A DNA stretch of 50,942 nt, from the NCBI GenBank assembly GCA_004298075.1, contig SCRK01000054.1, positions 1 through 50,942 on the forward strand, in the 5' to 3' direction. Positions 1 to 50,942 of the stretch are shown piece by piece (positions within the stretch are counted from its first letter, which is position 1; each line of letters begins with the position of its first letter). The translations under genes were made by a program, and so were the position numbers. Under the pieces are notes generated by a model. It did not search any database. It was given only the letters and a program-made list of their open reading frames with translations, and was not told the origin of the DNA. Source of the DNA: a bacterium (GTDB taxonomy: Bacteria; Omnitrophota; Gorgyraeia; Gygaellales; Profunditerraquicolaceae).

Positions 1-2
1 AC

Positions 3-3000
3 TGCTTTACCGCCATGGCCTACACAAAAGGTATGGAGTCTTTTAAGCCGCCTCTAAAGATCTACCATTGGCGCAATAATCCGGGAGGAGACCTGGTAGT
101 ATGCGTGAGCTCGGCTATTGATTGCCGGAGTTTGGAAGCTATGGCGGACAGTATTTACGGCGAGTTCGATAAAGATATAGAAGATTTGATGATGAGGTTG
201 AGTTCCGTTTACGGCGAGGAAACTCTAAACCACATCAAATATTCTCTGGTTGAGGATATTAAATCCAGGCTGAGGGAAATCCTAAGTAAGTTAGGGGAAG
301 ACAATGATCAGATTTTTCTTCCCGTGATCCCTTTGCTTGTACCGGGCATGGGAGGTTCAGGCAAGAGCACATTCACGGATGAAGTGCTCCCGTATATCAG
401 TCAAGAGATCGACAAGTATATAGAAAAATTAACAGGGGAAAAAATTAATAATTTCATCAGGCGCATGGAAAGCGATAATAGCATGACGCAGTTTTTAGAT
501 AGAGCATACGACATAGGCAACCGTAAGCAGTGCGAAGATTTAAGAGACAAATTCCAGGTGCTAAGGTTTATCCGCGGCATGCTAACTGTTTTAAAGAAAA
601 ATAAAAGCGCGCTTATGACGGTTTATGACGGAGATTTGCGCGGCCGCTATAAGGTGGGGTTAAACTGCCATGGAAATATAGTCATATATATTGGAGATAA
701 AGCCAGGATTACCCTGAAAGAAAAGTCTGAGGAGCATTGGGTAAATGTTCTCAGCTTTGAGCTTTTCGAATGGGATGAGGTCGTTAACCAATTCAGATGG
801 AAAGAGCAGGAAGGGTCCCGTCTGCAGAGGATAGTCATTAATCCTAAGAATAAGAGGGAGTTTTTTACTAATCGCATAGAGCTCGACGGTAAGGAATTCA
901 GCACCATAGGTTTTGATAATACAGAATACATTATCGTTCATAATCCTGACGACGGCAGCGCTCGCCTGGTTATCGACTTGCCGTCTTTAGTCAATAAGAC
1001 AAAACTTCGTTCAGGCAAAAGAGAATGCAGGGTGGTGAAGTTTATCAATGACGCGCAAGGTAATCTTTTTGAATACAACGGCCAAAAAAGCAAGGAGCTG
1101 CGCGTAAGGACACTGTATATCCGGGCCACAGAACAAGAGAAAACAATTACACTTTACATGAATGAAGTCCCCGCGATAATTCCTAAACATAAGTGGGGGC
1201 AGGTTGCCATGGTTTTAGAGTCTTACGCAATTAACCTTAACAGATATCGCAATCAGGAGGTTTCAGGAGCAGAAAAAACCGAGATTGTAGAACAATTACC
1301 GGAAGATTTAAAAAAGATTGAAAAAGGCGTGCAAAAATTGACTGAAAAAGGAGAGCAGGAATTGAAATTAGTAATCAAGAATCTTGAGGCACTACGACAG
1401 GAAGCAATTAAGGAAGAGTTCCTTGAACGGGTCATTCCCGGTTCCGGCGTAGTGGAAATTGAAGGCATTATAGCTACTGCTTTTTCTCAAAAGATTTTAG
1501 ATAGCCTCAACGGAGTTTTTAATCCTTCGGAAAACTTTGATTTAATAAGCATTAAGAATGCCGAAGATGAGCAGTTAAGGGATTGGCCTAAAGCCATTGA
1601 GTTGGTAGCGCATTTTCTTTACCGCCTACGCCGGATAGCTCTGGTGCGTGAAAGACAAAGAGGCAGGGTCACTAACGATCCGGATTCCCTGACCGATATA
1701 ATAGAAAAAAGGGTCATTTTGCAAAGGACCGAGGAACGCTTGCTGGCTAACTTGATGTTGGGATGCCCAAGAGCTTATAATCTTAGCTTGGCAGAGCTAA
1801 TCCATGATCTTTATCGCCGCGGAATTCTGGATTCAAAAGAATTTATTAGAGAATTTGGAGAGTTATTAATGCAGAAGTTTGGGTTTAACGTAAAAGAAAT
1901 GAGCAAAGAGCTTTTTAAAACTTGTGAAGACTATATAACTAAAATTATCAGGAATCCCCGCGCCGCTTTTAGCGGAAATAACTTACACCGTTTTAATAAA
2001 AAAGGCCAACCTGATCCCTATTCGTATGAATTCTATACAAGAAGAACACATCTGCGATATGGCCTGGTTTTTGCTTTCCCCGTAGTTTATAAATATTTCC
2101 ACGATACATTTGTTAAAACATTTGAAACGGCTCGCAAGAGATTGCGTGGTTTTATGATTCCCTCTTTAATCTTCTCAGCTCCTGAAGGTACGCCAAAACT
2201 TCACTTAGGCCTGAAAAACAGGATGACTTATGCAATAAAAAAGTTTTTGGTTAAGAGCGCTCCTTACCGTTCTTTGAGAAGTATTTTGCGAGAATGCCAA
2301 CAGCGTGGTGATGTTGAGGAAGCTAGAACAATGATCCAGCGCTTATGGGTGGTTGTCTCTGAGATAGAAGCCCGCGGGGTCCATATTGAGGTGCCGTATT
2401 TTAACCTGTTTGCTACGGATTTAATACTGGACGACAGGACGCAGGAAAGGCTGGTTTTATACCACTTCAACGGCTTGTCTTTAGATGCCGATACTTACAA
2501 GAAAGCCAATTATGCTTATAATTTCGTAGCTAATGATGCCGGGTTGCTTCAGTGGCAGGCGCTGTGCGATATTTATAATCAGGAATTCTTTGATAAGCTT
2601 CCCGAAGAAAAAGAAGAATTTAAGCGGCGATACTTTGAGGTAGGCTTGGAGCGTTGCCAGCAGGTTGACGAACCGAGGAACCTGGATATTCTTGATGACC
2701 AGCTGATCTACATTGAAGAAATGCTGCAAAACGGCAAAGTTTATTCATTGCACAATTCATATCTAGAGAAATATGCCCGTAGCGTTACGCCGGACAAAAG
2801 CAAGCAAGGGAAGCTCTATGTATGGTTGTCATTGTATAAGAGGCATCTTAAACAGCTTAAATTCAAAGCACTGGAAGCGTTAATTGGCGAATTTGGGCAA
2901 GAAGTCCAAAAGAACCCCCGGTTTGTTGATCTGATCCAAAAATACGATATATATGAGGTTTTTAAAGATTTGTATCATCTTGAAGCAGATAGCCGTCAAA

Positions 3001-6000
3001 AACTAGAAACAATGGTTCAGTCTTTGTGGGCTAAGGGTAAATTTACCAGGGATGAGCGGCGCATGTTGGGGGCATGGCTTCTCGGGGACCTGAATTTTTT
3101 TGATTGCGATAAAGGTATCAATAGCAATACTGTTTCGTCCAGTCCGGTTAAGGCACCGCTTCAGATTTTGGATAGTTTTGTTCAAGCAATAAATATGGCA
3201 GAACAACGTTTGGTTGAGGTGCAGCTGCAGCTTTTGCAAAGGAAAGCCGCAGCAGAGTGTATTAAAATATTTAATGACCGCTTGATTGCCCCAGGGAAAA
3301 CTTTCATATTGGCAGAACTTCCTACGGGTGAGTTCTTAATGCAGTTAAGCGCCTTAAAATATGATATCGGCCTTTATCGAATCAGGCGCACTGGAGATTG
3401 GGTTGTTGTGAAAGGAAAGCCGTCAAGCAATAAAATTATGAAAAACTCAGCGCTTAAGACGCTTCTTGAACTTGGCCAAAGCGATATATCTTTGCTTAAT
3501 CACCCTTGCGGTCACACTTATCCTCTTCCTAATGAGATCTATAATGCTTTTTATCGCGGACATAGGTTTAATTATATCATTTCAAATAAAGGAATAAGGT
3601 TTTTTGACCTTAGCCAGATAAGAAATCCCGATACCAAGAAGTTTTTCCTGGAATTAATCCCGGAAGGCGAATTGAGCCATTTTTATTTTGATGTCCAAAA
3701 TTGCCCGGATTTAAAGTGGAACGAAGAATACAGATCATCTGACGCCTGTGTTCAATGGAATATTATTAATAATCTTATCCCATGGAGCAGCTTTAAAGCA
3801 AAAGATATAATTGATCATAAACAATCAGAGTGGATCCAATGGTTAAGCAGCAATAATCCATATGACCGAGTAAAAGCCATACGTTTTGCAAGTCATCTTA
3901 CACCAACAGAGTCAGTAGATGTTATTATTGGCTATTTTAGTGATCCCGAGGATATCGTACGTCTCCAGGCTATTATAGCGTTAGCGCAGATGGTTGAAAA
4001 AAATAGAGGAAACGAGCCTGCGCTGTGCGCCCTAAAACAATGTTTAGATAACGAAGCTGCCCTCCGGGGTTATCTATGTTTCAGAGATATTTACGGGCCA
4101 TACAAAGATTTTGCACAAAGAGGGCTGTTGACCAATCTCAAGCGCATATGCGCTTCGCCTTTACAAGCGATCGAATTTGATTTCCTATTTTTTTATTTCT
4201 CAATGAAAGCGCTTTCAATTACCGGGCCAGTAAGCTTGCCGCGGCGCGTATTAATTACCCCCGCGTTAAAAGCAAGCTCGGCAATAAAAGATAGGGTAGC
4301 CGGGATTTGCGCGCATATACCTTACCTAAGGCATGAAGGGATGCAGGGAGCAGGAGATCTGGCCGGGGTATTAAAGCTACTTGAGTATGCGGCGCTAAGC
4401 GGCCTGCGCATTGTCCAGCTTCTTCCGTTCACCATTTCAAGCTACGGCTATGGGCCTTATTCCGTTGAGGATGACCGCTTAAAAGAGCCGCTTTATATCA
4501 GTATAAATTGGCTGCTTAGATGGATCCCCTGCGAAAAGGCAGCCAGGTATCTCGATGAAAAGCGGGGGGATATCGAACAGGCAAATTCCCTGCAATTCGT
4601 GGATTTTGGCTTTTGCGAGAGAATAAAATTCCCGGCGCTTAGATATATTTGGGAAGAGTTTAACTCTAATCCTGTATATAAATGGTATCATCCGCTTAAG
4701 CTTTCCCAGGCCTCCTTCCATTTATGGCGAAAAATTAAAGACAATATTGACACGCGCCTTCTTTACAGGGTCTTAAAGCGTAAATTTAACTCCGAAATTG
4801 AGAATGGCTGGGATTGGCGGCTTTGGCCTGAAGAATTAAAATTACGTAAGAAGGCTGCCTTGAATGAGGCGAGGAAAGAGTACAGGGGGGAGATGGCATA
4901 TGAACTATTTTGCCAATGGATATTCGCCAAACAATTCCGGGAAATAAGGCGTTTCGCCGGGAGCAATAACGTTAAACTTATGTGCGATGTGCCGTTTTCT
5001 CCGGAAGGCGCGGATGTGTGGATGTATCCCGAGGCCTTTGACCTTAAGCCGCCTGATTTTAAGCGTAAGCTTAGCTGTGGGGTGGCTTCCGACATGTTCA
5101 GCCGGAACGGGCAATACTGGCAATTCTATTATTATACCTGGGAAAAAATCAAGGCGATGTGGTTCTGGGCCGCGCGTTTTATCAGCCGCTGGCTTGAGGG
5201 AATAAAGATACTGCGTTTTGATCATAATTTAGGGGCGTATAGGACCTATGTGTATACAGAGATTGAGCTGACCTTAAAAAGGCTGGGGGTATGCGGCCAT
5301 ATTGAAAATGCCATGGAGGAGGGTTTCTTCCATCCCGGGAAGAGGGAGGCTATTGCCCGGGAGGCATATTTGAGCATTTTAAACAAAGCCTACGAGTCTG
5401 CCGCGCTTGCCGCATATCGCGATTATATTTTTGAAAGCGGCGGAAAATTACGAGAATCCGGCATGGTTTTTATCGCGCGCGAAGCTAAGAATGGCGCTCA
5501 TATGCAGGGTGGTTTATGGTTTAACCCCGGGGAGGTGACCGAACAAAAGATCTTTAACAAAAAACCGAATTGGGATTTCATACGCATATCCGATAATAAT
5601 GAACGGCGGGAGGATGAGATCTCTTCTCCCGACCTGGATCATTTTAGGTGTTATCTTTTCCCCGCTGATACCGCAAATTTACCCCGCCCTGATGACATAG
5701 TAAAATTCGGCTTCTTTATTCCCGGCCCGGGGAGAAAGCTTAACCTTTTGTTAAAATGGCTGGGTAAATTATTCGGCGCCACACTAGTGGTTGAAGCCTT
5801 GGGGTTACTTACGGATTGGATCAGTGAAGATCTGGAGAAAAGCGGGGTGATAAACTATGTCCCGGCTATCTATGGCTTGACCCCATGGGATACCGGGAAC
5901 AGGTACTATTTCCCTAATCATAAGAAAGAAGCTTTTGCCACTTTGGCTTTGCATGATTCTCCGACCCCTAAATCCACCTGGGAAGAATGGCGTAATATTG

Positions 6001-9000
6001 CCGGCTCCGAAGCAGAGGCGAAGCAGAGGCGTCAGCAGATACTTGATTGGTTATGGCCGGGCAAAATGGCGCTGGCAGAGGATCATCAGGAATTCGGGGC
6101 GGATCTGCACAAGGATATTCTTTTGAAGACTTTTCAGTCTCCTGCTTCAATGGTTGTTATTTTGATGTCGGACCTCCTTAATCAGGGCGAAGAGGGGCGC
6201 ATTAATAACCCTGATCCTAAATCAAGCCATCCCAATTGGCGCGCGCGCATGCCCAAAGAGTGCACTATAGATGACTTGCTGGGGGCGGTTCGGAAGAAAG
6301 CCGTTACGGAGAAGGCGCAAGTTGTGCCGGATCTTTTGAATTGGCTGCTGGAAGAATCCGGGCGCAAAACCGCTGCTTCTTCCGTATGCGTAACCTCCGG
6401 CATTTCCTCTTGCGGGCAATCTCCTGCCGGCTGCCTTTTGAATACGCGCTTATCTATCACAAATTCAGCAGCGCACTCACGTCTAATGATCAATCCGCAG
6501 AATGAACTTTCAATCTTGTTCAACGCCTCAAGCGGGATCGTGCGCGCGGGGCCGGTAACTCCAAACTTGTTCACTTCCGGCGCATTAGCCTTGGCAAGTT
6601 CCCCTCAAAGCGATCCAGAGCCAAAGAGCGATGACGAGCAGTTAGGGCTGGTTGCTATCTTCAGCGCCTTAACCGAAGGCTGCGTATATGATCACAGCGC
6701 AGGCCAATTTACCGTAAGCCCCGAGAGAATAATACGGAATTTGGAGAGCGCCGAAAAGAGCCTAACTGCGCTTAATATCCCCTCAACAATATATGGGCAT
6801 GGATTTTCCACCCAGCCTCCAATTATTTCCCGCCTGAACCATGGATTAGACTATCACGGCATCCATAACATGATCCAGGAAGACAAGATCGTTAATATCA
6901 GCGTTAAAGATTATCACATGCTGAAGAAATTATTGCCATTTTTAGGGGAGCTAAAAAATGAAGAGGCACAGTTTGGGGCGGGCAACTTAGATATCCGGGG
7001 CATTACCTCTTATTTTGAAGCGAAAGCGTTAGGGCGCTGTTTATATGACGGAGGCAACCTGGAATCATTTATGAAATTGCTGGAAAAAGGAGAAAAGCCC
7101 ATACTTGGAGATTACCTTAAAGGGATTTTACCTGATTTTGGCGTGAGGCCGGAGGATGGTTTTGAGATCATTGACGCGCGCGAGATAGATAAAAGGCATA
7201 TCTTCCTGACCGTCCTCCTCCACGGCCGTACCGTAATTTCCCTGACTATGGGGTATCCGACCAAATACGCCGACTACGAGTATGAAGGAAGGACCATCCG
7301 GCAGAGGGAAGGAGCCGGCAATGTTTTTTCACCGGATTTCAACGAAGAAGGAAGGCCTGTTCTTTGTAAAGGAATAGACAGGGAGCGCCTCAAGGAGAGC
7401 ATTAAGCGTATGCATGAAAAAGGGAAAAAGGCGCTCTTTGATTTCGTTGCCTGGCCGTCCATAGCTTTTCTCAATGATGATACTTACGTTTATTGCGTTC
7501 ATCATCCTGTTGACCGGAATATGCCGGATGAGCGTTTACTTAGCGAGAGAGGATACAAAGGAGTAAGATTGCATTTAACTAACGGCGACAAAGTCTACGT
7601 GCAAAGAAGAGGAGAGGGCGAGTCGCAGGATCAGTTAGACCCGAATTTTGATCTGCGCACACCTGTCAACGGAAAATTGGAGCCGCCGGGGTATTTCTGG
7701 CAGCGTTTCTATACCCGTTGGATACTCTACCTGATCAAGGAATTCGGTTTTGACGGGGCAAGAGTTGACCTGGCCCATAACTTGAACCACGGCGGAGACT
7801 ACATCATGTTCCAAAGCATACTTTTTAATGTTAAACGCCATGCCTGGATAGATCTTAGAAAGAAGGTTTTCTTTATTCTCGAGACCTATAGGCCTGAAGA
7901 CCGCGATATGTTTGAGCGTTGGAACGGAGAATATTGGTCAAGAAGAGGAGAGCCGTGGCTTAATCAGCTTAAAGCTGATTTTGTGGCGATGAAGGATAAA
8001 ATACGCCATCACTTCCTGACCTTGCAGGACCTTTTCTCGAACATTTTCGGGAAGGAGCTGGGGATTTTAAAGGAGCTGGGAGAAGGCCTTATAATGGGCC
8101 AGGACCGTGAATTTCAGGCATTCCAGCACGATTTCACGGCAACATTAATGGCCTCCGGAACTACCGGGGAGCGCTTACGCAAGCTTGCGGATGGCCAACA
8201 GGATGAGGTTCCATATACCTTTATCCGTTCATACTTTAAGGGCGTCTACGATAATATTGAAAGGCGGGAGTCGGTGGTAAACTTGATGAATTCGCTGGAA
8301 TGGTTCATCAACAACCGCCATAAACTGGTGCTCGTGATCGCTAATTACGATGAACGTTCTTTGGTGGATCTGATACCGGATGAAGCTGTACGTCTGGAAT
8401 TCATTGAGGTGTTCCTCTATTTCGTAAAAGCAGGTTACGATGTGCTTATTAGCTTCCGGGATATTAAAGAGCAGGTAGGGGAGAATATCCCTGTTCCCGG
8501 AGGCAAGGGCACGGTAATAAACGGAGATGCCGATTACATCGTTTGGGAAACGCATCGTCATCCCCCGCAGGCCGAATTCATAAGAAATCTTGAGGTTCTT
8601 CTGGGGGATCAATTGTCCGAGGCGCGTTTTTATCAAAAGATGACGGATACGGAAGATATCAGGATAGATGAAGTTTCCCTGGATAGAGGTCAGAATAAGC
8701 TTGTATTCAGAAATGAGCATAAGGATATCAGGGTATTTGATCTCGCTTCGATGATGGAGCGTCTCAAGGCCTCGTCTTCTATTACGGATCCATTAGGGTT
8801 GCGGCAGGGTGAAATTATAATAACTGGTTACCTCTCCGTGGCTGGTGGGGACCAGTTCCCTGTCGCAGCCCTTTCAAAAGGTTCATCTTCTGCTTTGCTG
8901 TCCCTAAGAAAGGTAATACTCGTAACAGCCATTCTCGGCAGCATACTTTTATTCGGTCCTTTACCTGCACTGACCGGTTTGTGCCTGGCGGTCCATATCA

Positions 9001-12000
9001 GCCTATCTCGCAGTTTGCTTAGGTCCAATAAAGAATTCAGGGAAAATAGGCCGCAAAAGCCCGTGAAATTAGCAATAAAGTACGCGGGCAGGAAAATACT
9101 TAGGAATGTCAGGATTAATTTTACAGAATTATCTAAGAAGATCAAGCAGCATCTTGCCGCAGAATCAGAAATCGGGGCAAGCATGAGCGTCATTCAGGAA
9201 AAGTTAAATAAATTCCAGGAGCTAAAAGAAAGCTTAATCAATTCGATATTAAATGAGCACATGGCGACAAAAACGGTTTGTCTTGCTTTATTGAAAAAAG
9301 TCCAGGAAGAATGCCCTCTCACTGAAATAGGCTCTGAAGGCGTCTCTTCGGCCGCCTCCAGTCCTTTAGCTACGGTATACCCGGCTTTTACCACCGTAAG
9401 AAATAGCGAGAGGGGGATGCCGGTTGTAAAAATCACATTGAGAAATACCGACAAGAGAGGGAGTCTGCTTCTACCGGACGATATAAAAGTACTTAGTGAC
9501 ACGGCTTATCCAATCAATGAATTAAACGATATCCGCATGCGGATAATAGATACTTTTGATGCTGTTTGGCCGCTTTCGGAGAATCGCCCCATTATGGAGC
9601 GCAGCTTCATTATCCATCCTTGTCTTCCCATACGTGGTCACCGCGATCATACCTATTTGTGCGTCAGCACTAAGAATAACTTTTACTTGGCTCACGCTCT
9701 TTTCAGGCAAACCCTGCCTATTGAATTTAAGCAGGTTGTTTTGAAGTATAGAGGCTGGCGTACCTTGACCTTTGAAATACCTTTAGAGATATTAGAAAGT
9801 CACCGCTTAACTCTATGCCAAAGAGAAAAATACGGGATAATCTCGGAAGATGACTGGATTGCGGAATTACTGGAATACGTGAGGTTTAAGATATTTGTTA
9901 TCGGCGAGGAATTCACCCGTTCTCCATTCACCCGGTTCAGCGCTTCGCCGCTGGAGGGAGGGATGCAGAATTACTTTGTGAAAACCGCGGGAAGAAAAGG
10001 GAAAACAGGGCCATCAGCTTATTCTTCTTTTTCTGCGAGATACGATTATGGAGCGTTGGTAATGGGATTGTATAGATTTGAAAGGATAAATGGGGGCAGC
10101 CCAATTCAGGATGGGAGAAATTATCCGGAGCTGCGCGCTAATATCGCCAGAATCTTAGGGAAATCCGGATATCCGGCCCTGGCGGATATATTTTTTGATA
10201 CTTCCTCCCCGCTTTCAGCAAAAATGGCAATCCAGCAAACTCATGTAAAGAAATTGCAAGTTTGGCAGTCTAAATATGAAGATTGGAATGAAGTCGCGGA
10301 AATTGTCCCGGATTTAGTCAAGTTCAACGGCATTAATGGTTATGGGCGTTATCTAACGGAGGATGAGATAAATGCTTTGGCACAAAAAGTGCAGAACGGT
10401 AATAAAGCTGCAAGAGAGGTGCTCATTCTGACAAGGCGTGCCCAGGTTGCCGGCGCAGTAGAGAGATTTATTTTTGAGAATCCCTGTTTTAGTCGCGATG
10501 ACAAAGATGACCTTATGCAAATTGCAACATTCGGCAATGGAAAAGGCGTTGGTGGTCTTGCCCGGGCAGTAGAGCTTTTTGACCCGGATAACGGAGGGCT
10601 TTTTTCTGCATACGCTAAAATGTGGATTAAGTCGGCCTTATCACAAGGATTGCGCAGGCGGTTAAAGAACAAAGTGCGGCCTTTTGATTACGATCCGAAT
10701 GGATCCCGGGAAGGCGGCCCGGTTAACCGCATATCCGAAACAAAATGTTTATTTGAGGATGCATTGGAAGCTGATCTATCTGCGCATTTGCAGGAAGCTA
10801 TCCGGTATTTATCATGGACAATCTCGGCCAGAGATAAGGATATTTTAATTAGCCACATTAATGACGAGTCTAACCCCGCTATAGGTAAACGTCATAAAAT
10901 AAGCAATGAGAGGGTCCGGCAGATATTAGATAGGACGACGCAACAGCTTAAGGAGATGGTCCGCTCTGGCAAATACGCATTGATAAAGGCATTAGTTGGC
11001 ACGAAGGTGAGTGTTCCGGCAGTAAGCAAGCAATTTAATATCCCAGCTACTACACTTTATGTCCGGATTAAGGCCCATGGCATATCCCTGCCGGAATTGC
11101 GCAAACAGCTCATTTTAGAGTTAGGAAAGAATACGGGATTCGAAGCGGATGAAATGGCCGCGGAGCTTGGCATAACCAAAGAGTCTCTCTTTGACAGAAT
11201 GAAAAAACTGGGTATTCCGTGGCTAGAGGCAAAACATGCTTACGAAAAAGAATGGTTAATGCCGGCTTTAGCCAGTTGCGGAGGCAATATCTCTGAAGCG
11301 GCCAGGAAGCTTGTTATTGCCGAACAATGCTTACGTAAAAAGTTAGAGCCGTATAAATCAGAGCTAAAGGAAATGCGGCGCCAGGCTCTATTGGAAAGAA
11401 GAGTGGCAAGAAGAATGACAATCCTGCATGCCCTGGATGAAGCTGATTACAGCGTACCGCGTGCCGCGGCATTATTAAGCATGAGTACCGACACTCTATA
11501 TCAGAACATAAGCGATTTGGGCGTTGATTTAAATGCAGGAAAGAAAGCACGCGATAAGAAATGGCAGGATGAGCAGAGAGCAGAAATAACCGCCGCCTTG
11601 GAAGCAGCCGGATATGATATTTCCAAAGCAGCGAGGATGCTCGTGGTAAATCTTAACACCTTGCGTTGGCGAATAAAGAGCCATAAGATTGACGTGCAAA
11701 CTGGAAGGCAATCATATCTAAAAAGAATAAAGGCGGAAGAGCGGGCGCGTATTACAGAAGCTCTCATCTTTTGCGGTAACAGGGTAAGCCTTGTTTCCCG
11801 GTTCCTCAAGATCTCCAAAGATATTTTATATGATAGGATAAAAATTTACGGTATCGATATAAGCAATAAAGAACTCCTCAGACAGATTAACCATATTTTT
11901 GTTTCTAGCTTGTCTTTGCCGCCTTTAGTTGAGGACAATGCTATTTTCCCGGTGGTCGATTCGCCCAGTACAAACCTTTTTAAGCTCATAAACGAAACCC

Positions 12001-15000
12001 CCGAGTTCCTTTATCCGGGCTGTAGCGCTTCGCCCGTAACTTTAATAGGAGGAAAATGGATAAGTCAAAATAGCAATGAGATATTAAATATCGCGATCCA
12101 AGAAGATTCTGCGCCGGAATTGGTCATGGATAAGAGCGATAGCATGGAAAGAATAGGGAAGGTTGATTTCCACATTATTAATAAACTGGATATTCAAGTA
12201 ATAAATATCGAAATTGAGGATGTATTCTTAGGCAGAAAGCATTCATATGATCTTCTTGATTGCCTATTTTTATATTATTATCTGCAGGGGGCGTTTTCTT
12301 TTGAAGTTGTGAAAGTTCTTAATCCCCTTATCGCAAGAATGTTAATTAATATATATGGCTTTGATGCATATTTTAAGGACCGCAGAGTTGCTGCGGTTAT
12401 TGGAGAGAGCAAGGAGGGGGGGAAGGCCCAGATATATTTTGAGGATTGGATGGGTGAAGATATTCTGGAGAGGAATCTTTATGTAGGAGACATATTATTG
12501 GAATTAGAGGTTGTACAAAATACTCCCGTGCCCGGGACTAAGATCTATATAGGAGACCGCTATCATTTAAGGGACGAAGTACTCTTTAAGTCCAGGATGC
12601 AGCAGGTTATACGCAGGTGGACTGGCATCAGCGATTTTATGGTAAAAGGACCAATCGGCTCTTCCCCGCTTGCCTCCGCGCAAGGAGAGAGAAGGAGCGC
12701 AGAAGGGCTCCTGCCCAGTCTTTCCATTAAAAATGGCGCCAGGGTAGTAAAATGGGATAATTTCTACGAACTCGTATGCGCTTCGCCGGTAGTTTCTCCT
12801 TTCCGTAATTTTCTTTCTCATGCCCAAAGGACAAGAGCTTTGTTCAGGTCTATATGGTCAGCCAATGCGCCTCCGCTGATTATCGCCGCTATTTTATCAG
12901 TGTTTCTTTCTGCTCCCGCCTCCGCCAATTATTCTAAAACTTCCACAATCCCTTCAAGAGAGGAGTTAATCGAGAAGATAAGACAAAATGATGCCGATAA
13001 GATACGCCTTCTTGATGTCCTCATCAAATCCGGTTTAACCAGTGAATTAGCAGAAGCCATAATTGACCTTAAGATAAGCTGGCAGCAGGCATATGAGCTT
13101 GGCTGCAAGTTGCGGGATAATTACAAAAAAGGCATTTTAATGCTTACCGGTGGTAGGCTTCCGGAAGCAAAGGAGGTATTCTTAAAGATACTGGGCATGG
13201 AGAAAAGAATCGCGCCCGTCCATTATTCTTTGGGGATAATAGAGCTCGCCTTGAATAATCCCGAAGAGACCAGGCGCTACGCGGAAACAGCGATAAAATT
13301 GGAGCCGGGACATCCGCTAGGATATGAGTTGTTAGGGTATGCCTACATCGCTTTGGCCGTTAAAAAAGAGCAAGAAGGCGCAAGCTTGAAAGAAATTATC
13401 TTCTGTTATCGGCAGGGTATTCATAATCTAGAAAAGGAGATAAGATTGTTCCCTTCATCGGGGTATGGTGTTAAAGACCTGATAGGGAAAGTACGGGAGG
13501 TTATCCAGGGGTTGGAGGGCACATCTCCTGGGAGGCAACCGCTAAAACATGGCCCTGTTTTGAAAGAGAATAAACCGCAAGACAGCCCTGACAATAACCG
13601 CCGTAGCGGCTCCTCGCCTATTTCAGTAGGATTTCTGACAATCCCTGATTATGCGGATATTTTAGACACTATTAAGGCGATAGGAATGGCGACGAGGCAT
13701 TATAACGAGAGACAGTATCGTGCTATTAGGCGCTTTTCGGTTCCGGAAGGAAAAGTCGTTTGCGCTTCGCCGTTGGCATACGGGAAATATCCCGGTATCC
13801 CCTTCTACCCGGTTGGGATACCCGTTGATCTGGATGATTATTTTAAACTGCACTATCCTCGCGGTTTCAGTGTAAAAACTAAGGTAGCTTTTGTCAGAAT
13901 AAAAGATGCGCTCAACCTATTCTTGCCGGATGATTTTAGCGCAATATTAGAAGGAAAAATCAACCATATCCTGAAGATCGCAAAAGGGTATTATCCTAAT
14001 GGTCCTTCTCGCGATGGGCTGGTATTTAAAACCCCCGGTATAAGCTTAACCCGTATGAAATCCATGGTTATTACGACTGATATAGAGTCAAATTTTAGCG
14101 AAAGTTATTTAGAAGGCTGCAGTTTAATCATTCGCCTGGTCCGTCAGACAGAGTTGCTCCTTGATATAATCCAGGCTGGCTCGCAAGAAGACGGCATAAT
14201 AGTGCGCGCAGGATCCCCCCTGGGGAATACTCGTGATGATTTATTATTTGCTCTGGATGGCTTGCAAAAAGAGATCGGCCTTGAAATATCTCTTCTGGTT
14301 CTGCGTGTAGGTCTATGGTTAGGCCTGCCGATAGAGGAATTTTCCGCCAATGCTGAATCTCTGGTTAAGGGGATGAAAAGTTGGGATAGCCATAAGAAGA
14401 TCGCCATATTTTGGGCTTTAAGGGATTCCGCGAACAGGCTCCCCAGAGATGATGAAAAATCCTTACCCCTGACAATAGCAAAACCTTTGTTTGATTTAAG
14501 CGAAAATGAACTAAGCGCATTGAATATGGCATTGGCAAATTCCGGTTGGAAACTCCACAGGATCGGCGAGGGTTCGGTAGAGTTGATGCCGGCGGCTATA
14601 TTTGTCGTAGAGGACCTGATCAAGAAAGAGCTTGGCGAATATGAATACGAGAGGTTATTCGGGATTTTAGGCAGGTTCAATGACTTCAGGGAGAAGTTAC
14701 TAAGATTAGCCGCTATTGGCAGGGAACTTGCTGGCAGCTTAGAGCCGGAGAGGCAATTCTCTTCTTCCTCTATCGGGGTATCTACCTTTGAGCAGCCGGA
14801 TTTTGAAGAGTTATTTTTTAACCACTCTAATCTCGAGCGGCTTTTTAATTCCGGAGAGAGGCAAGTTATATATTTGGCGGAAAGAGGCTGGGGTATAGGC
14901 GAGATTACGTCAATAGGCGGGGCTTTACCGAAGATAAGGTTCCCAAGCACAAAGCCCGCAGAGAGGGAGTTCAATAGAGCCGAGATATTAAGGTCCGGTC

Positions 15001-18000
15001 AGCTTCTTAGGGGGGAATACCATGACCTCTACGTAAAATATAGTAGGTCTCAAGCAAAACTGTTGCCTAAGAAGCCCCTTGGGCGGACACGGCATGAAAC
15101 CGGTTTTATACAAAATTTTCTTGCTCTTTTACCTTCGCAGGAAGATGTTCAAGAAATAGAAAAACTGTTGGCTAATCTTTTGGCTAGGCTTCAAGACGCC
15201 GTGATGGGCGGGAAGGAGATTACTCAAGAAGAGCTGGTTTATTTTTCAAATCAGCTTAGCCGGAATTGCCCGATATTAATTGAATTAGGGCAAAAGCCGG
15301 CTTTTTATCGGCCTCTGCACAGTTACACGGGAAATGAAGAAATAAAGGCCCTGCTTTTCTTGCTTTTGAGATTGAGAAAAATCCTCAAAATGATGGGTAT
15401 AAGCAAAAAGAAGGGATTTACGCAAGGAGAAAACAAGATAAGGACCCTGCTCCAGGAAAGATCGGATAAATTATCAACGGCTTCTCCGTTGATCACTGGA
15501 GCCATGGTAGCGGTGGTCGGCGGGATAGCCGCAGCAAGCTCGATACGCATGATTATTTTTGATATGGGCAAGACGCTTTATTACAGCAGGGAGCTTTCAG
15601 AGGCGCAGAAGAAGCTTACTTGCAGATTTGCCCTGGAGAAGTTAGGCAAAGCGGTTACCGAGTCCCAGGTGAGGGAAACTATCGCTAGATTGAACAGCAT
15701 GAGTGGGATGCTGCGCTATTATGGGCTTGAGAATTCAGTAGCAGAGTATTTGCGTTATTTAGGAGTACATCTTTACCCCGTGGATTATCTCATCCCGGTT
15801 CCCGGGCAGAGAGAGCTACTCGCCAGATTGGTAAAGAATGGTCTTATCCTGGTAGTGGCCACTAATACCGGCATCAAATTCAGTGAGGAGGCCCTTAAGG
15901 CGACCGGGGTACGCCGGTATTTTACCCGGGTGATGACTCAGGAAGAGGCAGGTTTTGGCAAGCCGCATCCCCGGCAACTGGAGCTTCTTCTAGAGGAGTT
16001 TGCAGCTAAACCTTATGAGATCAAACCTCACGAGGTAATTGTAGTAGGGGACCGTTGGGATATCGATATAGTCCCAGCGCTCGCCATAGGGATGCATGGT
16101 ATTGAGGTAAGAGGCCCCGAGGACCTGGTGGATAATCTGGAATCAAAGATCAGGGCTCTATGCGAGCAGGTAAGTTGCTCTTCTCCCGTAGGATTTGGGA
16201 AGATTGAATTCCGCCAGGGCCTGGGCCCGGTCATTAAAGGGGATATTGCTTTTGGTGAGAAAAATCTGACGGTAATCTTCACGCACGGCAGGGGGAAAGC
16301 TATCGACTATTTAAAATTCAGTGAAGAGCAGCGGCTGGAGAAGGAAAAAAGAAGGCTGCCGTATTATCAGGAAGCGCTGGAAGAAGGTGGATTCCTTTAT
16401 AGCCTTGCCGAAGCAGGATTCAATGTGCTTGCCTATGAGCATTTTGCTCCGTGTGATGAAAGGAACCCTTTGTTTACCTCGAGAGAATTAAGCAGATATT
16501 TAGAGGGGGCATACCGTTATGCCAACCGGCAATTCGCAGGCATATCCCAGGTGCATTTGGCGGAGAGCTTGGGCTGCCGCATATTTATGCAATGGCTCAT
16601 GGGTTATTTCCTTGATGATGACGGAATGCCCAAACTGCCTGAAGAGAGGCTGAATATCAAGCGTGTTTACCTGCTTAACCCCGTCTTTACTTTTACTGAA
16701 AACTTTAAGAAATCCCGCGGCATAAGGTTGGCATCCGCTATTCACGGAATTAAAGCCTATTTCGCAGGAAGGAAGAATTATCTGATGGAGGAGATCATGT
16801 CTGCAGATTACATGAAAGATATCTTCGTTCCTTTCCTGCATATCTATTTATTTCTGGCAAATAATAATAAATTGGATTATCTCCCGAAGGTTGTGGTCAT
16901 CAATTCCATAAGTGAATACGGCTATCCCTATCCGGATGCAGAAATGAGCCTTAAGCGCAAATTACTTTTCAGGCGTGCCCCCGGGACAGACGGGGTTGCC
17001 GAACTGCCGGAGGAATTTCCTTGCGGCATGCGGCAGTTGCCTATTATCCGGGGTGTGCCGCATTTTGCCACCGCCAAGGAGGCAAAAATAATAAATTCCA
17101 TTATGTCAGACATATCATTTAGCCGCGTGGTTTCTTCCTCGCCGCTGGTTGAGTTCTTAGGGATCTTATCAGGAGAAGGATATGCTGGTTTTGTGATCCA
17201 GGAGGTACGGAAGGGGCTTGCCCGCGCGATAGGAAGCCTGGTTTCAATCATTTTTTCTTCTTCTCCCGCGAGAAAAACCTCTCCATTTTCCCAAAAGGAA
17301 AAAACGCTTTTTAATATGTTGAGAAAACAGACTTGGTCAACTTATGAGCCTTTTGAAGTAAAGTCAGCCGTCAGCATCTTTCTTAAAGGCATATTCCGCT
17401 CGGGTAAGAAGAAAAAAGTGGACGATATCATGGGCCTGCGGATTATCAGCGCGGACATGTACGCGGCTAAAGAGATCGTGATCAATTTTTTCAAGAAAAA
17501 CGGGATTATGTATAAACCGCCGGAACTTAAGCTTAAGTCTAAAAAAGGATATGAAGCCACACATATAAACTTCAGCCTAGGTTTTTCCGGAGGGAGAAAG
17601 CCGCTGCCTTATGAAATAATGATCATGGCTCCCCGGGAATATGAAGGATATATCAGTGGGAGAGAACCAAGGGAAGGCTATCCGGCAGCAGTTCCTCTTT
17701 GGGCATATGAAAAATACAAACGTCCCTGCGAGCCGCTAAAGGGGGATGAACAGATTTTTTCCCCAGATGAAATCCCGCTCATCCATGATTTTAAAGAGAA
17801 TATGAGACGTATCCGCGCATCCCTGGGAAATAAGATATTCGTGATGTATCTGGGGCAGAAGAAAGAGGGGATGAGCATGCAAGTTGTGAGCTTGCCGAAG
17901 AAATCGCGGCCCGAGGATTTATTCAGTATCCTTTATCCCGAATGGGAAAATGAAGGAAAACACTTTCCTGGATTCCAGAAGATAAATATCGGAAAAGACG

Positions 18001-21000
18001 GAAAAGGCCTTCCATATGAAGTTTCGCGGACAGTTCTAAAAGAAGAAAAGCCGCTGGAAAATCTGATGGTCGTGACGTTAAATCATGCTAAGAGACCCGC
18101 AAAGCCTTCCGCTTCTCCATTGTTGATGGAAAGTCGTGACCTTGGGCGGCTCAAAAAATTGTTCCCTATTTCCGGTAATATCTCCAGCGATAAATCAGGC
18201 GGTTACATAATTAACGCACTTACGAAGGATGAGGGTATCAATTTACGGATCCAGGAATTATTTCGGGAGTCATTGGATATCCTTACGCAAAGAAAGGCAT
18301 TCGGTAACCTGCTTCCCGCCGGCTGGGAGCGCAGCTTCCCCTTTGAGATCACTGTGAAAAAAGACATTTTCTCGTCAAGCCGGGATAAAGGATGCATTGT
18401 ATTGCCTCTACAGGCGGTATATTACCCGATGCTGTCCGCCTTTATAATCCGTCACTACATCCACAAGAAAATGCGGAAAACCTGCGAAGTGCATCAGGCA
18501 GACGCGATTTTTATTTTGAAGCTTAGAGGCGATGAGCGCAAGGCGATCCTCTCCGCACTAAAAACATACGATTATCCCGAGATAGGCAGGTTGGAGGGGC
18601 TGGAGAAGGCGATAGCGGATAAGAACATGCAGGAAATGTTCTCTTATATTTATAACGTAAAACCTGACCAGATGAGTATAGGTAAAGACAAAGAAAGCCA
18701 TATTTTTTATAATCTTATCTCTAAATTTGCAAGGCTCAATGTCTCAAGCGGCAGGATTTTGAGCCTGGCCCTAGGCATTATCACCATATCCGAAGATAAT
18801 AATGAATTGGATAATCTGCTAACGGGGCTATCGTATGTACCGGAATGGCAGGAGATCCTTTTAAAAGACAAGGCGGATATGGGGGTACTGGCGAGAAAGC
18901 TGGATCAGTTGCTTTCGGAGGGCATTTGGGAGATCCATCATAAGGATATCGGCCGCCGCTGTGCGCTATTGGCGATTGTAAAGAAAACTTTGCTGGGTTT
19001 TCAGAAAATAAAGGCCAAAGAACCAAATAACGCGCCACATAACAAAAATGCACTGGCGAAGCATTTTAATAACTATGCGGCTATGGTAAAAGGACTGTTG
19101 GGAGAAGTCTCCGGGGTCCACAAATATACTTTTATACACAAAGATACCTTGCACGCCTTAGGAGATACTAATCTGATATTGGGATTGGATGAAGTAAACC
19201 CTATCTATATCTCAGGTGCCGGCATTCAAAAAGAATGCGACGGCGTAAGCTTTGACCTGCAAGCTGGTCAAACTAATAGTGAAAGCAGCGGCTGGACCAT
19301 TTATGAATTTAAGTATAATCTAACTTTATCCGATCTGGTGCATCAGATAGTCGGACAGGATAGGGGAATTTCTGTTTTTCACCTTGTTTTAGACGGGCAT
19401 AAGAGGAAAACAGTGCTTCTGCGCGTTAAGCGCGTAGTGGTCTTCGGTGAACATGCCGCTCCGGAGTTGATAATCAAACAAGTATCTTTCGCTGAAAATA
19501 GCGCCACTTTGCCAGTGTCGGTGAAAGGCATGGGGCCACTGACAAAGCGGTATGGGAGGAATGAAGAAGGTTTTACTATCAGGTACACATTAGGGGAATA
19601 TAAATTATTCCTTGAACAGCAAAGGCCGGACATAAAGACAGCTTTAGAAGAAATATTCGGGAATATGCAGTTGCACAATATAACCGTGCCATTTGAAGCG
19701 TGCATAACCATAAATAACCCCAAGCCTTCCTCCAGTTCTCCTGTTGCAAAGGTGCAGGTTGCCTACGCGCAGCCTAAATTAGGAGAGGGAAAATGGAGAT
19801 TCTCGAAGGGGCAAGAAAGGAAATGGGTGCAGGATATCGAAGTTAAATTCAAACACCAACGGTACGGGCTCCTGGCGGATATCTATCGTAAGATAGGCAC
19901 TAAAGCCAACTGTACCTTTATGGCCATGCAGGAGGGCGCGGGCTTATATACCTTGACATTGGGCCTGGAATTCCCCAAAAAGATGGTTTTAAATAAGGTC
20001 ATCACCGCCTTAAATTCCATAAAAGATTATCCTCTTGACGCAGGAAGCAAGACCGAGACTTATGTGCTGGAGTTTGATCTGCCGAACCGCCCGGGAAGCA
20101 GGATTAATCTGGCAAATTTCTTTGAGTTGAATAAGATCAGCGTATCTCAGTTCCTTACCCCGCGTATTTCCAATACCAGGAACAGGGTCCATTTTATCTT
20201 TGAACTGGAGATACCGGCGGGTTGTTCTCTTGAGGAGCTCCTGAAAGGGCTGGAGAAGAAGATTGATTGCGGGAACGCCGACCTCTTCCGTGGCAGGCTG
20301 GTTGATAAGATATTGAATAGGTTCCTGGTGTCTTTAATAAGCAGGGGAATAGCATTACGCAATGGAGATAGAGAGAGTCTTAAGAAAGCCCTGGAGATGG
20401 CTGCCGAGACCCAGTTGAGCTGCGCCAGAAAAGACAGGGCCATGCCGTATATTATGCACCCTATAGGCGTGGCGGAAATAGCCGTAGACCTGGTTTTACT
20501 GGCAAGGGATGAACTATTGAAATATTGCATATTTGACCCTCGCATAGACGGCGGAGGATTGATCCTTCTGGAGAAAGCCGGCCTTTTGCATGATGTAATT
20601 GAAGACGCCGGAGAGAAAGCAGGGCTCGTTAAGGAAAGGATCCGCCTGGAGTTTCCCGATGTATATCCAATTCTGGAGATCTTGTCCAGGAGGCCGGGAG
20701 AGAGCGAGGAGGCTTATCTGCGGAGGATCGTTACGGCAGCGCACACTTTTGGCTTGGAGGGGGCTATCGCCCTGCTCATTAAGATCGCCGACAGGATCCA
20801 TAACCTCTCGACTATTTACAGGTTAGACAGGGCCGCGCAGCGTAAGGCAGTCTTCTCAACTTTGAACACATTCATACCGATACTCATTAACAATATTGAT
20901 CTTGAGCTGATTCCCAGAAGCTCCCGCGATGTGATTGATCTGGCGTTAAAAAGATTTAAATACCAATTACTTAAGACAAGTAGAGGCGTTAACCTGATTG

Positions 21001-24000
21001 ATGAAGAGATGGTTATAAGAACCAAAGAATTTTCAGGATACATTAAAGAGGAATTAAAGCGGAGGGAGATATTTAAACAGGGAAGAAACCGGGAATATTT
21101 GCTTTTAGAGCCCTATCAGGAAATTATTAATGGGTTTAAAACCCCTGCCCTTATTTATCAGGAATTATATGTATCCGTCTCGCCAGAAAGAATTTCCGGA
21201 GCGGGGAGAACAAGTTCTCCGGTTAACCGCCTTAATTTCCCGGACATAGAAGTTGCTGTAATGCCTTCGCAGTGCGATGAAAGTCTGGCGAGAGTTTTGG
21301 CGGACTCAATTGTACCTTCAAAATTGGGCCTGGTTATCAACGGCGCGTCTTTTGAACCCCAGCGAATAACTGCTATACAGATAGCTTCAGTTCGCTCTGA
21401 TTTCAATGTTTTATCCGCGAAGAAATATGACGGTTTGGAAGCATGGCTTATTAACCTTTATCCTAAAGAGGTAACAATCAATCTCGCCAGGCCTTTTAAG
21501 CAGCAGGCGATGATATACCGCAACCAGGCCTTCGCGGTTTACAGAATAACTTTAAAATCCGGTGATTTGACTTTAGGTCATTTCTCTATCGCGGCAAAAT
21601 TAGACACAAAAGATAAATTCAGGATCCCCGCGATATTAGCGGAGGTTGCCGCTAACGGTTCTTCTCCGTTGGGGGCCTGCGTGGCTGGGCGTGGATTAGA
21701 ATATTTGCTTTATAATGGAGAGATAAGCGGCGCTAAGCAAAACTGGTTGCTGCCGACTTTAAGTATATTCACCAGTGGATATTTTCATGCCAACGTTTTG
21801 AATGATATAGGGTTAATCGCCGCTGGAAAGACGGCCTATCCGGCATATTCCGGCAGGGCTCCGCCTTCCAGCAACGTATCCTCTCCGCTCAAGAAAAGCC
21901 CGGATCCCGCGACCAAGAAAAAAGGGCCTTCTCGTGTCGCTTCGTTCAAATCTCTATGTCAGGACCCTTTATCCACGGCCGTTGTTATAGTTTTTGTAGT
22001 TCTGGTTGCTTTATTCGCAAACGCTATTTTTTCCTTGATGATCAACTCCTGTCTTGGGCCTCGCTATGCCATATGGTTCTTCACAACGGTATGTATTTTA
22101 GTTATTTCTGCCGTTCTATTTGCTTTGGTCTTTCCTTATCTTGTTTCTCTGCGCACAGCTTTCATTACGGGAATCATTATAGGGGCTGCTTTTGGCTTTT
22201 TAGGTAAATGCGTTAGCGAATTTTGCCTTGAGTCCCCTATTACTTCCAGCCAGGCTTTGATTTGGTTTTCCCTTACCATAATCGCAAGCGGCTATCTGCA
22301 TTGGCGCCTCGCGCGCAAGGATGGCTTTTCCAAACCAGGCAAGGAGGATAAAAATGATGCCGGCTCCAGAGAGAATAAAGCTTCCTCCCCAGTACAGAAA
22401 AGCATTTTAATGAAAGATAAATATCCCCGGATTGAAGCGGTAGCCAGTTTCCCTGAATCGTTTGCGAAGGCAGTAAAACAAAATCATGGCGAAATAATCT
22501 ATGCTTCACATCTAAATTTTACGCGTTTCAATCCCGATTTTCTTTTGTCTTTTTATTATGGGCACCTTGATGAGCGGCTGGTAGATTTTATAGAGCTTAA
22601 ATATGGCGCCTGGCTCCGTGAACAAATACTGACTTTGCATGAGGCCTTCTTTAAAGGAGTCATTAGCTGCCTGCAAGGGTATCCCGGGTTACTTTTCGCC
22701 GGCATAGAAAAAGATAGGATTGGCAAGACGGTAAAGCTGTTAAGCGCGTACAATACACCGGCTATTATTGTTCCTACCAGGAATGAAGGCGCGGAACCCG
22801 TTTTTGAAATGCCCAAAAATAGCGTTATTCCCGAGTATTTTGATAATTTCTGGTTGACCGGATGGGGGAAGCTTACGCGCATATTCGGGCATCTGGGGGT
22901 AAAAAATGCATTGGTAGCGGGAGAATTCAATTTTCCCGATACCCTCGCTTGCGTAGAAGCTTCGCGCTCTCACTTGAACAGTTTTTTTAGGGCAAGAATA
23001 CTTCCGGAATATACCTTTCCGGGAGTAAAATCGCACATTATTGGCGAATATGTGAGGCAATGCGCAAAGAAGTCTCTTTATCTGCTCGAGCAGCAAAGTG
23101 TTTTTACTTCCTCTCCGTTAAACCCAGGTAATTTCAATTGCAGGGATCTGTTGCCGGATTTAAATAGCCTGGGACATTTATCATGTGTTAACTTTAACAA
23201 GAAGATAACTCTTTGTCTGATTGTGATGGTGGGAATAATAATCTATCTAATATATCCGCTGGTATCAGTAAAAGGGAATGTAATGGGAGGGGTAGAAATT
23301 GTAGAAAAATCTCCAAAAGAAGATCATCCGGAAATCGGTACGGCCGGAGCTGCGCAGTTGGACAAATCCGGCTTCCTTGGGGAGCTTAAAAAAGAGATAA
23401 AAGCTACCTGTTCAAATGGTAGTTTATTTCTTGCAGCATTGATCACGATGGCGGGAGCATTGTTTAGCAAATGGTTTTTTGACGCAAGATACGCTATTTA
23501 CTCGGTTTTTATAATCTTAGGAGCAGGAATTGTCGCCGTCTTTTTTAATGTCGTGGAATCTTTGTTGTCGCAAGACAAATCCAAAAATAATAACCCCATA
23601 AGCTCCGATAAAAACTCGATAAATAGATCTTCAAGCCCCGCTTTCGTTACGGAAGCAAGCTCCTTCCATAGCCTTCGGCCGAGGGTTAAGGGTAACGCCG
23701 CTGAATTTAAGACCACGGATTTACGCAGGGCTTTTATGGAAAATGGCTTGCAGATCATCGGCCATTTAAGTTCAGAGGGAGCAAGAAGCCGTATCTACAA
23801 GGCTGTTGAGCTATCCAGCGGGATCCCCGTGGTAGCGCGTCTGCCTAAAAACGGTCAACCTCTCAATAATAGTTTTGCCCAGCGGTGGATCGATAAACTG
23901 CAGGGGAGGACGCACCCGGGCATTATACAGATATATAAGGTTGATAGTATTATTTTGCCTGGAAAAGGAGACACGGAATATCAGGTCACAGAGTATGTGG

Positions 24001-27000
24001 AGGGGAAGCCTCTTTATAAGGTGGTGCGTTTTAGAAAGAAGCTTGCTTTGCCGTCTTTGTTTGTGTTTGAGACGGCTTACCAGGTATTAACGGCCATGGC
24101 GTTTCTTTACGCTAACGGTCTTCTCCATGCGGATATTAAATTAGAGAACATATTAATTACCGAACATCGAAAGGTGAAGTTAATAGATCCCTGGTTTAAT
24201 ACGGGAGAAGCTGATTTAGAGGTCCTGAAATCAAAGTGGGAAGAGAGGGCATGTTTTGAGAATCTTGTGTGGTGGCTTTTGTATGAATTCAGGCTAAGGG
24301 AATTCCTGGGGTCGTTTGAGCCGGTTATTTCCGCGCTTATGGAAGTGGGGCCTCATAATCGGCATGAGATAGGCAAGCTGGAATCGGAGGTTTTAAGGCA
24401 TATAAATCTTTTGAAAAACCACGGCATTAAGATTAATAATTTTGACCCCAATTCTTTAATTAACCCCATATATTCATGTTGTGCCTCTCCGCTTAGCGCA
24501 GAAAATCTTATATTATCTAGAGAAGCAAGGGATATTTTGGGCGCGTATCTCGATGAATGCATAGATACCTGTCGTAAATGTGTGCCGGGGAATTCCCGTA
24601 AAGTTATCATAAAGGAGAATAAAATACTTAAAATGGTGATGAGAAGGTCGATGGATAGATCCGTATGTTATTTCGCAGGCAGATATCCGGACTCTAATTC
24701 ACCAGAAGATTATATTAAAAGATATATAAGGGAGGACATTTACTTTAGCTCCATGATAGTAAATATGCTTGATTTCCTGGAAGAATATATTTCCACAACC
24801 TGGTTGTTCCGCTCCGCGGAAGGGTGGATGGATGAATTAAAGGAATATTTTGATGGGTTAATTGTGAAGAGAGAAAACGCGAATGATTTCCGTATCGATG
24901 TGTATTCGTTGGGAGGTTCTTATGGGGACGAGGCCTATAGCATTGCTCTCGTTTTATATGAGTGCCTCGACAGGTATGCGAAAACGCGGCAAAGAGAGGA
25001 TTCGTGGATCAAGAAATGGCAGGTGGGGATAGAAGTGCTTGACCCTAATCTGTTTGCGCTCCACCGCTTCATGGAGCGAAAAAATATTTTACTCGCGAAA
25101 AGCAGCAAATTAGGCATGTTGGGAGATTATCTTGGATATGCGAAAGCAAGAGAGGTCTTTAGCCGGATTAAGAGCTGGATGCAAGCCAGCGCTGTCTATT
25201 TTTCTCCCGGGCTATTTTCTTCGGGAGATGAGGTGAAAAAACTTCTTACCGTATCCAATACGCGCGTAGATGTTATCTTTTCTCTCAACGTTTTGCCTTA
25301 TATCGGCTATCCGGCGATGCAGGATTTATCGCATAGCGTGAAAGAGGGCATAATACTTAGCTTAAAAGGTAACCCAGATTCGGCGCGCTGGGTAACTAAT
25401 TATCAGCTTGACGGACCGGCGCAAATATTCAGGGTCGCGCAGGAAGAAGTGACGCGTCTGCCTAATAAAGCAGGACAGCTAAGACTAAGTGCCTCACCGC
25501 TAAGGTCCGGCATATTTTCTTCTTTCTCAATGGATATCCTTCAGCCGGTATGGCGTCTGACTAATCTCGTGATTGTTTCTTCTCTGTTATTTCTTAATCC
25601 CTCCTACGCTTCTATTCTTCAGAGGCATCCCGTTAATTTAGATGGGGAAAGGACCATCAAGATGGCCATAGGGGTAAGCGAAGGAGTTTGTTTAGAACCG
25701 TTATTAAGAAAAATAAATGTTCCTGCGGATATTGCCAGGGCGATCAGCCGGCTGCCGGCAATAACTCCGGCTAAGGCCATGATCATGTGGAATGTCATTC
25801 TTTTGAAGCCCCAGAGGGTTATTAGCGGCAGCTTGCCGTTTGAGCCGGGAGGCTCCTCTAGCCCGATTTACGCAGGCAAGGATATCTTTGATATTTATTC
25901 TCTGATGCTTATCAAGAGCGATCCCTTCGCTGTCTACCCGGCGATACAAGACCCCGGTCTCTATTTTCATATAGGGCCTATTCTCGCATATCCGAAAGAG
26001 GACAAAAAAGAAGCGGCTCAATTGAAACCTGCTTACAATCCCCCGAGGAAAAGAGTCCCCTGGACGGCTAAATATAGAGAATGGGGGATAATTAAGGAGA
26101 TTATCCCCGACCTGGTCAAGCGCGACGGGTTTATTAGGGAGAAAAGATTTTTAGATGATTATGAAAATCTTATGTTATTCAGAGAAACGCAAAAAGGCAA
26201 CGCGGCTGCCAGAGAAACCTTGATTATGGCATATCTTCCTCTGGTCTACGGGAGGGTAAAAAGGTTCATCGGACTTCATCCTTACTTAATTAATGACCGG
26301 GACGATCTGGTGCAGGTCGGCATTTACGGGAACCATATGATCACGGGAGGGTTTGCCAGGGCAGTGGAGCTTTTTGAGGCAAGAATAGGCTGGATGGGCT
26401 TCTCACACTATGCCACGCGATGGATTGACGCAGCCATGTTGGCGGAGAAAAAGAAGAAAGATAGAATACTCAGCAGGGAATCCCATTTTGATCTTGATCC
26501 GGAGGAGCCTAATAGAAGGGAACCGCTTGAGTTAATACCTGACGAGAATGATTTATTCGAGAAGATAGAAGAGGCAGATGCCTGGTCCGTATTTTTTGAG
26601 GCACTTGAGTATCTCAAGTCAATGATCTCGGAGAGGGACGGCGATATGCTGGTAAGCAGGCTTGCCGAAGAAAGCCTGGTAAGCGTCGGGAAACGTTACG
26701 GAGTATCGCATACTCGTGTTAAGCAAATTGTGGACCAATTAAAAGTGAGGTTAGGTGAAATAATTTATTCAGGCGAGTTCCGCAATGGCCCGGATGCCCT
26801 TCTTAGAGTTTCCAGTAACCTGACTGCCGCTTCTCCCCTTGGAGGTCCAATAGAATGGTACATTCTCCGCAATGAAATACTTTCGGAACCGGTCATATTC
26901 GGCAATAAATTTATACGCAACCATGTCAACCCCTTATCAAGAGAACTGACCGTTGCCGCGGGCTGGGCAGGCACGGATATCGCGAATCTCTGGCTGGCAA

Positions 27001-30000
27001 CCCATTTCTCCACAGCCATTATGATTAACGATTTCAAGATAAGATCCAACAGGCTGGGATTCCATCTTAATAAATGGGAAGAGTTTGACGGCCAATCGGA
27101 TTATTTTGTCCATAAATACGAGCTCGGATATAACTATACGGAGGATTTCTATCCAGACCGCCGCAGGAATATGGAGCCGGAATTCTTTATTTTACAGGAG
27201 CTCCGGGGGATGGGCATCGGCAAGGACCAGATAAGGATTTATACGGATAGCCGGAAAAGGACCGTATTATCTTTCAAGCCGCTTGGTATACAGGAGGAGA
27301 GCAAAATCGTATTTGTTAAAGATAATATTCTTTCTCCGGGAGATAAGCTGAATAATGAATTGTCCGGCAAGCTGAATGTCTACTACCAAAAAGCCTGCGA
27401 AGATTTCGGTTCATGCTATGAGGAATATCTCCCTTCTATCCTAAAATGGATTAAGCCGGGGGGGTTTCTTATTTTCAATCCCTACACCCAGTCAGGCAGC
27501 TATACCATCATCTATGATTTATTAACGGGTTTTAATCGGAGAGGCAATACGAAGCTAGCCCTCTCTTCATCGCAAGATCCCGGCATAGTAGAACAGGCTG
27601 GATACCTGGAGATGAAAACCACCGGCCACGGTTGGGCTATGGAGATCTGGCAGAAATCTTTCTCTGCTTCGCCCCTGCAATCGCAGATGCGGCAGATAAT
27701 CGGTTATAATAAAAAGGGTTGTAGAACGGAAACTTTCTCTTATCAGCCGGGAGGCTCTTTGGGGCGCAACGACAGGTTGCAGGTGAGAGGGGAAACCGCG
27801 CAGTGGTTGGGAGCCAGGGCGCATAATACGGTATTTCAGCATCCCGGGGAACCCTGGGCTATCCGTCTTGGGAGAAGTATTTGCTCCAGAGCGCAAGATG
27901 CTTTATTGTTAGCCGGCCGGGCGTATTATGGTTTTGCCGACCTCTTTAATCGGGGGGTATCCGTACCCAGGCCTGTAGGCATAGCGGTTGCGCAGTGCGA
28001 TATCGGTTACTATCCCTGTTGTTTTGTGTTGAGAGTAGAAGGCAGGAATTTATCGGAGATCATGGAGAAACGTCCTCTCAAAGAGAAGGAGAGGGTGGAG
28101 ATGCTCAATTTAACCTGCCAGCTTATACAGAGCGGGCGGTTTATTCCGGACTTAGACGCGACGCAAGTTATGTCCGGGAAGACCTCTCTGGATGATAGGG
28201 GTGAAAGGATATTCCTGACAGATCCTGACGAGGCAAAGCCATACGACCTGGATATAGCGTTTGTCCTTGAGCATTATAGCCGTAAGCTTACGGGTTTATT
28301 TAATATCCCTGTCTCCCCCCATGGGATTTATAAATTTTATGCCAAAAGATACCTTTTCCCGCTGGCCGTCGCTAAAGGGGTATCCTTTGGACGGGGGGTT
28401 TCTTCTCCGCTAAGCGACCGGGGGTCGATCACGATTAGTAACGATACCTTAGTGAAGAAAATAGGGGCGCGTTATAATTTACCCTGTTGCGCGACAAAAG
28501 ATGCCCAGTTAGAAGATATTAAAAACCACTCTTTTGGTTACAATTTGAATATTCTGCTGGATGTTCTTTATATGATTATTCGCAGAAATTCTTCATCCCC
28601 GATATATTCATACAAAAGCGGTCAGCCTGCGTCGTCCAACATAGAAAGTAAATATATCCTGTCCGCCCGGGCCTGGCTTTTGCTAAAAACAAAGAAGGAG
28701 CTTAAGTGCAGCGTACCGCAGCTTTTTATTTATTCGGAATTAGTCTTTGACGAAATTATTTTAACCAACCCCTATAACCTTCCCGGGCATTTGTTAAACT
28801 ACATAGATACCGTAAGAGAGATGTTCATGCTTCTATACAAGCGCGTGAACGGGGTGCTTGATAGCGATATTGACTCATCCGCAAGCCTGGAGCGGGCAAA
28901 GGGCATCATCCTTATGCTGGAAGACATGCTGACATCCTTGAAATCATTATTGGGTAAATGCCTGAAATGCCGGGAAATTAACAGTTCCGAGCTTAAACGG
29001 AAAATAGAAAGTATCGCCAGCACGGTCAACGATATCGGATGTGTATTTAAGCCATTTTTTGAAAAAAAGACATACATCCAGGTAGATGCCAATATTATTA
29101 TCCAGGAGGTGCTGGATTTGCTGGATTATTACGGTCAAAGATGCTTCGTAAAGACTGAATTTGACCCCGACCTTCCGCTTATTACAGTTATTCCCGCTGA
29201 TTTATATCTGATCTTCTCTGCCATTATCATCAATGCCATGGAGGCATCCGCAATAAAGGGAGATCCGGAAATAACGGTAGAGACGCGTTTTATCGCTCCT
29301 GCCGGTTGCATACAGGTACTTATCAAAGATAACGGCAGCGGCATAGATACGAAATATTTTTCCAAGATATTTGAGCCGCTTTTTACTACCAAGCCGGGCA
29401 GCCTTGGCGTGGGGCTCTCTATAGCTAAAGAAATAGCGCGCAGCTACGGAGGAATGTTAGCGATTTATACAAAAGCGAATAGCGGCACTACTGTGATTGT
29501 TACTTTGCCCGTTGAATTCTCCGCCTCGCCGCTAGAGGCAGAAAAGATCGTTTGCCTGCTCAGGGGAGGTCTTCATCAGGTAAAAGACCCCAGGAATTAT
29601 AAGGAATGGCAAAGGGCCGGATATGGACCGTTAGTCCGCAGGTCTTCAGAAATTCTTGGCGGATGGCATAATGTGGTAAATAAGCTGGGCTTTAAGCCTT
29701 TGACGAGGGAGGAAATCGCGCAGAATAGAATAATATGGACAAAGGAAGAAATAATCCATAGATTATTAAACCCTCCCGTTGAAGTAAGGAATACCTGGAA
29801 TTACAGGCAATGGGAAAAATCCGGTTATTCGCGAATGGTCAGAAGGGCTTCAGAGATATTCGGGGGATGGGAAAATGTATTGAAAGAAATAATGATCCTT
29901 CGTCTCTTTCATTCTCATCGAAAGATAAGGAATCCAATGGACCGCCGGACATGGATAAGAATAGGCCATTTCGAGATGGCCAAACTGGCATTATCCCTGT

Positions 30001-33000
30001 TCGGGTGCTGGGATAATCTACTTAAAGAAGTAATTATCCGCCATCTTAAGAATCCCCCTTCAGAAGTTACCGACCCCAGGAACTCAAAAGAGTGGGAGAG
30101 GGCCGGTTACTGGCAAATGCTGCATTACACAAGGAAGCTTTTAGGAGGTTGGATCAATGCGGTTAAGGCTGCCGGCTATGAGCCTATAGAAAGGAAGGAA
30201 ATAGACAAAAAGAGGACCAAATGGACTCCGGAGGCAATCGATAATCTGCTTTTAAACCCTCCTTTCGATATTGCAGACCCGCGTAATTCACAGGTATGGA
30301 TGGATAAGGGGTATTCGCAACCGGTACACAGGCTCATAGCTACTTATGGCAGTTGGGCCAACGCGCTTAATAAATTCGGCTATATGGCTATTAGGAGACA
30401 ACATTCTCCCTGGCAGGCAAGATATTCGGACTGGAAAAAGGTGGCAGCAATAATACCGGGAGTAGTTTCTGAAAGCGGAATTTTAAGCACGAATGGGTAC
30501 CGAAAATTGAACGATAATGAAATAGCGCGTTTGATACAGGAAGTACGGGATGGCAATGAAGCCGCGAGAGAAGCTTTGATAGTGATAGTAGGGCTTCGTA
30601 TCGTTAAAAGCGTTGCCTGGAGTTTCCGCCGCAGCCCGTTTTTAGGGGTAGATGACCTGGTTCAGGCGGGTATTTATGGAAGCGGCAGAGGGGTGGGAGG
30701 ATTTGCCCGCGCGGCGGAAATCTTTGACCCAAACAGAGAGGGAGGATGTAAATTTACCAGCTTTGCGAGAATTTGGGCTAAGTGGGCCATCATAGGCGAA
30801 TTAAAAAAGGACAGAAGGCCGCAAACTTTTTATCTGGATGACCCTATTAGAGGCACGCTTACCTTTTTCGATATATTACCGGCAGAGCAGGACTTATTTG
30901 CCGATGCAACAGGAATTCTTGAGTTGACCGAATCAATGGAGTCTTTGTCTTTGCTGTCTTCTGCGCCTTCCGTAATCAGTTCTTCCCCGCTGGGTTTGCC
31001 CGCCGAAGGTAACCCATCCCCATGCACTCTGTCTATTAAAGAAACAAAAATATGGCTTGATCAACAATTTAATAGAAGCCCGTCTTTCAACGCAGCAATA
31101 TCTTCCAGCAGCCTTCTGCGCGCTCCTCCACCGGCACTTGCCTTAGTATTTATGCTGTTTTCTAACCTTCCCGCTTTGGCTAGCCTGCCGGCCTCAGCTT
31201 ATTCATATCAATCCATCCTAAAAGAAATAAACGCGACCCTCGAAAATCAGTATCTTAAAGACAAGGTCGCTTTGTTATTGACCGGGATTTTTGGGGTTCC
31301 AGAGGATATCGCCAGGTCAATAGCCTCTTTGGATGGCATGAATACCGCAAGAGCAGCCGGTATTTGGCAGAAAATAAGAGAGGATTATTTGGCGGCGGAG
31401 GACTTCTTTAAAAAAGGCGATTTTGACGAAGCCGTAGATTCCTACTTATCTGTATTGATGAAAGAACCGGATCTCCCCTATATATCTTTTCGCATAGCGC
31501 AGGCATTTTCCGCCGGTGTTGAAGCGGGATGGGGCCAGGAGAAGGGCGGAAAGATTCGCCTTTACTATAATAGCCTTATTTACGCGGATATGGCGGTTAG
31601 CAGGGGTTATCAGGAGTTTGACGTTTATTTGCTGAGGGCGGACATCTTGCTCCGTTTAAGCAGGTTAGAAAAAGACAAATCACAGTTGCTGGAAGCGAAA
31701 GATAACCTTGAGAAAGCGCTCCAGCTAAATCCCGCGTTAAGGCCTCAGGTTGAAAAAAGCCTTGAGTATATTAACCACAAACAACGGGAAATAAGCGCTT
31801 CTTTGCCCGGTAGCTCGCCGCTCAAGAATGAAATGAGGTGGAGTAGCGTAAAAAGCCTGTATTTACCGGCTGACTGGCAGGTGCATACAAACAGGATCGT
31901 TCTGCAGTCCCGGGGTTCAGAGGCGCAGATTACAGAGTTGATTTCAAATATTCCGCCCGACATTCAAGTTGCCGTGGTTGTCAGTCGGCAGTTCCTTGAA
32001 CATCATTCTTCCGCGTCATTCCAAGCCTTGCTCCGGGATGATCCTCGTTCCGAGATCATCGCGGTAAACGGGAATATAGGTATATTCGCGCGGGACAACT
32101 ATCTTTTTACCCTTTCCGAAGAGGGGCCTGTTCTGCTTACTCCCTGCTACGACCTTGAAAGGAATATCCCGGACCAGGATGGCGAACAATGGGTTGCCGG
32201 TTCTTTGGGCATAGAGGTCAAGAAAGCTGATTTTTATTTTGAGGGAGGGGATGTTCTTCCTGCCGGAGAGAATATCTTCGTGGGGGAGAAGGTGATCGCG
32301 CGCAATCGGGAGTATTTTGCTTTGACTGAAAAGCAAGCCCTGGAGAGGATAGCGAAATGGTTCCCTTATCAGGAGGTCGTGCTCTTCCCGTCAATGAGAA
32401 AGATAAGGGGATATTTCCATTTGAATACTTCGGTGACCTTCCTTCCCCGTAAACGGGCGGTCTTAGGTGATGTTAAGCTGGGCTTACGCCAGATAGCCGC
32501 GTTGAGCAGGCGCCAGATTATGCGCCTGGATCCTCTATTTGAGAGCCTATGGACAAAAAGGTGCTGGCTGGCGGGAGGAATAGCCAATTCCGTAAGAAAC
32601 CGTAAAATATACGCGCAAAGGGAAGAGAAATTAACCTCGTTGGGCTACTCCGTTATTCCCGTCCCATGGTATCCTCCACATGAATTTATCCACACAGTCC
32701 CTAATTACAATAATATAGTCTTCCTTGGGGAGGATCTGGCCCTGCTGCCGGTATTCGGGGTTCCCGCCGACGCGCAGGCGACGAGGGCCTATAGAGATAA
32801 TGATATTGATACTATAGCGTTAAACTGGTCGGCTTCGGATTATCAGGGCAGAAACGGTTATTGGCGCTGCTCCATGAATATTGGCGGTATTAATGAGCCG
32901 GCGGTATTATCTTTGCTACCAGGCATGGCCTTTATGCCGGAAGTTATCATCGGCAGGATAAAGGAAAGCGGGCCAGCTTCGCGCAAACCCGTCACATGCG

Positions 33001-36000
33001 GTAAACAACACAGCGCCTCGCCGCTGGCTTCAAGTTTCAATCCTCTGATGGTAAAGACGATGGAATTATTGCTTGATTCTCGCCCCGAGCTCAAGGATTT
33101 GGTCCAAGGCATTAACTCTAGGATAGATGGGCTCGATATAAATAAGGCGCTTAAGGATACAGAACTGCCGGATGAATTCATCGCTCATCTCAAGACGCAT
33201 TGCCCGGAGAAAATACTGGGAGTAAAAGACATGCTAAGGGAAATGGGCACTCTAAAAGATGGTTATTTCCTGGGGGTAAGGGATAAAAAGAGCATATTCA
33301 TCGGATTAATAGAAGCATTTAATCTACAAAATTATGAGGATGCATATGATCAGTTGGGTATCTCTCCTTTTTGCCATAACCACACCGGGAACCTGATGGG
33401 TGCTTTATCTGCAGGTGCTTTTGGTAAGCCCGTGGTATTTTGTTTACCTTCTGGGATTTTTAGCTATGAGGGCGCTTATTATACGCCAAAAGAAGTCAGA
33501 TGGCTGCTAAGCAGATATCAGGCATATCCTGAAATATTAGACAATTTTTATTTTGTCCTGGGTTTGTTTGAGCTTGTGTCAAATACGGAATATATCCCGT
33601 ACCAAGGACTTGAAAATGGATGGAAAGTGGCAGGGGCGATAGCATATGCCTTTAACAAATATTATGACAGGCAAAGCGCCTCGCCGCTGGGGAGCTATCC
33701 GGTAGAATTTATATACTTTTGTAACCCGGGATTTATCCTTGGACTTACTAAGGATATTGAGGTACTGTTGAGCGCGAAAAAATATTCCTTCCCCGCATCT
33801 ATTACCGATAGCCACGAGGGCATACTCCCTTGGCTTAAAAAATATGAACGCATTCTACCTTGCAGCGGAATTCTTGTTTTTGATGACCACGATGACCCAC
33901 TAAGGGATAAGGAAGGCGGATGGATCAGAAAGGCCTTTGAGGATAATTTAATCAGCGGTTATGAAATATTCCAGCCTGGGTCATTAGACGGAAAGTTAAA
34001 ATTAGCCCCTGAAACCCAGGTTCATCGCTATTGGATCAGCATTGAACTGGATTATTTATTTTCAAGGCCAGGTCTGGCAAATTATCAGAAAGATCTGATA
34101 GAAAGAAAATTGCAACAGATAATCGATTACCTCGTATACAATAAAATTGTATGTTGCGGGTTGAATGTGGCCACCGCGATACACGCTTATTATTCATATC
34201 TTCCTGCCGATCTGCCGCAAAAGATTATTTCGCGTACGATTTTGCGCACCTTTGAATTATTCCACAGGTTTGATGTGGAAACAATGTTTCATGTTAACAG
34301 TATACCATCTTCGGGGCAGGAAGTTTTGCCTGAGTTAGGCCCGGAGCCGGCTAATTTTAGTCATTCCACGGCAGAAGAAGGAAATACTTGTTCTTCTGCC
34401 TTGGAGTTAAAAATGGCTGAAAGAGAGGTCCGGTTAAAACTTAAGATTGCCGATAAATTAAGGCGGGAGGGTGCGGTGGATTTACGCCAATTCAGCCAGG
34501 AATTAGGATTAAGCAGGGATGCTCTCGCAAGGTTAATCAAAATTTTAAGGCCGATATTGGGAGAGGTCTGCGATGTAATCGAAAAAGCCAATCTCTTCCC
34601 TACCGGCATCGCAAAGACAAGGATGGCGATTCATCAGGAAGGAGATTGGCATAGAACTGATCATATTATAGGCGTATCTGAGGATGGTTTAAGAGTAGCC
34701 ATACAAACGCGCCGCGACAAGAAAGATAGAGGGGGATTGTTTGTGACCGGTCATCTTGCCGTAGGGGAAAACGCTCAAGAGTCATTAGCCAGGGAGATGG
34801 AGGAGGAAATAGGGGTAATCAACCTCGATATTTCCAGGCTCTACAGGGTGTTCAGATATTTCTATAAAATTGGGAGTAGTGAATATAAGGGTAAACCCGG
34901 ATACGACAAAGACATATTTTTATATAGTACTTCCGATATTGCAAATAGGGAAGTTTCTTATCTGTATCTTTACGTAATCCAAGAACAGGAAGAGCAGCTT
35001 CTTAATCTGGGTATCTCTACCGAAGAAGTAAAGGGGATAAGATTTATCCCATGGGCTGATTTAATAATAGATATATTTGAGTGTCCGGAAGCGTATCATT
35101 CGGCCGTCACGCAGTACTTCATAAGGCCGGACTTTTTCGATATTTTAGCGCAAATTAATTTTAAGGAAGATCATAAGCACCTGCAGGATATTTTTGAGCA
35201 ACTCAACCCGGAATTCCTCAGGATCAGGAGACGGTATATCGCGGGCTCGCCGCTGCGGCAAGAAATCTGCCTTGTTCCGCAGTTATTTAACCGTTCCAGG
35301 CAAAAAAAACTGTTAAACCGGACTATAGAGTTATTGGAAGAAGTTTGTTATTTGGGTAGGGATGCCGAAGGCAATAAAATTGAATACAGATTTACTGTCT
35401 CCCAGGGAAGCCCGGAATACTACCTGCCTGCTAATCCTTCCTGTAGGTTCTGCGGACCGGAAATACAGCGCTTATTCCCGGATACGGCTAATTTTAGTCA
35501 TGCAGCAGTGGTGGTTGACCGGATCACCTTCAAGTCTCTTAGGCCGTATCATCATGAGATAAGATATTCCGTGCAGATATCGCAATACTGTGACTCGGAG
35601 AAAACCTTGTTGGATACTCTCCTGGGAGTAAGCGCCATATGGGAAGATAGCCGGGTAAAACAACTAACAGGAATTAAGGCCAAGACGGCTTCATTAAGGA
35701 TGGCCCTGAAAGCAAGGCTGAGGGACTTGAATAAAGATTTTACCAGATTTTATCCGGATAACGGGGATGAAGAGGGAGCTTCCTCTCCGCTGGCACAGTC
35801 TATCATTAATCCTAAAGATATATCAAGCGGCCAAAAACTTGCCGATATTATTCAGAAGATTATTTTAACTCCCTATCCGTCCTCCAGGCATTATCCGGAA
35901 TACCCGAGGGATCATGGCTGCCATTTCCGCTTTTTTCCCACAGGGACTAAGGCATTCTTCGCTGGCGGCACTGCCTCTTCGCCGTTGGCACGCAGAGAAC

Positions 36001-39000
36001 AACCGCTTGCCGTTTGTCCGTTGGCCACGGGGAGAGAAGGCGAGTATATTTTTGCTTACAGGAAATTAATAGAGGAGGGGCTGGTTTTTTATAAAACTGC
36101 CCTGGCCAGCTTATTTTTTGTTTTTCGCAGGATCGCCCGCCAATATTTGATAGATGTGTTCGATCTGGAAAGGATGCAACAGGCGGCATACCTTGACTTC
36201 AGAGTGGCATCAAATGACACCAAGTTTGTTGAGCTAAATGAAGAATCAGCATGGTATCAGCTATTGTCATTCAGCTCTCGCGTGGAGGAGGCTTTGCAGG
36301 AGTACGGTTCCACTATAAAGATTCTTCCTGGTTGCGCAAGAGAAGCGGCTCTTGGTATTTATGTGCATCCACGATATCGGAATTTGAGGAACGGGAAATT
36401 ACTCATCTATAACCTTGATGAAATCTTGATGGCTGTTTTTCTGGAGTTTGGGTTTGAGCAGAGGGCGCGGGAAGCGCATATCTGGCCCAGAGATCATCAG
36501 AGCTACAGTTATTTTAAAGAAAAATACGGAGCTAAAGATATACCGGGTAACGGCGAATGGCTTCTTATAGGGCTGGATCAAAAAAAGAGGAATTATCCCG
36601 ATATTGGCATTATAGATGATAGCAACGGAATGGCAGAATATTTTTTAGTAAAAGGAAAAAGAGAGGGAGCAGCAGGCAGGGAATATTCTTCTTCGCCCCT
36701 CACTCCTCAAGAGCGGGCGAAATTATTATTTGAAAGCGCGGGGGTTAAAGATTTATTTGCGCGCCTTGTGCGATATAGGGTAATCCATGAGAAGTACATT
36801 TCTGATATCAGAGAAAATCTTTTTAATCTGGTGAACATGCCATTTGCTCCGAAAGATAAATTATTTGACAGCATAGATCTCTTATCCGAAGATACGCTTA
36901 TTAGCTCCATCTTGGCATTGATAAAGAACAAAAAATTGTTCAGGGGCACGGGAATGGAAGAGGCGTATTCTCTTGATGAGTTTTTGCTTAAAAGCGGCGG
37001 CAACAGGGATGATGTTAAAGGTACGTTGTCACATATTTTATTTTATTTTGTTTCAAATTTTCGTAATGAATCAGTATTTTCTGAGAGTAAGCCCGAACTT
37101 GAAAACGACCCAAAATACCTTAAAACTTCTCTTTTGGAATGGCAGTTTATTTATTCTCTTTTGAGGTTGGAGTATGTTTCAACCCATGGTTTCACTGAAT
37201 CCGGGGCTTCGCCGCTGGAAGATGCAATAGTATTTACGCCGGAGAAATTTTATATTAGTTTACAGGAGAAGGATTACCCTTTTATCCTAACTTTACCCGT
37301 TAGAAATTGCGGCGGGGTGAATCTGCCTTTCTATTTTTTAAGGGATTTGGCGTTTAAGGAACCCGTTTCTCTTAAAAAAGGGGATTTTATTGCCGCCTTC
37401 AGGAACAATGGTTTTATAACCTTGCGGATAAGCAGAGAAATTTTGGCAAAATTAAACTCTCGTTTAGAGGGCCGAGAGTATTTAAAAAATCTCGCATTTG
37501 AATGCTATTCCTTTCTTGCGCAATACGCAGGAAATAATATATCCCTTAACCCTTGGCAACAATTATTATCTTTGGACACAGAGCGCGATTGTATAAGTTA
37601 CTATGAGCGCGCAAGGGAGCCTTCCTTGGAGCAGGTTTTTGTGCGTATTAACCATAAACTAAAAGATTGTTATGCTCCGGATAAGTTTATGGCAGAAGCA
37701 AAGGATATATTCCGCCATATCTTTACCGGTGACTCCGGCATTAAGGGCCCCCTCTTCAGGGTAATTTCAGAAAAGGGATTAATGGAGATGGGGCAATTAG
37801 GCTATTATTTTGCCGCCGAAGGAGAAGTTTTTGAAAGCAAGAGAGCAGTCCTAAAGAATGAAGGGTCCCTGATTAATAGCAGAATTTTTGGGACAGCTAT
37901 TTTGGGGATTCCTGATACAAATACAGGAGTATACTTCGTAGCTGGAGCAAAGCAGGGTCTTGTTAAGGTATACGCTAGCCATTGCGTATCAGAAGGGCGC
38001 GTTAAAATAAATAAAAAATGGGTGGATTTAAAGCAATATCTGGAGAATGCGGATAATTATCAATTGCCTGATTCCGGTTCCTCACCGCTGACATTAAATG
38101 AATATGATTTGCTTTTTACCGCTATAGCTGAAATAGAGAGCGCTATCCCCGGATCTTACCCGGTATCGCAGCTACGATGGCATCAGTTCAGGTCGTTCAT
38201 GCATCAGATGCGCGATAAGCATGCCGTGAACGTTGAGATATTCTCGCTTTCGCAGGAATTGGCGGAGGGAGGGAGAGGGTTTTTACCGGTCAATTATCTG
38301 CACATAAATGATACCATTGAAAGCATTCGGGATGCTCATGTCCAGAGTTTATATCCCCGGATGAAAAGGCGCGAGAAGTCATTCTTATCGCGTGGATTAA
38401 GAAATGTTGTGCAGCACTGCCGGAATGGGATCGCTGTTGTGTTAGCCATGCCCGCGCAAGAGCATATAGCGGCCGCCATCATTGACAATGGCAGCGGTTT
38501 CCAAAATGAGCGGGGGGAAAGAATATCTATACAATCCGCAGTAACATTCGGCAGTTCATACGGATCAACAAAATCAATGGGTATGGATTTATCTTTGATG
38601 GTCGGTTCTGCCGATATTTCAATAATTATGCAGCCATCCGAGACAGGGATCTTATATCCGGCCTGGTGGGGATTTGGTAATCACTCAAACTGTTTAGTCA
38701 GCTTTAAGAACGCCAAGAAATACGGCCTGACGGTTATGGGCTTATTTTATAAGGGTAAGTTTAGAGATTTTTGGCCATGGAGGCGTCAGCTGTTCCAGAT
38801 TATTCCGGTGGCCTTAAGCATGGCGGACGAAAACATCTTTGGTGTTTCTTCCCCCCTTTCCTTCAAAGCGGCCGCGCCATTAGCAAGCCGGAATGTTTTT
38901 GGTAATTCTAAATGCGCTAGCGCTTTGAAAGTGAGAGGTCTCAATGCTATCGGTCTTAAAGATGCCCTGGGGTTATCATTAGGTTTTCTTTTTCCTGCGC

Positions 39001-42000
39001 TGGCCCAGGCTTTTTTCCCGGGCCATACCGCGCCCATGCTTGTGGTTACTATTATTGAAGCTTTGTTGTGCCGGCAGTTATTCGGCTGGAACAGTTTTCT
39101 TGGCTTTGGAATAGGCGTATTTCTTGCCGGTATGTATACAGGGTTTCCCATTACTTTATCGCTGTTATCGTTTTTAATAAGCCTCTATTATATGTTTAAT
39201 AAATGCGAAAAGATCCGTTCGCCGCTAATTCGTGCCGGGATGAATTTTCGCGATTGGGCAGTTTTAATGAAAGTACGCCTGGGCATTAAGCGGTTGATAA
39301 ATAAGGCCCGTTCTAAAGGAATGGGCGGTTTTACCGCTGAGGATCTGGTTGTGCTTTTGTATTGCCACTACTCTTATGATGCCTGGCTAAGAGACGCAAT
39401 GCTTGAAGGAAGGGTCAACTTGGTTAACGATGGTTATGTGACTTTGCGCAAGATGGCATCCAAGCAGCTGCGCGAGCTTTCGTTAAACAGGGAATTTTTG
39501 ATTAGCTTGGCCAATTTTACGGAAAAATTGTATTTTCTTTTAAGCGGGACAGCGATTATCAATAAGAAATCACGGGCTATCATCAGGAAAATAGTGGCAA
39601 AGATTGAGTCTGACCCGGCATTATTTTACGCCCGGAAACTTCCCGTATCCGGGTTGGTATCTGCCGATATTGAAGCCGCAAATTACGATTATCCTTCGAA
39701 AGATTCGTTCATTTACGAAAGAAGTGTAGTTATCTTGACGGAAGACATACAGGACGTCGCGCTTTATATCCAGAGGTTCATTGATTCCAAAGCAGACAGT
39801 TTTCCCGATGGGAAATTACCGTGGTTTGTGCATCCAGAATGCCGGATAAGGTTGAGCGTCATAAAGTTGTTTTCCGGAGGTCAACCTTGCATGAGGAAGG
39901 ATATCGTGCAAAACGTAGATTCTTTGGCTGAAACTATTTGGGATGGTTTGCAGCAGAAATACGGAATTGTACTAAAGAGCATAGAATCAGCTCATCCAGC
40001 CGCCTCTCCCCTGGCGCACAGGCAGATATTCACTAATCACATTATTTATCCGTATCTGTTACTCAGTGAAATAGGGCTGAGCGATCTAGAAGATACGAAT
40101 GCTATCGCGTACTATTATTTAAATAGGTCGAGAGCATCTGAAATAGAAGATGATTTTGAGTTTGTTATAGAGGTCTACCCTGGTTCAGAAGAAAAATTCA
40201 ATATTATATTGGAAAGAGTGAGAAAGGCAAAGAAATTATTGAAATTTTTAAGTTTACGCAGGCAGGTAGAAGTAATTTATGGAATTATGAAAAAAGAAAT
40301 TCCTAGGTTAGCTGACCCGGATGGGTATTGCGATTTTACGTCCGCGTTTCTTGCAAAATTGTTGGTTGAATTAGGGCATAACAGAATTGAGACGTGTAAA
40401 GTTAGAATATTGTGCAGAGATGGGCATTATGAGGACCATATGTTCATCCGCAAGCGGATGTTTGATAATTGTGATAATCTATATATAGACCTAAGGTTAG
40501 AACAGTTTGGGGACATCATTGACAGGTTGGATGAACTGTTCCGTTTATCCTCTATTCAGCAGCCTAATCTGAAATCTAACGTTAATATATTAAGCCAAGC
40601 CCGGACATTTTTAAGGCATTTAACATTTAGCCACAAGAATGAATACGGGTATACCTTTAAGTATCAATTTGAAACTATAGGTAAAGAAAGGGAATCAACA
40701 TTTGGGCATTATCTTCCCGCGCGTGCCGGGGGGCTTTTTTACTCCGCGGAGAAACTCATTATTGCAATTGAAACAATTCCAGGAGGGAATGAGATAGCTG
40801 TATTTTGCAGTGTCAGGATGATGCAGGAAGGAATAAATGGCATTGAACTGTTAGAGAATATTTTAGGTCTGGATAAATTTTGGGAAGATTGCCGAAGTTC
40901 ACAAGATGATAGCGGAGTGGATAACGCAAGGAATAAAATTGCTTCAAAATTGGAGAGCTTAAAAATAGATGCCGCTTTTTCCGTGGTGGCTAACGGGGAT
41001 ACCCTTCCGGTTGGCTCCAAAGACGCCTCCCGATTGGTTTCAGAAACGTCCCTACTGGCTCGCAACTCCTCGCCGCTGGTAAATATAGATTCCGAGGAAG
41101 TAGAATACCTTTCTGTAGAAGACAAGATATTTAACGAGCGGCCAGATATAATACGTGCCGTAATCAAAGAAGAACAACCTCCTCTATTTGAGGTCCAGAT
41201 CCATCCAACCAGTATCTGCAATAATAGATGTATAGGGTGCATCGGAGTAGCCATTGATAAAACCCTTAAGAATAATGTTTGTTCTCGCGCATACGTATCA
41301 CTTTCCCGTAGGCAATTTTCGAAAATCATCCAAGATATAGTAGAATATAATTCCCTCGTAACAGAAATTCCAGGGCAGCATCCTGTCAAGCGCATAATAT
41401 TTTCCGGGCTTACTGGGGAGCCACTTTGCAACAGACACAGTATTTATGCGATAAAAGAACTCGCTGAAATAGGATCCAGCATTACGCTTTTAACAAATGG
41501 AAGACTTCTTAATAATGAAGAAAAGAGGGAAACGGTAATTTCTTCTATCACCGATATTATTATCAGTTTGTACGGGGCTTCGCCGGAGACCTATGAGCTT
41601 GTTACGCGGGTAAACAGAAAAGCCTTTAGGCCTCTCATGGAGGATATAAGTAGATTGGTTCAAATTAGGAATGATAAAGGGCTGGGAAGCAAGATAGGAA
41701 TTGCGTTTTTAGTTGAGCGCGAAAACTATAAAGAAATTATTTCCGTAACAAGGGTGGCCCGCGAATTGGGAGTTGATTTTATAAGATTCAGGGCCATTAT
41801 GCAGGCTACCGAAAGTATGTTAACCTCCAGCCAGTGGGAAGAATGCGAGAAATCTATGTCTTTAGCCAAGCGCACATTTGAAAGCAATAGTTTTCAGGTT
41901 ATGATCACTTCTGATGATAAGAAAACATCGTGTAATTTACCGAAAAGTTGTTTAAACTGCGTCGCCTGCCAGATCATGCCGGTAATAGGTCCGGATTTTA

Positions 42001-45000
42001 AGGTTTACCCCTGCTCCCATCTTAGTTATATTGGCGCGGAAAGCTTCGGGCCTTTTGAGGATGATTCTTTGTTCAATTTAATGTCCGGTGCACGTAAGCA
42101 GCAGCTGATTGCCAGGATTACTTCTCAACCTACTGAAATTGTCTGTTCTCCAAGAAGAAGCAGGATAAATTCTTTTTTTGATAGGATAAAGAGTGGTAAC
42201 ATCGCCGCCTCGCCGCTGGCGCAAGGGCGGGGACAGTTCTATCGCAACTTATTGTCAAGCAACGCATTAGGCAGAAACGGTCTTGCGGGCATTTCGCATG
42301 TCCGGAAGGAATTTTTGCCTGACTTGGGTATAAGCGCCTCGCCGCTGGCGCAAGAGTCGACTTTAACGGCATCTCCATCATCAATAACAATTACTGGACA
42401 TACTGGTGATATTGGAGCCACACTATTACGATTTGCCCTAAATAGAAATTTAGCAATACATGTGCTTGCTAGAGAAGAATCCTACCATAAGTCTCTCTCG
42501 CTATTCCGTGTAAATGGAGAATCTATAAAGTATCATAGGGGAGGTTTATTATCTATATCGGCAATAAGAGAAATAGTCTATTCTACCGATGAATTATTTT
42601 ATCATCTCGCCGCAATGGTCAGCCGGGAATTTAGTCCTGAACAAAAAGCCCTGGTGTTAGCAATAAATGGTTTCGGAACAGGGCTGATTGTAAAAGAAAT
42701 AAAAGACTATAATAGAAATATTAGGTTCATTTACGCGTCCAGTCAGAGAGCCTATCAATTGCTAAATCAAAAAGAGGTGACAAAATTTATCCAAAAAGCC
42801 TATGAGAAATTTAGCAATGAAATAGGACCTTTTTTGAAATCCCCGGATGAAGTAGTCAAAGAAAAGATATTGGCAATAAGCCAATCTTTATTAGATGATC
42901 TTCCTCGGAGTGTAAATATTTACGATATTTCAAAGTTACTTGGCGAGAAGTTTGCCGAAGACCTTCCTAATATTGCGATAGCTCGCATTAGTAATGTGTA
43001 TGGGCCGGGGTTTGCAGGAAATAGATTAGTGCGAAGGCTTATCGAAGGCAGGTTTTCTACCAAAGGTACAAAGGTAGTTAATGAAACAAGAGATTATATT
43101 TATTCACATGATTTAGTTGAAATATTGTTCAAAATTGGCGCTAGCACTAATTTACCGAGAATTATCGATATTGCAACCGGAGTGCAAGTTACCATCAAAC
43201 AATTAATTAATATTATATATAAGTATACCCAAGATTGCCTGGGAGTATTAACTCCCGCTGGTACACAAAAGTCTACTTTCAAGCAGAGCGGTGATATTGC
43301 CAGGGAAATATTAGGCAGGGACTTTGAGGACTTGGAAAACGGACTGGGAAATACTATAGATGACTATAGATTAAGAGATACATTGAGCTGCGTTCATTCA
43401 GATCGCGATATTGCTGTTTTTGATATCGGAGGCGCTTCAGTGCGTACAGAAATAGGCCCTCATAATAGCTTTCTTATTAAAGCGAACGCTTTAGAAACGA
43501 CAAGATTTACGAATTATTTTACTACAGATATATTTAGTGAAACTAATGACATATTGGCTTCCCTGTGTGAAGGCAGAAGGATCTCAGTTTTCGTTGATGC
43601 AGCCATATTTGATTTATATAAAGATGCAATAAGCAGCTATTTAGTAAAACATAATATCGAATTTACTTTGTATTCTTGTGGAGGCGGAGAAAGTAACAAG
43701 AACCTGGAATCGGTTTTTTGGATAATTGATACAGCAATGGAAGATGGAAGGGATCGTAAAGCAATTTTTGTGGTAGTGGGGGGCGGTGCATTAATGGATG
43801 TTGTAGGGTTAGCGGCTCAGCTTTACAGGAGAAAAATAGATTATATTAGGATTCCTACTACTTTGTTAGGGCTTGTTGATGCAGCGGTTGGCATCAAGGT
43901 AGGAGTTAACTATAGGGGGCATAAGAACTTCTTAGGCGGTTTCCATGCTCCTCACGCCGTTATTAGCGATCCATCTTTCCTTAGTACTTTGGACTCAAGA
44001 CAAATGAGAGCCGGGGTAGCAGAAATAATAAAAATAGCGATAGTTTCCGATAGGGGTCTTTTTGAAGAAATTGAACAATGGGGAAAACAGTTAATTAACA
44101 ATGAGCCATTTCCTAGGAAAGATGAAATCATCAGGCGGGCAGCTGTTGAATTAATGAAATATCTTCAGCAAGATTTATATGAAAGAGATCTAAGGAGATA
44201 TCCGGATTTCGGGCATACTTTTGCCCCTCAAATAGAAGATATAAGTAGCTATTCAATATTGCATGGAGAAGCAGTAGGAATAGATATATTACTCTCAAGC
44301 CATATTGCGATGGAAAGAGGCATTTTGCCAACTTTTGTTTTTCATCGGATTGTCAATCTGATTAGAGGCTTGGGGTTACCTTTATTTGATGATTCAATTG
44401 ATTTTGATGGAATATGGAATAGCCTCGAGAGAACTATAGCTCATAAGGGCGGCAGGCTTTTAATGTTAATTCCTAAAGATATCGGCCAAACAATATTTAC
44501 TAATTCTTTATCCCGAGGTGAAGTTGATAGGGCCCTGGCTTATTTCAAGAAATTACATGAAGGGGAAACTGTTTCTAGCGCAATCGGAACAGCGGGCTGG
44601 TTGGTCAGCCGCAGCGCCTCGCCGCTGGCCGAAATTAGAAGTAGAGAATACTGGTTAAATATAGGATTGATAGAATCTATTTTCTATGGGATAGGAGTGA
44701 TAGTGGGCAGTTCGCGGTATTTGTCCACGGGCAGTAGATTTGTGCCTCTGGACTATATTAGCGACGTGGATGTTAACATTATACTAAACGATAAAGATGC
44801 AGATGCAGTATCGATATTTGGTGGTGTTCCGATAAGAATAATATATCCTGCTATTGAAAGAATAAAGAATGATTATGGAGCAGAAATAGAGTGGGAAGAT
44901 CCCTGTAGACTGGAAATTAAAATTCCTAACAAGTATTCATTTTATTTTCATTTTTTAGACGTTTCCTCTGTTGATCACATAATCAAAAATTGCATTTACG

Positions 45001-48000
45001 AACAAAAGTGGAATCTTAGTTATTTATATCAGTGGAAGTATACGAATCTTACAGGATTCAATATTATCGTGAAGTGGCTGAAAAGATATCTTTCGATAGA
45101 ATATTATTTTGGTGATCCGGATAGGTACAGAAATAATCGCGACGCATTCTTAGTTTGCCAAAGCTATGCTGAAATGGATAAGTTGAGAGATAGAATTATC
45201 GCATCTGGAGTTGTGGATTATTTTCTAGACAGGGGAGTGCATTGTAAATACAGGTATGTTTATATATATGAGCGCGTCAAAGAATTGCTTTTTTGTGGCC
45301 TCAGTGATGGAATGCGCAATGGCGACGAACAAGATGCCCCTGAAACGGTGATGGGTTTATCTAATAAACAGGGAATTTCAGCCGCCGCCTCGCCGCTGGT
45401 AGAATATCCATATTTGCGCGACCGTGTGGCAGTTGGAATAAGAAGGATCGCGCATAATGCGATATTTGGGCTAAAACTTGATCCCATTCTTGCATTTTTA
45501 AGCGACAAAAGGGATAAGGAAGATCAAGAACTGGTAAGAAGATTTAAATCTCTAAGAACGGATGTTATTAAAAATAGAAACGGAGAAAGAAAATGGATTG
45601 AGGAATTTGCTTATATTTACCAAGAAAGAATAAAGTTATTAAGTTTAAAGACCTACAAATTGAGGGAATTTGAATTTTCCCCCATTGAATTATTACGTAC
45701 AAGTTATGATTTTATCTGCTGCAATTCCCCAAAAGATATCTTAGATACCTATTATATAAAAGAGGCTTTTCAGGCATATCTCATGTATGTGTATAATGAA
45801 AGATTTGATTGGAAGGGACGTGGACATGTTAATGCGAATGCAATCGATTTAATTTCTATGCTAATAAACATATTTGATAATGCCGTAGAGGTGACCGGAT
45901 GGCGAAAAAGGGAAAGCATGGAAAAACATGTTGCTAAGTTTCTTGTCAGCGCTTACTGCGAAGATGATATGTTTGTTATTGAGATTCAAGATAAAGGAGG
46001 GGGCATACCTGAAATCAGCTTGGAACGTGGCAAATATGAGGATAAAGGCCTTCGTTATTCGAAAATCTTTGATTACGGGTTCTCAAGGGGTAAAAAAGGA
46101 AGCGGCATAGGTTTAGCAGAGGCATTTTTCGTCATCAGTGACCATAAGGGGACAATAGAGATAAAAAATAACCCTGGCGTAGGAGCTGTTTTTGCTATCA
46201 AGTTGCCATTGGTAGGGAGTGATTCACCCGAACGCGCCAGTGGAGCCTCGCCGCTGGAGCAGGATGCTATATCGGCTCTTAAATCAGAATTCCTCAAGGT
46301 ATATAATGTGATCAGCACGCAGGAAATATTGGATTACTTAGAGGAAGATGGTTCTCTTTTTATGCGCTATACAATGGCAGGAGTCTGTGGCAGGGTAGCT
46401 TTTTTCCATGAACGTGCAGAAATATGGTATCTCCATACAGTAATGGGGATCACGGCTCCGTATGTTTCGCAGATAAGTGGCAGAGAGTACCTTTATGCTC
46501 ATGCGTTCGCTATAGACAATGAATTTGACTTAATACAAAAAGAAGCATTTGAACAAGGGTGTCCAATATCCAAAGAGGCATTGGTATTAACCGCGCCTGA
46601 TGCGTTTATATTCCCCAATGATCCAGATGCAGTAGCAATGTTTAATTTGAGAAATTTCCTCATAGGCGCTTGGTGGGGATGCCTAAACAATATTCCTTCC
46701 GACATAGAGGCCGAAGCCGCACTTAATTTTTACCTTGCAGATGAACAAATGTTCACAGTTATAGACGATACGCAATCTGGGTTGCTCAGTAGGGATGAGA
46801 TAAAACAAGCAAGCCAGAAACTGCTGCGTCAAATCCGATTTTATAAAATAGAAATATCCAGGTTAGTTCAATATAGCAAAGAAGTGAAGTTAGGTAGGGT
46901 ATTCAGACTAATATCTCTTGCTATTATGAAAAACAATAAACATGAATTAAGAAAAATTCTACAAAGGCTGTCATTTGGTGGCTCATCTCTGATTGCATCT
47001 AAAGACAAAACTATCTACATGCAAACAGCTGATTGCAGATTATTGGATACCAACAAGGGCGCCTCGCCGCTGGCGCTTGAAAGCGGGGGTTATAAAGCAA
47101 TAAGAATCAATGGCAAGGATTATTATCCATTAATCAGTCCTAAAGGCGACCTTGAATTTAGGTTTGATATTTCGGCCATAATAAGAGAAGAGCTGTCATC
47201 CATTATAGATGATTTGCAGCAAGACATGATTAAGGAGGATACATCTTTAGATATATTTAAAGCTGGATATTGGCAGACGCGCTATCTCGAATTAGAAGAG
47301 CAAGAAATCCAGCTGATAGCCGATAAACTTAGGGAGCTTCTATTATGCGCAAACCGGATTTGCATAGCCGGAATTGAGACCCTTTCATCGTTAGCTAGGC
47401 ATAAATTTATCTTGGGTATGTTTTTGGGTAATCAGCATTGCGCTGAGCATTCGATTAAGCAGGTTAAGGCACGCCAATTATTTGAAATAATGCAGTCCAC
47501 AATGAAAAGGCTGGGTATTTCATATCCGGTATATGTCTTTGGGAGCGCGGCTAAATATGGCTTGAGAGAGGGGCATGATATAGATATCGCAATTCCGGAG
47601 GAGAGATTTTTTAGGGCGCCGACGATTAACAGATTGATTGAGAATTTAAGAATTGAGCTTTCCGGGTCTTCGTATTGGGGCCCAACCATTAAAGACAGGT
47701 TATCTTTAGCGGAGCTGACCGAGAAGAGGCCGGATTTCAATCCATTCCTACACGGTATTATTTATCGAATTTCATCCGATTCTATTACCCCGATACAGGA
47801 TTATAATGAGCTACATGAAACCATAAGAAATGATACGCATGGCGCTTCGCCCCTGGTGCGCCATAGCGTACAGGAAAAAGTTATAGGTCTAAAAGATTGG
47901 CACGGTTTTATTCCCGCATTAAAACAAGAGCTAAATAAACAAGATTACCGTAAGGATTACGTAGTTATTAGGGTTTTTAAGGCAAATAGGATCAAGGTTT

Positions 48001-50942
48001 TACTTAAGACGGGAACCGACCGCGACCAAACTTCACGTATATGGAATTATTGGGAAGACTTATTGCCATATTCACAAGAGAAAATTAATCCTGAAGAGGT
48101 GATATATGCTTATCAATTGGAATTAGATCGTGAGAAATGGGAAAAAATCTACAGCCCGCTGTCTTCCGGATATCTCGACATTTATACTTACATAGAAAAT
48201 CTACCAGTAACAGCAGCAATAAGTATTTATGAACCAGAAGGGCTCAGAAGATTTCCCGAAGTTGAGTATCAATTTGTTCGACAACCTAGTAACATTTTAT
48301 TAGGCGTTTTTATACTTGATTATAATGCGGTTTATATACGCGGCGCCTCGCCGCTGGTGGCGGATAGCAGTTCTATCATTGAGAAAAATGAATTCTCTCA
48401 GTTTGTCTGGAAAAAAGATACCTCTCGTATAATAGAGGAAGGGAAGTGGGATGAGGGTCGGATAGGTATATATCCCAGTAGAGAGATTATGCATTTGCAG
48501 TTATTTGAAGAAGCAACTGAGTTAAGGATGAGTTTGGCAGTAGTCAAAGGTAACGATAGCAAGTGGAAGGCAATATTGCTTTATGTTGAAGATATGGAAG
48601 GGGAGCAAATTGAAAGGCAATACGAGTATCTTTATAAAGATAATGAAGCCATGTCTTTTGCTACGCGTTTCTATGAGGAGCGCAGGGAACTACAAATGAG
48701 GGTGGATAAATGGTTTTACAGATATTTACGGAAAAACCGGCTTATAAGCGGAGAGTTGAAAAATGGCTTAAAATGGATAATTAGCCGTGGTTTTACTCCT
48801 CCCCTTTCTGCCGTGCCGGGTTTATTTGATAGGATCTGCGGTCAGTTTGCGGACAACCTCATGAATTATCTTGAGAATTTGCGTATTGACAAACCTTTGA
48901 TTTTCCAGAAAATTCCAATGCGTTTATTGAATTCCTATGCTGATAACCGCAATAGTTTAATTGAGCTTTTAGGCTTACTTTTCGGATACCCCGAAGAGTA
49001 TATCAGTAGATTCCCTAAGCTTTCTGCTATGGGAATTGCTTTTGATGCCCGGGATTCAGGGCTTGAATTGAGCCCATACCAGTTATTTAAGCAGTATTTT
49101 GAGGATTTGCTCAGCAAGTATATTAATAATCTGAACTATGACGAAGAAAGAAACCGTCTGGTAATTGACGTGCGATACCCAAAAGAAGGGAGTTTCTTGC
49201 TGGTTAAAAAGCCCATAACCGAGGGAATTAAGCATTATCCTCTGCCGGCGGGAAAGAGGGTCGCCATAGTTGAGATCAGTAAGAACGGCCATATGCCGTT
49301 TGCCGGTAACTTCATTAAGGCGCTGAGCGAAGAAAACACAATAAGAGTATTTACTCTCGGCTCAAGTAATCCGGGTAGTATTCTTGAAGGGTATGAACCG
49401 GATATTATTTTAGCGCCTTATTCCTTAAGTCTTTGCAAACAGATCGGGGATTATCTGTTCGGTAGAAAGGGAGAGCAAATCGTATTTTATTATCCGTCAT
49501 TAGAGTCATCTCCCGGTTTTAATCTTTGTTTCAGCTTCAATAAGCCTGTCGCTAGAAAAGCAGCCGAGGCAATAAAAACGCACAAAAGCCAGCAGTCGCG
49601 CAGGGATTATCAGGGGTTTACCCGTTATGCTATGCAGTTTTGGGCTAATCTAGCCCGCTATTACGGGTTTATCGGGAGGGGGCCAAGGTATGCTAATGCC
49701 TTTGCTATAGGACATATCTGTAACGGAATAATTATGTATCCCAATCTTAATAAACGCTATGCGTTTGTTTTCGGCGCAGAAGCGGTTGCGGATGGTTTTA
49801 TTCCCGTAAGGATAGAAAAAAATACTATTATCAGATATGGTTCTCCGCATGCCGACGATATGGAGATTTCCGGAGCAGGTGTCGTAATCGCAGTTACCAA
49901 AACAGGCAAGAGGATATCAAATATAGTGTATAGCAGCGGAGGGGACAAGAGAAGGAGGAAGGAATTGAGCGACGCAACCAGGATATTGTCTCCTCAAAAC
50001 AGGATAAAAAATAAAATTTTGAGCCTTGAAAAAGAAGCGGAAGAATCGGCTTTTCAAAAACTCTACGAAAACGAGAAAAATTTCCTGGAAAGCAGGATCC
50101 GCTCTATACGCGGACAATCGAGGGGAATAATTATTTTTATGCCTCACAGAAACGACAGCCACCGTACGCACAGGAAATTTACTTCGTTATTGGAGCGGGT
50201 TTGGACTAATTTGTCTGAGGAATATGGCTTAGATGTCATCGTCGCCTATTATTTTGCCCCTTCAGCCGGAAATTTCAATACTTATTTTCTTTCTCCGCAC
50301 AATATAGACGCAAACAAGCGAGATAATGGAAAAATAAGCAGAGAGATAAATTTAACAGAACCTTTCAAGCGGGCAACAGCCATAACCGCTCCCGCGCGCT
50401 GCGGTCAGTCCGGCAAAGGCAGTCCAGATTGGATGCACTTGCCTTTTGGAGAAGCATTTTATCGGGAATCTTATTACGATGGCAAGTGCGCCTCGCCGCT
50501 GGCGCAAAGGGACAGGTGCCTGGTTGGCTTTGCAGGCGGTGTAGCTTCGGCTTTGCAGACGGCGCAGGGATCGCAAGACAGGCTTGAGGGTTTTTTCCCG
50601 AAGACATTTAAAAAATTAAACACGGCATTTAATGGTGTGCATGAATTACCGCGTTCAGATAGCTCGTTGAGAGAAGCATTGCTCCGGATAAAAAATTGGG
50701 AAAAAGTTAATTTGTTTACAGCATTGAGCTGGTGGTTTTGGATGGGGCTCGCCTCCGTTTATCCTAAGATCGGGATAAATATGCCTGTTGCGATAATTTG
50801 CACGTTCGGTTTCTGTGTATTTGGGAGCTTTTCGTTGTCTAACCGTTATTCTCGATTAAGAATTCAACGTTTACTTGGGAAAAAACAAAATAGGAAGAAT
50901 TCTGGTTCACCTGTTGTTTTGCCGCAGGGCGCCTCGCCGCTG
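3..50942 (+). CDS. Internal fragment of a giant multi-module ORF (16,980 codons in window; both ends lie outside the window)
   Basis: Manual translation in the phase starting at nt 3 met no TAA/TAG/TGA in any stretch I translated; I checked 3-9960, 14100-15500, 18120-19750 and 29580-30400 most closely. Every recognisable catalytic motif and all ~55 ASPL-type motifs start at positions divisible by 3. The ORF track lists no + ORF in this phase (all listed + ORFs are in the other two phases), as expected if a single ORF runs off both edges. Confidence 0.9.
345..371 (+). other. Walker A / P-loop (GMGGSGKST) in the 5'-most module (nt 3-3149)
   Basis: ggc atg gga ggt tca ggc aag agc aca = GxxxxGK[ST]. 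A possible Walker B, NIVIYIGD, lies about 110 aa downstream. The rest of the module is unrecognised. Confidence 0.5.
3138..3149 (+). repeat. ASPL-type punctuation motif (SSPV)
   Basis: tcc agt ccg gtt, in phase; context VSSSPVKA. Confidence 0.7.
3840..4085 (+). other. HEAT/ARM-like helical repeats (weak)
   Basis: NNPYDRVKAIRFASHL...DPEDIVRLQAIIALAQM...EAALRGYLCF resembles HEAT-like repeat spacing; no strong signature. Confidence 0.25.
4314..6255 (+). other. GH77 4-alpha-glucanotransferase (amylomaltase/MalQ-like) module
   Basis: Blocks GMQGAGDLAGVLKLLEYAALSGLRIVQLLPF, WDWRLWPEEL, NVKLMCDVPFSPEGADVWMYPEAF, ILRFDHNLGAYRTY, LVVEALG, LHDSPT and C-terminal NNPDPKSSHPNWRARMP match the conserved amylomaltase blocks in order. 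Confidence 0.85.
6597..6608 (+). repeat. ASPL-type motif variant (SSPQ) ending a Ser-rich linker after GH77
   Basis: agt tcc cct caa, in phase; context LASSPQSD. Confidence 0.45.
7370..8520 (+). other. GH13-like (alpha-amylase family) catalytic module
   Basis: GFDGARVDLAHNL at 7746-7784 (region II, nucleophile Asp), FFILETY (region III Glu), LVLVIANYDERS (region IV Asp), in the canonical order. Confidence 0.6.
8913..8993 (+). other. Predicted transmembrane helix
   Basis: VILVTAILGSILLFGPLPALTGLCLAV, an uninterrupted hydrophobic stretch followed by basic residues. Confidence 0.6.
9357..9368 (+). repeat. ASPL-type punctuation motif (SSPL)
   Basis: tcc agt cct tta; context SAASSPLATV. Confidence 0.85.
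9942..9953 (+). repeat. ASPL-type punctuation motif (ASPL)
   Basis: gct tcg ccg ctg; context RFSASPLEGG. Confidence 0.85.
10203..10214 (+). repeat. ASPL-type punctuation motif (SSPL)
   Basis: tcc tcc ccg ctt; context FDTSSPLSAK. Confidence 0.85.
10380..10960 (+). other. Sigma-70 family module #1 (regions 2 and 4)
   Basis: Region 2: DDLMQIATFG...GLARAVELFDPDNGGLFSAYAKMWIKSALSQGL. Region 4: ISARDKDILISH...IGKRHKISNERVRQILDRTTQQLKEM. Confidence 0.85.
10975..11870 (+). repeat. Six tandem Fis-type (HTH_8-like) helix-turn-helix units
   Basis: Units such as EKEWLMPALASCGGNISEAARKLVIAEQCLRKKL, ILHALDEADYSVPRAAALLSMSTDTLYQNISDLGVDL, ITAALEAAGYDISKAARMLVVNLNTLRWRIKSHKID and ITEALIFCGNRVSLVSRFLKISKDILYDRIKIYGID, plus two more divergent units upstream. 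Confidence 0.7.
12027..12038 (+). repeat. ASPL-type punctuation motif (ASPV)
   Basis: gct tcg ccc gta; context GCSASPVTLI. Confidence 0.85.
12660..12671 (+). repeat. ASPL-type punctuation motif (SSPL)
   Basis: tct tcc ccg ctt; context PIGSSPLASA. Confidence 0.85.
12780..12791 (+). repeat. ASPL-type punctuation motif (ASPV)
   Basis: gct tcg ccg gta; context LVCASPVVSP. Confidence 0.85.
12828..12926 (+). other. Internal signal-peptide-like leader (n-h-c regions, A-S-A end)
   Basis: RTRALFRSIWSANAPPLIIAAILSVFLSAPASA|NYS begins 12 codons after the ASPV motif at 12780. Confidence 0.55.
13128..13345 (+). other. TPR repeats
   Basis: GRLPEAKEVFLKILGMEKRIAPVHYSLGIIELALNNPEETRRYAETAIKLEPGHPLGYELLGYAYIAL. 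Confidence 0.6.
13611..13622 (+). repeat. ASPL-type punctuation motif (SSPI)
   Basis: tcc tcg cct att; context RSGSSPISVG. Confidence 0.8.
13764..13775 (+). repeat. ASPL-type punctuation motif (ASPL)
   Basis: gct tcg ccg ttg; context VVCASPLAYG. Confidence 0.85.
14211..14222 (+). repeat. ASPL-type motif variant (GSPL)
   Basis: gga tcc ccc ctg; context VRAGSPLGNT. Confidence 0.5.
15480..15491 (+). repeat. ASPL-type punctuation motif (ASPL)
   Basis: gct tct ccg ttg; context LSTASPLITG. Confidence 0.85.
15549..16125 (+). other. HAD-superfamily hydrolase module
   Basis: Motif I MIIFDMGKTL (Asp codon at 15561), motif II LVVATNT, motif III GKPHP, motif IV VVGDRWDIDI. Confidence 0.75.
16179..16190 (+). 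repeat. ASPL-type punctuation motif (SSPV)
   Basis: tct tct ccc gta; context VSCSSPVGFG. Confidence 0.85.
16260..17000 (+). other. Alpha/beta-hydrolase-like module (tentative)
   Basis: Nucleophile-elbow-like HLAESLGC (A-E-S-L-G at 16560-16574) after VIFTHGRG. Module size and layout are compatible with the fold. Confidence 0.45.
17136..17147 (+). repeat. ASPL-type punctuation motif (SSPL)
   Basis: tcc tcg ccg ctg; context VVSSSPLVEF. Confidence 0.85.
17259..17270 (+). repeat. ASPL-type motif variant (SSPA)
   Basis: tct tct ccc gcg; context IFSSSPARKT. Confidence 0.5.
17300..17620 (+). other. RelA/SpoT-type (p)ppGpp synthetase-like nucleotidyltransferase domain
   Basis: KKVDDIMGLRIISADMY...KKGYEATHINF matches the D-x-x-G-x-R-I-I and G-Y-x-x-x-H signatures of the RelA_SpoT synthetase domain. 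Confidence 0.7.
17829..17930 (+). other. TGS-like segment (weak)
   Basis: NKIFVMYLGQKKEGMSMQVVSLPKKSRPEDLFSI resembles the TGS beta-grasp (IFVFTPKG..I.LP.GST..DFAY). Confidence 0.3.
18111..18122 (+). repeat. ASPL-type punctuation motif (ASPL)
   Basis: gct tct cca ttg; context KPSASPLLME. Confidence 0.85.
19734..19745 (+). repeat. ASPL-type punctuation motif (SSPV)
   Basis: agt tct cct gtt; context PSSSSPVAKV. Confidence 0.85.
20040..20230 (+). other. ACT-like segment (weak)
   Basis: YVLEFDLPNRPGSRINLANFFELNKISVSQ...VHFIFELEIP resembles the ACT fold signature (D-R-P-G...). Confidence 0.3.
20440..20830 (+). other. HD-domain (p)ppGpp hydrolase (SpoT-type) module
   Basis: YIMHPIGVAEIAV (His codon at 20457), AGLLHDVIEDAG (HD at 20589-20594), LLIKIADRIHNLSTI. 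Confidence 0.85.
21213..21224 (+). repeat. ASPL-type punctuation motif (SSPV)
   Basis: agt tct ccg gtt; context GRTSSPVNRL. Confidence 0.85.
21660..21671 (+). repeat. ASPL-type punctuation motif (SSPL)
   Basis: tct tct ccg ttg; context ANGSSPLGAC. Confidence 0.85.
21879..21890 (+). repeat. ASPL-type punctuation motif (SSPL)
   Basis: tcc tct ccg ctc; context SNVSSPLKKS. Confidence 0.85.
21966..22305 (+). other. Polytopic membrane module (about 4 TM helices)
   Basis: LSTAVVIVFVVLVALFANAIFSLMI / YAIWFFTTVCILVISAVLFALVFPYLV / AFITGIIIGAAFGFLG / ALIWFSLTIIASGYLHW. Confidence 0.65.
22383..22394 (+). repeat. ASPL-type punctuation motif (SSPV)
   Basis: tcc tcc cca gta; context NKASSPVQKS. Confidence 0.85.
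23109..23120 (+). repeat. ASPL-type punctuation motif (SSPL)
   Basis: tcc tct ccg tta; context VFTSSPLNPG. Confidence 0.85.
23205..23555 (+). other. Polytopic membrane module (about 3 TM helices)
   Basis: ITLCLIVMVGIIIYLIYPLVSV / LFLAALITMAGALFSKWFF / IYSVFIILGAGIVAVFFNVV. Confidence 0.65.
23631..23642 (+). repeat. ASPL-type motif variant (SSPA)
   Basis: tca agc ccc gct; context NRSSSPAFVT. Confidence 0.5.
23745..24330 (+). other. Ser/Thr protein-kinase-like module (atypical)
   Basis: Hinge VTEYVEGKPLY and catalytic loop LLHADIKLENILI (H-x-D-x-K-x-x-N at 24126-24149). VKLIDPW stands in place of DFG, and VVARL where VAIK is expected. Confidence 0.65.
24483..24494 (+). repeat. ASPL-type punctuation motif (ASPL)
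   Basis: gcc tct ccg ctt; context SCCASPLSAE. Confidence 0.85.
24640..25420 (+). other. CheR-type SAM-dependent methyltransferase-like module
   Basis: FRIDVYSLGGSYGDEAYSIALVLYE (24888-24950) parallels the CheR block RIWSAGCSTGEEPYSLAM. Downstream VDVIFSLNVLPY parallels D.IFCRNVLIY. Confidence 0.6.
25491..25502 (+). repeat. ASPL-type punctuation motif (ASPL)
   Basis: gcc tca ccg cta; context RLSASPLRSG. Confidence 0.85.
25551..25612 (+). other. Hydrophobic leader/TM-like segment directly after a motif
   Basis: VWRLTNLVIVSSLLFLNPSYAS starts about 16 codons after ASPL at 25491. Confidence 0.45.
25857..25868 (+). repeat. ASPL-type punctuation motif (SSPI)
   Basis: tct agc ccg att; context GGSSSPIYAG. 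Confidence 0.8.
26160..26760 (+). other. Sigma-70 family module #2 (regions 2 and 4)
   Basis: GNAAARETLIMAYLPLVYGRVKRF...RDDLVQVGIYG...GFARAVELFEARIGWMGFSHYATRWIDAAM. Region 4: ISERDGDMLVSRLAEESLVSVGKRYGVSHTRVKQIVDQLKVRL. Confidence 0.85.
26829..26840 (+). repeat. ASPL-type punctuation motif (ASPL)
   Basis: gct tct ccc ctt; context LTAASPLGGP. Confidence 0.85.
26920..27560 (+). other. Possible class I SAM methyltransferase-like module (weak)
   Basis: TVAAGWAGTD (motif I-like), AIMINDF (acidic residue at the end of beta-2), LKWIKPGGFLIF. Confidence 0.3.
27666..27677 (+). repeat. ASPL-type punctuation motif (ASPL)
   Basis: gct tcg ccc ctg; context SFSASPLQSQ. Confidence 0.85.
28401..28412 (+). 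repeat. ASPL-type punctuation motif (SSPL)
   Basis: tct tct ccg cta; context RGVSSPLSDR. Confidence 0.85.
28593..28604 (+). repeat. ASPL-type punctuation motif (SSPI)
   Basis: tca tcc ccg ata; context RNSSSPIYSY. Confidence 0.8.
29100..29515 (+). other. Histidine-kinase-type ATPase (HATPase_c / GHKL) module #1
   Basis: N box IIINAMEAS, G1 IKDNGSGI, F box FEPLFTTK, G2 GSLGVGLSIAKEI, then TTVIVTLP. Confidence 0.85.
29523..29534 (+). repeat. ASPL-type punctuation motif (ASPL)
   Basis: gcc tcg ccg cta; context EFSASPLEAE. Confidence 0.85.
29586..30390 (+). repeat. Five tandem ~37-aa W/G-rich repeats (homing-endonuclease-associated-repeat-like)
   Basis: Codon-by-codon translation gives DPRNYKEWQRAGYGPLVRRSSEILGGWHNVVNKLGF / RNTWNYRQWEKSGYSRMVRRASEIFGGWENVLKEI / RNPMDRRTWIRIGHFEMAKLALSLFGCWDNLLKEV / DPRNSKEWERAGYWQMLHYTRKLLGGWINAVKAAGY / DPRNSQVWMDKGYSQPVHRLIATYGSWANALNKFGY. 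Confidence 0.6.
30520..30830 (+). other. Sigma-70 family module #3 (region 2 only; no region 4 seen)
   Basis: GNEAAREALIVIVGLRIVKSVAWSF...VDDLVQAGIYG...GFARAAEIFDPNREGGCKFTSFARIWAKWAIIGEL. Confidence 0.75.
30981..30992 (+). repeat. ASPL-type punctuation motif (SSPL)
   Basis: tct tcc ccg ctg; context VISSSPLGLP. Confidence 0.85.
31113..31199 (+). other. Internal signal-peptide-like leader #2 (A-S-A end)
   Basis: LLRAPPPALALVFMLFSNLPALASLPASA|YSY; a paralogue of the leader at 12828-12926. Confidence 0.5.
31390..31745 (+). other. TPR repeats
   Basis: AAEDFFKKGDFDEAVDSYLSVLMKEPDLPYISFRIAQAF ... YLLRADILLRLSRLEKDKSQLLEAKDNLEKALQLNPA. Confidence 0.6.
31812..31823 (+). repeat. ASPL-type punctuation motif (SSPL)
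   Basis: agc tcg ccg ctc; context LPGSSPLKNE. Confidence 0.85.
31880..32900 (+). other. Guanidino-group-modifying enzyme fold (amidinotransferase / arginine- or agmatine-deiminase-like)
   Basis: FYFEGGDVLPAGENIFVGEKVIARN (EGGD block), YFHLNTSVTFLP, and C-terminal NGYWRCSMNIGG (candidate catalytic Cys). Confidence 0.55.
33015..33026 (+). repeat. ASPL-type punctuation motif (ASPL; exact GCCTCGCCGCTG)
   Basis: gcc tcg ccg ctg; context QHSASPLASS. Confidence 0.9.
33678..33689 (+). repeat. ASPL-type punctuation motif (ASPL; exact GCCTCGCCGCTG)
   Basis: gcc tcg ccg ctg; context DRQSASPLGSY. Confidence 0.9.
34630..35060 (+). other. Nudix hydrolase module
   Basis: Perfect Nudix box GHLAVGENAQESLAREMEEEIGV (G-x5-E-x7-R-E-U-x-E-E-x-G-U) at 34749-34817. 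Confidence 0.8.
35244..35255 (+). repeat. ASPL-type motif variant (GSPL)
   Basis: ggc tcg ccg ctg; context YIAGSPLRQE. Confidence 0.6.
35781..35792 (+). repeat. ASPL-type punctuation motif (SSPL)
   Basis: tcc tct ccg ctg; context EGASSPLAQS. Confidence 0.85.
35976..35987 (+). repeat. ASPL-type punctuation motif (SSPL)
   Basis: tct tcg ccg ttg; context GTASSPLARR. Confidence 0.85.
36270..36530 (+). other. GNAT acetyltransferase-like module (tentative)
   Basis: LGIYVHPRYRNLRNGKLLIYNLDEIL (motif A-like) and DHQSYSYFKEKYGA (motif B-like). Confidence 0.4.
36690..36701 (+). repeat. ASPL-type punctuation motif (SSPL)
   Basis: tct tcg ccc ctc; context EYSSSPLTPQ. Confidence 0.85.
37206..37217 (+). 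repeat. ASPL-type punctuation motif (ASPL)
   Basis: gct tcg ccg ctg; context ESGASPLEDA. Confidence 0.85.
38079..38090 (+). repeat. ASPL-type punctuation motif (SSPL)
   Basis: tcc tca ccg ctg; context DSGSSPLTLN. Confidence 0.85.
38390..38620 (+). other. GHKL-ATPase-like segment #3 (divergent)
   Basis: GLRNVVQHCRNGIAVVL ... AAAIIDNGSGFQNE (G1-like) ... KSMGMDLSLM (G2-like). Confidence 0.35.
38847..38858 (+). repeat. ASPL-type punctuation motif (SSPL)
   Basis: tct tcc ccc ctt; context FGVSSPLSFK. Confidence 0.85.
38961..39197 (+). other. Polytopic membrane module (about 3 TM helices)
   Basis: GLSLGFLFPALAQAFF / MLVVTIIEALLCRQLF / FLGFGIGVFLAGMYTGFPITLSLLSFLISLYYMF. Confidence 0.6.
39216..39227 (+). 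repeat. ASPL-type motif variant (RSPL)
   Basis: cgt tcg ccg cta; context EKIRSPLIRA. Confidence 0.5.
40002..40013 (+). repeat. ASPL-type punctuation motif (ASPL)
   Basis: gcc tct ccc ctg; context HPAASPLAHR. Confidence 0.85.
40310..40500 (+). other. Transglutaminase/papain-like Cys-His-Asp candidate (tentative)
   Basis: DPDGYCDFTSAFLAKLL (G-x-C-x-x-x-[AS]-x-F), His about 36 aa later in HYEDHMFI, then NLYIDL. Confidence 0.3.
41067..41078 (+). repeat. ASPL-type punctuation motif (SSPL)
   Basis: tcc tcg ccg ctg; context ARNSSPLVNI. Confidence 0.85.
41190..42030 (+). other. Radical SAM enzyme module with C-terminal Cys-rich (SPASM/twitch-like) region
   Basis: IHPTSICNNRCIGCIG (C-x3-C-x2-C at 41217-41240), FSGLTGEPL (GGEPL-like), and SCNLPKSCLNCVACQ...YPCSH at 41931-42020. 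Confidence 0.8.
42207..42218 (+). repeat. ASPL-type punctuation motif (ASPL; exact 12-mer, extended GCCTCGCCGCTGGCGCAA)
   Basis: gcc tcg ccg ctg gcg caa; context NIAASPLAQG. Confidence 0.9.
42336..42347 (+). repeat. ASPL-type punctuation motif (ASPL; exact 12-mer, extended GCCTCGCCGCTGGCGCAA)
   Basis: gcc tcg ccg ctg gcg caa; context GISASPLAQE. Confidence 0.9.
42378..43390 (+). other. NAD(P)-dependent epimerase/dehydratase (extended SDR) module
   Basis: ITITGHTGDIGATLL (G-x-x-G-x-x-G at 42396-42416) and YDISK (Y-x-x-x-K at 42921-42935). Confidence 0.7.
43560..44540 (+). other. 3-dehydroquinate-synthase-like sugar-phosphate cyclase module
   Basis: [85 protein letters not shown] and HGEAVGIDIL match DHQS-family blocks. 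Confidence 0.85.
44616..44627 (+). repeat. ASPL-type punctuation motif (ASPL; exact 12-mer)
   Basis: gcc tcg ccg ctg; context SRSASPLAEI. Confidence 0.9.
44706..44774 (+). other. Pol-beta-type nucleotidyltransferase signature (tentative)
   Basis: GSSRYLSTGSRFVPLDYISDVDV (G-S ... D-x-D). Confidence 0.4.
45387..45398 (+). repeat. ASPL-type punctuation motif (ASPL; exact 12-mer)
   Basis: gcc tcg ccg ctg; context SAAASPLVEY. Confidence 0.9.
45850..46215 (+). other. Histidine-kinase-type ATPase (HATPase_c / GHKL) module #2
   Basis: N box LINIFDNAVEV, G1 IQDKGGGIPE, G2 KKGSGIGLAEAF, then GAVFAIKLP. Confidence 0.8.
46245..46256 (+). repeat. ASPL-type punctuation motif (ASPL; exact 12-mer)
   Basis: gcc tcg ccg ctg; context ASGASPLEQD. 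Confidence 0.9.
46380..46545 (+). other. Second Cys-His-Asp candidate (weak)
   Basis: MAGVCGRVAFFHE, His about 38 aa later in LYAHAFAIDNEFDL; same spacing pattern as 40310-40500. Confidence 0.2.
47061..47072 (+). repeat. ASPL-type punctuation motif (ASPL; exact 12-mer)
   Basis: gcc tcg ccg ctg gcg c; context NKGASPLALE. Confidence 0.9.
47470..47620 (+). other. Pol-beta-type nucleotidyltransferase core
   Basis: VYVFGSAAKYGLREGHDIDIAIPE (hG[GS]-x9-D-x-D). Confidence 0.6.
47844..47855 (+). repeat. ASPL-type punctuation motif (ASPL)
   Basis: gct tcg ccc ctg; context THGASPLVRH. Confidence 0.85.
48345..48356 (+). repeat. ASPL-type punctuation motif (ASPL; exact 12-mer)
   Basis: gcc tcg ccg ctg; context IRGASPLVAD. 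Confidence 0.9.
50490..50501 (+). repeat. ASPL-type punctuation motif (ASPL; exact 12-mer, extended GCCTCGCCGCTGGCGCAA)
   Basis: gcc tcg ccg ctg gcg caa; context GKCASPLAQR. Confidence 0.9.
50712..50850 (+). other. Two predicted TM helices
   Basis: LFTALSWWFWMGLASVY ... MPVAIICTFGFCVFGSFSL. Confidence 0.55.
50931..50942 (+). repeat. ASPL-type punctuation motif (ASPL; exact 12-mer) forming the last four codons of the window
   Basis: gcc tcg ccg ctg; context PQGASPL. Confidence 0.9.

Follow-up and report, generated by a model that had tools for sequence, protein, structure and literature searches.

Conserved junction peptides between the modules of a giant multi-enzyme reading frame, probably from an Omnitrophota bacterium

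The window, that is, the whole stretch of 50,942 nucleotides that was analysed, contained only A, C, G and T (GC content, 44%) and was filled on the + strand by a single reading frame in frame +3 (nt 3-50942; 16,980 codons), the internal fragment of a giant gene. The first-pass annotation had claimed one ORF, open on either side and extending past the window, and the stop scan of the phase starting at nt 3 bore this out (0 stops in 16,980 codons; translation table 11); since start and stop both lie outside the window, the gene must exceed it in length. The other five frames contained 586 to 1369 stops, with longest open stretches of 85 to 284 codons per frame. The chance probability given earlier (~e^-815) was arithmetically right, and the stop density of the other frames (3.5 to 8% of codons) yields a value of the same order or smaller. 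The short shadow ORFs previously described for the other frames were indeed all that these held, the largest on other frames or strands (163 to 276 aa) being without a Pfam match. Opposite-strand genes and embedded RNAs were dismissed, with no Pfam match for the former and no match in tRNA and Rfam searches of the window, and recoded stop codons were irrelevant in a frame without a stop of any kind. A period-3 signal and the order GC1 > GC3 > GC2 were present in all 33 sub-windows of 1.5 kb, with GC3 heterogeneous along the ORF. All Pfam and PDB matches lay in frame +3 and mostly spanned the full profile length, dN/dS against the L001 homologue was 0.21 to 0.31, and catalytic motifs were intact in the radical SAM, NUDIX, GHKL, SDR, HD and PIG-L domains.

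About 50 non-homologous modules, each roughly as large as a typical protein, are fused head to tail in the chain. The Pfam matches came from at least 17 distinct families, none of them dominant and each present in at most 2 to 3 copies (HATPase_c twice, HTH_8 three times); HEAT/TPR scaffolds were present, and many modules had no known relatives. Self-BLAST at E < 1e-5 returned no pair of internal repeats. Within the N-terminal 1,045 aa, which are devoid of Pfam matches, the Walker A/P-loop motif GMGGSGKS was found at aa 115-122 (nt 345-368; all features given here are on the + strand), where it had first been placed, and a second Walker A motif occurs at aa 7270 (nt 21810). HEAT repeats (aa 1276-1351; nt 3828-4055; PF13646, E = 3e-9) are followed by a full-length GH77 4-alpha-glucanotransferase (aa 1441-2086; nt 4323-6260; PF02446, E = 2e-63, profile positions 5-462 of 465), which also matched amylomaltases in PDB with E values down to 7e-21. 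A DNA-binding region (aa ~3497-3909; nt 10491-11729) contained three Fis-type HTH_8 stretches (E = 2e-25), HTH_23 and weak matches to sigma-70 regions 2 and 4. The HAD hydrolase module (aa 5160-5396; nt 15480-16190; Pfam HAD at aa 5181-5371) has a degenerate motif I (FDMGKT) and carries a copy of the junction motif described below at each end. Residues 16-214 of the 237 residues of PDB entry 4ex6_A correspond to aa 5178-5376, which puts the termini at approximately aa 5163 and 5399. A domain match identified an HD/RelA-SpoT-type hydrolase at aa 6796-6960 (nt 20388-20882). Downstream of the second Walker A motif, Kyte-Doolittle analysis revealed two hydrophobic clusters, one of approximately 3 to 4 transmembrane-like segments (aa 7327-7401; nt 21981-22205; peaks up to 2.9) and one of approximately 4 (aa 7729-7850; nt 23187-23552); besides these, there were isolated hydrophobic 19-mers, and all of these segments are calls of a hydropathy scan only. 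A Hanks-type Ser/Thr protein kinase (aa 7925-8063; nt 23775-24191; PF00069, E = 5e-14; PknA/PknB, E = 6e-9) follows, and the GHKL ATPase of a histidine-kinase module lies at aa 9732-9837 (nt 29196-29513) with a junction motif 4 aa downstream.

In the remainder of the chain, a NUDIX hydrolase (aa 11554-11687; nt 34662-35063) whose NUDIX box is perfect precedes a radical SAM (SPASM-like) module (nt 41067-42218), which has an intact CX3CX2C motif and one junction motif at either end (aa 13689 and aa 14069). The NAD-dependent epimerase/dehydratase (nt 42336-43388; core pLDDT > 90) begins at the junction motif at aa 14112, exactly where its 50% identity to the Omnitrophota protein MCM8780818.1 also starts. 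Between this module and a 3-dehydroquinate-synthase (DHQS)-like sugar-phosphate cyclase (aa 14487-14856; nt 43461-44570; 55 to 58% identical to Omnitrophota proteins) lies a remnant of a ROK-kinase N terminus (VFDIGGASVR; nt 43389-43433), now a disordered linker (model residues 404-418, pLDDT < 50), at a place where relatives carry a complete ROK domain. A second GHKL ATPase/histidine-kinase module (aa 15280-15403; nt 45840-46211) is enclosed by two junction motifs (aa 15129 and aa 15415), followed by a weakly matched Pol-beta-type nucleotidyltransferase motif region (aa 15836-15871; nt 47508-47615) and a PIG-L-type de-N-acetylase with its HxDD motif (aa 16614-16730; nt 49842-50192). Neither a protease domain (Pfam and PDB sequence search) nor a recombinase was found in the window, nor did SecA_DEAD or a C39 or S8 peptidase give a Pfam or PDB match in the window, both gene ends being outside it. 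Glycosyltransferases and clear methyltransferases were likewise absent from the window, CheR giving a weak match only. A repetitive adhesin and a tandem-repeat scaffold or dockerin-type giant (classes 2 and 3 of the scheme given below) were rejected (0 internal repeats; no dockerin, TSP3, cadherin or Ig matches), as was an NRPS/PKS megasynthase (no condensation, adenylation, thiolation, KS, AT or ACP Pfam family matched).

Short flexible linkers connect the modules and bear a conserved junction peptide, [SGAC]-[AS]-S-P-[LVI], present in 50 copies versus 1.8 ± 1.4 in 2000 shuffles, with a median spacing of 277 aa. Its [AS]-S-P-[LVI] part (12 nt per copy) starts at nt 3138, 4152, 9357, 9942, 10203, 12027, 12660, 12780, 13611, 13764, 15480, 16179, 17136, 18111, 19734, 21213, 21660, 21879, 22383, 23109, 24483, 25491, 25857, 26829, 27666, 28401, 28593, 29523, 30981, 31812, 33015, 33678, 35781, 35976, 36690, 37206, 38079, 38847, 40002, 41067, 42207, 42336, 44616, 45387, 46245, 47061, 47844, 48345, 50490 and 50931. 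ASPL was the top over-represented 4-mer in an unbiased k-mer scan (P = 2e-34). No copy fell inside a Pfam envelope (7.6 expected), and the flanks of the copies were linker-like (z = 5.5) and rich in Gly, Ser and Pro. In an AF2 model of one multi-junction segment, 3 of 3 copies were located in low-pLDDT stretches between domains with pLDDT > 90. Homology to two related proteins (P0006 and P0019) begins or ends exactly at junction copies, the sequence beyond being unrelated, and the extrapolated ends of stand-alone homologues coincide with junction copies. Met was not enriched after the motif, as internal translation starts would have it. A general proteome feature was rejected as an account of the motif, which occurred once in 2,961 aa of the neighbouring genes of a relative versus approximately 12 times at the rate of the giant; it was also nearly absent from 147 of 150 HMMER matches.

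The 12- to 19-nt repeated motif noted earlier thus exists, but it is more than the assembly hazard it was taken for, being the coding sequence of a conserved in-frame junction peptide, which tells more than any other feature of the window. Its core, CCTCGCCGCTG, was found 19 times on the + strand and 0 times on the - strand with at most one mismatch, always in a single codon phase. Conservation at the DNA level was concentrated in the 3' third (nt 29514-50942; 15-nt consensus, GC GCC TCG CCG CTG G), where 13 of 23 copies contained exactly TCG CCG CTG (P = 5e-22), the codon after the motif began with G in 18 of 22 cases and NGC preceded the motif. TCG-CCG was enriched in the motif copies of two lineages (20 of 52, P = 2e-16; 13 of 30, P = 5e-12), which are separated by a dS of ~1, and was avoided by the non-motif S-P dipeptides of both (3 of 50 and 0 of 26); TCG accounts for only ~10% of Ser codons. 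In the 5' two-thirds of the ORF the TCG-CCG signature was weak (4 of 29) although the peptide was kept, which argues for selection on the peptide, since the codons there are scrambled. A protease site needs no codon-level conservation, so something also acts at the level of DNA, RNA or translation. No excess folding energy was detected at the DNA motif after GC correction (t = -0.7). The window terminates exactly on the last copy (nt 50924-50942; chance, ~0.01); the contig ends of 12 related fragments are not systematically on the motif, and we therefore regard this as a single coincidence.

In an exhaustive HMMER search the top matches were long proteins, and every named one came from Omnitrophota. 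The six named top relatives, which match three modules at 50 to 63% identity, were all Omnitrophota MAG proteins, and the earlier attribution to this phylum agrees with these relatives (all Omnitrophota/Omnitrophica MAG proteins) and with a domain repertoire that fits the published class discussed below. Close homologues cover ~1,150 of 16,980 aa (~7% of the ORF; three modules), and the phylum call is one of best matches, since the window has no phylogenetic marker. An indexed protein search with aa 1-5000 gave no match at E <= 1e-10, and one with the radical SAM and epimerase modules gave a single irrelevant match; this index missed the 62%-identical P0006 and is unreliable for the family. 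Protein-guided scans of genome contigs recovered at first nothing and then only the Omnitrophota contig already known, and those of metagenome and viral contigs yielded either nothing or remote radical SAM proteins; the metagenome and viral contigs also lacked an exact 44-mer. Of the sequence relatives, MBU2034776.1 (P0155; 7,224 aa, truncated by its contig) and MBU1929583.1 (P0006), from GCA_018825985.1 and GCA_018824565.1, were the closest found. Their radical SAM module is 61 to 63% identical to that of the window (the match to MBU1929583.1 lying in this range) and is flanked on both sides by the same junction motif, and their GC content is 43% versus 44%. MBU2034776.1 is enriched in [AS]SSP[VIA] (30 versus 1.1 expected), with TCG-CCG preferred as in the window. 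In contrast, this is the only module in common, the neighbouring modules being unrelated; the relatives have SSSP followed by V, I or A where the window has (A/S)SPL; and the giant gene of the relative has a known 3' end, a real stop with PilZ, CheR, ABC transporter and KDO/LPS genes behind it, while both gene ends are missing from the window. The order radical SAM - epimerase - (ROK) - DHQS recurs in the distant relatives P0002 and P0003, which lack the motif, so at least that junction is older than the motif. Two further proteins (P0011 and P0008) have another junction peptide, RSExR (6 versus 0.19 and 4 versus 0.09 expected), with fully scrambled codons; MDP3921414.1 bears it. Its occurrence in another Omnitrophota lineage is what lineage-specific recognition sites would lead one to expect.

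Proteins of more than 10,000 aa had been called very rare in bacteria, which holds for bacteria overall but not within Omnitrophota, where one study counted 3,650 proteins of at least 10 kaa (up to 147,155 aa) and at least one in 94% of complete genomes. The existence of such genes is confirmed by long-read complete genomes. Class 1 of these giants, the "multi-enzyme metabolic cluster" (Nielsen & Lui 2026, bioRxiv 10.64898/2026.06.07.730766), equals the "Archaeovorin" type (West-Roberts et al. 2023, bioRxiv 10.1101/2023.11.21.568195), exemplified by a 39,678-aa protein of Velamenicoccus archaeovorus LiM. The ORF shares with this class an uninterrupted length of more than 10 kaa, many Pfam families that tile the chain with none dominant, and a repertoire of HATPase_c, HAD, HD, radical SAM, NUDIX, sugar-metabolism enzymes, a glycosyl hydrolase and HEAT/TPR (modules 1 and 2 of Nielsen & Lui and the Archaeovorin list of West-Roberts et al.), as well as transmembrane segments (predicted by hydropathy in the window), large unannotated stretches and divergent domains. 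It also has almost no sequence relatives, 80% of the class proteins being singletons at 30% identity. The window differs in lacking a glycosyltransferase and a clear methyltransferase, as well as the divergent SecA_DEAD and N-terminal C39/S8 peptidase domains of most full-length members; the latter is weak evidence and compatible with membership, because the gene ends are missing and the feature is not universal. Assuming that the contig is contiguous, we consider it likely, for identity and modular architecture jointly and apart from any processing step, that an Omnitrophota-like bacterium has a real giant protein-coding gene of which the window is an internal piece (16,980 codons or more), and that the ORF belongs to the multi-enzyme (Archaeovorin-like) rather than the repetitive adhesin class. 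It is a sequence-unique addition to the documented giants, of which the junction peptide is the new part. Peptide and codon signature are undescribed in both reports, "motif", "linker" and "cleav" occurring 0 times in that of Nielsen & Lui, and West-Roberts et al. stated that information on cleavage points was lacking, which prevented them from splitting giants for structure prediction.

Among the roles considered for the junction, that of a candidate site of a lineage-specific protease is the most likely, and we put it forward tentatively. The gene would be translated as one membrane-anchored chain with modules mostly of cytoplasmic type, the junction peptide would be a recognition element at module boundaries, and the protease would act there to release or separate the modules in the manner of a polyprotein. 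Many proteases disfavour Pro at P1' or P2', which counts against this reading, and the lack of a protease domain in the Pfam and PDB searches of the window is listed on the same side. Viral polyproteins are processed at recurrent short sites. A bacterial case is provided by the P97/P102 adhesins of Mycoplasma hyopneumoniae, whose disordered regions undergo cleavage at S/T-X-F|X-D/E and for which the responsible protease is likewise unknown, while the motif made the cleavage sites predictable (PMC3322551, PMC4772806). With both systems the window has in common a short, lineage-specific consensus that recurs in disordered stretches between the functional units of a long precursor. It differs from them in that its cleavage is a prediction, in its ~50 junctions per 17 kaa, in an enzyme content unlike that of adhesins, and in a codon-level conservation without counterpart in either. 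The eukaryotic pentafunctional AROM protein and PKS/NRPS megasynthases are multifunctional enzyme fusions and similarly combine several complete enzymes in one chain via flexible linkers, the window even including a DHQS-family module; its modules, however, do not form one recognisable pathway, are not iterated and lack carrier-protein, KS, A and C domains, and the chain is 10 to 100 times longer.

Next in likelihood, although doubtful, is an uncleaved junction that serves both as a hinge or linker signature and as a site of programmed slow translation (rare UCG, then CCG); each module would fold co-translationally, and the protein would work as a single membrane-anchored, beads-on-a-string multi-enzyme. 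The position of the motif within low-pLDDT, Gly/Ser/Pro-rich linkers, the strong enrichment of the TCG-CCG pair in the motif copies of two lineages and the absence of a protease domain from the window are consistent with it. Simple linkers, however, are usually variable and of low complexity rather than a fixed tetrapeptide, the charged RSExR with its scrambled codons is at odds with a flexible hinge and with a codon-specific pause alike, and the peptide persists in the 5' two-thirds where the codon signature is weak. This same persistence of the peptide despite scrambled codons speaks against a motif that is mainly a DNA-level element, namely a 15-nt in-frame site, GCGCCTCGCCGCTGG, for insertion, deletion or exchange of modules by site-specific or microhomology-mediated recombination (in-frame cassette shuffling, which would preserve the frame whichever copies recombine and would build and diversify giants), as do the module order of P0002 and P0003, the unsystematic ends of the 12 related fragments and the lack of a recombinase in the window. 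We consider such an element improbable, even though the copies are all direct, on one strand and in one phase (19 versus 0), conservation reaches synonymous positions and the adjacent half-codons (NGC before, G after), P0006 has the radical SAM module in common with the window, with breakpoints at the motif, while both neighbours differ, the window (probably also the contig) stops exactly on a copy and GC3 varies along the ORF. Less probable still is that the S-P peptide is a modification site, either for general O-glycosylation of Ser in Ala/Ser/Pro-rich linkers or for phosphorylation by the embedded Hanks-type kinase. The Ser-Pro pair is invariant in exposed, disordered linkers, a Ser/Thr kinase and several sugar-handling modules reside in the same chain, and Ser in disordered stretches rich in Ala, Ser and Pro is a preferred target of bacterial O-oligosaccharyltransferases, all of which would suit modification; but it leaves the strict boundary placement, the codon signature and the unrelated RSExR unexplained, and we know of no proline-directed bacterial Hanks kinase, which we count against it.

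Two readings concern the ORF itself. An assembly artefact, that is, a chimera of genes or strains joined at a short repeat or a mis-assembled repeat, might be suspected from the repeated 15- to 20-nt motif, from the end of the window on a copy and from the absence of the source contig from the collections searched. We regard it as highly improbable: identical stretches are at most ~20 nt, below usual assembly k-mers, the DNA-level repeat is present at only ~19 of 50 junctions, 51 kb without a stop would not be preserved by random mixed-phase joins, the coding signal is uniform, independent Omnitrophota MAGs show an architecture of this type across more than 21 kb, and the long-read genomes mentioned above contain such genes. 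Origin in a lineage other than Omnitrophota (e.g., another PVC-group or candidate phylum) with multi-enzyme giants of its own is unlikely, given that all six named top relatives are Omnitrophota proteins and that junction motif and codon signature are specifically common to an Omnitrophota MAG protein. On the other side stand the small share of the ORF with close homologues, one lower-ranked match from Poribacteria, several top matches that are Logan/ENA/JGI proteins without a name, and the occurrence of proteins of at least 30 kaa in Verrucomicrobiota too.

With thousands of proteins of at least 10,000 aa documented in Omnitrophota, the size of the ORF is no longer surprising. For giant genes the main question is whether their product works as a single chain or is divided into pieces, and at which points; the boundary motif makes this question testable, as it predicts ~50 exact positions where proteomes could be searched for neo-N-termini or semi-specific peptides. 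It also offers a way of splitting giants into foldable modules, and the one multi-junction segment that was modelled behaved as this would predict. The codon signature suggests a mechanism of translation or recombination, which could account for how giants are built and kept in frame. Host or prey interaction is the role proposed in the literature for such proteins, and the cytoplasmic-type content of the window (radical SAM, ATP-dependent kinases, NUDIX, sigma/HTH) fits poorly with the prevailing picture of an extracellular prey-degrading coat. More speculatively, Omnitrophota multi-enzyme giants may be polyproteins of whole-protein cassettes, in which each lineage has its own peptide at all cassette boundaries ([AS]SP[LVI] in the window and MBU2034776.1, RSExR in MDP3921414.1), for which a dedicated reader would exist, a protease being the likeliest, and in which, in the S-P lineages, the fixed GCC TCG CCG CTG would slow the ribosome or serve in-frame recombination. 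If so, the junction code would allow "unannotatable" giants to be cut into modules computationally, and a large share of the enzymes and regulators of the cell would come from one mRNA, in a manner reminiscent of RNA viruses.

The first-pass annotation had claimed a single giant frame, and the window was confirmed to be one open reading frame: the plus-strand phase from nt 3 ran through 16,980 codons without a stop, and start and stop were both absent, leaving the gene open at both ends as described. The remaining five frames contained 586 to 1369 stops per frame, with longest open stretches of 85 to 284 codons. The sequence (GC, 44%) consisted of A, C, G, and T without ambiguous bases. Three-base periodicity was evident in all 33 consecutive 1.5-kb subwindows, with GC distributed over codon positions in the same way throughout, and both alternative plus-strand frames were dense in stops. 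No match was obtained in a Pfam search of the largest ORFs elsewhere (163 to 276 aa, minus strand) or in tRNA and Rfam searches of the window. The Walker A motif reported at nt 345 was present (GMGGSGKS), and a second one was located at aa 7270 (amino acid numbers are ORF codons). Over the last ~9 kb (window 42003-50942), GC3 dropped from ~0.45-0.55 to 0.32-0.41 and overall GC from ~0.46 to 0.37-0.41; such heterogeneity inside a single ORF would fit modules of mosaic origin.

Pfam scans in overlapping 5,000-aa chunks and 1,000-aa tiles, together with PDB sequence searches, revealed a patchwork of unrelated domains, every one of them in frame +3. These comprised HEAT repeats, a full-length GH77 glucanotransferase (E = 2e-63), sigma-70 r2/r4-like matches with three Fis-type HTH_8 domains in one block (window 10491-11729), a HAD hydrolase, and an HD domain that also drew RelA/SpoT-like matches. 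Also identified were a Hanks-type Ser/Thr kinase, CheR (weak match), two histidine-kinase GHKL ATPase domains, TPR repeats, NUDIX, radical SAM, an NAD-dependent epimerase, a complete 3-dehydroquinate synthase (DHQS)-like cyclase (E = 6e-33 and 2.5e-24 for the N- and C-terminal domains, respectively), a Pol-beta nucleotidyltransferase motif, and PIG-L; ~85% of the chain was without a Pfam match. Self-BLAST of the ORF detected no internal repeats, which ruled out a repetitive adhesin. By hydropathy, transmembrane-like segments formed two clusters (aa 7327-7401 and 7729-7850), with a few others standing alone, and the sigma-70-like/HTH_8 block shares its chain with these clusters. Catalytic signatures were intact in radical SAM (CX3CX2C), NUDIX (perfect box), both GHKL domains, the SDR (GxxGxxG and YxxxK), HD, and PIG-L. 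HAD motif I was degenerate (FDMGKT versus DxDG[TV]; window ~15555-15572, aa 5185-5190), the second catalytic Asp being absent; judged from these motifs, the HAD module may be inactive or use a variant mechanism, and the other modules checked retain theirs.

In Omnitrophota, giant ORFs are documented and count as a hallmark of the phylum; the annotation's observation and interpretation stood. ORFs of >20 kb occur in most genomes of several Omnitrophota classes (Seymour et al. 2023), and ORFs of up to 85,804 aa have been described, among which the "Archaeovorin" type carries domains such as glycosyl hydrolases, SAM enzymes, and NUDIX hydrolases (West-Roberts et al. 2023, bioRxiv 10.1101/2023.11.21.568195). 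Nielsen & Lui (2026, bioRxiv 10.64898/2026.06.07.730766) reported 3,650 proteins at or above 10 kaa (maximum, 147,155 aa); in their catalogue, 80% of entries are sequence singletons and 94% have a signal peptide or transmembrane helices. Their "multi-enzyme metabolic cluster" class combines HATPase_c, HAD, HD, radical SAM, and sugar-metabolism enzymes with HEAT/TPR scaffolds. The window shares length, mosaic architecture, repertoire, and transmembrane segments with this multi-enzyme/Archaeovorin class of Omnitrophota, the taxon being supported here by best hits only. We therefore regard the ORF as a sequence-unique example of an already known giant-gene type. SecA_DEAD, C39, and S8 domains, present in "most" full-length giants, were absent from the window, but the gene ends lie outside it.

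An exhaustive HMMER search with aa 13701-14850 yielded 23,598 matches, the best of which were proteins of 1.4 to 5.6 kaa aligned over two or three stretches; ordinary DHQS proteins (~380 aa) ranked lower. When matches were split into modules by local BLAST, the radical SAM module (aa 13676-14063) was 61% identical to P0006 (MBU1929583.1), the epimerase (aa 14112-14484) 50% identical to P0019 (MCM8780818.1), and the DHQS-like module (aa 14487-14856) 55 to 58% identical to P0007, with P0009 and P0012 similar. By exact look-up, every named module relative was an NCBI "Candidatus Omnitrophota/Omnitrophica" MAG protein (the 15-member cluster of P0006, including MBU2034776.1 [P0155; 7,224 aa], and P0019, P0007, P0009, P0011, and P0015); Poribacteria were the source of one lower-ranked match. 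Nucleotide identity between the radical SAM module and its relative was 0.72/0.82/0.59 by codon position, and dN/dS was 0.21 to 0.31 (dS, ~0.8 to 1.2), indicating purifying selection on the protein, though laxer than is usual for core enzymes. A word-indexed protein search (query, window 41028-43472) missed P0006 despite its 62% identity over 389 aa and its presence in the same underlying collection, so negatives of that search cannot be read as absence for this family. In two relative MAGs, the giant gene ran off the 5' end of the contig and had a real stop followed by ordinary genes (L001 10266-20196; L002 21833-31763), namely, two PilZ genes, CheR (opposite strand), an ABC exporter, PfkB, and a KDO/LPS block (KdsB, KdsA, KpsF-like, KdsC-like, LptC, and LptB-like).

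The cassette of radical SAM, epimerase, ROK, and DHQS-like cyclase (window 41067-44570) recurred in P0002, P0003, P0013, P0014, and P0016, long proteins of widely differing origin, among them eukaryotic-looking (fungal-like) ones of 2.4 to 2.6 kaa. Such recurrence may point to a fusion-encoded pathway, of sugar or cyclitol type, that has been conserved. A full ROK domain lay between epimerase and cyclase in P0001 to P0005 and was deleted in frame in the window, where VFDIGGASVR (window 43389-43433), corresponding to the start of the ROK sugar-kinase domain, persisted as a remnant forming a disordered linker (pLDDT < 50).

The repeated motif of 12 to 19 nt noted in the first reading proved to be a GC-rich core, CCTCGCCGCTG, with 19 plus-strand copies (at most 1 mismatch) in a single phase and 0 on the minus strand, encoding (A/S/G)-S-P-L. 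At the protein level, [AS]-S-P-[LVI] occurred 50 times across the whole ORF (window 3138-50942), compared with 1.8 ± 1.4 (maximum, 9) in 2,000 shuffles. Copies were spaced by a median of 277 aa and had a small residue (S, G, A, C, or T) at position -1, giving the extended consensus [SGAC]-[AS]-S-P-[LVI]. In an unbiased k-mer scan, the most overrepresented 4-mers were ASPL (24 versus 0.39; P = 2e-34) and SSPL (16 versus 0.41). Pfam envelopes (2,582 aa) contained no copies, against 7.6 expected, and copies bracketed domains at the distances expected for stand-alone protein termini: HAD was flanked by copies at 5160 and 5393 (extrapolated homologue termini, ~5163 and ~5399), a copy stood at +4 and +12 from the HATPase_c ends, and ~20 aa separated another copy from the Rossmann motif of the epimerase that follows it. 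Homology with P0006 started just past one copy and stopped at the next, with unrelated flanks, and homology with P0019 started at a copy. Small and polar residues were enriched in the 12 residues upstream (z = 5.5), composition returning to background within ~12 residues. AlphaFold modeled aa 14060-14900 with confidence (pLDDT, 85.7; pTM, 0.80), placing two of the three motif copies there at pLDDT below 50 and the third in a block averaging 57, with the epimerase and cyclase cores at >90. Taken together, Pfam avoidance, domain bracketing, homology breakpoints, linker-like flanks, and low model confidence show that the motif marks module boundaries. A single frame encodes ~50 protein-sized, nonhomologous modules with short flexible linkers carrying a conserved, lineage-specific peptide.

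The motif's specificity for the giant ORF was apparent in the ten neighboring genes of a relative, which held 1 copy in 2,961 aa versus ~12 at the giant's rate. Among 150 HMMER matches, P0006 was the sole protein enriched (12 versus 0.45), and P0019 and P0004 had 2 copies each; the junction code is a solid observation within the window and one relative. The last nucleotides of the window fall on a copy (50924-50942, ...GGC GCC TCG CCG CTG; chance, ~0.01), and contig L001 starts within a few codons of one, which was not seen in 12 other related fragments. The window end may reflect coincidence or a local assembly break from strain heterogeneity.

Codon usage at the motif differed along the ORF. 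TCG CCG CTG was exact in 2 of 17 xSPL copies in the 5' two-thirds and in 13 of 23 in the 3' third (window 29514-50942; P = 5e-22 relative to codon usage in the ORF itself). Since 5' copies keep the peptide despite scrambled codons, selection at the peptide level is required. In the 3' third, G opened the next codon in 18 of 22 copies and GC often closed the preceding one, giving a 15-nt DNA consensus (GC GCC TCG CCG CTG G) that reaches the neighboring half-codons; this pattern needs more than peptide selection and could arise from pausing in translation, from a site of recombination, or from short-tract conversion. Neither excess RNA structure at the DNA motif nor Met enrichment downstream of it was found. 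P0155 carried the variant [AS]-S-S-P-[VIA] (30 versus 1.1) and independently showed a TCG-CCG preference, in 13 of 30 motif copies (P = 5e-12; window, 20 of 52, P = 2e-16; expected, 3.4%) and in 0 of 26 nonmotif S-P dipeptides (window, 3 of 50). Selection on the codons themselves is the more likely source of this common preference, recent common origin being unlikely because the shared module has a dS of ~1.

A second Omnitrophota lineage had another junction peptide, RSExR, in P0011 (6 versus 0.19) and P0008 (4 versus 0.09), with zero copies in the window, P0155, P0002, and P0003. Its copies lay just before modules such as the epimerase, between unrelated flanks and with codon choice fully scrambled. 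P0011 (MDP3921414.1) is a complete 5,619-aa gene (GC, 55%) with the form [D/T/V]-R-S-E-L-R at aa 538, 585, 2111, 3424, 3989, and 5327 (contig L018, positions 7612, 7753, 12331, 16270, 17965, and 21979); its homologue P0008 has RSE[TIMS]R at aa 563, 2098, 3430, and 4046. A k-mer scan of the long relatives P0002 to P0005, P0007, P0010, and P0012 found no junction peptide. These distributions suggest that junction peptides are lineage specific.

We tentatively favor processing of a polyprotein-like precursor at the junction peptide, a reading that is possible rather than probable, because a fixed tetrapeptide, unconserved flanks, and lineage differences resemble recognition sites, not passive linkers. 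The whole chain would be translated as a unit and presumably anchored by its transmembrane clusters. Most recognizable modules look like those of cytoplasmic proteins (radical SAM, enzymes using ATP or NAD, and DNA-binding domains), a poor fit with a mainly extracellular location; the sigma/HTH, radical SAM, kinase, and NUDIX modules argue for a protein that is probably cytoplasmic in large part, against the "extracellular coat" view. Pfam and PDB sequence searches found no protease domain in the window, which counts against cleavage. The nearest documented bacterial analogue is the motif S/T-X-F|X-D/E of the Mycoplasma hyopneumoniae P97/P102 adhesins, whose sites lie in disordered regions and were found via semitryptic peptides, the protease being unknown (PMC3322551, PMC4772806). 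The text of Nielsen & Lui (2026) is without motif, linker, cleavage, polyprotein, junction, or processing, and no paper in the literature searched mentions both polyproteins and Omnitrophota; the junction peptide is not described in the giant-gene literature examined, and papers beyond that search may describe it.

The rare-codon pair speaks for an uncleaved hinge doubling as a translational pause, which we consider rather doubtful. An in-frame recombination or cassette site would account for the 15-nt consensus, the uniform strand and phase of the copies, and the module mosaicism; however, the order radical SAM-epimerase-(ROK)-cyclase recurs in relatives without the motif and contig ends of related fragments are not clustered at it, both against a pure recombination scar, and we judge such a site improbable. 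A modification site seems more improbable still. These readings can coexist with processing, and it is conceivable, if on balance unlikely, that the giant represents a polyprotein made by bacteria, whose junction code is specific to the lineage. Size alone no longer sets such an ORF apart, and the value of this window lies in its junction code.

Follow-up and report, generated by a model that had tools for sequence, protein, structure and literature searches.

What joins the parts of a bacterial gene that strings dozens of proteins into one reading frame, and how does such a gene grow? The window (the whole 50,942-nt stretch of DNA that was analysed) consists almost entirely of a fragment of one such gene from an uncultured Omnitrophota bacterium:

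3..50942, +, giant ORF fragment of 16,980 codons, open at both ends, stop-free in frame 3, with Omnitrophota relatives

The longest stop-free stretch in any other frame of the window is at most 284 codons. The close homologues of the ORF are only Candidatus Omnitrophota/Omnitrophica MAG proteins, and all named matches are to Candidatus Omnitrophota. The ORF is a member of the recently described Omnitrophota "multi-enzyme" giant-protein class. It lies in an Omnitrophota genome and its 16,980 codons exceed the bound of at least 10,000 aa in a single ORF (class 1 of Nielsen & Lui 2026); it holds ∼20 distinct Pfam families, none dominant, with only sigma-70 (3) and HATPase (2) repeated. Like the published "multi-enzyme metabolic cluster" ORFs of the same phylum, it encodes a huge polypeptide tiled by many distinct Pfam families (10.64898/2026.06.07.730766; 10.1101/2023.11.21.568195). 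The shared repertoire includes HATPase, HAD, HD, NUDIX, radical SAM, methyltransferase, and HEAT domains, while the sequences are almost unique.

Within this uninterrupted gene, ∼50 concatenated modules of ordinary-protein size share one tiny junction, x-[A/S]-S-P-[L/V/I]. The first-pass annotation stated that no such system was known, which is fair for the junction itself but not for its host, since the class had already been described (bioRxiv 10.1101/2023.11.21.568195; 10.64898/2026.06.07.730766). Neither paper describes a recurrent junction motif, and the words motif, linker, cleav, and polyprotein are all absent from the text of Nielsen & Lui 2026 (bioRxiv 10.64898/2026.06.07.730766). The searchable literature yielded no account of such a junction repeat. 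What the present analysis adds is the junction element together with its lineage specificity and DNA-level uniformity.

Frequency and distribution of the motif

The window translation contains 50 strict copies of [AS]SP[LVI], one more than counted earlier; all are in frame with the ORF, the first beginning at nt 3138 and the last ending at nt 50942. Residue composition predicts 1.79 copies, close to the previous rough estimate of 2, and 2000 residue shuffles gave a mean of 1.78 and a maximum of 9, a 28-fold excess. The top two tetrapeptides of the ORF are ASPL (24 copies, 0.39 expected) and SSPL (16 copies, 0.41 expected), and 50 of the 102 Ser-Pro dipeptides lie inside the motif. Nine near variants were found, where six had been listed (GSPL, RSPL, SSPA, SSPQ): GSPL (two), GSPI, GSPV, RSPL, SSPA (two), SSPQ, and ASPS. 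Mean junction spacing is ∼975 nt (∼0.9 kb in the earlier estimate), with inserts of 0.1–5 kb between junctions. Copies occur about every 1.0 kb in the 5′ part and every 0.77 kb in the 3′ part, and the first 1045 aa are without the motif.

The canonical junction DNA is AGC GCC TCG CCG CTG G. A search for its 12-mer GCCTCGCCGCTG, allowing at most 2 mismatches, gave 25 occurrences on the + strand, every one in frame with the ORF, and two on the − strand. Among the direct repeats of the window, the junction family dominates. The strict copies are listed with their peptide, DNA, and distance in nt from the canonical 12-mer.

3138..3149, +, junction 1, S-SSPV, TCCAGTCCGGTT, 6 nt
4152..4163, +, junction 2, C-ASPL, GCTTCGCCTTTA, 4 nt
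9357..9368, +, junction 3, A-SSPL, TCCAGTCCTTTA, 7 nt
9942..9953, +, junction 4, S-ASPL, GCTTCGCCGCTG, 1 nt
10203..10214, +, junction 5, T-SSPL, TCCTCCCCGCTT, 3 nt
12027..12038, +, junction 6, S-ASPV, GCTTCGCCCGTA, 4 nt
12660..12671, +, junction 7, G-SSPL, TCTTCCCCGCTT, 4 nt
12780..12791, +, junction 8, C-ASPV, GCTTCGCCGGTA, 3 nt
13611..13622, +, junction 9, G-SSPI, TCCTCGCCTATT, 4 nt
13764..13775, +, junction 10, C-ASPL, GCTTCGCCGTTG, 2 nt
15480..15491, +, junction 11, T-ASPL, GCTTCTCCGTTG, 3 nt
16179..16190, +, junction 12, C-SSPV, TCTTCTCCCGTA, 6 nt
17136..17147, +, junction 13, S-SSPL, TCCTCGCCGCTG, 1 nt
18111..18122, +, junction 14, S-ASPL, GCTTCTCCATTG, 4 nt
19734..19745, +, junction 15, S-SSPV, AGTTCTCCTGTT, 7 nt
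21213..21224, +, junction 16, T-SSPV, AGTTCTCCGGTT, 6 nt
21660..21671, +, junction 17, G-SSPL, TCTTCTCCGTTG, 4 nt
21879..21890, +, junction 18, V-SSPL, TCCTCTCCGCTC, 3 nt
22383..22394, +, junction 19, A-SSPV, TCCTCCCCAGTA, 5 nt
23109..23120, +, junction 20, T-SSPL, TCCTCTCCGTTA, 4 nt
24483..24494, +, junction 21, C-ASPL, GCCTCTCCGCTT, 2 nt
25491..25502, +, junction 22, S-ASPL, GCCTCACCGCTA, 2 nt
25857..25868, +, junction 23, S-SSPI, TCTAGCCCGATT, 7 nt
26829..26840, +, junction 24, A-ASPL, GCTTCTCCCCTT, 4 nt
27666..27677, +, junction 25, S-ASPL, GCTTCGCCCCTG, 2 nt
28401..28412, +, junction 26, V-SSPL, TCTTCTCCGCTA, 4 nt
28593..28604, +, junction 27, S-SSPI, TCATCCCCGATA, 5 nt
29523..29534, +, junction 28, S-ASPL, GCCTCGCCGCTA, 1 nt
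30981..30992, +, junction 29, S-SSPL, TCTTCCCCGCTG, 3 nt
31812..31823, +, junction 30, G-SSPL, AGCTCGCCGCTC, 3 nt
33015..33026, +, junction 31, S-ASPL, GCCTCGCCGCTG, canonical
33678..33689, +, junction 32, S-ASPL, GCCTCGCCGCTG, canonical
35781..35792, +, junction 33, A-SSPL, TCCTCTCCGCTG, 2 nt
35976..35987, +, junction 34, A-SSPL, TCTTCGCCGTTG, 3 nt
36690..36701, +, junction 35, S-SSPL, TCTTCGCCCCTC, 4 nt
37206..37217, +, junction 36, G-ASPL, GCTTCGCCGCTG, 1 nt
38079..38090, +, junction 37, G-SSPL, TCCTCACCGCTG, 2 nt
38847..38858, +, junction 38, V-SSPL, TCTTCCCCCCTT, 5 nt
40002..40013, +, junction 39, A-ASPL, GCCTCTCCCCTG, 2 nt
41067..41078, +, junction 40, N-SSPL, TCCTCGCCGCTG, 1 nt
42207..42218, +, junction 41, A-ASPL, GCCTCGCCGCTG, canonical
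42336..42347, +, junction 42, S-ASPL, GCCTCGCCGCTG, canonical
44616..44627, +, junction 43, S-ASPL, GCCTCGCCGCTG, canonical
45387..45398, +, junction 44, A-ASPL, GCCTCGCCGCTG, canonical
46245..46256, +, junction 45, G-ASPL, GCCTCGCCGCTG, canonical
47061..47072, +, junction 46, G-ASPL, GCCTCGCCGCTG, canonical
47844..47855, +, junction 47, G-ASPL, GCTTCGCCCCTG, 2 nt
48345..48356, +, junction 48, G-ASPL, GCCTCGCCGCTG, canonical
50490..50501, +, junction 49, C-ASPL, GCCTCGCCGCTG, canonical
50931..50942, +, junction 50, G-ASPL, GCCTCGCCGCTG, canonical, final 12 bases of the window

The near variants are as follows.

6597..6608, +, SSPQ
10095..10106, +, GSPI
14211..14222, +, GSPL
17259..17270, +, SSPA
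23631..23642, +, SSPA
35244..35255, +, GSPL, GGCTCGCCGCTG, 2 nt from canonical
39216..39227, +, RSPL
42369..42380, +, ASPS, one residue ahead of the epimerase profile match
50904..50915, +, GSPV

That such a pattern reflects chance, compositional bias or an assembly artefact has a negligible probability. The window is a metagenomic contig, and nothing else speaks for this explanation; the 28-fold excess, the locking of the motif to one frame and strand, and the same architecture in independent assemblies of relatives together exclude it.

Junctions at module edges

The modules recognised between junctions are the following.

4164..9356, +, long module of 1731 aa with an N-terminal GH77 4-alpha-glucanotransferase; MalQ profile position 23 at aa 1415, 27 aa past junction 2
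10215..12026, +, sigma-70-like + Fis-type HTH module
15492..16178, +, HAD hydrolase module of 229 aa; TIGR02253 positions 2-195 of 221 at aa 5181-5370
19746..21212, +, HD / SpoT-like module
23121..24482, +, membrane-anchored Ser/Thr kinase-like module
25869..26828, +, sigma-70 (ECF-like) module
26841..27665, +, methyltransferase-fold module m24, which AF2 models as a single complete globular domain bounded by two junctions
28605..29522, +, histidine-kinase module; matches to full-length kinase profiles stop at aa 9836-9837, leaving 4 aa to junction 28
33690..35780, +, NUDIX-containing module
41079..42206, +, radical SAM/SPASM module; 61% identity over 389 aa to L002/P0006, the alignment stopping at the junctions
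42348..44615, +, NAD-epimerase + 3-dehydroquinate synthase (DHQS) module, without a junction between the two
45399..46244, +, second histidine-kinase module; kinase-profile matches run to aa 15402, stopping 13 aa short of junction 45
48357..50489, +, PIG-L-containing module with 72% identity to an L006 ORF2 module

The four domains previously placed between consecutive copies (HAD, the second sigma factor, HATPase, and radical SAM) are all correct. The idea behind them, that the motif marks module boundaries, was borne out across the window: not one of the 50 copies touches any of the 20 Pfam/NCBIfam domain stretches, which together make up 21.5% of residues (10.9 expected; permutation P ∼1e-4), and at least one copy lies between 17 of the 19 consecutive domain pairs. 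The MalQ, HAD, and epimerase profiles start 1–27 aa past a junction, and 13 aa separate the end of the DHQS profile from a following junction. Structure prediction, suggested earlier for every module, gave one confident model: the AF2 model of m24 (279 aa; pLDDT 91.4) is a single domain with a predicted class I SAM-methyltransferase fold, whose secondary-structure elements span residues 4 to 272 between the junctions. Profile ends, this fold model, and homology break-points show that natural N- or C-termini of ordinary proteins or domains lie only a few residues from every copy. Each module is a complete ordinary protein, and the tetrapeptide is very probably a module-junction element. Because the modules are mostly unrelated, with only the three sigma-like and the two kinase modules paralogous, the repeats are not derived from module duplication.

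Selection on the peptide and uniformity of the DNA

The motif is kept at the peptide level under strong purifying selection, as the differences in its DNA follow the codon pattern. Departures from the canonical sequence are mainly G/C to T/A changes at third positions and otherwise exchanges of A/S and L/V/I; third positions vary freely in the older copies, in which CTT, GTA, TTA, and similar codons are in use. By hand calculation, only 15 of 36 possible single-base changes preserve the pattern, so that after four neutral changes ∼3% of copies would still match it. The synonymous diversity reported for the 5′ two-thirds is correct, as is the conclusion that the peptide is selected.

The accompanying claim that selection acts on the peptide rather than on the DNA does not hold, since the motif is also a DNA element, one that becomes more degenerate from the 3′ side to the 5′ side, chiefly through changes at third codon positions. 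Copies come closer to the canonical 12-mer toward the 3′ end (distance against position, Spearman -0.64, p = 4e-7). Of the 50 copies, 26 have TCG, a codon with a background share of 10%; the invariant Ser is TCN in 47 of 50, and in the 3′ part TCG and CTG each occur in 11 of 11. Eleven of the last 13 copies are identical over 12–15 nt, in a region where the background share of those codons is 10–25%, a point not drawn out in the first-pass annotation. The biased codons and uniform 3′ copies, together with relatives whose junction peptides differ and whose oligonucleotides are uniform, indicate a nucleotide-level component, either common DNA ancestry or junction propagation.

It is accordingly very improbable that the motif is purely a peptide-level signal, in which protease or linker sites arose independently at each fusion and the DNA sequence had no role. 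The synonymous diversity of the 5′ two-thirds fits such a signal; the near-fixed Ser codon family (TCN here; in the relatives L007 and L011, 50 of 52 codons for junction Ser are AGY, against ∼40% background), the identical 3′ copies, and the uniform junction oligonucleotide of each other lineage whose DNA was read do not. An RNA-level signal is improbable too, if a little less so: a GC-rich 12–16-mer recognised in the transcript, for instance as an endonuclease site, a small-RNA or rRNA pairing site, or an internal initiation site, would divide expression into module-sized units. Recognition by base-pairing would naturally give nucleotide uniformity and lineage specificity, and several junctions include an NTG codon (CTG, GTG, ATG). 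Against this stand the free third-position variation of older copies and the lack of start and stop codons in the segments that cleavage would release. Moreover, ten canonical copies share no hairpin and have no excess folding energy (z-scores ∼0), Rfam gave no match, and direct sequence reading found no Shine-Dalgarno-like sequence.

Junctions of related giant genes

The first-pass annotation proposed testing motif conservation in orthologous giant ORFs. Other Omnitrophota giant ORFs have recurrent junctions of their own (SSSPV, ASSAV, RRSASG, DRAML, GARLA, and RSEVR); the junction peptides differ between lineages and have no common signature. Junction codons are near-identical between copies in each lineage (DNA read for all but RSEVR). 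In every locus tested, the junction oligonucleotide is confined to the giant ORF and absent from 3–20 kb of flanking ordinary genes.

Between relatives, modules have been gained, lost, and reordered with break-points at junctions. Module insertion and reordering at junctions distinguish the syntenic orthologues L007 and L011, and the window shares a single module, radical SAM/SPASM, with the P0006 ORF. For the PIG-L module, the HSP to L006 ends 6–7 aa from the window junctions, L006 junctions flank the match, and the neighbours are unrelated. Overall, HSPs begin within 15 aa of a junction in 37% of cases and end that close to one in 56%, compared with 9.8% at random.

Propagation at the nucleotide level, with junctions as rearrangement break-points, is therefore likely. 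The junction oligonucleotide would be copied along whenever a module is inserted or exchanged, either by recombination at the junction or by junction duplication upon insertion; such propagation would keep every module in phase and explain the uniform "young" copies at the 3′ side. Several observations weigh against a dedicated insertion mechanism. The junction lacks dyad symmetry and conserved flanks, its ∼15 nt are short for known site-specific recombinases, and the neighbourhoods of the loci showed no recombinase gene. The epimerase-DHQS and sigma-HTH fusions and the first 1045 aa lack the motif, and selection alone could place rearrangement break-points between modules. Gene conversion could give uniform 3′ copies without recent insertion.

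Possible roles of the junction peptide

The reading preferred here, which has about an even chance of being right, is that the junction oligonucleotide spreads with module addition and exchange and that the peptide is retained most plausibly as a polyprotein processing site. The peptide would be an exposed site at which a trans-acting, lineage-specific endopeptidase splits the polyprotein into separate proteins, and the likely cut in the window lineage would fall after the aliphatic residue, between [A/S]-S-P-[L/V/I] and a small residue. Proteolytic cleavage at the motif is put forward tentatively from sequence features, at somewhat under an even chance. The N-degron residues L/F/Y/W/K/R are rare after the motif (7 of 49 compared with 34%, p = 0.0017), and the would-be P4 to P1 residues, A/S-S-P-L/V/I, resemble AAPF, AAPL, and AAPV, which are classic subtilisin and elastase substrates. 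In a single case, a gene for an S8 peptidase is located 2.3 kb upstream of a GARLA-type ORF (L009). S8 and C39 peptidase domains have been reported in Omnitrophota giant proteins, for which cleavage was suspected and the cleavage points were stated to be unknown (West-Roberts et al. 2023, 10.1101/2023.11.21.568195). Conversely, no peptidase Pfam/NCBIfam match or catalytic signature was found in the window (an ORF fragment) or its relatives, with a protease domain absent from the window, a 7,224-aa relative, and four complete related ORFs. As the lineages' junction peptides lack a common signature, very different protease specificities would be needed.

The same absence of a protease domain from the window and the complete relatives favours an uncleaved connector, a rather unlikely reading in which the giant protein stays intact as beads on a string, partly membrane-anchored, and the motif is a benign hinge left by joining, with selection merely keeping it small, flexible, and stop-free. 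It also agrees with the published view of these ORFs as single membrane-associated polypeptides (10.64898/2026.06.07.730766) and with junction residues that are small or polar (A, S, G, P, R) in flanks of slightly above average polarity. A generic hinge, however, needs neither an invariant Ser-Pro with an aliphatic residue nor uniformity within a genome combined with difference between lineages (ASPL, DRAML, GARLA, RSEVR), and ∼3% neutral survival is at odds with the density observed in both parts of the ORF. It would also be hard to picture how sigma factors and oligomeric enzymes could work while tethered within a polypeptide of >17,000 aa.

A post-translational modification or docking site at module boundaries is improbable, though it might take the form of Ser-Pro phosphorylation by a kinase module, R-R-x-S in the RRSASG lineage, glycosylation, or chaperone or scaffold binding. 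Ser is invariant in several lineages (ASPL, SSSPV, ASSAV, RRSASG) and the ORF contains a Ser/Thr kinase-like module, but the DRAML and GARLA junctions have no hydroxyl residue and modification has no tie to protein termini.

Comparison with known modular systems

Viral polyproteins (picornavirus 3C, potyvirus NIa, alphavirus nsP2) are stop-free concatenated proteins with a short consensus per boundary that is uniform in a genome, differs between lineages, and has small residues near the site; the sites are similar as peptides and are not identical oligonucleotides. Here too, complete proteins are concatenated in frame with a short consensus at each boundary, a candidate cleavage site. Unlike the viral cases, the genome is cellular DNA and the >50 modules include housekeeping-type enzymes and sigma factors; no consensus-recognising protease was identified in the window or its relatives, and an S8 peptidase gene lies near L009 only.

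Integron cassette arrays and CRISPR arrays place direct repeats between unrelated inserts, with one uniform and one degenerate end and with insert turnover, all of which the junctions resemble. Integrons are characterised by attC imperfect palindromes of ∼60–140 nt and an intI integrase with attI, and CRISPR arrays by non-coding 23–47 nt repeats with uniform spacers of ∼30–40 nt. In contrast, the junction repeats are 12–16 nt long, translated, and phase-locked in one ORF, without an attC-like structure or leader, with no integrase or cas genes nearby, and with whole proteins lacking start and stop codons as inserts. An integron cassette array was rejected on the ∼15 nt repeats without a shared hairpin and the lack of an integrase in relatives' flanks, and a CRISPR array on repeat length and on inserts of 0.1–5 kb, all translated in one frame.

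The polymorphic-toxin junctions VENN (CdiA) and PxxxxDPxGL (Rhs) and the sfx repeats of the R64 shufflon are in-frame marks for module swapping by recombination, and the Rhs motif doubles as a proteolytic site. As with VENN and Rhs, an in-frame motif accompanies module exchange between relatives, and the break-points of gain, loss, and reordering coincide with junctions. Those systems have one junction per gene, at which a C-terminal toxin or tip is exchanged. A polymorphic toxin, with its C-terminal toxin, immunity gene, and one junction, was rejected for the >50 serial junctions between enzyme and regulator modules; no toxin/immunity pairs were seen. NRPS/PKS megasynthases are also very long ORFs with modules joined via short linkers, which are not identical oligonucleotides; their modules are paralogous and form one assembly line, whereas those of the present ORF are unrelated stand-alone proteins.

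Implications

The versions of the junction in related giant genes provide an initial way into the questions of how such genes are put together and where their products may be cut.

Content of the giant reading frame

Frame 3 of the window is stop-free from nt 3 to 50942 (16,980 codons), and the longest stop-free run in the other frames is at most 284 codons, so that the window represents an internal piece of a single giant ORF. Its GC skew is positive all along, with a GC content of 0.37–0.48. Searches with Pfam and NCBIfam models identify ∼20 unrelated families along the ORF. The carbohydrate and sugar enzymes are GH77 4-alpha-glucanotransferase, NAD-epimerase, 3-dehydroquinate synthase, and PIG-L, while the regulators consist of three sigma-70-like regions, a Fis-type HTH, a Ser/Thr kinase domain, CheR, and two histidine-kinase ATPase domains. 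Nucleotide-related and other enzymes comprise HAD, RelA/SpoT, HD, NUDIX, radical SAM, and Pol-beta nucleotidyltransferase, and HEAT and TPR repeats are also present. Giant ORFs are a known Omnitrophota trait (PMC10066038; 10.1101/2023.11.21.568195), and a 2026 preprint defines a class of 'multi-enzyme metabolic cluster' giants whose domain repertoire matches that of the window (10.64898/2026.06.07.730766); this type of host ORF is therefore known.

In-frame copies of [AS]SP[LVI], referred to as junctions and numbered 1–50 from the 5′ end, divide the ORF into modules of 40–1735 aa with a median near 270. Paralogy is limited to the three sigma-like modules and two kinases, so the junction repeats did not arise by duplication of modules together with their junctions. 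Individual stretches of the window are as follows.

nt 3-3137, forward strand: first 1045 aa, free of junctions and of confident Pfam domains
nt 4164-9356, forward strand: 1731-aa module after junction 2, assigned over its first ∼700 aa (GH77)
nt 10215-12026, 25869-26828, and 29535-30980, forward strand: sigma-70-like modules, mutually 37–40% identical within one ORF; in the first, no junction separates the sigma-like part from the Fis-HTH part
nt 42384-44579, forward strand: NAD-epimerase/dehydratase fused to 3-dehydroquinate synthase, with ∼120 unassigned aa and no junction between them
nt 14144-14974, 40739-41431, and 8229-8720, reverse strand: antisense ORFs of 163–276 aa inside the giant ORF
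nt 50931-50942, forward strand: canonical junction whose last base is the last base of the window

The epimerase fusion may be a genuine bifunctional enzyme or may have lost a junction, and the three antisense ORFs are probably due to chance. Sigma-like modules are also present in the giant Omnitrophota ORFs P0027, P0028, P0032, P0077, and P0085. The coincidence of the window end with a junction has a chance of ∼50 in 50,942, and the 5′ end does not lie at a junction; the coincidence could reflect either an assembly-graph branch point at which strains diverge in the next module, or a simple pipeline cut.

The junction at protein ends

The junction motif occurs in frame 50 times, against 1.79 copies expected from composition; 2000 residue shuffles gave a mean of 1.78 and a maximum of 9. 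This bears out the claim of the first-pass annotation that the motif lies far above a chance expectation of about 2. Its tally of 49 strict copies and six near variants is revised to 50 and nine one-residue variants, with the in-frame placement upheld. ASPL (24) and SSPL (16) are the commonest tetrapeptides of the ORF, and half of its Ser-Pro dipeptides fall in the motif. The residue preceding the motif, described earlier as usually small, is S, G, A, C, or T in 46 of the 50 copies. At the DNA level, the 12-mer GCCTCGCCGCTG with up to two mismatches is found 25 times on the coding strand, always in the coding frame, and twice on the opposite strand. In an independent run of a repeat finder, the dominant family of direct repeats is the junction, whose core spans ∼15 nt, GCGCCTCGCCGCTGG. 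Conservation extending further was considered and rejected; the flanks show no relationship past ∼15 nt or 5 aa, and likenesses such as ETVS..IGT.G are marginal.

The junction is phase-locked and placed at protein boundaries. None of the 50 copies overlaps the 20 recognized domain stretches, which cover 21.5% of residues (expected 10.9, permutation P ∼1e-4), and at least one copy separates the partners in 17 of 19 consecutive domain pairs, in agreement with the earlier claim that the motif coincides with module boundaries. Individual models agree closely with junction positions. The final position of several histidine-kinase models falls at aa 9836-9837, 4 aa ahead of junction 28, and that of others at aa 15402, 13 aa ahead of junction 45; the DHQS model ends 13 aa ahead of junction 43. 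At the N-terminal side, position 23 of the MalQ model lies at aa 1415 (27 aa past junction 2), and position 2 of the dTDP-glucose dehydratase model lies at aa 14128, one residue past an ASPS variant. Within the module of aa 5164-5392, positions 2-195 of the 221 in HAD model TIGR02253 cover aa 5181-5370.

Module m24, which lies between junctions 24 and 25 (nt 26841-27677, 279 aa), has no Pfam match at E ≤ 0.01. A structural model built with 14 homologues reached a pLDDT of 91.4 and a pTM of 0.90, with secondary structure spanning residues 4-272 and Foldseek matches to NNMT/PNMT at a TM of about 0.42. As modeled, m24 is one complete class I methyltransferase-like domain. This is the module type most often common to other giant Omnitrophota ORFs, and its widespread occurrence raised the suspicion of a processing enzyme, an idea dropped in view of the class I methyltransferase fold. 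Homologues also occur as a stand-alone secreted protein with an N-terminal signal peptide that is missing from the giant-ORF copies; by this sequence comparison, modules correspond to mature proteins. An AlphaFold model of the HAD module with flanks, made with no alignment, was unusable (pLDDT 37).

Nucleotide-level signal

The first-pass annotation took the synonymous codon diversity of the copies as selection on the peptide rather than on the DNA. Peptide-level purifying selection holds; the exclusion of a DNA signal does not, as the junction codons depart strongly from background.

Codon usage at window junctions compared with background
Codon; motif; background
Ser TCG; 26/50; 10%
Pro CCG; 36/50; 34%
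Leu CTG; 21/40; 18%

The invariant Ser is encoded by TCN in 47 of 50 copies, while AGY elsewhere makes up 33–40% of Ser codons. Past 41 kb, GCC TCG CCG CTG is exact in 11 of 13 copies, usually with xGC ahead and G after, and the distance to this sequence grows toward the 5′ end (Spearman -0.64, p = 4e-7). Departures from the canonical 12-mer number 85 at third positions, mostly G/C to T/A, and 51 at first or second positions, nearly all of them G-to-T (Ala to Ser) or Leu/Val/Ile exchanges. The copies thus share DNA ancestry or uniformity. By a hand calculation, 15 of 36 possible single-base changes preserve the pattern, so four neutral changes would leave ∼3% of copies recognizable. Because copy density in the 5′ part (∼1 per 1.0 kb) stays near that of the 3′ part (1 per 0.77 kb) despite this low neutral survival, the copies look like descendants of one oligonucleotide decaying under selection for the peptide. 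GC3 is 0.33–0.38 in the 3′ region with canonical copies (nt 42000–48000) versus 0.43–0.53 in the rest of the ORF; since the drop coincides with the canonical copies, the 3′ modules look compositionally distinct and are perhaps more recently acquired.

A reading of the junction at the RNA level is a weaker rival. The tRNA, tmRNA, and Rfam scans of the window gave zero matches, and folding of ten canonical junctions with 25-nt flanks revealed no shared hairpin and z-scores near 0, which argues against RNA explanations. A rare-codon pause was likewise rejected; the junction codons of the window are rare, yet other lineages use their own commonest codons.

Junction types in other Omnitrophota lineages

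Close homologues of the window ORF are solely proteins of Candidatus Omnitrophota MAGs. Word-indexed protein searches gave no match for aa 4260-8496 and only the protein P0001 and one kinase for aa 13689-16115; P0001 as a query retrieves only itself. Scans with the window yielded one relative in a genome collection and, in metagenomes, nothing beyond two stand-alone radical-SAM genes at 23% identity. With aa 8650-9844 as the query, an exhaustive HMMER search brought up many long proteins that match over precisely one window module, and the source-named long matches that were looked up belong to Omnitrophota in every case. The junction is lineage-specific in these related proteins (P numbers) and their DNA loci (L numbers).

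Junction types in giant ORFs of Omnitrophota
Proteins and loci; peptide; junction DNA
P0018/L006, P0019-P0022; ASPL/SSPL; AGC GCC TCG CCG CTG G (DNA from L006 only)
P0006/L002/L005; S-S-S-P-[VIA] and A-A-S-P; TCC AGC TCR CCG G and GCC GCC TCG CCG
P0023/24/41/55; A-S-S-A-V; GCG TCT TCG GCG GTG G (L010 = P0023), one base off the ASPV form
P0028/L007, P0085/L011; R-x-S-A-S-G; CGY nnn AGC GCG AGC GGN
P0045/L008; D-R-A-M-L; GAC CGC GCG ATG CTG
P0095/L009; G-A-R-L-A; GGC GCG CGG CTG GCG
P0038; R-S-E-V-R; peptide only

Spacing across lineages is 37–950 aa, mostly 100–950. In every lineage with DNA, junction codons differ between copies at third positions only and show far less variety than background; in L007 and L011, 50 of 52 junction Ser codons are AGY, and both exceptions lie in one copy without the upstream Arg. 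At every locus tested, the junction oligonucleotide is confined to the giant ORF, where it keeps to the coding strand and a single frame, and none was found in 3–20 kb of flanking ordinary genes. When viral contigs were scanned for AGCGCCTCGCCGCTGG, 118 stretches matched; the 80 listed are all single matches, on both strands, which looks like background, and no arrays are among the matches listed. About half of the long matches have no obvious recurrent tetrapeptide, and the feature may be non-universal or more degenerate in some lineages.

Three further observations concern the architecture of the relatives. The two complete RxSASG-type ORFs open with a conserved ∼47-aa leader that ends in the first junction (...sffntpg..SASG; L007:2995-3140 and L011:3001-3145), so the first 'module' is a short N-terminal peptide. 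In L006 (8692-8880), P0018 (2869 aa) shares its frame with the following ORF (1793 aa), a single stop away, and the 183-nt 'intergenic' stretch is open in that frame; the stop may have arisen by nonsense mutation, serve for readthrough, or be erroneous. Within the giant ORF of L002 (11189-11217), the 7-nt unit AGCACCG is repeated perfectly in tandem (4.1 copies), and in another assembly the frame changes exactly at this repeat, where two genes are called (P0010/P0015). Either the distal modules are expressed phase-variably, or the frame change stems from faulty assembly or sequencing.

Module turnover

Rearrangement in these ORFs is bounded by junctions. Between the window (16,980 aa) and the C-terminal 4,614 aa of the P0006 ORF (from L002), the radical-SAM module is the only one in common, at 61% identity over 389 aa with an alignment that stops at the junctions; BLAST against the whole 7,224-aa P0006 at E ≤ 1e-15 adds no other common module. 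Window aa 16113-16836 are 72% identical to a module of the second ORF of L006, junction-bounded in both, and the neighboring modules are unrelated. Of 43 HSPs that link the window to other giant proteins, 37% begin and 56% end no more than 15 aa from a junction of the window, compared with 9.8% for random positions. L007 and L011 are syntenic orthologues with the same three upstream genes and common modules that are ∼50% identical. The junction positions of these modules are conserved, and the junction type therefore predates the split of L007 and L011. One of the two carries ∼730 aa (two modules) inserted between modules A and B, another module is relocated, and all break-points lie at junctions. 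These alignments suggest that junctions are the break-points of module turnover.

Proposed mechanism

A mechanism is proposed in which incoming or exchanged modules would bring or regenerate the junction oligonucleotide, by recombination between junctions or by duplication of the target junction upon insertion. Either route would keep the frame automatically and produce uniform young copies. For a recombinase site, the junction is short and lacks symmetry, and motif-less fusions exist; both count against the mechanism. The peptide would matter through recognition, for which a polyprotein-cutting endopeptidase is the most plausible agent, because uniformity within a genome combined with divergence between lineages is the pattern of viral polyprotein sites. 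In the window lineage, a cut after L/V/I would be favored because A/S-S-P-L/V/I resembles classic subtilisin and elastase substrates, and because the residue that follows is rarely a bacterial N-degron residue (7/49 versus 34%, p = 0.0017). The report of S8 domains in such giant proteins favors the same position (10.1101/2023.11.21.568195).

The strongest competing reading is a connector that stays uncleaved and was fixed by the assembly mechanism; modification of the junction is a weaker alternative. Pfam, NCBIfam, and catalytic-signature regexes detected no peptidases in the window or in four complete relatives, which counts against cleavage; one HExxH in a module of a relative is not matched in the window. 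At L009:3650-7672, a gene for a 1340-aa Peptidase_S8 (subtilisin family) is located 2.3 kb upstream of a complete GARLA-type ORF (L009:10001-21445), and no peptidase was found in the flanks of the other loci examined; a single neighbor proves little. Signal peptidase I, lipobox, and 2A-like skipping were rejected, as Pro follows the small residues and there is neither a lipobox nor a long conserved upstream peptide.

The initial observation is thus confirmed and extended, while the reading of the motif as a cleavage site, linker, or modification site is supported in part, and its function is put forward as a proposal. It is possible, if rather doubtful in its entirety, that Omnitrophota have an alternative gene organization in which dozens of ordinary proteins are in-phase cassettes of one ORF, which a dedicated DNA mechanism inserts, excises, or swaps at a ∼15-nt lineage-specific junction, duplicating or regenerating it, and that the same peptide is the site of a co-evolving protease that releases the proteins: a cellular 'polyprotein operon' with a cassette system.

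Significance

The giant genes that characterize Omnitrophota, 10,000 to 147,000 codons long, raise questions about their origin, whether each product is one protein, and where it might be cut. A 2023 study noted that cleavage points were lacking, which prevented the splitting of giants for analysis (10.1101/2023.11.21.568195). The text of the 2026 preprint contains no occurrence of motif, linker, cleav, or polyprotein (10.64898/2026.06.07.730766), and literature searches turned up no account of a junction motif, polyprotein processing sites, or a gene-fusion mechanism for these ORFs. The host class is known; the junction element, its DNA-level behavior, and its lineage-specific forms were not encountered in the literature searched.

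A recurrent lineage-specific junction provides a sequence-only rule for splitting such ORFs into natural units, which aids annotation and structure prediction, as one junction-bounded module reached a pLDDT of 91. The rule alters the reading of counts such as '147 transmembrane helices in one protein' and makes cleavage testable on existing metaproteomes, by termini at the motif versus peptides that span it. DNA-level uniformity and junction-bounded rearrangements point to a so far undescribed route of gene building, in-phase cassette exchange in bacteria.

Follow-up and report, generated by a model that had tools for sequence, protein, structure and literature searches.

A giant Omnitrophota reading frame is a chain of ordinary protein modules joined at a short conserved junction motif

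The stretch of DNA analysed here (50,942 nt, hereafter the window) is an internal piece of a giant ORF of the multi-enzyme type found in Omnitrophota. Frame +3 (first codon base 3) contains no TAA, TAG or TGA, and the remaining five frames hold 742–1,369 stops each over the same 50,942 nt. As the frame is stop-free over the whole window, the ORF is at least 16,980 aa long and extends past both ends (Table 1). No tRNAs, Rfam families or sizeable tandem repeats were found in the window, the sole tandem repeat being one of 47 nt. Domains were called with Pfam/NCBIfam profile searches of the frame +3 translation. Along the ORF, ~60 cassette-like modules with a median length of 272 aa follow one another head to tail and in frame, and each is the counterpart of a single ordinary protein, whether cytoplasmic, exported or of the membrane. 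Comparison of the ORF with itself revealed internal paralogues only among the three sigma-like modules (39% identity between modules 1 and 2), plus one weak signal-peptide match. The window also holds 19 overlapping, strongly hydrophobic 19-mers, which make up about a dozen distinct segments.

Table 1. Modules and junctions of the giant ORF in the window.
Feature	Position (nt)	Strand	Details
Giant ORF, internal segment	3..50942	+	16,980 codons, open at both window ends; 0 stops
HEAT-repeat module (aa 1276-1351)	3828..4055	+	PF13646, 7.2e-8
GH77 4-alpha-glucanotransferase (aa 1440-2086)	4320..6260	+	PF02446, 3.9e-64, profile 4-462/465
Putative GH13 module of the first-pass annotation	6597..8783	+	GH13-like strings by eye only
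Sigma-70-like module 1 (sigma aa 3499-3652) with Fis-type HTH repeats (aa 3750-3955)	10203..12026	+	TIGR02937, 1e-11; HTH_8, 1.2e-25, 3 stretches
Signal-peptide TPR module 1	12780..13610	+	Hydrophobic core aa 4284-4308, ...SAPASA/NY; TPR aa 4405-4446
HAD-type hydrolase (domain aa 5181-5371)	15480..16178	+	PF00702, 8.5e-17; TIGR02253 profile 2-195/221
RelA_SpoT synthetase-like, weak	17358..17621	+	PF04607, E 0.0014, 19.3 bits, cut-off 27 bits
HD domain, RelA/SpoT-hydrolase type	20388..20882	+	HD_4, 6.1e-5; TIGR00691, 4.5e-9, profile 17-144/687
Two multi-TM modules (aa 7293-7461, 7703-7877) around a non-TM module (aa 7461-7703)	21879..23633	+	Hydrophobic 19-mers score 1.8-2.9 at aa 7327-7404 and 7729-7850
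Ser/Thr protein kinase	23775..24191	+	PF00069 (Pkinase), 1.3e-14
Signal-peptide-like module	25491..25856	+	Directly before sigma-70-like module 2
Sigma-70-like module 2 (aa 8736-8917)	25857..26828	+	TIGR02937, 1.9e-11, profile 2-161/165
Histidine-kinase core	28593..29522	+	HATPase_c PF02518, 8.9e-18; AtoS profile 433-609/616
HNH_repeat-like repeats and sigma-70-like module 3	29523..30980	+	Profile searches
Signal-peptide TPR module 2	30981..31811	+	Hydrophobic core aa 10377-10395, ...LPASA/YS; TPR aa 10463-10578
NUDIX hydrolase	34662..35063	+	PF00293, 2.4e-9
Pfam-dark conserved module (aa 12693-12949)	38079..38846	+	Junction-to-junction similarity to P0017
Radical SAM/SPASM-type	41067..42206	+	PF04055, 6.5e-7; TIGR04317, 1.8e-22
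NAD-dependent epimerase/dehydratase (aa 14128-14412) and DHQS-like cyclase (aa 14501-14859)	42336..44615	+	One module; PF01370, 3.3e-18; NF004852, 5.6e-71, profile 23-402/407; TIGR04425, 5e-51
Second HATPase_c module	45813..46217	+	PF02518, 4.6e-13
Nucleotidyltransferase, weak	47508..47615	+	PF18765, 3.2e-4; PF01909, 2.4e-3
PIG-L/BshB1-type deacetylase, weak	49842..50198	+	PF02585, 2e-5; TIGR04001, 9.7e-7
52 junctions [AS]-S-P-[LVIA]	3138..50942	+	DNA consensus KCY TCG CCG CTG (GCC TCG CCG CTG)
Junction first bases, 1-18	3138, 4152, 9357, 9942, 10203, 12027, 12660, 12780, 13611, 13764, 15480, 16179, 17136, 17259, 18111, 19734, 21213, 21660		
Junction first bases, 19-36	21879, 22383, 23109, 23631, 24483, 25491, 25857, 26829, 27666, 28401, 28593, 29523, 30981, 31812, 33015, 33678, 35781, 35976		
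Junction first bases, 37-52	36690, 37206, 38079, 38847, 40002, 41067, 42207, 42336, 44616, 45387, 46245, 47061, 47844, 48345, 50490, 50931		
Ten degenerate junctions (starts)	4275, 6375, 6597, 8772, 8883, 14763, 15534, 31104, 34392, 38916		S-S-[SA]-[ILV] and similar
Pristine junction block	42207..50942	+	9/10 exactly GCCTCGCCGCTG; GC3 drops to 0.33-0.38

The first-pass annotation had pointed to functionally related neighbours among the modules. Profile matches confirmed the order radical SAM, epimerase and cyclase, and a sigma factor followed by a leader-bearing TPR module was found twice, directly adjacent at aa 9841–10604 and two modules apart at aa 3401–4537. The GH77 module matches PDB amylomaltases (1e-21), but the GH13 enzyme proposed beside it found no support: strings resembling GH13 catalytic regions can be picked out by eye (GFDGARVDLAH, FFILETY, IANYDE), yet the module has no Pfam match at E ≤ 5, no PDB phmmer match and no homologue, and its AF2 model has a pLDDT of 36. 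For the suggested pairing of a (p)ppGpp synthetase with a hydrolase, the HD hydrolase match is moderate, the synthetase match falls below threshold and the two lie ~920 aa apart. The range originally given for the chain, 4314–47620, runs only from the start of GH77 (nt 4320) to the end of the nucleotidyltransferase (nt 47615). The profile searches of the window detected neither megasynthase domains (condensation, adenylation, KS, AT, carrier) nor domains of the Ig, cadherin or VCBS type, in agreement with the earlier reading. With neither C-A-T or KS-AT-ACP domains nor repeat arrays, the ORF shares size alone with NRPS/PKS megasynthases and repeat adhesins (Ig, cadherin, VCBS and RTX giants).

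Every module boundary bears a short junction, a small residue followed by [AS]-S-P-[LV]. The pattern [AS]SP[LVI] occurs in 50 in-frame copies on the + strand, or 52 if two copies whose fourth residue is Ala are included, against 1.9 expected from protein shuffles and 1–8 in the other frames. The preceding small residue is S, G, A or C, and Ala often follows the motif. None of the 52 junctions falls inside a domain envelope, where 11.3 would be expected (P ~2.5e-6; the 21 envelopes cover 22% of the ORF). The HAD profile begins 21 aa past one junction and stops 22 aa short of the next, the DHQS match stops 13 aa ahead of a junction, and the first and second HATPase_c domains end 3 and 10 aa short of one, as at a normal C-terminus. 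On the other side, the first residue of the epimerase GxxGxxG motif lies 16 aa past a junction and Sec-type signal peptides start ~15–50 aa past theirs. Residues that promote disorder are mildly enriched in the flanks (0.31–0.32 versus 0.26). The units between junctions are not all alike, as some hold two enzymes (epimerase and DHQS, with a possible decayed junction, GGC GCT TCA GTG or G-A-S-V, between them at nt ~43431) and others are just 18–65 aa long.

The named relatives are all Candidatus Omnitrophota MAGs. The same junction motif was identified in P0017/L001, P0011/L003 and L002, an independent MAG contig of 20.4 kb that is open throughout and has 13 copies, while a lineage variant, R-x-S-A-S-G, is present in 12–14 copies in P0009 and P0015. 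The nearest relatives of the sigma-like, histidine-kinase, HAD, signal-peptide-TPR and aa 12693–12949 modules all sit inside other long Omnitrophota ORFs (2,000–6,800+ aa). Shared modules are about 55–61% identical and have different neighbours, and the similarity is confined to the stretch between junctions, except for a weak upstream extension in one module. The aa 12693–12949 module is ~60% identical to aa 4002–4247 of P0017 (the module search gave 61%, the flanked alignment 59%), and the alignment ends at the junctions despite the 80-aa flanks supplied. The histidine-kinase core is about 51–55% identical to a module of L001 with the same terminal junction, the HAD module is 30–33% identical to those of P0017 and L002, and the architecture of HNH_repeat-like repeats plus a sigma-70-like domain recurs in P0008, P0011, P0016 and P0019. 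With junction-to-junction similarity across Omnitrophota giants and different neighbours, the modules evolve as discrete units. Complete relatives begin with a signal peptide, and in P0017 one signal peptide likewise follows a junction.

Genes neighbouring the relatives' giants are of ordinary length, have normal stops and lack the junction motif. Matches outside giant genes are ordinary-length proteins, namely AroB or AroK-AroB of 511–585 aa and sigma factors of 175–280 aa that align almost end to end. Together with the profile ends that match the junctions, they bear out the first-pass annotation in treating the modules as equivalents of stand-alone proteins. Its picture of freshly fused local operons is only partly right, since the closest relatives of several modules lie within other giant ORFs; related genomes carry these functions as modules in a different order instead of as separate adjacent genes.

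The ORF belongs to a kind that has already been published, the Omnitrophota giants of the 'Archaeovorin' type (West-Roberts, 2023, doi 10.1101/2023.11.21.568195) and of the class described as 'multi-enzyme metabolic cluster' (Nielsen and Lui, 2026, doi 10.64898/2026.06.07.730766). It shares with them the giant single ORF, the tiling by many Pfam families without a dominant one (glycoside hydrolase, methyltransferase, NUDIX, radical SAM, HEAT/TPR), the many TM segments and the large share of Pfam-dark sequence. The window differs in having no SecA_DEAD, C39/S8 peptidase or glycosyltransferase domain, although the gene continues past both ends. Neither the junction motif nor the junction-bounded cassette homology is in these two papers, and no published description of the motif was found among the papers open to searching. 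Cleavage of such giants has been proposed, with the cleavage points unknown (West-Roberts, 2023).

Junction Ser codons include both TCN and AGY and junction Leu codons both CTN and TTR; as the codons switch while the peptide is kept, selection acts on the amino acids as such. The junction DNA is under extra constraint or homogenisation in four genomes, where TCG makes up 46–77% of junction Ser codons (background 8–10%) and CCG 66–90% of junction Pro codons (background 20–35%). Codon choice is just as specific in the SASG-type lineage (AGC GCG AGC GG; AGY for 24/24 Ser versus 40% background). The mismatch to the 12-mer declines 5' to 3' through the window (Spearman rho -0.63, p 4.5e-7), and pristine 12-mer blocks are found at the 3' ends of the window and L001 and at the 5' end of L002.

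We put the chances at about even that the ORF encodes a polyprotein, that is, one translated precursor cut by a protease at the junctions, whose DNA is also a likely cassette breakpoint. The chain would be translated from a single start, with no start codons kept behind junctions (Met follows 15 of 51, against 15.1 expected), and cleavage, which we propose after the Leu, would free sigma-like factors, enzymes, and TPR proteins with signal peptides near a free N-terminus. The [AS]-S-P-L motif is similar to Ala-Ala-Pro-Leu/Phe, the classic substrate of subtilases (S8), and other Omnitrophota giants are reported to carry S8 and C39 peptidase domains in their N-terminal parts. Searches of the window, of the fragments from relatives and of the complete relative P0015 (4,872 aa) turned up no protease domain, so any protease would need to work in trans or be located beyond the window. 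The units with two enzymes and those of 18–65 aa would be odd as released proteins.

Viral polyproteins (picornavirus, potyvirus, nidovirus pp1ab) are likewise single ORFs, whose product a cognate protease cleaves at short, conserved sites. They share with the giant ORF the many independent proteins and the short motif at every boundary, and the difference between lineages ([AS]SPL versus R-x-SASG) recalls how viral sites co-vary with their proteases. Here, in contrast, the gene is cellular, ~5–20 times longer and encodes housekeeping-like enzymes and regulators, no protease was found and cleavage is putative. The MARTX toxins of Vibrio are very large proteins with variable, recombining and exchangeable effector modules, which their internal cysteine protease sets free by cutting after Leu. 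The junctions here also have Leu followed by a small residue, and the signal peptide of complete relatives is compatible with export, but no RTX-type glycine-rich repeats or Peptidase_C80 were found, internal TM segments are present and the cleavage position is only proposed.

A rather less probable reading is that the chain stays uncleaved as a giant membrane-anchored multi-enzyme scaffold or coat, with [AS]-S-P-L as a conserved hinge, linker or modification site (e.g., Ser/Pro-directed glycosylation or phosphorylation). Published accounts describe each giant as a single protein that is associated with the surface and has many TM helices, and the hydrophobic segments of the window, the mildly disorder-prone flanks and the missing protease would all fit. 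Linkers normally vary, however, while here four to five residues are fixed in genomes whose modules are only 30–60% identical, and a second lineage has its own motif, fixed to the same degree. Signal peptides of the Sec type, complete with AxA sites, have been retained just past junctions. An exported TPR module is followed by NUDIX and GHKL-type modules and no strong TM segment intervenes, an awkward topology if uncut. If held in a membrane protein, a sigma factor could presumably not join RNA polymerase freely, and the first-pass annotation reasonably doubted that sigma factors and exported TPR proteins would work while tethered.

It is unlikely, though compatible with a polyprotein, that the junction is mainly a DNA-level site, with a 12-nt in-frame core (GCCTCGCCGCTG) for recombination or gene conversion that inserts, deletes and swaps cassettes, and with ASPL as a tolerated by-product. 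Integron cassette arrays and shufflons are built of discrete cassettes bounded by a repeated short DNA site. The giant ORF resembles them in this and in the order and content that vary among relatives, but its cassettes are fused in frame and its site is translated, with selection acting on the peptide. The conserved synonymous positions in four genomes, the codon-specific SASG lineage, the pristine blocks, the shuffled module order and the homology that ends at junctions favour such a site, and as all copies are direct and in phase, exchange between them would keep the frame. Yet old junctions drift in nucleotides and keep the peptide, 12 nt is short for homologous recombination, and neither the window nor the relatives' loci showed a recombinase or integrase. 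Nor was an attC-like structure found at the junctions, where hairpins were no better than in shuffles (z -2.1 to +0.6) and folds were inconsistent.

The homologous region of L001 is split over three reading frames beside a run of Ns, but an artefact of assembly or frame errors, a non-standard code or piecemeal translation from internal starts is highly improbable here, as neither chance nor the mis-assembly of separate genes can produce 16,980 stop-free codons, L002 is independently open with the same junctions, the ordinary neighbouring genes of L003 and L004 end in standard stops, Met is not enriched behind junctions, and TCG, CCG and CTG occur commonly within modules too, so that no junction codon can be a stop.

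For the polyprotein reading, codon-level conservation of the junctions is needless in a protease site and points to an additional or alternative role at the nucleic-acid level; the junction DNA would be a likely breakpoint for the gain, loss and exchange of cassettes without disturbing the frame. The junctions offer concrete, testable candidate sites of cleavage or cassette exchange in such giants.

Read from base 3, frame +3 of the window is free of TAA, TAG and TGA over all 50,942 bases, against 742–1,369 stops in each of the five other frames. As this frame is open at both ends, the window lies inside a longer ORF, which has at least 16,980 codons and is thereby well above the 10,000 aa that set off the giant ORFs of Omnitrophota. 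The first-pass annotation had placed the feature at 4314–47620, a range that takes in only the recognisable domains, with GH77 as the first and a nucleotidyltransferase as the last. The GC skew is positive along the whole window, and the GC content drops from ≈0.46 to ≈0.39 over the final 9 kb. Scans of the window gave neither a tRNA nor a match to Rfam, and the sole tandem repeat, of 47 nt, is not significant. Three minus-strand ORFs (163–276 aa) lie wholly within the giant ORF and are the sole complete ORFs of ≥150 aa in the window.

The commonest tetrapeptides in the protein are by far ASPL (24 copies) and SSPL (16 copies). The motif [AS]-S-P-[LVI], which we refer to as the junction, has 50 copies in frame +3 (52 if two with Ala at the fourth position are included), compared with 1.9 expected from shuffled protein and 1–8 copies in the other frames. 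The preceding residue is small (S 19, G 11, A 8, C 6) and the following one is often Ala. Gaps between junctions have a median length of 272 aa (interquartile range 170–347), and ten degenerate copies (e.g., S-S-S-I and S-S-A-L) split the longest of them.

None of the 52 junctions falls within the 21 domain envelopes of the ORF, where random placement would put 11.3; such zero overlap was seen in 0 of 20,000 permutations (analytic P ≈ 2.5e-6). The HAD domain starts 21 aa past one junction and stops 22 aa ahead of the next, the two HATPase_c domains end 3 and 10 aa ahead of a junction, the DHQS domain ends 13 aa upstream of one and the epimerase starts 16 aa downstream of one. The modules between junctions thus correspond to whole stand-alone proteins with motif-aligned ends, as had been proposed. 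Three Sec-type signal peptides, with a basic n-region, a hydrophobic core and an AxA-like site, start ≈15–50 aa after a junction. Two of these, whose cores lie at aa 4284 and 10377, came out of a hydrophobicity scan, and the third (from ≈aa 8515) was read off the translation.

Several modules of 18–65 aa, one of them a hydrophobic 18-mer just ahead of the HAD domain, are enclosed by two junctions. None of them matched a family, and they may be spacers, short peptides or what is left of deleted cassettes. The junction-like peptide G-A-S-V, encoded without a Pro codon, separates the epimerase from the DHQS-like cyclase and may be a decayed boundary where two modules became permanently fused.

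Two other explanations were rejected. Internal translation starts or relic start codons are not supported, since Met is no commoner behind junctions than expected (15 of 51, 15.1 expected). An alternative genetic code, with a sense codon read as stop, is ruled out because modules themselves make frequent use of the junction codons and the neighbouring genes of relatives have normal stops.

The ORF was divided at the motif into 20 chunks, in which Pfam and NCBIfam scans identified about 20 different families, of which the sigma-like module alone recurs (three times). The 21 domain envelopes make up 22% of the ORF. A simple Kyte-Doolittle scan found 19 overlapping, strongly hydrophobic 19-mers, corresponding to about a dozen distinct segments. 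When modules were compared with each other by BLAST, only four paralogous pairs emerged, namely the sigma-like trio (37–40% identity) and one weak signal-peptide pair, so the chain is not repetitive.

Features of the giant ORF in the window and its relatives (aa, residues of the ORF; nt, window positions unless a locus is named)
Feature	Location or length	Match or description
HEAT	aa 1276–1351	7.2e-8
GH77	aa 1440–2086	3.9e-64; PDB amylomaltases also match
Sigma-70-like (three)	aa 3499–3652, 8736–8917, 10162–10303	TIGR02937, up to profile 2–161/165
Fis-type HTH repeats	aa 3750–3955	1.2e-25
TPR (two modules)	aa 4405–4446, 10463–10578	under Pfam cut-offs
HAD	aa 5181–5371	8.5e-17
RelA_SpoT	aa 5786–5873	weak, 19 bits
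HD of SpoT type	aa 6796–6960	TIGR00691, 4.5e-9
Pkinase	aa 7925–8063	1.3e-14
CheR	aa 8266–8325	weak match
Histidine-kinase core	aa 9660–9838	HATPase_c, 8.9e-18
NUDIX	aa 11554–11687	2.4e-9
Radical SAM	aa 13731–14007	TIGR04317, 1.8e-22
NAD-dependent epimerase	aa 14128–14412	3.3e-18
DHQS-like cyclase	aa 14501–14859	5.6e-71, profile 23–402/407
Second HATPase_c	aa 15271–15405	4.6e-13
Nucleotidyltransferase	aa 15836–15871	weak match
PIG-L	aa 16614–16732	weak match
HTH_8 run	nt 11250–11867	three scored stretches, about five or six by eye
W..GY tandem repeat	nt 29523–30980	≈45-aa repeat
G-A-S-V site	nt 43431–43442	GGC GCT TCA GTG
Modules of 18–65 aa	nt 12660–12779, 17136–17258, 35781–35975, 42207–42335, 15480–15533
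Minus-strand ORFs	nt 8229–8720, 14144–14974, 40739–41431
Blocks exact or within 1–2 bases of GCCTCGCCGCTG	window 33015–50942; L001 21374–23530; L002 704–9725
P0017 / L001	frame open 5,218 aa to contig end	partial giant ORF; 14–15 copies of the window's junction
L002	20.4 kb	one open frame throughout; 13 junction copies, most within 0–2 mismatches of GCCTCGCCGCTG
P0011 / L003	2,702 aa, end at nt 8106 of L003	giant ORF; 10 junction copies
P0009	4,552 aa	14 copies of R-x-S-A-S-G
P0015 / L004	4,872 aa (L004 10001–24619)	complete gene; 12 copies of R-x-S-A-S-G

The impression gained from the sequence alone, of a chain of modules of ordinary-protein type, was confirmed apart from two identities, and the kind of ORF has been published. 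A GH13 module had been placed next to GH77; the GH77 domain is clear, but GH13 was unsupported in four tests of the module at nt 6597–8783. This module gave no Pfam match at E ≤ 5, no PDB match with phmmer and no homologue, its single-sequence AF2 model had a pLDDT of 36 and was unusable, and its GH13-like catalytic strings are seen by eye only. Likewise, the proposed (p)ppGpp synthetase near a hydrolase is only a weak RelA_SpoT match, while the hydrolase is matched as an HD domain of SpoT type.

Two further arrangements involve the sigma-like modules. The HTH_8 run follows directly after the first sigma-like domain inside the same junction-to-junction module, which is an unusual arrangement. 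The W..GY repeat stands ahead of a sigma-70-like module in the window and also in the related proteins P0008, P0011, P0016 and P0019. It matches the Pfam family HNH_repeat (homing-endonuclease-associated repeat; 37 bits in P0008), and this HNH_repeat-like plus sigma-70-like architecture is one that regularly recurs across the giant-gene relatives.

A word-indexed protein search with the epimerase/DHQS module gave only five distant AroB or AroK-AroB matches (511–585 aa, 27–33% identity), and one with the sigma profile gave a single 260-aa sigma factor. No match to the epimerase/DHQS module was found among genome, viral or metagenome contigs, nor one to an alignment of the module at aa 12693–12949 in a metagenome scan. 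Relatives were recovered by an exhaustive HMMER search with window aa 3401–4600, and two genome loci, also from Candidatus Omnitrophota, were found with a five-sequence sigma alignment. All named relatives that share modules or the junction are Candidatus Omnitrophota MAGs (P-numbers denote related proteins, L001–L004 related genome loci). The window contains no marker genes, and its own Omnitrophota origin is inferred from these relatives. The top sigma-like matches sit within proteins of 2,083–4,872 aa (P0007, P0009–P0013, P0015 and P0017), and stand-alone sigma factors (175–280 aa) appear only from E ≈ 1e-8 down, with alignments that run almost end to end.

The same architecture and junction are present in these relatives. 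The junction recurs in three independent Omnitrophota MAG loci, and a lineage-specific variant, R-x-S-A-S-G, exists. Five ordinary ORFs downstream of the giant ORF in L003 have no junction copies, and neither do the ordinary genes neighbouring P0015 have copies of R-x-S-A-S-G. The giant gene of L004 is set among housekeeping genes (S15, PNPase, FtsK, RecA, AlaRS and the his operon). The variant is near-invariant at the DNA level (AGC GCG AGC GG), with Ser as AGY in 24 of 24 cases and Arg as CGN in 11 of 12. It punctuates P0009 and P0015 (12–14 copies) as well as P0012; P0010 and P0013 have repeated short hydrophobic punctuation segments instead. By reading the sequences we found a signal peptide (...IAW[AS]) common to the complete N-termini of P0007, P0009, P0015 and P0033. 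P0009 and P0015 have their first junction at residue 47–48, after the N-terminal signal peptide, and their sequences suggest that precursors of this type are targeted to the Sec pathway. At ≈7640–8010 of L001 (GCA_028710715.1) the homologous giant ORF is broken into three frames beside a run of Ns, which is probably a scaffolding gap rather than three real genes.

Comparison with the relatives shows that module homology is limited by the junctions. Window aa 12693–12949 and P0017 aa 4002–4247 share ≈60% identity (61% and 59% by module search and flanked alignment, respectively), and this alignment is bounded by junctions on both sides despite the 80-aa flanks supplied. The histidine-kinase module (aa 9531–9841) is 51–55% identical to a module of L001; the similarity becomes strong at the upstream junction, ahead of which it extends only weakly, and stops exactly at "...TLPVE..ASPLE", beyond which the sequences are unrelated. 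Module order is shuffled: the TPR, HAD, sigma and aa-12693 modules are ordered differently in the window and its relatives, and a HAD-to-sigma adjacency common to P0017 and L002 is not found in the window. Further ordinary enzymes occur as modules in the relatives (ThiG, PHP, a PrmA-like methyltransferase, GlpX and a xylose-isomerase-like TIM barrel). The giant ORF is built of protein-sized cassettes with a conserved in-frame junction at every boundary. Of the earlier proposal of fused operons, the equivalence of modules to stand-alone proteins stands, but a fresh fusion does not, as the modules have long resided, in shuffled order, in the giant genes of Omnitrophota and the best sigma matches lie within long proteins.

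Over the 5' two-thirds of the window many synonymous codons are used at the junctions, with Ser as both TCN and AGY and Leu as both CTN and TTR, and this mixing of codon families is evidence for selection on the peptide. We favour the reading that the junction is a processing site and the chain works as a polyprotein, which we hold at even chances; the predicted cut lies after the Leu. It draws on the strict conservation of the peptide with its lineage-specific variants, and on the fact that signal peptides need a nearby N-terminus and modules like sigma factors should act free. Proteolytic activation of sigma factors exists, as in pro-sigma-E and pro-sigma-K, and [AS]-S-P-L resembles the subtilase substrate AAPL/AAPF. 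The main weakness of this reading is the absence of a protease: no peptidase family was matched in the window, L001, L002 or P0017, and none is listed for P0015. Next in order of preference comes an uncut scaffold with the motif as a hinge, which we find doubtful.

Codon usage at the junctions is also biased. Junction Ser codons are TCG in 46–77% of cases and junction Pro codons CCG in 66–90%, compared with 8–10% and 20–35%, respectively, elsewhere in the same ORFs of the window, L001, L002 and L003. This bias in four genomes is evidence for something further at the DNA level. Exact copies of GCCTCGCCGCTG, the 12-nt DNA form of the junction, are clustered; nine of the last ten junctions of the window are exact (rho −0.63, p 4.5e-7), and the 3' end of L001 follows the same trend (rho −0.67). 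In L002 the gradient is opposite, with pristine copies at the 5' end (rho +0.79), and the pristine pattern is thus regional; a single 5'-to-3' polarity of junction age is not general. The pristine block of the window coincides with a drop in GC3 to 0.33–0.38. An RNA hairpin across the junction (GCGCC...GGCGC) was rejected, as ten folded junctions gave z-scores of −2.1 to +0.6 and inconsistent structures.

Synonymous-site conservation and the pristine blocks suggest that the junction could be a DNA-level site of cassette exchange, a reading that is compatible with processing. Taken as the explanation of the motif we consider it unlikely and place it behind the scaffold; its main weakness is the absence of a recombinase, as neither a protease nor a recombinase was found in the window or the sequences of its relatives. 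That the pattern is an artefact is very improbable and comes last.

Returning to the processing site, we tentatively propose a true bacterial polyprotein that is also an in-frame cassette array, in which a protease cuts all junctions and the same 12-nt junction is the exchange breakpoint. A dedicated protease would cut at each [AS]-S-P-L junction (R-x-S-A-S-G in sister lineages) and so free about 60 or more independent proteins. The freed set would include sigma-like factors, kinases, (p)ppGpp-type enzymes, glycan-degrading enzymes and Sec-exported TPR proteins, which may serve a predatory bacterium as a deliverable effector set. Cassettes could be exchanged between giant genes at the same junction with the frame kept.

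[quoted passage not shown] They reach 85,804 aa, and an "Archaeovorin" type with glycoside hydrolases, methyltransferases and NUDIX domains has been described; cleavage of the giants is suspected, with the cleavage points not known (West-Roberts et al., 2023; doi 10.1101/2023.11.21.568195). The window shares with these giant multi-enzyme ORFs the size of at least 10,000 aa, many families without a dominant one, a large Pfam-dark fraction and numerous TM helices (Kyte-Doolittle scan). Other Omnitrophota giants reportedly carry S8 and C39 peptidase domains in their N-terminal parts; neither these nor a SecA_DEAD-like domain was found within the window, which covers an internal part of the gene. 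With polyproteins the window has in common a short conserved motif at every unit boundary. Unlike MARTX-type autoprocessing toxins, it has no RTX glycine-rich repeats or Peptidase_C80 (Pfam). In agreement with the first-pass annotation, Pfam and NCBIfam scans found neither the C-A-T or KS-AT-ACP sets of NRPS/PKS megasynthases nor the Ig, cadherin or VCBS domains that form the long single-domain arrays of repeat adhesins. It also differs from integron-like cassette arrays in having no integrase and junctions that fold no better than shuffles.

The giant multi-enzyme ORF type is already published; what is new here is the motif at the junctions, its variation between lineages and the confinement of module homology to the stretches between junctions. 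The motif is described neither in those papers on Omnitrophota giant ORFs nor in the other open-access papers and preprints searched. Giant ORFs are common in Omnitrophota, and the literature leaves open whether they act as one protein or as cut pieces (West-Roberts et al., 2023). A short, strongly over-represented junction that is confined to inter-domain positions and bounds the homology of shared modules makes this question directly testable. Junction positions can be used to seek neo-termini in existing proteomes, to divide the giants into pieces of a size that structure prediction can handle and to trace cassette exchange among giant genes. Should cleavage be confirmed, the system would far surpass in size every polyprotein known from cellular organisms, and it would explain how a multi-megadalton ORF can encode sigma factors and exported proteins.

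Follow-up and report, generated by a model that had tools for sequence, protein, structure and literature searches.

A secretion-type leader behind a recurrent boundary motif in a giant Omnitrophota-type open reading frame suggests polyprotein-like processing

A signal-peptide-like leader is positioned directly behind a short motif that separates protein-sized cassettes in a giant bacterial open reading frame, an arrangement that, on the face of the sequence, suggests that ordinary proteins are cut out of the giant. In the reading that we favour, the frame encodes a stop-free chain of such cassettes, the segment 12792-13622 would be a secreted-type, TPR-like cassette equipped with its own Sec-type signal, and the chain would be cut at the motif. 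We advance this reading tentatively, with a confidence that approaches an even chance without reaching it.

A giant open reading frame and its domain content

The window (the whole stretch of DNA that was analysed, 50,942 nucleotides long) is spanned by a single frame on the forward strand, 3..50942, which comprises 16,980 codons, is free of stops over its whole length and is open past both ends of the window. Judging from its predicted domains, the product is of the giant, multi-enzyme kind that is known from the Omnitrophota: matches to about 20 distinct Pfam families place the frame among multi-enzyme frames of at least 10,000 codons, and the domains are unrelated and diverged (HATPase_c, HAD, HD, radical SAM, NUDIX, TPR and HEAT among them), with hydrophobic segments scattered along the chain. 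The reverse strand holds no rival gene, its open reading frames measuring 63-86 aa. Neither promoter-like sites (11 versus 5.8 ± 2.6 in shuffled sequences) nor terminator-like sites (4 versus 3.3 by chance) are clearly in excess around the leader-bearing module. The frame also encodes a sigma-70-like module at 10215-11012 on the forward strand, one of three paralogues that are 35-40% identical, the other two lying at 26013-26840 and 30336-30992; each has one of the leader modules described below, of which there are also three, in its vicinity.

Anatomy of the leader and its module

The segment 12792-13622 (forward strand) corresponds exactly to one unit between successive motif copies, ASPV and SSPI, and is 277 aa long. 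Its layout agrees in coordinates and sequence with the preliminary description: ASPV at 12780-12791 (GCTTCGCCGGTA) is followed by twelve codons devoid of an in-frame start codon (12792-12827, VSPFRNFLSHAQ), by the leader RTRALFRSIWSANAPPLIIAAILSVFLSAPASA (12828-12926, residues 4276-4308) and by NYSK. Upstream the module adjoins the stretch 12660-12791 on the same strand, which consists of an SSPL motif (12660-12671), 36 residues and the ASPV motif, so that the residue after SSPL through the end of ASPV forms a 40-aa unit directly ahead of the leader module.

The leader had been described as a classical n-h-c signal with an A-x-A end, and this holds. Its n-region RTRALFR (12828-12848) carries three arginines and no acidic residue, the hydrophobic core PLIIAAILSVFL (12873-12908) is 12 residues long, and the c-region SAPASA (12909-12926) has proline at -4 and alanine at -3 and -1. 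A signal peptidase I site is predicted between ASA and NYS. The charged n-region, a core within the range of about 7-15 residues, small residues at -3/-1 and a +1 position free of proline are all characteristic of Sec signals processed by signal peptidase I; the location is not, since the leader begins at residue 4276 or later of the translated polypeptide rather than at its N-terminus. At 27 aa, and at 47 aa in the full-length paralogue, the stretch ahead of the core is long for a signal peptide. A Tat signal can be ruled out because R-T-R is not a twin arginine, a lipoprotein signal because no cysteine follows the core, and a signal peptidase I cut inside the boundary motif because proline would occupy +1.

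The mature part of the module (12927-13523, forward strand) is predicted to be all-helical and TPR-like. An AlphaFold model places nine helices in module residues 56-243, with a mean pLDDT of 62, and models the N-terminal 56 residues at low confidence. An exhaustive comparison by phmmer with 1.84 billion representatives aligned residues 4353-4463 to about 190 generic TPR proteins (E 1e-13 to 1e-3), and the best Foldseek matches are TPR domains at weak E values of 0.03-0.2, none reaching 0.001. The best TPR_2 match (13215-13313) scores 21.9 bits, under the Pfam cut-off of 27. The earlier claim of TPR repeats is thus borne out only in part, the term 'TPR repeats' being weakly supported for this copy. 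The module closes with a 33-residue tail rich in Pro, Ser and Asn (13524-13622, forward strand), predicted to be disordered and modelled with a pLDDT below 50, which ends in SSPI (13611-13622). A short motif-to-motif unit of 51 aa follows on the 3' side (13623-13775, forward strand), ending in ASPL (13764-13775).

A paralogous arrangement had also been proposed at 30993-31823, and it is real: this forward-strand unit, bounded by SSPL at both ends, is 24% identical to the first module (E 3e-4) and carries a leader at 31119-31199 that ends in RAPPPALALVFMLFSNLPALASLPASA and is followed by YSY. Its TPR_11 match of 27.6 bits lies barely above the cut-off of 26.8. Both full-length modules are motif-bounded and exactly 277 aa long. 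A third, shorter paralogue of 122 aa (25503-25868, forward strand, ASPL to SSPI) has the leader WRLTNLVIVSSLLFLNPSYA at 25554-25610, followed by SIL. Identity among the three modules is 21-26%; charge, short core and small residues at -3/-1 are nevertheless kept. The two other leaders each have one arginine immediately ahead of the core, the cores being ALALVFMLF (9 residues) and LVIVSSLLFL (10 residues), and the predicted cut sites of the three fall after ASA (before N), after ASA (before Y) and after SYA (before S), respectively.

The boundary motif

The motif [AS]SP[LVI] occurs 50 times in the giant frame, or 2.9 times per 1000 aa, a rate about 35 times higher than the 0.08 per 1000 aa observed in 148 ordinary proteins; ASPL by itself is seen 24 times where 0.39 are expected. 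The conserved stretch is only about six residues wide, and the boundary peptide in full reads [S/G/A/C]-[A/S]-S-P-[L/V/I]. We found no paper describing it in the literature.

The copies avoid domains, with none inside Pfam domain matches versus 8.6 expected (p about 1e-4), and they lie close to domain edges: the HAD profile begins 17 aa past a motif and the epimerase 12 aa past one, and two HATPase_c matches stop 3 and 11 aa ahead of one. Between successive copies the median piece length is 267 residues. A short conserved site at the boundaries of functional units is what a polyprotein would display. Eight short motif-to-motif pieces of 36-73 aa count against this reading, as do some domains fused with no intervening motif (an epimerase joined to a cyclase, and a piece of 1,735 aa). 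Of the eight independent first hydrophobic elements, six have their start 4-47 aa past a motif (p = 2e-4), and this, together with the enrichment of ASPL, argues that the placement of the leader behind a motif is not due to chance. Internal translation starts are ruled out: neither methionine codons nor Shine-Dalgarno-like sequences are enriched downstream of the motifs, and no start-codon or ribosome-binding-site signal is present past them.

Relatives and cassette shuffling

The only clear relative that was found, L001, is an entirely open giant frame in the Candidatus Omnitrophota MAG contig JBAZTA010000002.1, which is 44-51% identical over single modules. The comparative sample consists of this one 20.7-kb locus and one ORF fragment of 935 aa (P0010). 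In both, homologous modules start right behind the same motif, the HAD match in L001 beginning 4 residues after ASPL, while the upstream modules and the module order differ; the modules therefore behave as shuffled cassettes.

No stand-alone homologue of the leader module was retrieved from 1.84 billion (phmmer) or 5.8 billion proteins; beyond generic TPR proteins, phmmer matched two ORF fragments, P0001 and P0010. The leader is therefore probably maintained within the fused state. The sigma-like module likewise found no homologue in the 5.8 billion proteins despite L001 with 44% identity, from which it follows that giant frames are seemingly absent from that library. Scans of metagenome and viral data with a sigma alignment returned unrelated ordinary loci or nothing, and an exact search of viral contigs with the 20-base junction gave one chance match.

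A processing model and its rivals

That the chain is cut at the motif, which protease does so and that the module is exported are what we infer, and the steps might be as follows. The boundary motif, lying in exposed linkers, would be a protease recognition site; the protease could be subtilisin-like because A-S-P-L resembles A-S-P-R, the site of NisP. A cut at ASPV would create a new N-terminus at a distance of about 12-30 residues from the leader; another possibility is that the leader is recognised during translation as a start-transfer signal within the chain. Cleavage by signal peptidase I between ASA and NYS would then set the TPR domain free on the outer side of the cytoplasmic membrane, and a cut at the downstream SSPI would let the subsequent cytoplasmic-type modules stay inside. 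No peptidase family was matched in the 16,980 residues (Pfam with E up to 0.01, PDB sequence search), and the same searches of the window found no MARTX-type, C39 or S8 protease that could act in cis.

The preliminary description reasoned that an export signal so deep inside a protein makes sense only if the module acquires a free N-terminus or acts as a membrane anchor. The question was the right one, and the choice was incomplete, a third option being needed: a signal located internally can initiate translocation, and signal peptidase can cleave it, even where no free N-terminus exists, as in flavivirus polyproteins. Topologically the evidence leans towards a free N-terminus over a membrane anchor, since the cores are short, the leader sits behind a cassette boundary and no return helix follows its full-length paralogue for about 2,600 residues. 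An uncleaved anchor, in which the giant stays intact, the TPR module is tethered outside and the motif is a linker or modification site, is an unlikely explanation in our judgement. Published topology predictions do regard such giants as many-helix proteins that are single and anchored in the membrane, and in this frame helices cluster clearly at aa 7327-7410 and 7744-7850, while weak hydrophobic stretches between the leader and a RelA/SpoT domain could restore topological parity. Yet the 9-12 residue cores of the three leaders are too short for a bilayer when set against the uncharged runs of 18-29 residues in the clear transmembrane helices of the same frame; small residues at -3/-1 and the proline immediately ahead are conserved, which an anchor would not need; and the motif, specific over five residues, exceeds the demands on a passive linker. 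Past the leader at 31119-31199, moreover, no convincing transmembrane helix appears for about 2,600 aa, and an anchor would place all of these, a NUDIX domain included, on the outside.

The uniformity of the motif in DNA has to be weighed against two further rivals. Codon usage at the motif is strongly biased: alanine is encoded by GCY in 26 of 26 cases, serine by TCG in 50% versus 10% in the background, proline by CCG in 69% versus 34% and leucine by CTG in 55% versus 18%. The third positions of the two codons upstream are pyrimidine-rich too, the same bias is found in L001, and GCCTCGCCGCTG recurs unchanged in nine copies placed between unrelated modules. This bias suggests that the nucleic acid itself is under some constraint, for which a pure protease-site model does not account. 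It would be explained if the motif were a fusion or recombination junction and the leader a functionless relic of cassettes that were once separate genes, a possibility that also sits well with the position of the motif at junctions of cassettes shuffled between genomes and with the low confidence at which the first 56 module residues are modelled. We regard such a relic as improbable, on a par with the anchor. A decayed leader would hardly keep charge, short core and small -3/-1 residues in three such divergent paralogues, two of which share an identical, motif-bounded length, and no stand-alone homologue of the module turned up in two very large protein libraries. Selection has acted at the protein level as well: 34 of the 35 in-frame 12-mers that differ from the consensus at no more than two positions retain the peptide, and the serine codons switch between TCN and AGY, so that the motif variants are almost all synonymous and the peptide itself is selected. 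The same codon bias, far above background, and the pyrimidine-rich upstream positions could alternatively reflect a nucleic-acid signal, with the 12-base KCYTCGCCGCTG making translation pause, marking a site of RNA processing or prompting release and restart without a stop codon, so that separate proteins would arise and the leader become N-terminal without a protease. This we consider very improbable. No RNA family was matched in Rfam, and the slightly lower folding energy at the motifs is accounted for by GC content; the lack of methionine or Shine-Dalgarno enrichment downstream speaks against a restart, and skipping of the 2A type requires a conserved upstream peptide, which is missing. Copies written in quite different codons (TCCAGTCCGGTT, GGCAGCCCAATT) still encode the peptide.

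Significance and comparison with known systems

The motif and leaders offer concrete candidate cut sites that bear on whether giant proteins of the Omnitrophota act as one chain or as a cut-up product. The motif boundaries furthermore allow the giants to be divided into cassettes for structure prediction. A broader proposition, that some Omnitrophota produce dozens of ordinary proteins, be they cytoplasmic, membrane-bound or secreted, as a single polyprotein cut at [AS]SP[LVI], the 12-base junction being a shuffling seam, we hold to be possible and rather doubtful. If true, it would constitute a mode of gene expression that is not known from cellular organisms, the counterpart of viral polyprotein expression, in which internal signal peptides become working N-terminal leaders; if the processing is real, it would also provide a mechanism of in-frame whole-protein shuffling.

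Giant genes in the Omnitrophota reach as many as 147,000 codons, and the papers on their proteins leave the cleavage points unknown (West-Roberts et al. 2023, 10.1101/2023.11.21.568195; Nielsen & Lui 2026, 10.64898/2026.06.07.730766), one of the two discarding internal signal-peptide calls as chunking artefacts. The present frame resembles those giants in being stop-free over more than 10,000 codons, in its many unrelated, diverged domains and scattered hydrophobic segments, and in having its nearest relative in an Omnitrophota MAG. It differs in that no boundary motif has been reported in those papers, whereas here leaders occupy fixed positions behind a conserved one. Flavivirus polyproteins, in particular the C-prM junction (PMC3437442, PMC6756788), share the long product with internal hydrophobic signals and a hydrophobic segment that has a protease site at its cytoplasmic end and a signal-peptidase site at the opposite one. 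Theirs, however, is a viral product of about 3,400 aa, processed at the eukaryotic ER with a known protease, while the frame described here belongs to a bacterial chromosome, encodes at least 17,000 aa with housekeeping-type enzymes, and its processing is putative. NisP cuts after ASPR (PMC5812297). The NisP/LanP site (G)ASPR has an identical A-S-P at P4-P2, a small residue ahead and an exposed setting, but P1 is Arg in nisin and Leu, Val or Ile here, and no S8 domain was found in the window; the likeness is one of resemblance only.

Large bacterial multi-module proteins are also represented by the MARTX toxins, whose own cysteine protease domain cuts after Leu in the linkers between modules. 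Their modules are effectors delivered into host cells, the toxins are not known to have a conserved S-P core, and no Peptidase_C80 was found in the present frame. Cyanobactin precursors of the PatE type carry variable cassettes between short sequences that subtilisin-like proteases recognise, and these flanking sequences are conserved even in DNA and permit cassette exchange. The cassettes are peptides of 6-8 residues in the cyanobactins, whereas in the giant frame they are whole enzymes.

Leader module 9 and its paralogues

Module 9, a unit of 277 aa made up of a leader and a TPR-like part, occupies precisely one interval (12792-13622) between two copies, ASPV and SSPI, of the short peptide motif that marks cassette boundaries in the giant frame. 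The preliminary description had placed a leader with an A-x-A end just behind ASPV, and both sequence and coordinates are correct: ASPV (12780-12791) is followed by twelve codons and then by RTRALFRSIWSANAPPLIIAAILSVFLSAPASA|NYSK, with three Arg ahead of a hydrophobic core 12 residues long and an end that carries Pro at -4 and Ala at both -3 and -1. The paralogous arrangement that it had announced at 30993-31823 is real, likewise 277 aa long and 24% identical (leader ...ALALVFMLFSNLPALASLPASA|YSY), and a third, truncated paralogue lies at 25503-25868 (leader ...LVIVSSLLFLNPSYA|SIL). A simple n-h-c scan of the ORF located eight independent 'first' hydrophobic elements, six of which start 4-47 aa past a motif (p = 2e-4). 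No stand-alone homologue of module 9 was found in libraries of 5.8 and 1.84 billion proteins, and the leader is therefore probably maintained within the fused state.

The TPR repeats said to follow the leader survive only as a weak likeness. The AlphaFold model of this part is all-helical at moderate confidence (mean pLDDT 62), Foldseek retrieves TPR domains with the module 9 model (E 0.03-0.2) and an exhaustive search aligns about 190 generic TPR proteins with residues 4353-4463, but the Pfam TPR_2 match is below cut-off; the modelled domain thus appears weakly TPR-like. The 33 C-terminal residues, ending at SSPI, are predicted to be disordered. Behind the leader, G[LV][TP]x[ED][LI]A[ER][AS]I...L is common to the three paralogues (~13030-13080, 31240-31290 and 25660-25720); the stretch is helix-hairpin-helix-like by eye, but Pfam gives it no match at E values up to 1.

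A giant frame of shuffled cassettes

Frame 3 of the + strand is stop-free from base 3 to base 50942 (16,980 codons), with hundreds of stops in every other frame. A Pfam search finds about 20 unrelated, mostly diverged families along it, including GH77 4-alpha-glucanotransferase, sigma-70 regions with a Fis-type HTH, HAD hydrolase, RelA/SpoT, HD, Ser/Thr kinase, CheR, two HATPase_c, TPR, NUDIX, radical SAM, NAD epimerase with a dehydroquinate-synthase-like cyclase, nucleotidyltransferase and PIG-L. Such a domain content fits the 'multi-enzyme' class among the giant Omnitrophota proteins, which are already known. The sole clear relative retrieved, locus L001 of a Candidatus Omnitrophota MAG (JBAZTA010000002.1), is likewise a single open frame throughout its 20.7 kb. 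Three sigma-70-like paralogues (10215-11012, 26013-26840 and 30336-30992, the last without region 4) are 35-40% identical to each other and 42-44% identical to L001. Each has one of the three leader modules in its vicinity, an arrangement that recalls a sigma/anti-sigma gene pair.

The motif [AGS]-S-P-[LVI] occurs 54 times in the window frame, a rate about 35 times that of ordinary proteins (n=148), and ASPL alone accounts for 24 copies against 0.39 expected. Conservation is only about six residues wide and takes in a preceding small residue, which is S, G, A or C; the median unit length is 267 aa. None of the motifs falls within a Pfam match (8.6 expected at random placement, p ~1e-4). The HAD match starts 17 aa past a motif (4 residues past ASPL in L001) and the epimerase match 12 aa past one, and the two HATPase_c matches finish 3 and 11 aa ahead of one, as profile matches would at natural protein ends. 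L001 carries 12 copies in 6,906 aa (six ASPL against 0.13 expected), and P0010, an ORF fragment of 935 aa, has two ASPL and one TSPL. Homologous modules of the window, L001 and P0010 each start directly after a motif, while the upstream module and the module order differ; the motif-bounded units are thus cassettes that were shuffled with the motif as seam. Neither a boundary motif nor cassette shuffling came up in the main giant-protein papers or in full-text literature searches.

Several further features of the junctions were observed. Degenerate copies, ASAL in L001 (20288-20299, residues 6764-6767) and SSSL in the ORF fragment P0001 (residues 122-125), stand where the window has intact homologous ones, so the motif can be lost at some junctions. 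Of the 54 copies, six have Cys immediately in front, compared with a background frequency of 1.2% (p = 5e-5; VCASPV, VVCASPL, RICASPL, SCCASPL, GKCASPL and VSCSSPV; for instance at 12777-12779 and 13761-13763). Eight very short pieces of 36-73 aa between successive motifs, including 12672-12791 and 13623-13775 on both sides of module 9, have no family matches. The unit at 42348-44627 (760 aa) fuses an NAD-dependent epimerase to a sugar-phosphate cyclase (PDB 4p53, 'Cyclase', E 7.8e-72; dehydroquinate synthases match more weakly) with no motif between the domains. The last 14 copies (38859-50942) are nearly all ASPL, nine of them as the identical 12-mer GCCTCGCCGCTG between unrelated modules, and SSP[LVI] copies with varied codons are more numerous in the 5' part, a gradient that could stem from junction age or gene conversion. 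The window's final base is the last base of a GCCTCGCCGCTG copy (50931-50942); the contig may end at a repeated junction, or this may be coincidence (~1 in 1,000).

Proposed cleavage and export, and the alternatives

The reading we favour, at somewhat short of even confidence, is that module 9 is a secreted-type cassette within a polyprotein-like giant, cut at the motif and exported. Proteolysis at the motif and export of the TPR domain are what we infer here. The motif, in exposed linkers, would be a protease recognition site; the leader would become usable through a cut at ASPV or through co-translational recognition as an internal signal; the TPR domain would leave through the Sec system; signal peptidase I would next cut ASA|N, and a cut at SSPI would retain the downstream modules in the cytoplasm. 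That true polyprotein expression in a cell lies behind motif and leaders has a substantial chance, well under even. In one giant-protein paper, internal signal-peptide calls are treated as artefacts and deliberately suppressed, and another gives the cleavage points as unknown.

It is unlikely that the hydrophobic segment serves as an uncleaved membrane anchor: the cores of the three paralogous leaders measure 9-12 residues against uncharged runs of 18-29 in the ORF's clear transmembrane helices, and no convincing helix follows the 30993-31823 leader for ~2,600 residues, a stretch that includes the NUDIX domain. The leader might also be a relic of gene fusion and the motif a recombination scar, which we consider improbable. 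The motif carries a signal at both the peptide and the nucleotide level. In-frame 12-mers with at most two mismatches from KCYTCGCCGCTG keep the peptide in 34 of 35 cases and the Ser codons alternate between TCN and AGY, so the peptide is under selection. Codon use in the motif is far off background, with the same bias in L001: Ala is GCC/GCT in 26/26 (background 51%), Ser is TCG in 50% (10%), Pro is CCG in 69% (34%) and Leu is CTG in 55% (18%). A possible source of this bias is recombination or gene conversion at the junction, in keeping with the shuffling. A signal read from RNA is very doubtful; no RNA family or special RNA structure was found at the motif, and the sequence downstream of it showed neither start codons nor ribosome-binding sites.

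As for the protease that cleavage at the motif would call for, none was found by Pfam or PDB sequence searches of the window's 16,980 residues, and S8 and C39 domains are reported elsewhere in giant Omnitrophota proteins. The motif A-S-P-L resembles A-S-P-R, the site of the subtilisin-like protease NisP (PMC5812297). The flavivirus C-prM junction, with its co-translational recognition of an internal signal, offers a parallel for the leader of module 9.

Follow-up and report, generated by a model that had tools for sequence, protein, structure and literature searches.

The window (the whole stretch of 50,942 nt analysed) was spanned by a single stop-free frame on the forward strand (frame +3, positions 3-50942), apparently a fragment of a giant multi-enzyme gene. 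The frame ran off both window ends and was at least 16,980 codons long. It contained no stop codon, as against 586 to 1369 in the other five frames, and its codon-position GC was 0.49/0.37/0.47. No internal starts, promoters or terminators were found within it. The preliminary description did not mention that one ORF covers the entire window. About 20 unrelated Pfam families were tiled along the frame, among them HATPase_c, HAD, HD, radical SAM, NUDIX, HEAT/TPR and sugar enzymes, and it also carried sigma-70-like factor modules and 18 TM-like segments. Recurring junctions divided it into about 50 protein-sized modules (median 277 aa), a module not always being equal to one protein: seven inter-junction pieces were shorter than 100 aa, and some modules held two enzymes (epimerase and DHQ synthase). 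Pfam scores were low for many modules.

Modules M1, M2 and M3

The interval 17271-21224, open in frame +3, contained three consecutive modules on the forward strand. M1 (17271-18122, aa 5757-6040, 284 aa) was the synthetase-like and TGS-like core of a divergent long-RSH-like family, the two parts that the preliminary description had placed here. Taken to the letter, the RelA_SpoT profile search suggested in that description failed, as the Pfam match (20.9 bits, E=4.7e-4) lay below the gathering score of 27, an outcome overturned by family-level homology. A profile of M1 relatives matched M1 with 183 bits (profile positions 227-492 of 665), several relatives scored above the Pfam cut-offs for RelA_SpoT and HD_4, and the only structures matched by the family profile were Rel, RelA and SAS proteins, including YjbM and YwaC.

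The synthetase-like part, of nucleotidyltransferase fold (17295-17720), was recognised from its motifs, the family profile and the Rel/RelA/SAS structure matches. It held two candidates for RxKxxxSxxxK, both without Arg, namely KEKTLFNMLRK (17295-17327) and FEVKSAVSIFLK (17352-17387), followed by DDIMGLRII (17421-17447), KGYEATHINF (17544-17573), YEIMIM (17610-17627, canonical form ExQxRT) and LWAYEKYK (17697-17720, canonical form HWxYK). The TGS-like beta-grasp part (17778-18095) was supported by the profile alignment, confident model residues and ubiquitin-like Foldseek matches; its core, MQVVSLPKKSRPEDLF (17877-17924), is the counterpart of VIELPxGAxPxDFAYxIH in Rel/RelA. Pfam TGS was not detected in M1, the family-profile alignment spanned the TGS signature (TGS of 7oiw and 5iqr), and LC3 matches to this part were weak. 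The AlphaFold model of M1 was mediocre (pLDDT 63), with residues 53-134 and 170-275 confident and residues 1-52 at pLDDT ~30. Its top Foldseek matches were SAS1, SAS2, SpoT and ubiquitin-like folds, all weak (E ~2e-3, TM 0.2-0.3).

Between two junctions, the relatives of M1 normally carry a pseudo-HD (in which 'LHK' replaces HD), SYNTH, TGS, a helical part and ACT, over ~600-720 aa. Set against this layout, the M1 of the window is a trimmed core, without the HD and without the C-terminal helical and ACT parts of its family. Across the family the SYNTH strand ExQxRT reads E[IV]M[IV]M, and the non-canonical residues EIMIM and KGYEA were conserved in 12 relatives at 25-38% identity, a pattern that indicates purifying selection. 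Still present in M1 are the metal-binding residues (Asp, Glu) and the guanine site GYxxxH; RxK has lost its Arg, ExQxRT its Gln and Arg-Thr, and HWxYK its His. With these residues lost, M1 is less likely to be a canonical alarmone synthetase than a weak or re-specified domain, or one with a purely regulatory/sensor role. The preliminary description had likened the modules to adjacent small synthetase and hydrolase cassettes (SAS and SAH). The resemblance and the separate, motif-delimited modules stood, but a SAS function of M1 is doubtful because its synthetase active site is non-canonical (EIMIM for ExQxRT, no Arg in RxK). SAS subfamily profiles and toxSAS defence profiles gave no match to M1.

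M2 (18123-19745, aa 6041-6581) was given earlier as a middle module of 537 aa; its place was confirmed, at a length of 541 aa. It had no match in Pfam, NCBIfam or PADLOC. It belongs to a conserved family, for which eight homologues were found, with invariant residues including GxxSG.HK, KExD, ExK and a C-terminal [IV]xISNP. The AlphaFold model was one compact unit (pLDDT 76.9, pTM 0.79), and a search of the PDB with this confident model returned no fold neighbour (best E 0.73); the fold is apparently new. The limits of M2-type modules are [AS]SP[LV] in the window and DGG in five further giant proteins; in P0001, a real stand-alone gene, they are the two ends of the protein itself. The family is a separate one, and its contexts are unrelated.

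M3 (19746-21224, aa 6582-7074, 493 aa) comprised two ACT-like repeats and an HD domain of RSH hydrolase type, which bears out the ACT-like and HD unit described earlier. The repeats spanned 19836-20216, the first starting from IEVKFKHQRYGLLADIYRKI (19836-19895) and the second (20061-20216) extending from YVLEFDLPNRPG to HFIFELEIP. The ACT_4 match was weak (16.4 bits, E=0.015, residues 31-94); the two-repeat pattern was conserved across the M3 family alignment. The HD domain (20388-20882), assigned to the (p)ppGpp-hydrolase type by profile scores and PDB matches, contained ARKDRAMPYIMHPIGVAEI (20424-20480), LLHDVIEDA (20583-20609) and KIADRIHNL (20781-20807). It had been called strong, which holds for the motifs and less so for the scores: HD was above its cut-off (25.3 bits, cut-off 22), HD_4 was slightly below (26.3 bits, cut-off 27.2) and TIGR00691 gave E=4e-10. 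The best PDB matches were Rel hydrolase domains (E=3e-7), with HPI, HDxxED and ADRxHN aligned. Of the two catalytic domains proposed, this one has all ppGpp-hydrolase motifs intact; M1 lacks several canonical catalytic residues. The M3 family has its own ACT-ACT-HD layout and also occurs as stand-alone genes, including P0002, a real gene annotated with ACT_4 and HD_4; a homologue has a confident precomputed ACT_4 annotation.

The junction motif

The modules are separated by a motif of the form [small]-[AS]-S-P-[L/V/I]. We counted 50 occurrences of [AS]SP[LVI] in the 16,980 codons (~1.9 expected) and 45 of the five-residue form [SGACT][AS]SP[LVI] (0.3 in shuffles). Among one-mismatch variants, enrichment above chance was confined to the last motif position. 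SSPL (17136-17147, aa 5712-5715) ended a 319-aa module without assigned function. The one-mismatch variant SSPA (17259-17270, aa 5753-5756) lay directly before M1, the family-profile match of which starts 8 residues on (aa 5764). ASPL (18111-18122, aa 6037-6040), part of the M1 model's low-pLDDT tail, separated M1 from M2. SSPV (19734-19745, aa 6578-6581) separated M2 from M3 and aligned with 'L[AS]P[AV][LI]', the tag at the head of stand-alone proteins of M3 type, and a second SSPV (21213-21224, aa 7071-7074) ended M3. The preliminary description had proposed ASPL-type separators, and its module limits coincided exactly with SSPA, ASPL, SSPV and SSPV.

The junctions avoided domains. None of 49 fell inside the 22 Pfam stretches, compared with 9.2 expected (P ~5e-5), and they formed low-pLDDT termini in the AlphaFold models of M1 and M2. 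A 233-aa HAD module between junctions mimicked a stand-alone protein, and HATPase_c ended 7 and 15 aa ahead of a junction, as in stand-alone proteins. Six independent public loci had the same module-junction organisation, and the punctuation was 15-35-fold enriched in 9 other long ORFs with GC contents of 35% to 54%. The RSH-like modules of L009, L002 and L008 terminated exactly at junctions, and the extents of modules varied by whole domains, yet always terminated at a junction. Since the motif is enriched from 35% to 54% GC, and AGY as well as TCN codons supply its Ser in those other ORFs, the junction is, on this evidence, a peptide-level signal.

Cleavage is the most likely role of such a signal. 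The giant gene, with its single frame, would be translated as one chain, in which the junctions mark where modules start and end, matching the termini of stand-alone homologues; a dedicated endopeptidase would recognise them and release the modules. M3 would then be a ligand-regulated, Mn-dependent (p)ppGpp pyrophosphohydrolase, as its intact catalytic motifs suggest.

It is less probable, but deserves some weight, that the junctions stay uncleaved as flexible linkers, docking sites or modification sites, and that M1, M2 and M3 act in cis in a membrane-associated mega-scaffold. Neither the window nor three related fragments yielded a peptidase domain, the window has its TM-like segments, and some of its modules contain two enzymes. 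Published surveys treat such proteins as single and report that 94% of them have TM helices or signal peptides. However, simple linkers would rarely keep an invariant S-P core at 35-54% GC, and a junction-like motif follows the N-terminal leader of stand-alone homologues, where a linker is needless. Sigma factors are expected to require release for action, which would extend to the sigma-70-like modules.

Codon usage at the junctions of the window was strongly biased (TCG 52% vs 10%, CCG 72% vs 34%, CTG ~52% vs 18%), and the exact 12-mer GCCTCGCCGCTG was common to 11 junctions, all in frame and all in the lowest-GC3 region. This hints at an additional or alternative role at the nucleotide level. 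The junction could be primarily a nucleic-acid signal, such as a short stretch of microhomology or a recombination site at which modules can be exchanged, duplicated or lost in frame, or a site of RNA processing or translational pausing, with the peptide motif as a by-product. The shuffling of modules between giant genes, their differences in extent by whole domains and a mild TCG/CCG excess in L002 are in line with such a signal. We nevertheless regard it as improbable: both L002 and the 5' half of the window draw Ser from AGY and TCN, the last residue there comes from many codons and only the amino acids are conserved; the motif persists across the GC range; conservation of nucleotides past the 5-6 junction codons was not found; and there were no minus-strand copies.

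Independence of the modules

The preliminary description read the locus as RelA/SpoT functions split over modules in permuted order. In its full form this reading is of one RelA/SpoT, split and circularly permuted (SYNTH-TGS, insert, ACT-HD), whose halves together restore a bifunctional alarmone synthetase/hydrolase as neighbouring SAS and SAH cassettes. All four RSH domain types are detectable in 4 kb, their order is that expected of a segment taken from a tandem duplication of RSH, and in P0023 a single long protein combines a canonical RSH with a module of M3 type. This reading did not hold up and is now very unlikely. When 1.84 billion representatives were searched exhaustively, each of the 50 matches fitted only one of M1, M2 and M3. 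The M1 family has its own pseudo-HD and ACT, the M3 family its own double ACT and HD, and the M1-family profile, although it includes the pseudo-HD and ACT, did not detect the ACT and HD of M3; the separate family of M2 stands between them. By these searches, M1, M2 and M3 represent three separate families, each recurring independently, and M1 and M3 are therefore two modules of RSH descent set side by side, and not a single permuted RSH. A chimeric assembly, or a pseudogenised stretch with functionless RSH-like remnants, to which the low Pfam scores (M1, HD_4 and many other modules) and the catalytic residues absent from M1 might point, is effectively refuted by the stop-free frame with normal codon-position GC, the conserved EIMIM and KGYEA and the recurrence of the organisation in the six public loci.

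The window probably belongs to a multi-enzyme giant gene of the type found in Candidatus Omnitrophota, a chain of ~50 unrelated modules at S-P junctions in which M1, M2 and M3 are neighbours by juxtaposition. All four confirmed related genome loci were from Candidatus Omnitrophota.

Comparison with known systems

M1 is homologous to the SYNTH and TGS domains of long RSH proteins (Rel/RelA/SpoT), its relatives retain their full order HD-SYNTH-TGS-helical-ACT, and the best match to the HD of M3 is their hydrolase domain, all catalytic motifs included. Unlike long RSH proteins, which are free-standing genes of ~740 aa, M1 and M3 are modules in a giant ORF; M1 lacks the HD and C-terminal helical/ACT parts, its relatives have a pseudo-HD, and the ExQxRT strand is altered throughout its family. 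M1 resembles SAS proteins (RelQ/SAS1, RelP/SAS2) in having no hydrolase domain and in the top matches of its model, but it has a TGS domain, absent from SAS proteins, and its RxK is without Arg and its ExQxRT without Gln and Arg-Thr. Like SAH proteins (Mesh1, RelH-type), M3 is derived from RSH, carries only the hydrolase and has its HD motifs intact, and small HD-only proteins are among its weaker matches (P0031-P0050; 7qoc, 3nr1, 5vxa). Unlike them, it has a pair of ACT-like repeats at the N-terminus and extends by ~110 aa at the C-terminus, and its HD matches long-RSH hydrolase domains more closely (E=3e-7) than it does the solved SAHs (E 2e-3 or worse).

As a stop-free ORF of >10,000 aa with many unrelated Pfams, the window resembles the Omnitrophota 'multi-enzyme metabolic cluster' giants (class 1, Nielsen & Lui 2026, bioRxiv 10.64898/2026.06.07.730766; giant genes described by West-Roberts et al. 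2023, bioRxiv 10.1101/2023.11.21.568195), and its confirmed related genome loci are likewise from Omnitrophota. Neither paper reports a recurring junction motif, and the parts consulted do not describe RSH-derived modules; the words motif, cleavage, linker, junction and polyprotein are absent from the 2026 text, and the 2023 paper states that the cleavage points are unknown. The recurring [AS]-S-P-[L/V/I] motif may supply the cleavage map that has been missing for giant proteins of bacteria.

Viral polyproteins (picornavirus, potyvirus) are processed at short protease recognition sites. The window shares with them one long ORF, unrelated units and a short, degenerate, recurring motif in unstructured linkers. 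It differs in that the cleavage proposed here comes with no peptidase domain in the window or the three related fragments, in that the gene is a cellular bacterial one, 5 to 50 times longer and with ~50 or more junctions, and in that the junction motif varies by lineage in 'dialects' ([AS]SP[LVI], SGSP, DGG).

A giant reading frame of junction-bounded modules

The forward-strand interval 17271-21224 was translated as 1,318 codons in an uninterrupted frame. This is frame +3 of the window, which comprised 16,980 codons without a single stop, compared with 586 to 1,369 stops in each of the other five frames. It ran off both ends of the window, giving a giant ORF of at least 16,980 codons, and GC at the three codon positions (about 0.49/0.37/0.47) had a normal coding signature. 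Since only one frame is free of stops, the three modules delimited in the preliminary description, M1 (17271-18122), M2 (18123-19745) and M3 (19746-21224), are consecutive segments of one giant ORF.

About 20 unrelated Pfam families were identified along frame +3: HEAT, 4-alpha-glucanotransferase (E=4e-64), sigma-70 regions 2 and 4 with three HTH_8, TPR, HAD, RelA_SpoT (weak), ACT_4 (weak), HD, Ser/Thr kinase, CheR, two HATPase_c, NUDIX, radical SAM, epimerase, 3-dehydroquinate synthase, nucleotidyltransferase and PIG-L. No Pfam match was obtained for the three longest ORFs on the antisense strand or for the modules flanking M1-M3 at aa 5394-5715 and 7075-7223. The 48 internal modules ranged from 40 to 1,735 aa (median 277), and several looked like ordinary whole proteins, such as a 233-aa HAD module. 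In histidine kinases HATPase_c is located at the C-terminus, and here the two HATPase_c domains ended 7 and 15 residues ahead of a junction. Some modules carried two enzymes and seven inter-junction pieces were shorter than 100 aa. The latter (40-87 aa, e.g. 12672-12791, 13623-13775 and 42219-42347) could be spacers or pro-peptides, small peptides that are set free, or what is left of deleted modules.

The preliminary description had the synthetase-like/TGS-like module, M2 and the ACT-like/HD module separated by ASPL-type motifs, and this was borne out by the counts. ASPL occurred 24 times and SSPL 16 times in the window. The pattern [AS]SP[LVI] was observed 50 times against about 1.9 expected, and the five-residue form [SGACT][AS]SP[LVI] 45 times against 0.3 in shuffles. 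Variants with one mismatch were near chance level except at the last position. Because this position tolerates variation above chance, the start at 17271 is also accounted for, as it directly follows SSPA (17259-17270, forward strand), a variant at the motif's last position. Information was restricted to junction positions -1 to +4 in the peptide and to 5-6 junction codons in the DNA. None of 49 junctions fell inside the 22 Pfam domain stretches (9.2 expected, P ~5e-5), and those flanking M1 and M2 sat in the low-pLDDT ends of the structural models. Thus, the window has what is expected of a polyprotein, namely a short motif recurring at the boundaries of autonomous units.

Three modules (10215-12038, 25869-26840 and 29535-30992) shared a paralogous domain of about 150-240 aa with 37-40% identity. 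The first copy matched sigma-70 regions 2 and 4, with three Fis-type HTH_8 domains behind it. Units resembling sigma factors, when embedded in a giant protein, would presumably have to be set free before they could function. Just downstream of M3, a 168-aa module had three to four clustered TM-like segments (21951-22232) and a weak bacteriorhodopsin-like Pfam match (E=0.009); the whole window had only 18 TM-like segments.

Modules M1, M2 and M3

M1 scored 20.9 bits against RelA_SpoT (PF04607, E=4.7e-4), below the gathering threshold of 27, and had no NCBIfam match. A single-sequence PDB search with M1 detected no RSH structures, only insignificant LC3 matches. An exhaustive search of 1.84 billion representatives recovered 12 M1-type relatives, most of them within long proteins. 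The family profile built from the full modules (665 positions) matched M1 at 183 bits, though only over positions 227-492 (aa 5764-6035). The relatives P0006 (34.4 bits), P0025 (28.0) and P0015 (27.7) passed the PF04607 threshold. Thus, the suggested check with RSH profiles failed for M1 under the Pfam cut-off and succeeded with a profile of its own family. Upstream of the synthetase domain, the relatives had an HD_4 match that passed the Pfam threshold (28-49 bits), with LHK at the HD position, and downstream a weak ACT_4 match. Given these matches, the family is a divergent long-RSH-like one, with a pseudo-HD, synthetase, TGS, helical and ACT order. The window's M1 is the synthetase-like and TGS-like core of this family alone, and the family profile found neither a pseudo-HD nor a C-terminal ACT anywhere in the window.

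Searched against PDB, the profile of the 13-sequence M1-family alignment detected no structures other than those of Rel, RelA, RelSeq and two small synthetases, YjbM and YwaC (E=2e-5). The alignment continued through the TGS signature, with 'VieLPkGayPiDlA.h' aligned to the TGS of 7oiw and 5iqr. As a TGS domain we counted a beta-grasp fold with an LPxGxTxxDFAxxIH-type signature after the synthetase domain. Pfam TGS had no match in M1, where the copy of the signature is degenerate (VSLPKKSRPEDLFSILYP). An AlphaFold model of M1 built with the same alignment was of moderate quality (pLDDT 63), being confident over residues 53-134 and 170-275 and disordered over 1-52. Its best Foldseek matches were SAS1, SAS2 and SpoT, plus ubiquitin-like domains, all with weak scores. 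By family profile and structure, M1 is homologous to bona fide RSH synthetase domains.

Synthetase motifs were taken from aligned Rel, RelA and SAS sequences (RxKxxxSxxxK, DxxGxR, GYxSxH, ExQxRT and HWxYK), and their functional roles are well established for RSH enzymes. M1 has kept DDIMGLRII, KGYEATH and the Glu of YEIMIM. At ExQxRT it reads E-I-M-I-M-A, in which Gln and Arg-Thr are replaced by Met, Met and Ala; as E[IV]M[IV]M is the form throughout the family, this is not random decay. The Arg of RxK was missing from both candidate helices (K/E-x-K), KEKTLFNMLRK and FEVKSAVSIFLK, and at HWxYK the His is replaced by Leu (LWAYEKYK). The motif set is therefore incomplete compared with that of a catalytically competent (p)ppGpp synthetase, and with an active site altered in this way canonical alarmone synthesis by M1 is doubtful. 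The two helices lie next to each other (17295-17387) and both resemble the RxKxxxSxxxK ATP-binding motif, which suggests a local duplication.

M3 passed the cut-off for HD (PF01966, 25.3 bits against 22), was marginally under that for HD_4 (PF13328, 26.3 against 27.2) and matched TIGR00691 at E=4e-10. Its best PDB matches were the hydrolase domains of long Rel enzymes (E=3e-7). RSH hydrolases were recognised as HD-superfamily domains with RK...HP, HDxxED and ADRxHN. In M3 the motifs ARKDRAMPYIMHP, LLHDVIEDA and KIADRIHNL align with the Rel catalytic motifs, so that the predicted activity of this domain is that of an RSH-type (p)ppGpp hydrolase. The catalytic residues sought in both modules were thus all aligned in M3, whereas M1 lacked the RxK Arg, the Gln/Arg-Thr and the HWxYK His. 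For ACT we required the beta-alpha-beta-beta-alpha-beta ligand-binding fold recognised by Pfam ACT/ACT_4. Residues 31-94 of M3 matched ACT_4 weakly (16.4 bits, cut-off 27, E=0.015), and a precomputed ACT_4 assignment is confident for its homologue P0002. The relatives of M3 kept the same layout of a pair of ACT-like repeats, a linker, the HD domain and a C-terminal extension. On the processing model set out below, M3 would work as a (p)ppGpp hydrolase under ACT regulation.

M2 had no match in Pfam, NCBIfam or PADLOC, and eight homologues were found. Its model is a single confidently folded unit with disordered termini (pLDDT 76.9, pTM 0.79), for which Foldseek found no PDB fold neighbour (best E 0.73). 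Among the invariant residues were GxxSG.HK, K-E-x-D and E-x-K, and [IV]xISNP at the C-terminus. M2 may represent an uncharacterised enzyme family that occurs both within giant proteins and as a stand-alone protein that looks secreted.

A word-indexed protein search with a 1,359-aa region found nothing at E<=1e-3, and relatives were recovered only by the exhaustive HMMER search. Each of the 50 matches from that search hit one of M1, M2 or M3 only, at varied positions in proteins of 135-7,848 aa. M3-type genes of about 480-700 aa stood alone among ordinary genes, as in P0002 (precomputed ACT_4 and HD_4), and P0001 is a stand-alone M2-type gene. The M1-family profile did not detect M3, though it includes the pseudo-HD and ACT. 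Matches to one module only, stand-alone genes and the failure of the M1 profile to reach M3 therefore favour two modules from different RSH-derived families placed side by side, with an unrelated module between them. The RelA/SpoT functions had been described as split and permuted; separate RSH-derived modules are indeed present, but each homologue matches one of them only. Circular permutation of one RSH was rejected on these single-module matches, the M1 profile missing M3 and the M3 family's own layout. M1-M3 matched no toxSAS or defence profile in PADLOC, which elsewhere in the window gave generic kinase matches only.

The junction motif and its dialects in related proteins

Exact 40-mer searches of genome, viral and metagenome collections gave no match to the window itself. 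The 13-sequence alignment was too divergent for locus scans, and a tight subset of four sequences was used. This detected four loci in species-representative genomes, 4/4 of them Candidatus Omnitrophota MAGs, and two more in metagenomes. All six loci were stop-free in the matching frame along all or most of the DNA retrieved.

The junction motif recurred in nine other giant ORFs from genomes of 35-54% GC, and [AS]SP[LVI(A)] was enriched 15-35-fold in other long ORFs. Observed and expected counts were 23 and 0.9 in the matched protein P0024, 8 and 0.4 in P0030, 5 and 0.24 in P0029, 5 and 0.23 in P0035, and 4 and 0.2 in P0027. Among the related loci they were 24 and 1.2 in L002, 11 and 0.5 in L008 (GC 54%) and 12 and 0.3 in L009 (GC 35%). 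L009 had a full RSH-like module (profile 19-661) between junctions at aa 3022 and 3739, and L002 a shorter copy (profile 14-571) between junctions at 3069 and 3673. In L008, too, the RSH-like module ended at a junction.

Long relatives without the [AS]SP motif (P0008, P0014, P0016, P0019 and P0007/P0020) had DGG, often KDGG, as the top over-represented tripeptide, with 14 instances against 1.3 expected, 10 against 1.2, and two cases of 6 against 0.6. In the alignment of the M2 family, the module was bounded by ASPL and SSPV in the window, by DGG on both sides in five proteins, and in P0001 by the ends of the protein itself. The locus L004 (JBFMBZ010000081.1) had an SGSP variant instead of [AS]SP[LVI] (4 against 0.04 expected). 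Two proteins with an M3-type module, P0023 (6,022 aa) and P0017 (4,064 aa), had no punctuation motif, so carriers of such modules are not always punctuated. P0023 also possessed a canonical synthetase (ELQIRT).

Stand-alone M2- and M3-type proteins had a counterpart of the junction, a conserved head tag 'L[AS]P[AV/Q][LI]' that aligned with the window's junction. It came about 20-30 residues behind a hydrophobic leader at the N-terminus, and the C-terminal tail had the form '[small][AS]I' or '...[IL]E[QR][AS]I'. The stretches concerned encode P0002, its upstream neighbour and P0001 (L005:3427-7222 and L006:10001-11980). An adjoining, unrelated Methyltransf_28 gene in L005 had the same leader, head tag and tail, and these tags were absent from the other L005 neighbours (RecJ, YggT and others).

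Possible processing of giant proteins and comparison with known systems

One frame, protein-sized modules, a boundary-specific motif at the peptide level in unstructured linkers and the independent recurrence of modules are the observations behind a processing model. The junction motif would be the recognition site of a processing endopeptidase, which would free the modules. A peptidase domain was detected neither in the window nor in L008 or L009. As one joint claim, and tentatively, we suggest that Omnitrophota giant genes encode true cellular polyproteins, whose modules a dedicated endopeptidase would free at a short lineage-specific motif; the related head tag would be a leader-processing site in stand-alone homologues. 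The punctuation would be [AS]SP[LVI] in the window and the SGSP or DGG dialects elsewhere. A single chain would hold dozens of otherwise ordinary enzymes and regulators, in the window among them a module resembling an alarmone hydrolase and a sensor derived from RSH, as well as kinases, sugar enzymes and three sigma-70-like modules.

A role of the junctions at the nucleotide level, e.g. as microhomology for module shuffling or in translational pausing, is possible. Junction codons were biased relative to the ORF background (TCG 52% against 10%, CCG 72% against 34%), and 11 junctions shared an exact 12-mer, GCCTCGCCGCTG. All copies were in frame with none on the minus strand (33015-50942, especially 42207-50942), and they were concentrated in the 3′ third of the window, where GC3 is lowest (0.36). 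Junction serines in L002 used AGY as well as TCN codons, which shows that conservation there is of the peptide. Internal expression units were rejected, as Met starts were absent from module beginnings, the last junction codon was NTG at only 26 of 50 sites, promoter-like sites were at chance level and terminator-like sites were depleted. Between 15500 and 23000 there were 3 terminator-like hairpins against 9.5 in shuffles (sd 2.9), consistent with selection for unbroken transcription of the giant gene.

Two preprints on giant Omnitrophota genes leave open whether these encode one protein or many cut products. West-Roberts et al. 2023 (bioRxiv 10.1101/2023.11.21.568195) call the cleavage points of giant proteins not known, and the text of Nielsen & Lui 2026 (bioRxiv 10.64898/2026.06.07.730766) makes no mention of motif, cleavage, linker, junction or polyprotein. 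Literature searches combining giant gene or Omnitrophota with polyprotein found nothing relevant. The boundary motif and its dialects appear to be undescribed so far. Since the motif marks the module boundaries of the window, recurs in nine giant ORFs, is replaced by DGG around M2 elsewhere and has a post-leader counterpart, it provides a concrete, testable map for whether giant proteins are processed. The map permits in silico splitting for annotation and structure prediction, as applied here to M2, and a proteomic search for predicted neo-termini. If the polyprotein reading is true, the junction list would represent the first map of cleavage sites in giant proteins of bacteria. The freed modules might then serve as effectors made in stoichiometric amounts, perhaps once exported towards a host or prey cell.

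The giant multi-enzyme gene is of a recently described kind. According to Nielsen & Lui 2026 (bioRxiv 10.64898/2026.06.07.730766), Omnitrophota proteins reach 147,155 aa, and class-1 giants are ORFs of at least 10,000 aa with many distinct Pfams, none dominating; these 'multi-enzyme metabolic clusters' include HATPase_c, HAD, HD regulators, radical SAM, NUDIX, HEAT/TPR and sugar enzymes. With at least 16,980 codons and about 20 distinct families, the window resembles these class-1 giants in size and content.

The RSH content is of a known superfamily, in which long RSHs have HD, SYNTH, TGS, a helical or CC region and ACT, in that order, on one polypeptide, SAS have SYNTH only, without HD, TGS and ACT, and SAH have HD only, without the other RSH domains (Atkinson et al. 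2011, PMC3153485). The modules offer alarmone biology two unusual derivatives, both of which travel as shuffled modules. In the first, a long-RSH-like family, the HD is a pseudo-HD and the synthetase strand reads E-x-M-x-M, and the second is a family of predicted hydrolases with two ACT-like repeats and an HD domain. The window's M1 is not a long RSH, as it covers only 227-492 of the 665 profile positions and neither the pseudo-HD nor the C-terminal ACT of its family was detected in the window, whereas relatives in L009, P0024, P0029 and P0035 qualify within one junction-bounded module. The adjacent cassettes had been likened to a small alarmone synthetase and a small alarmone hydrolase, and neither the SAS nor the SAH assignment held. 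Unlike SAS, M1 has a TGS-like beta-grasp domain and a long-RSH-like family origin, and unlike SAH, M3 and its family have a pair of ACT-like repeats at the N-terminus and share an extension at the C-terminus.
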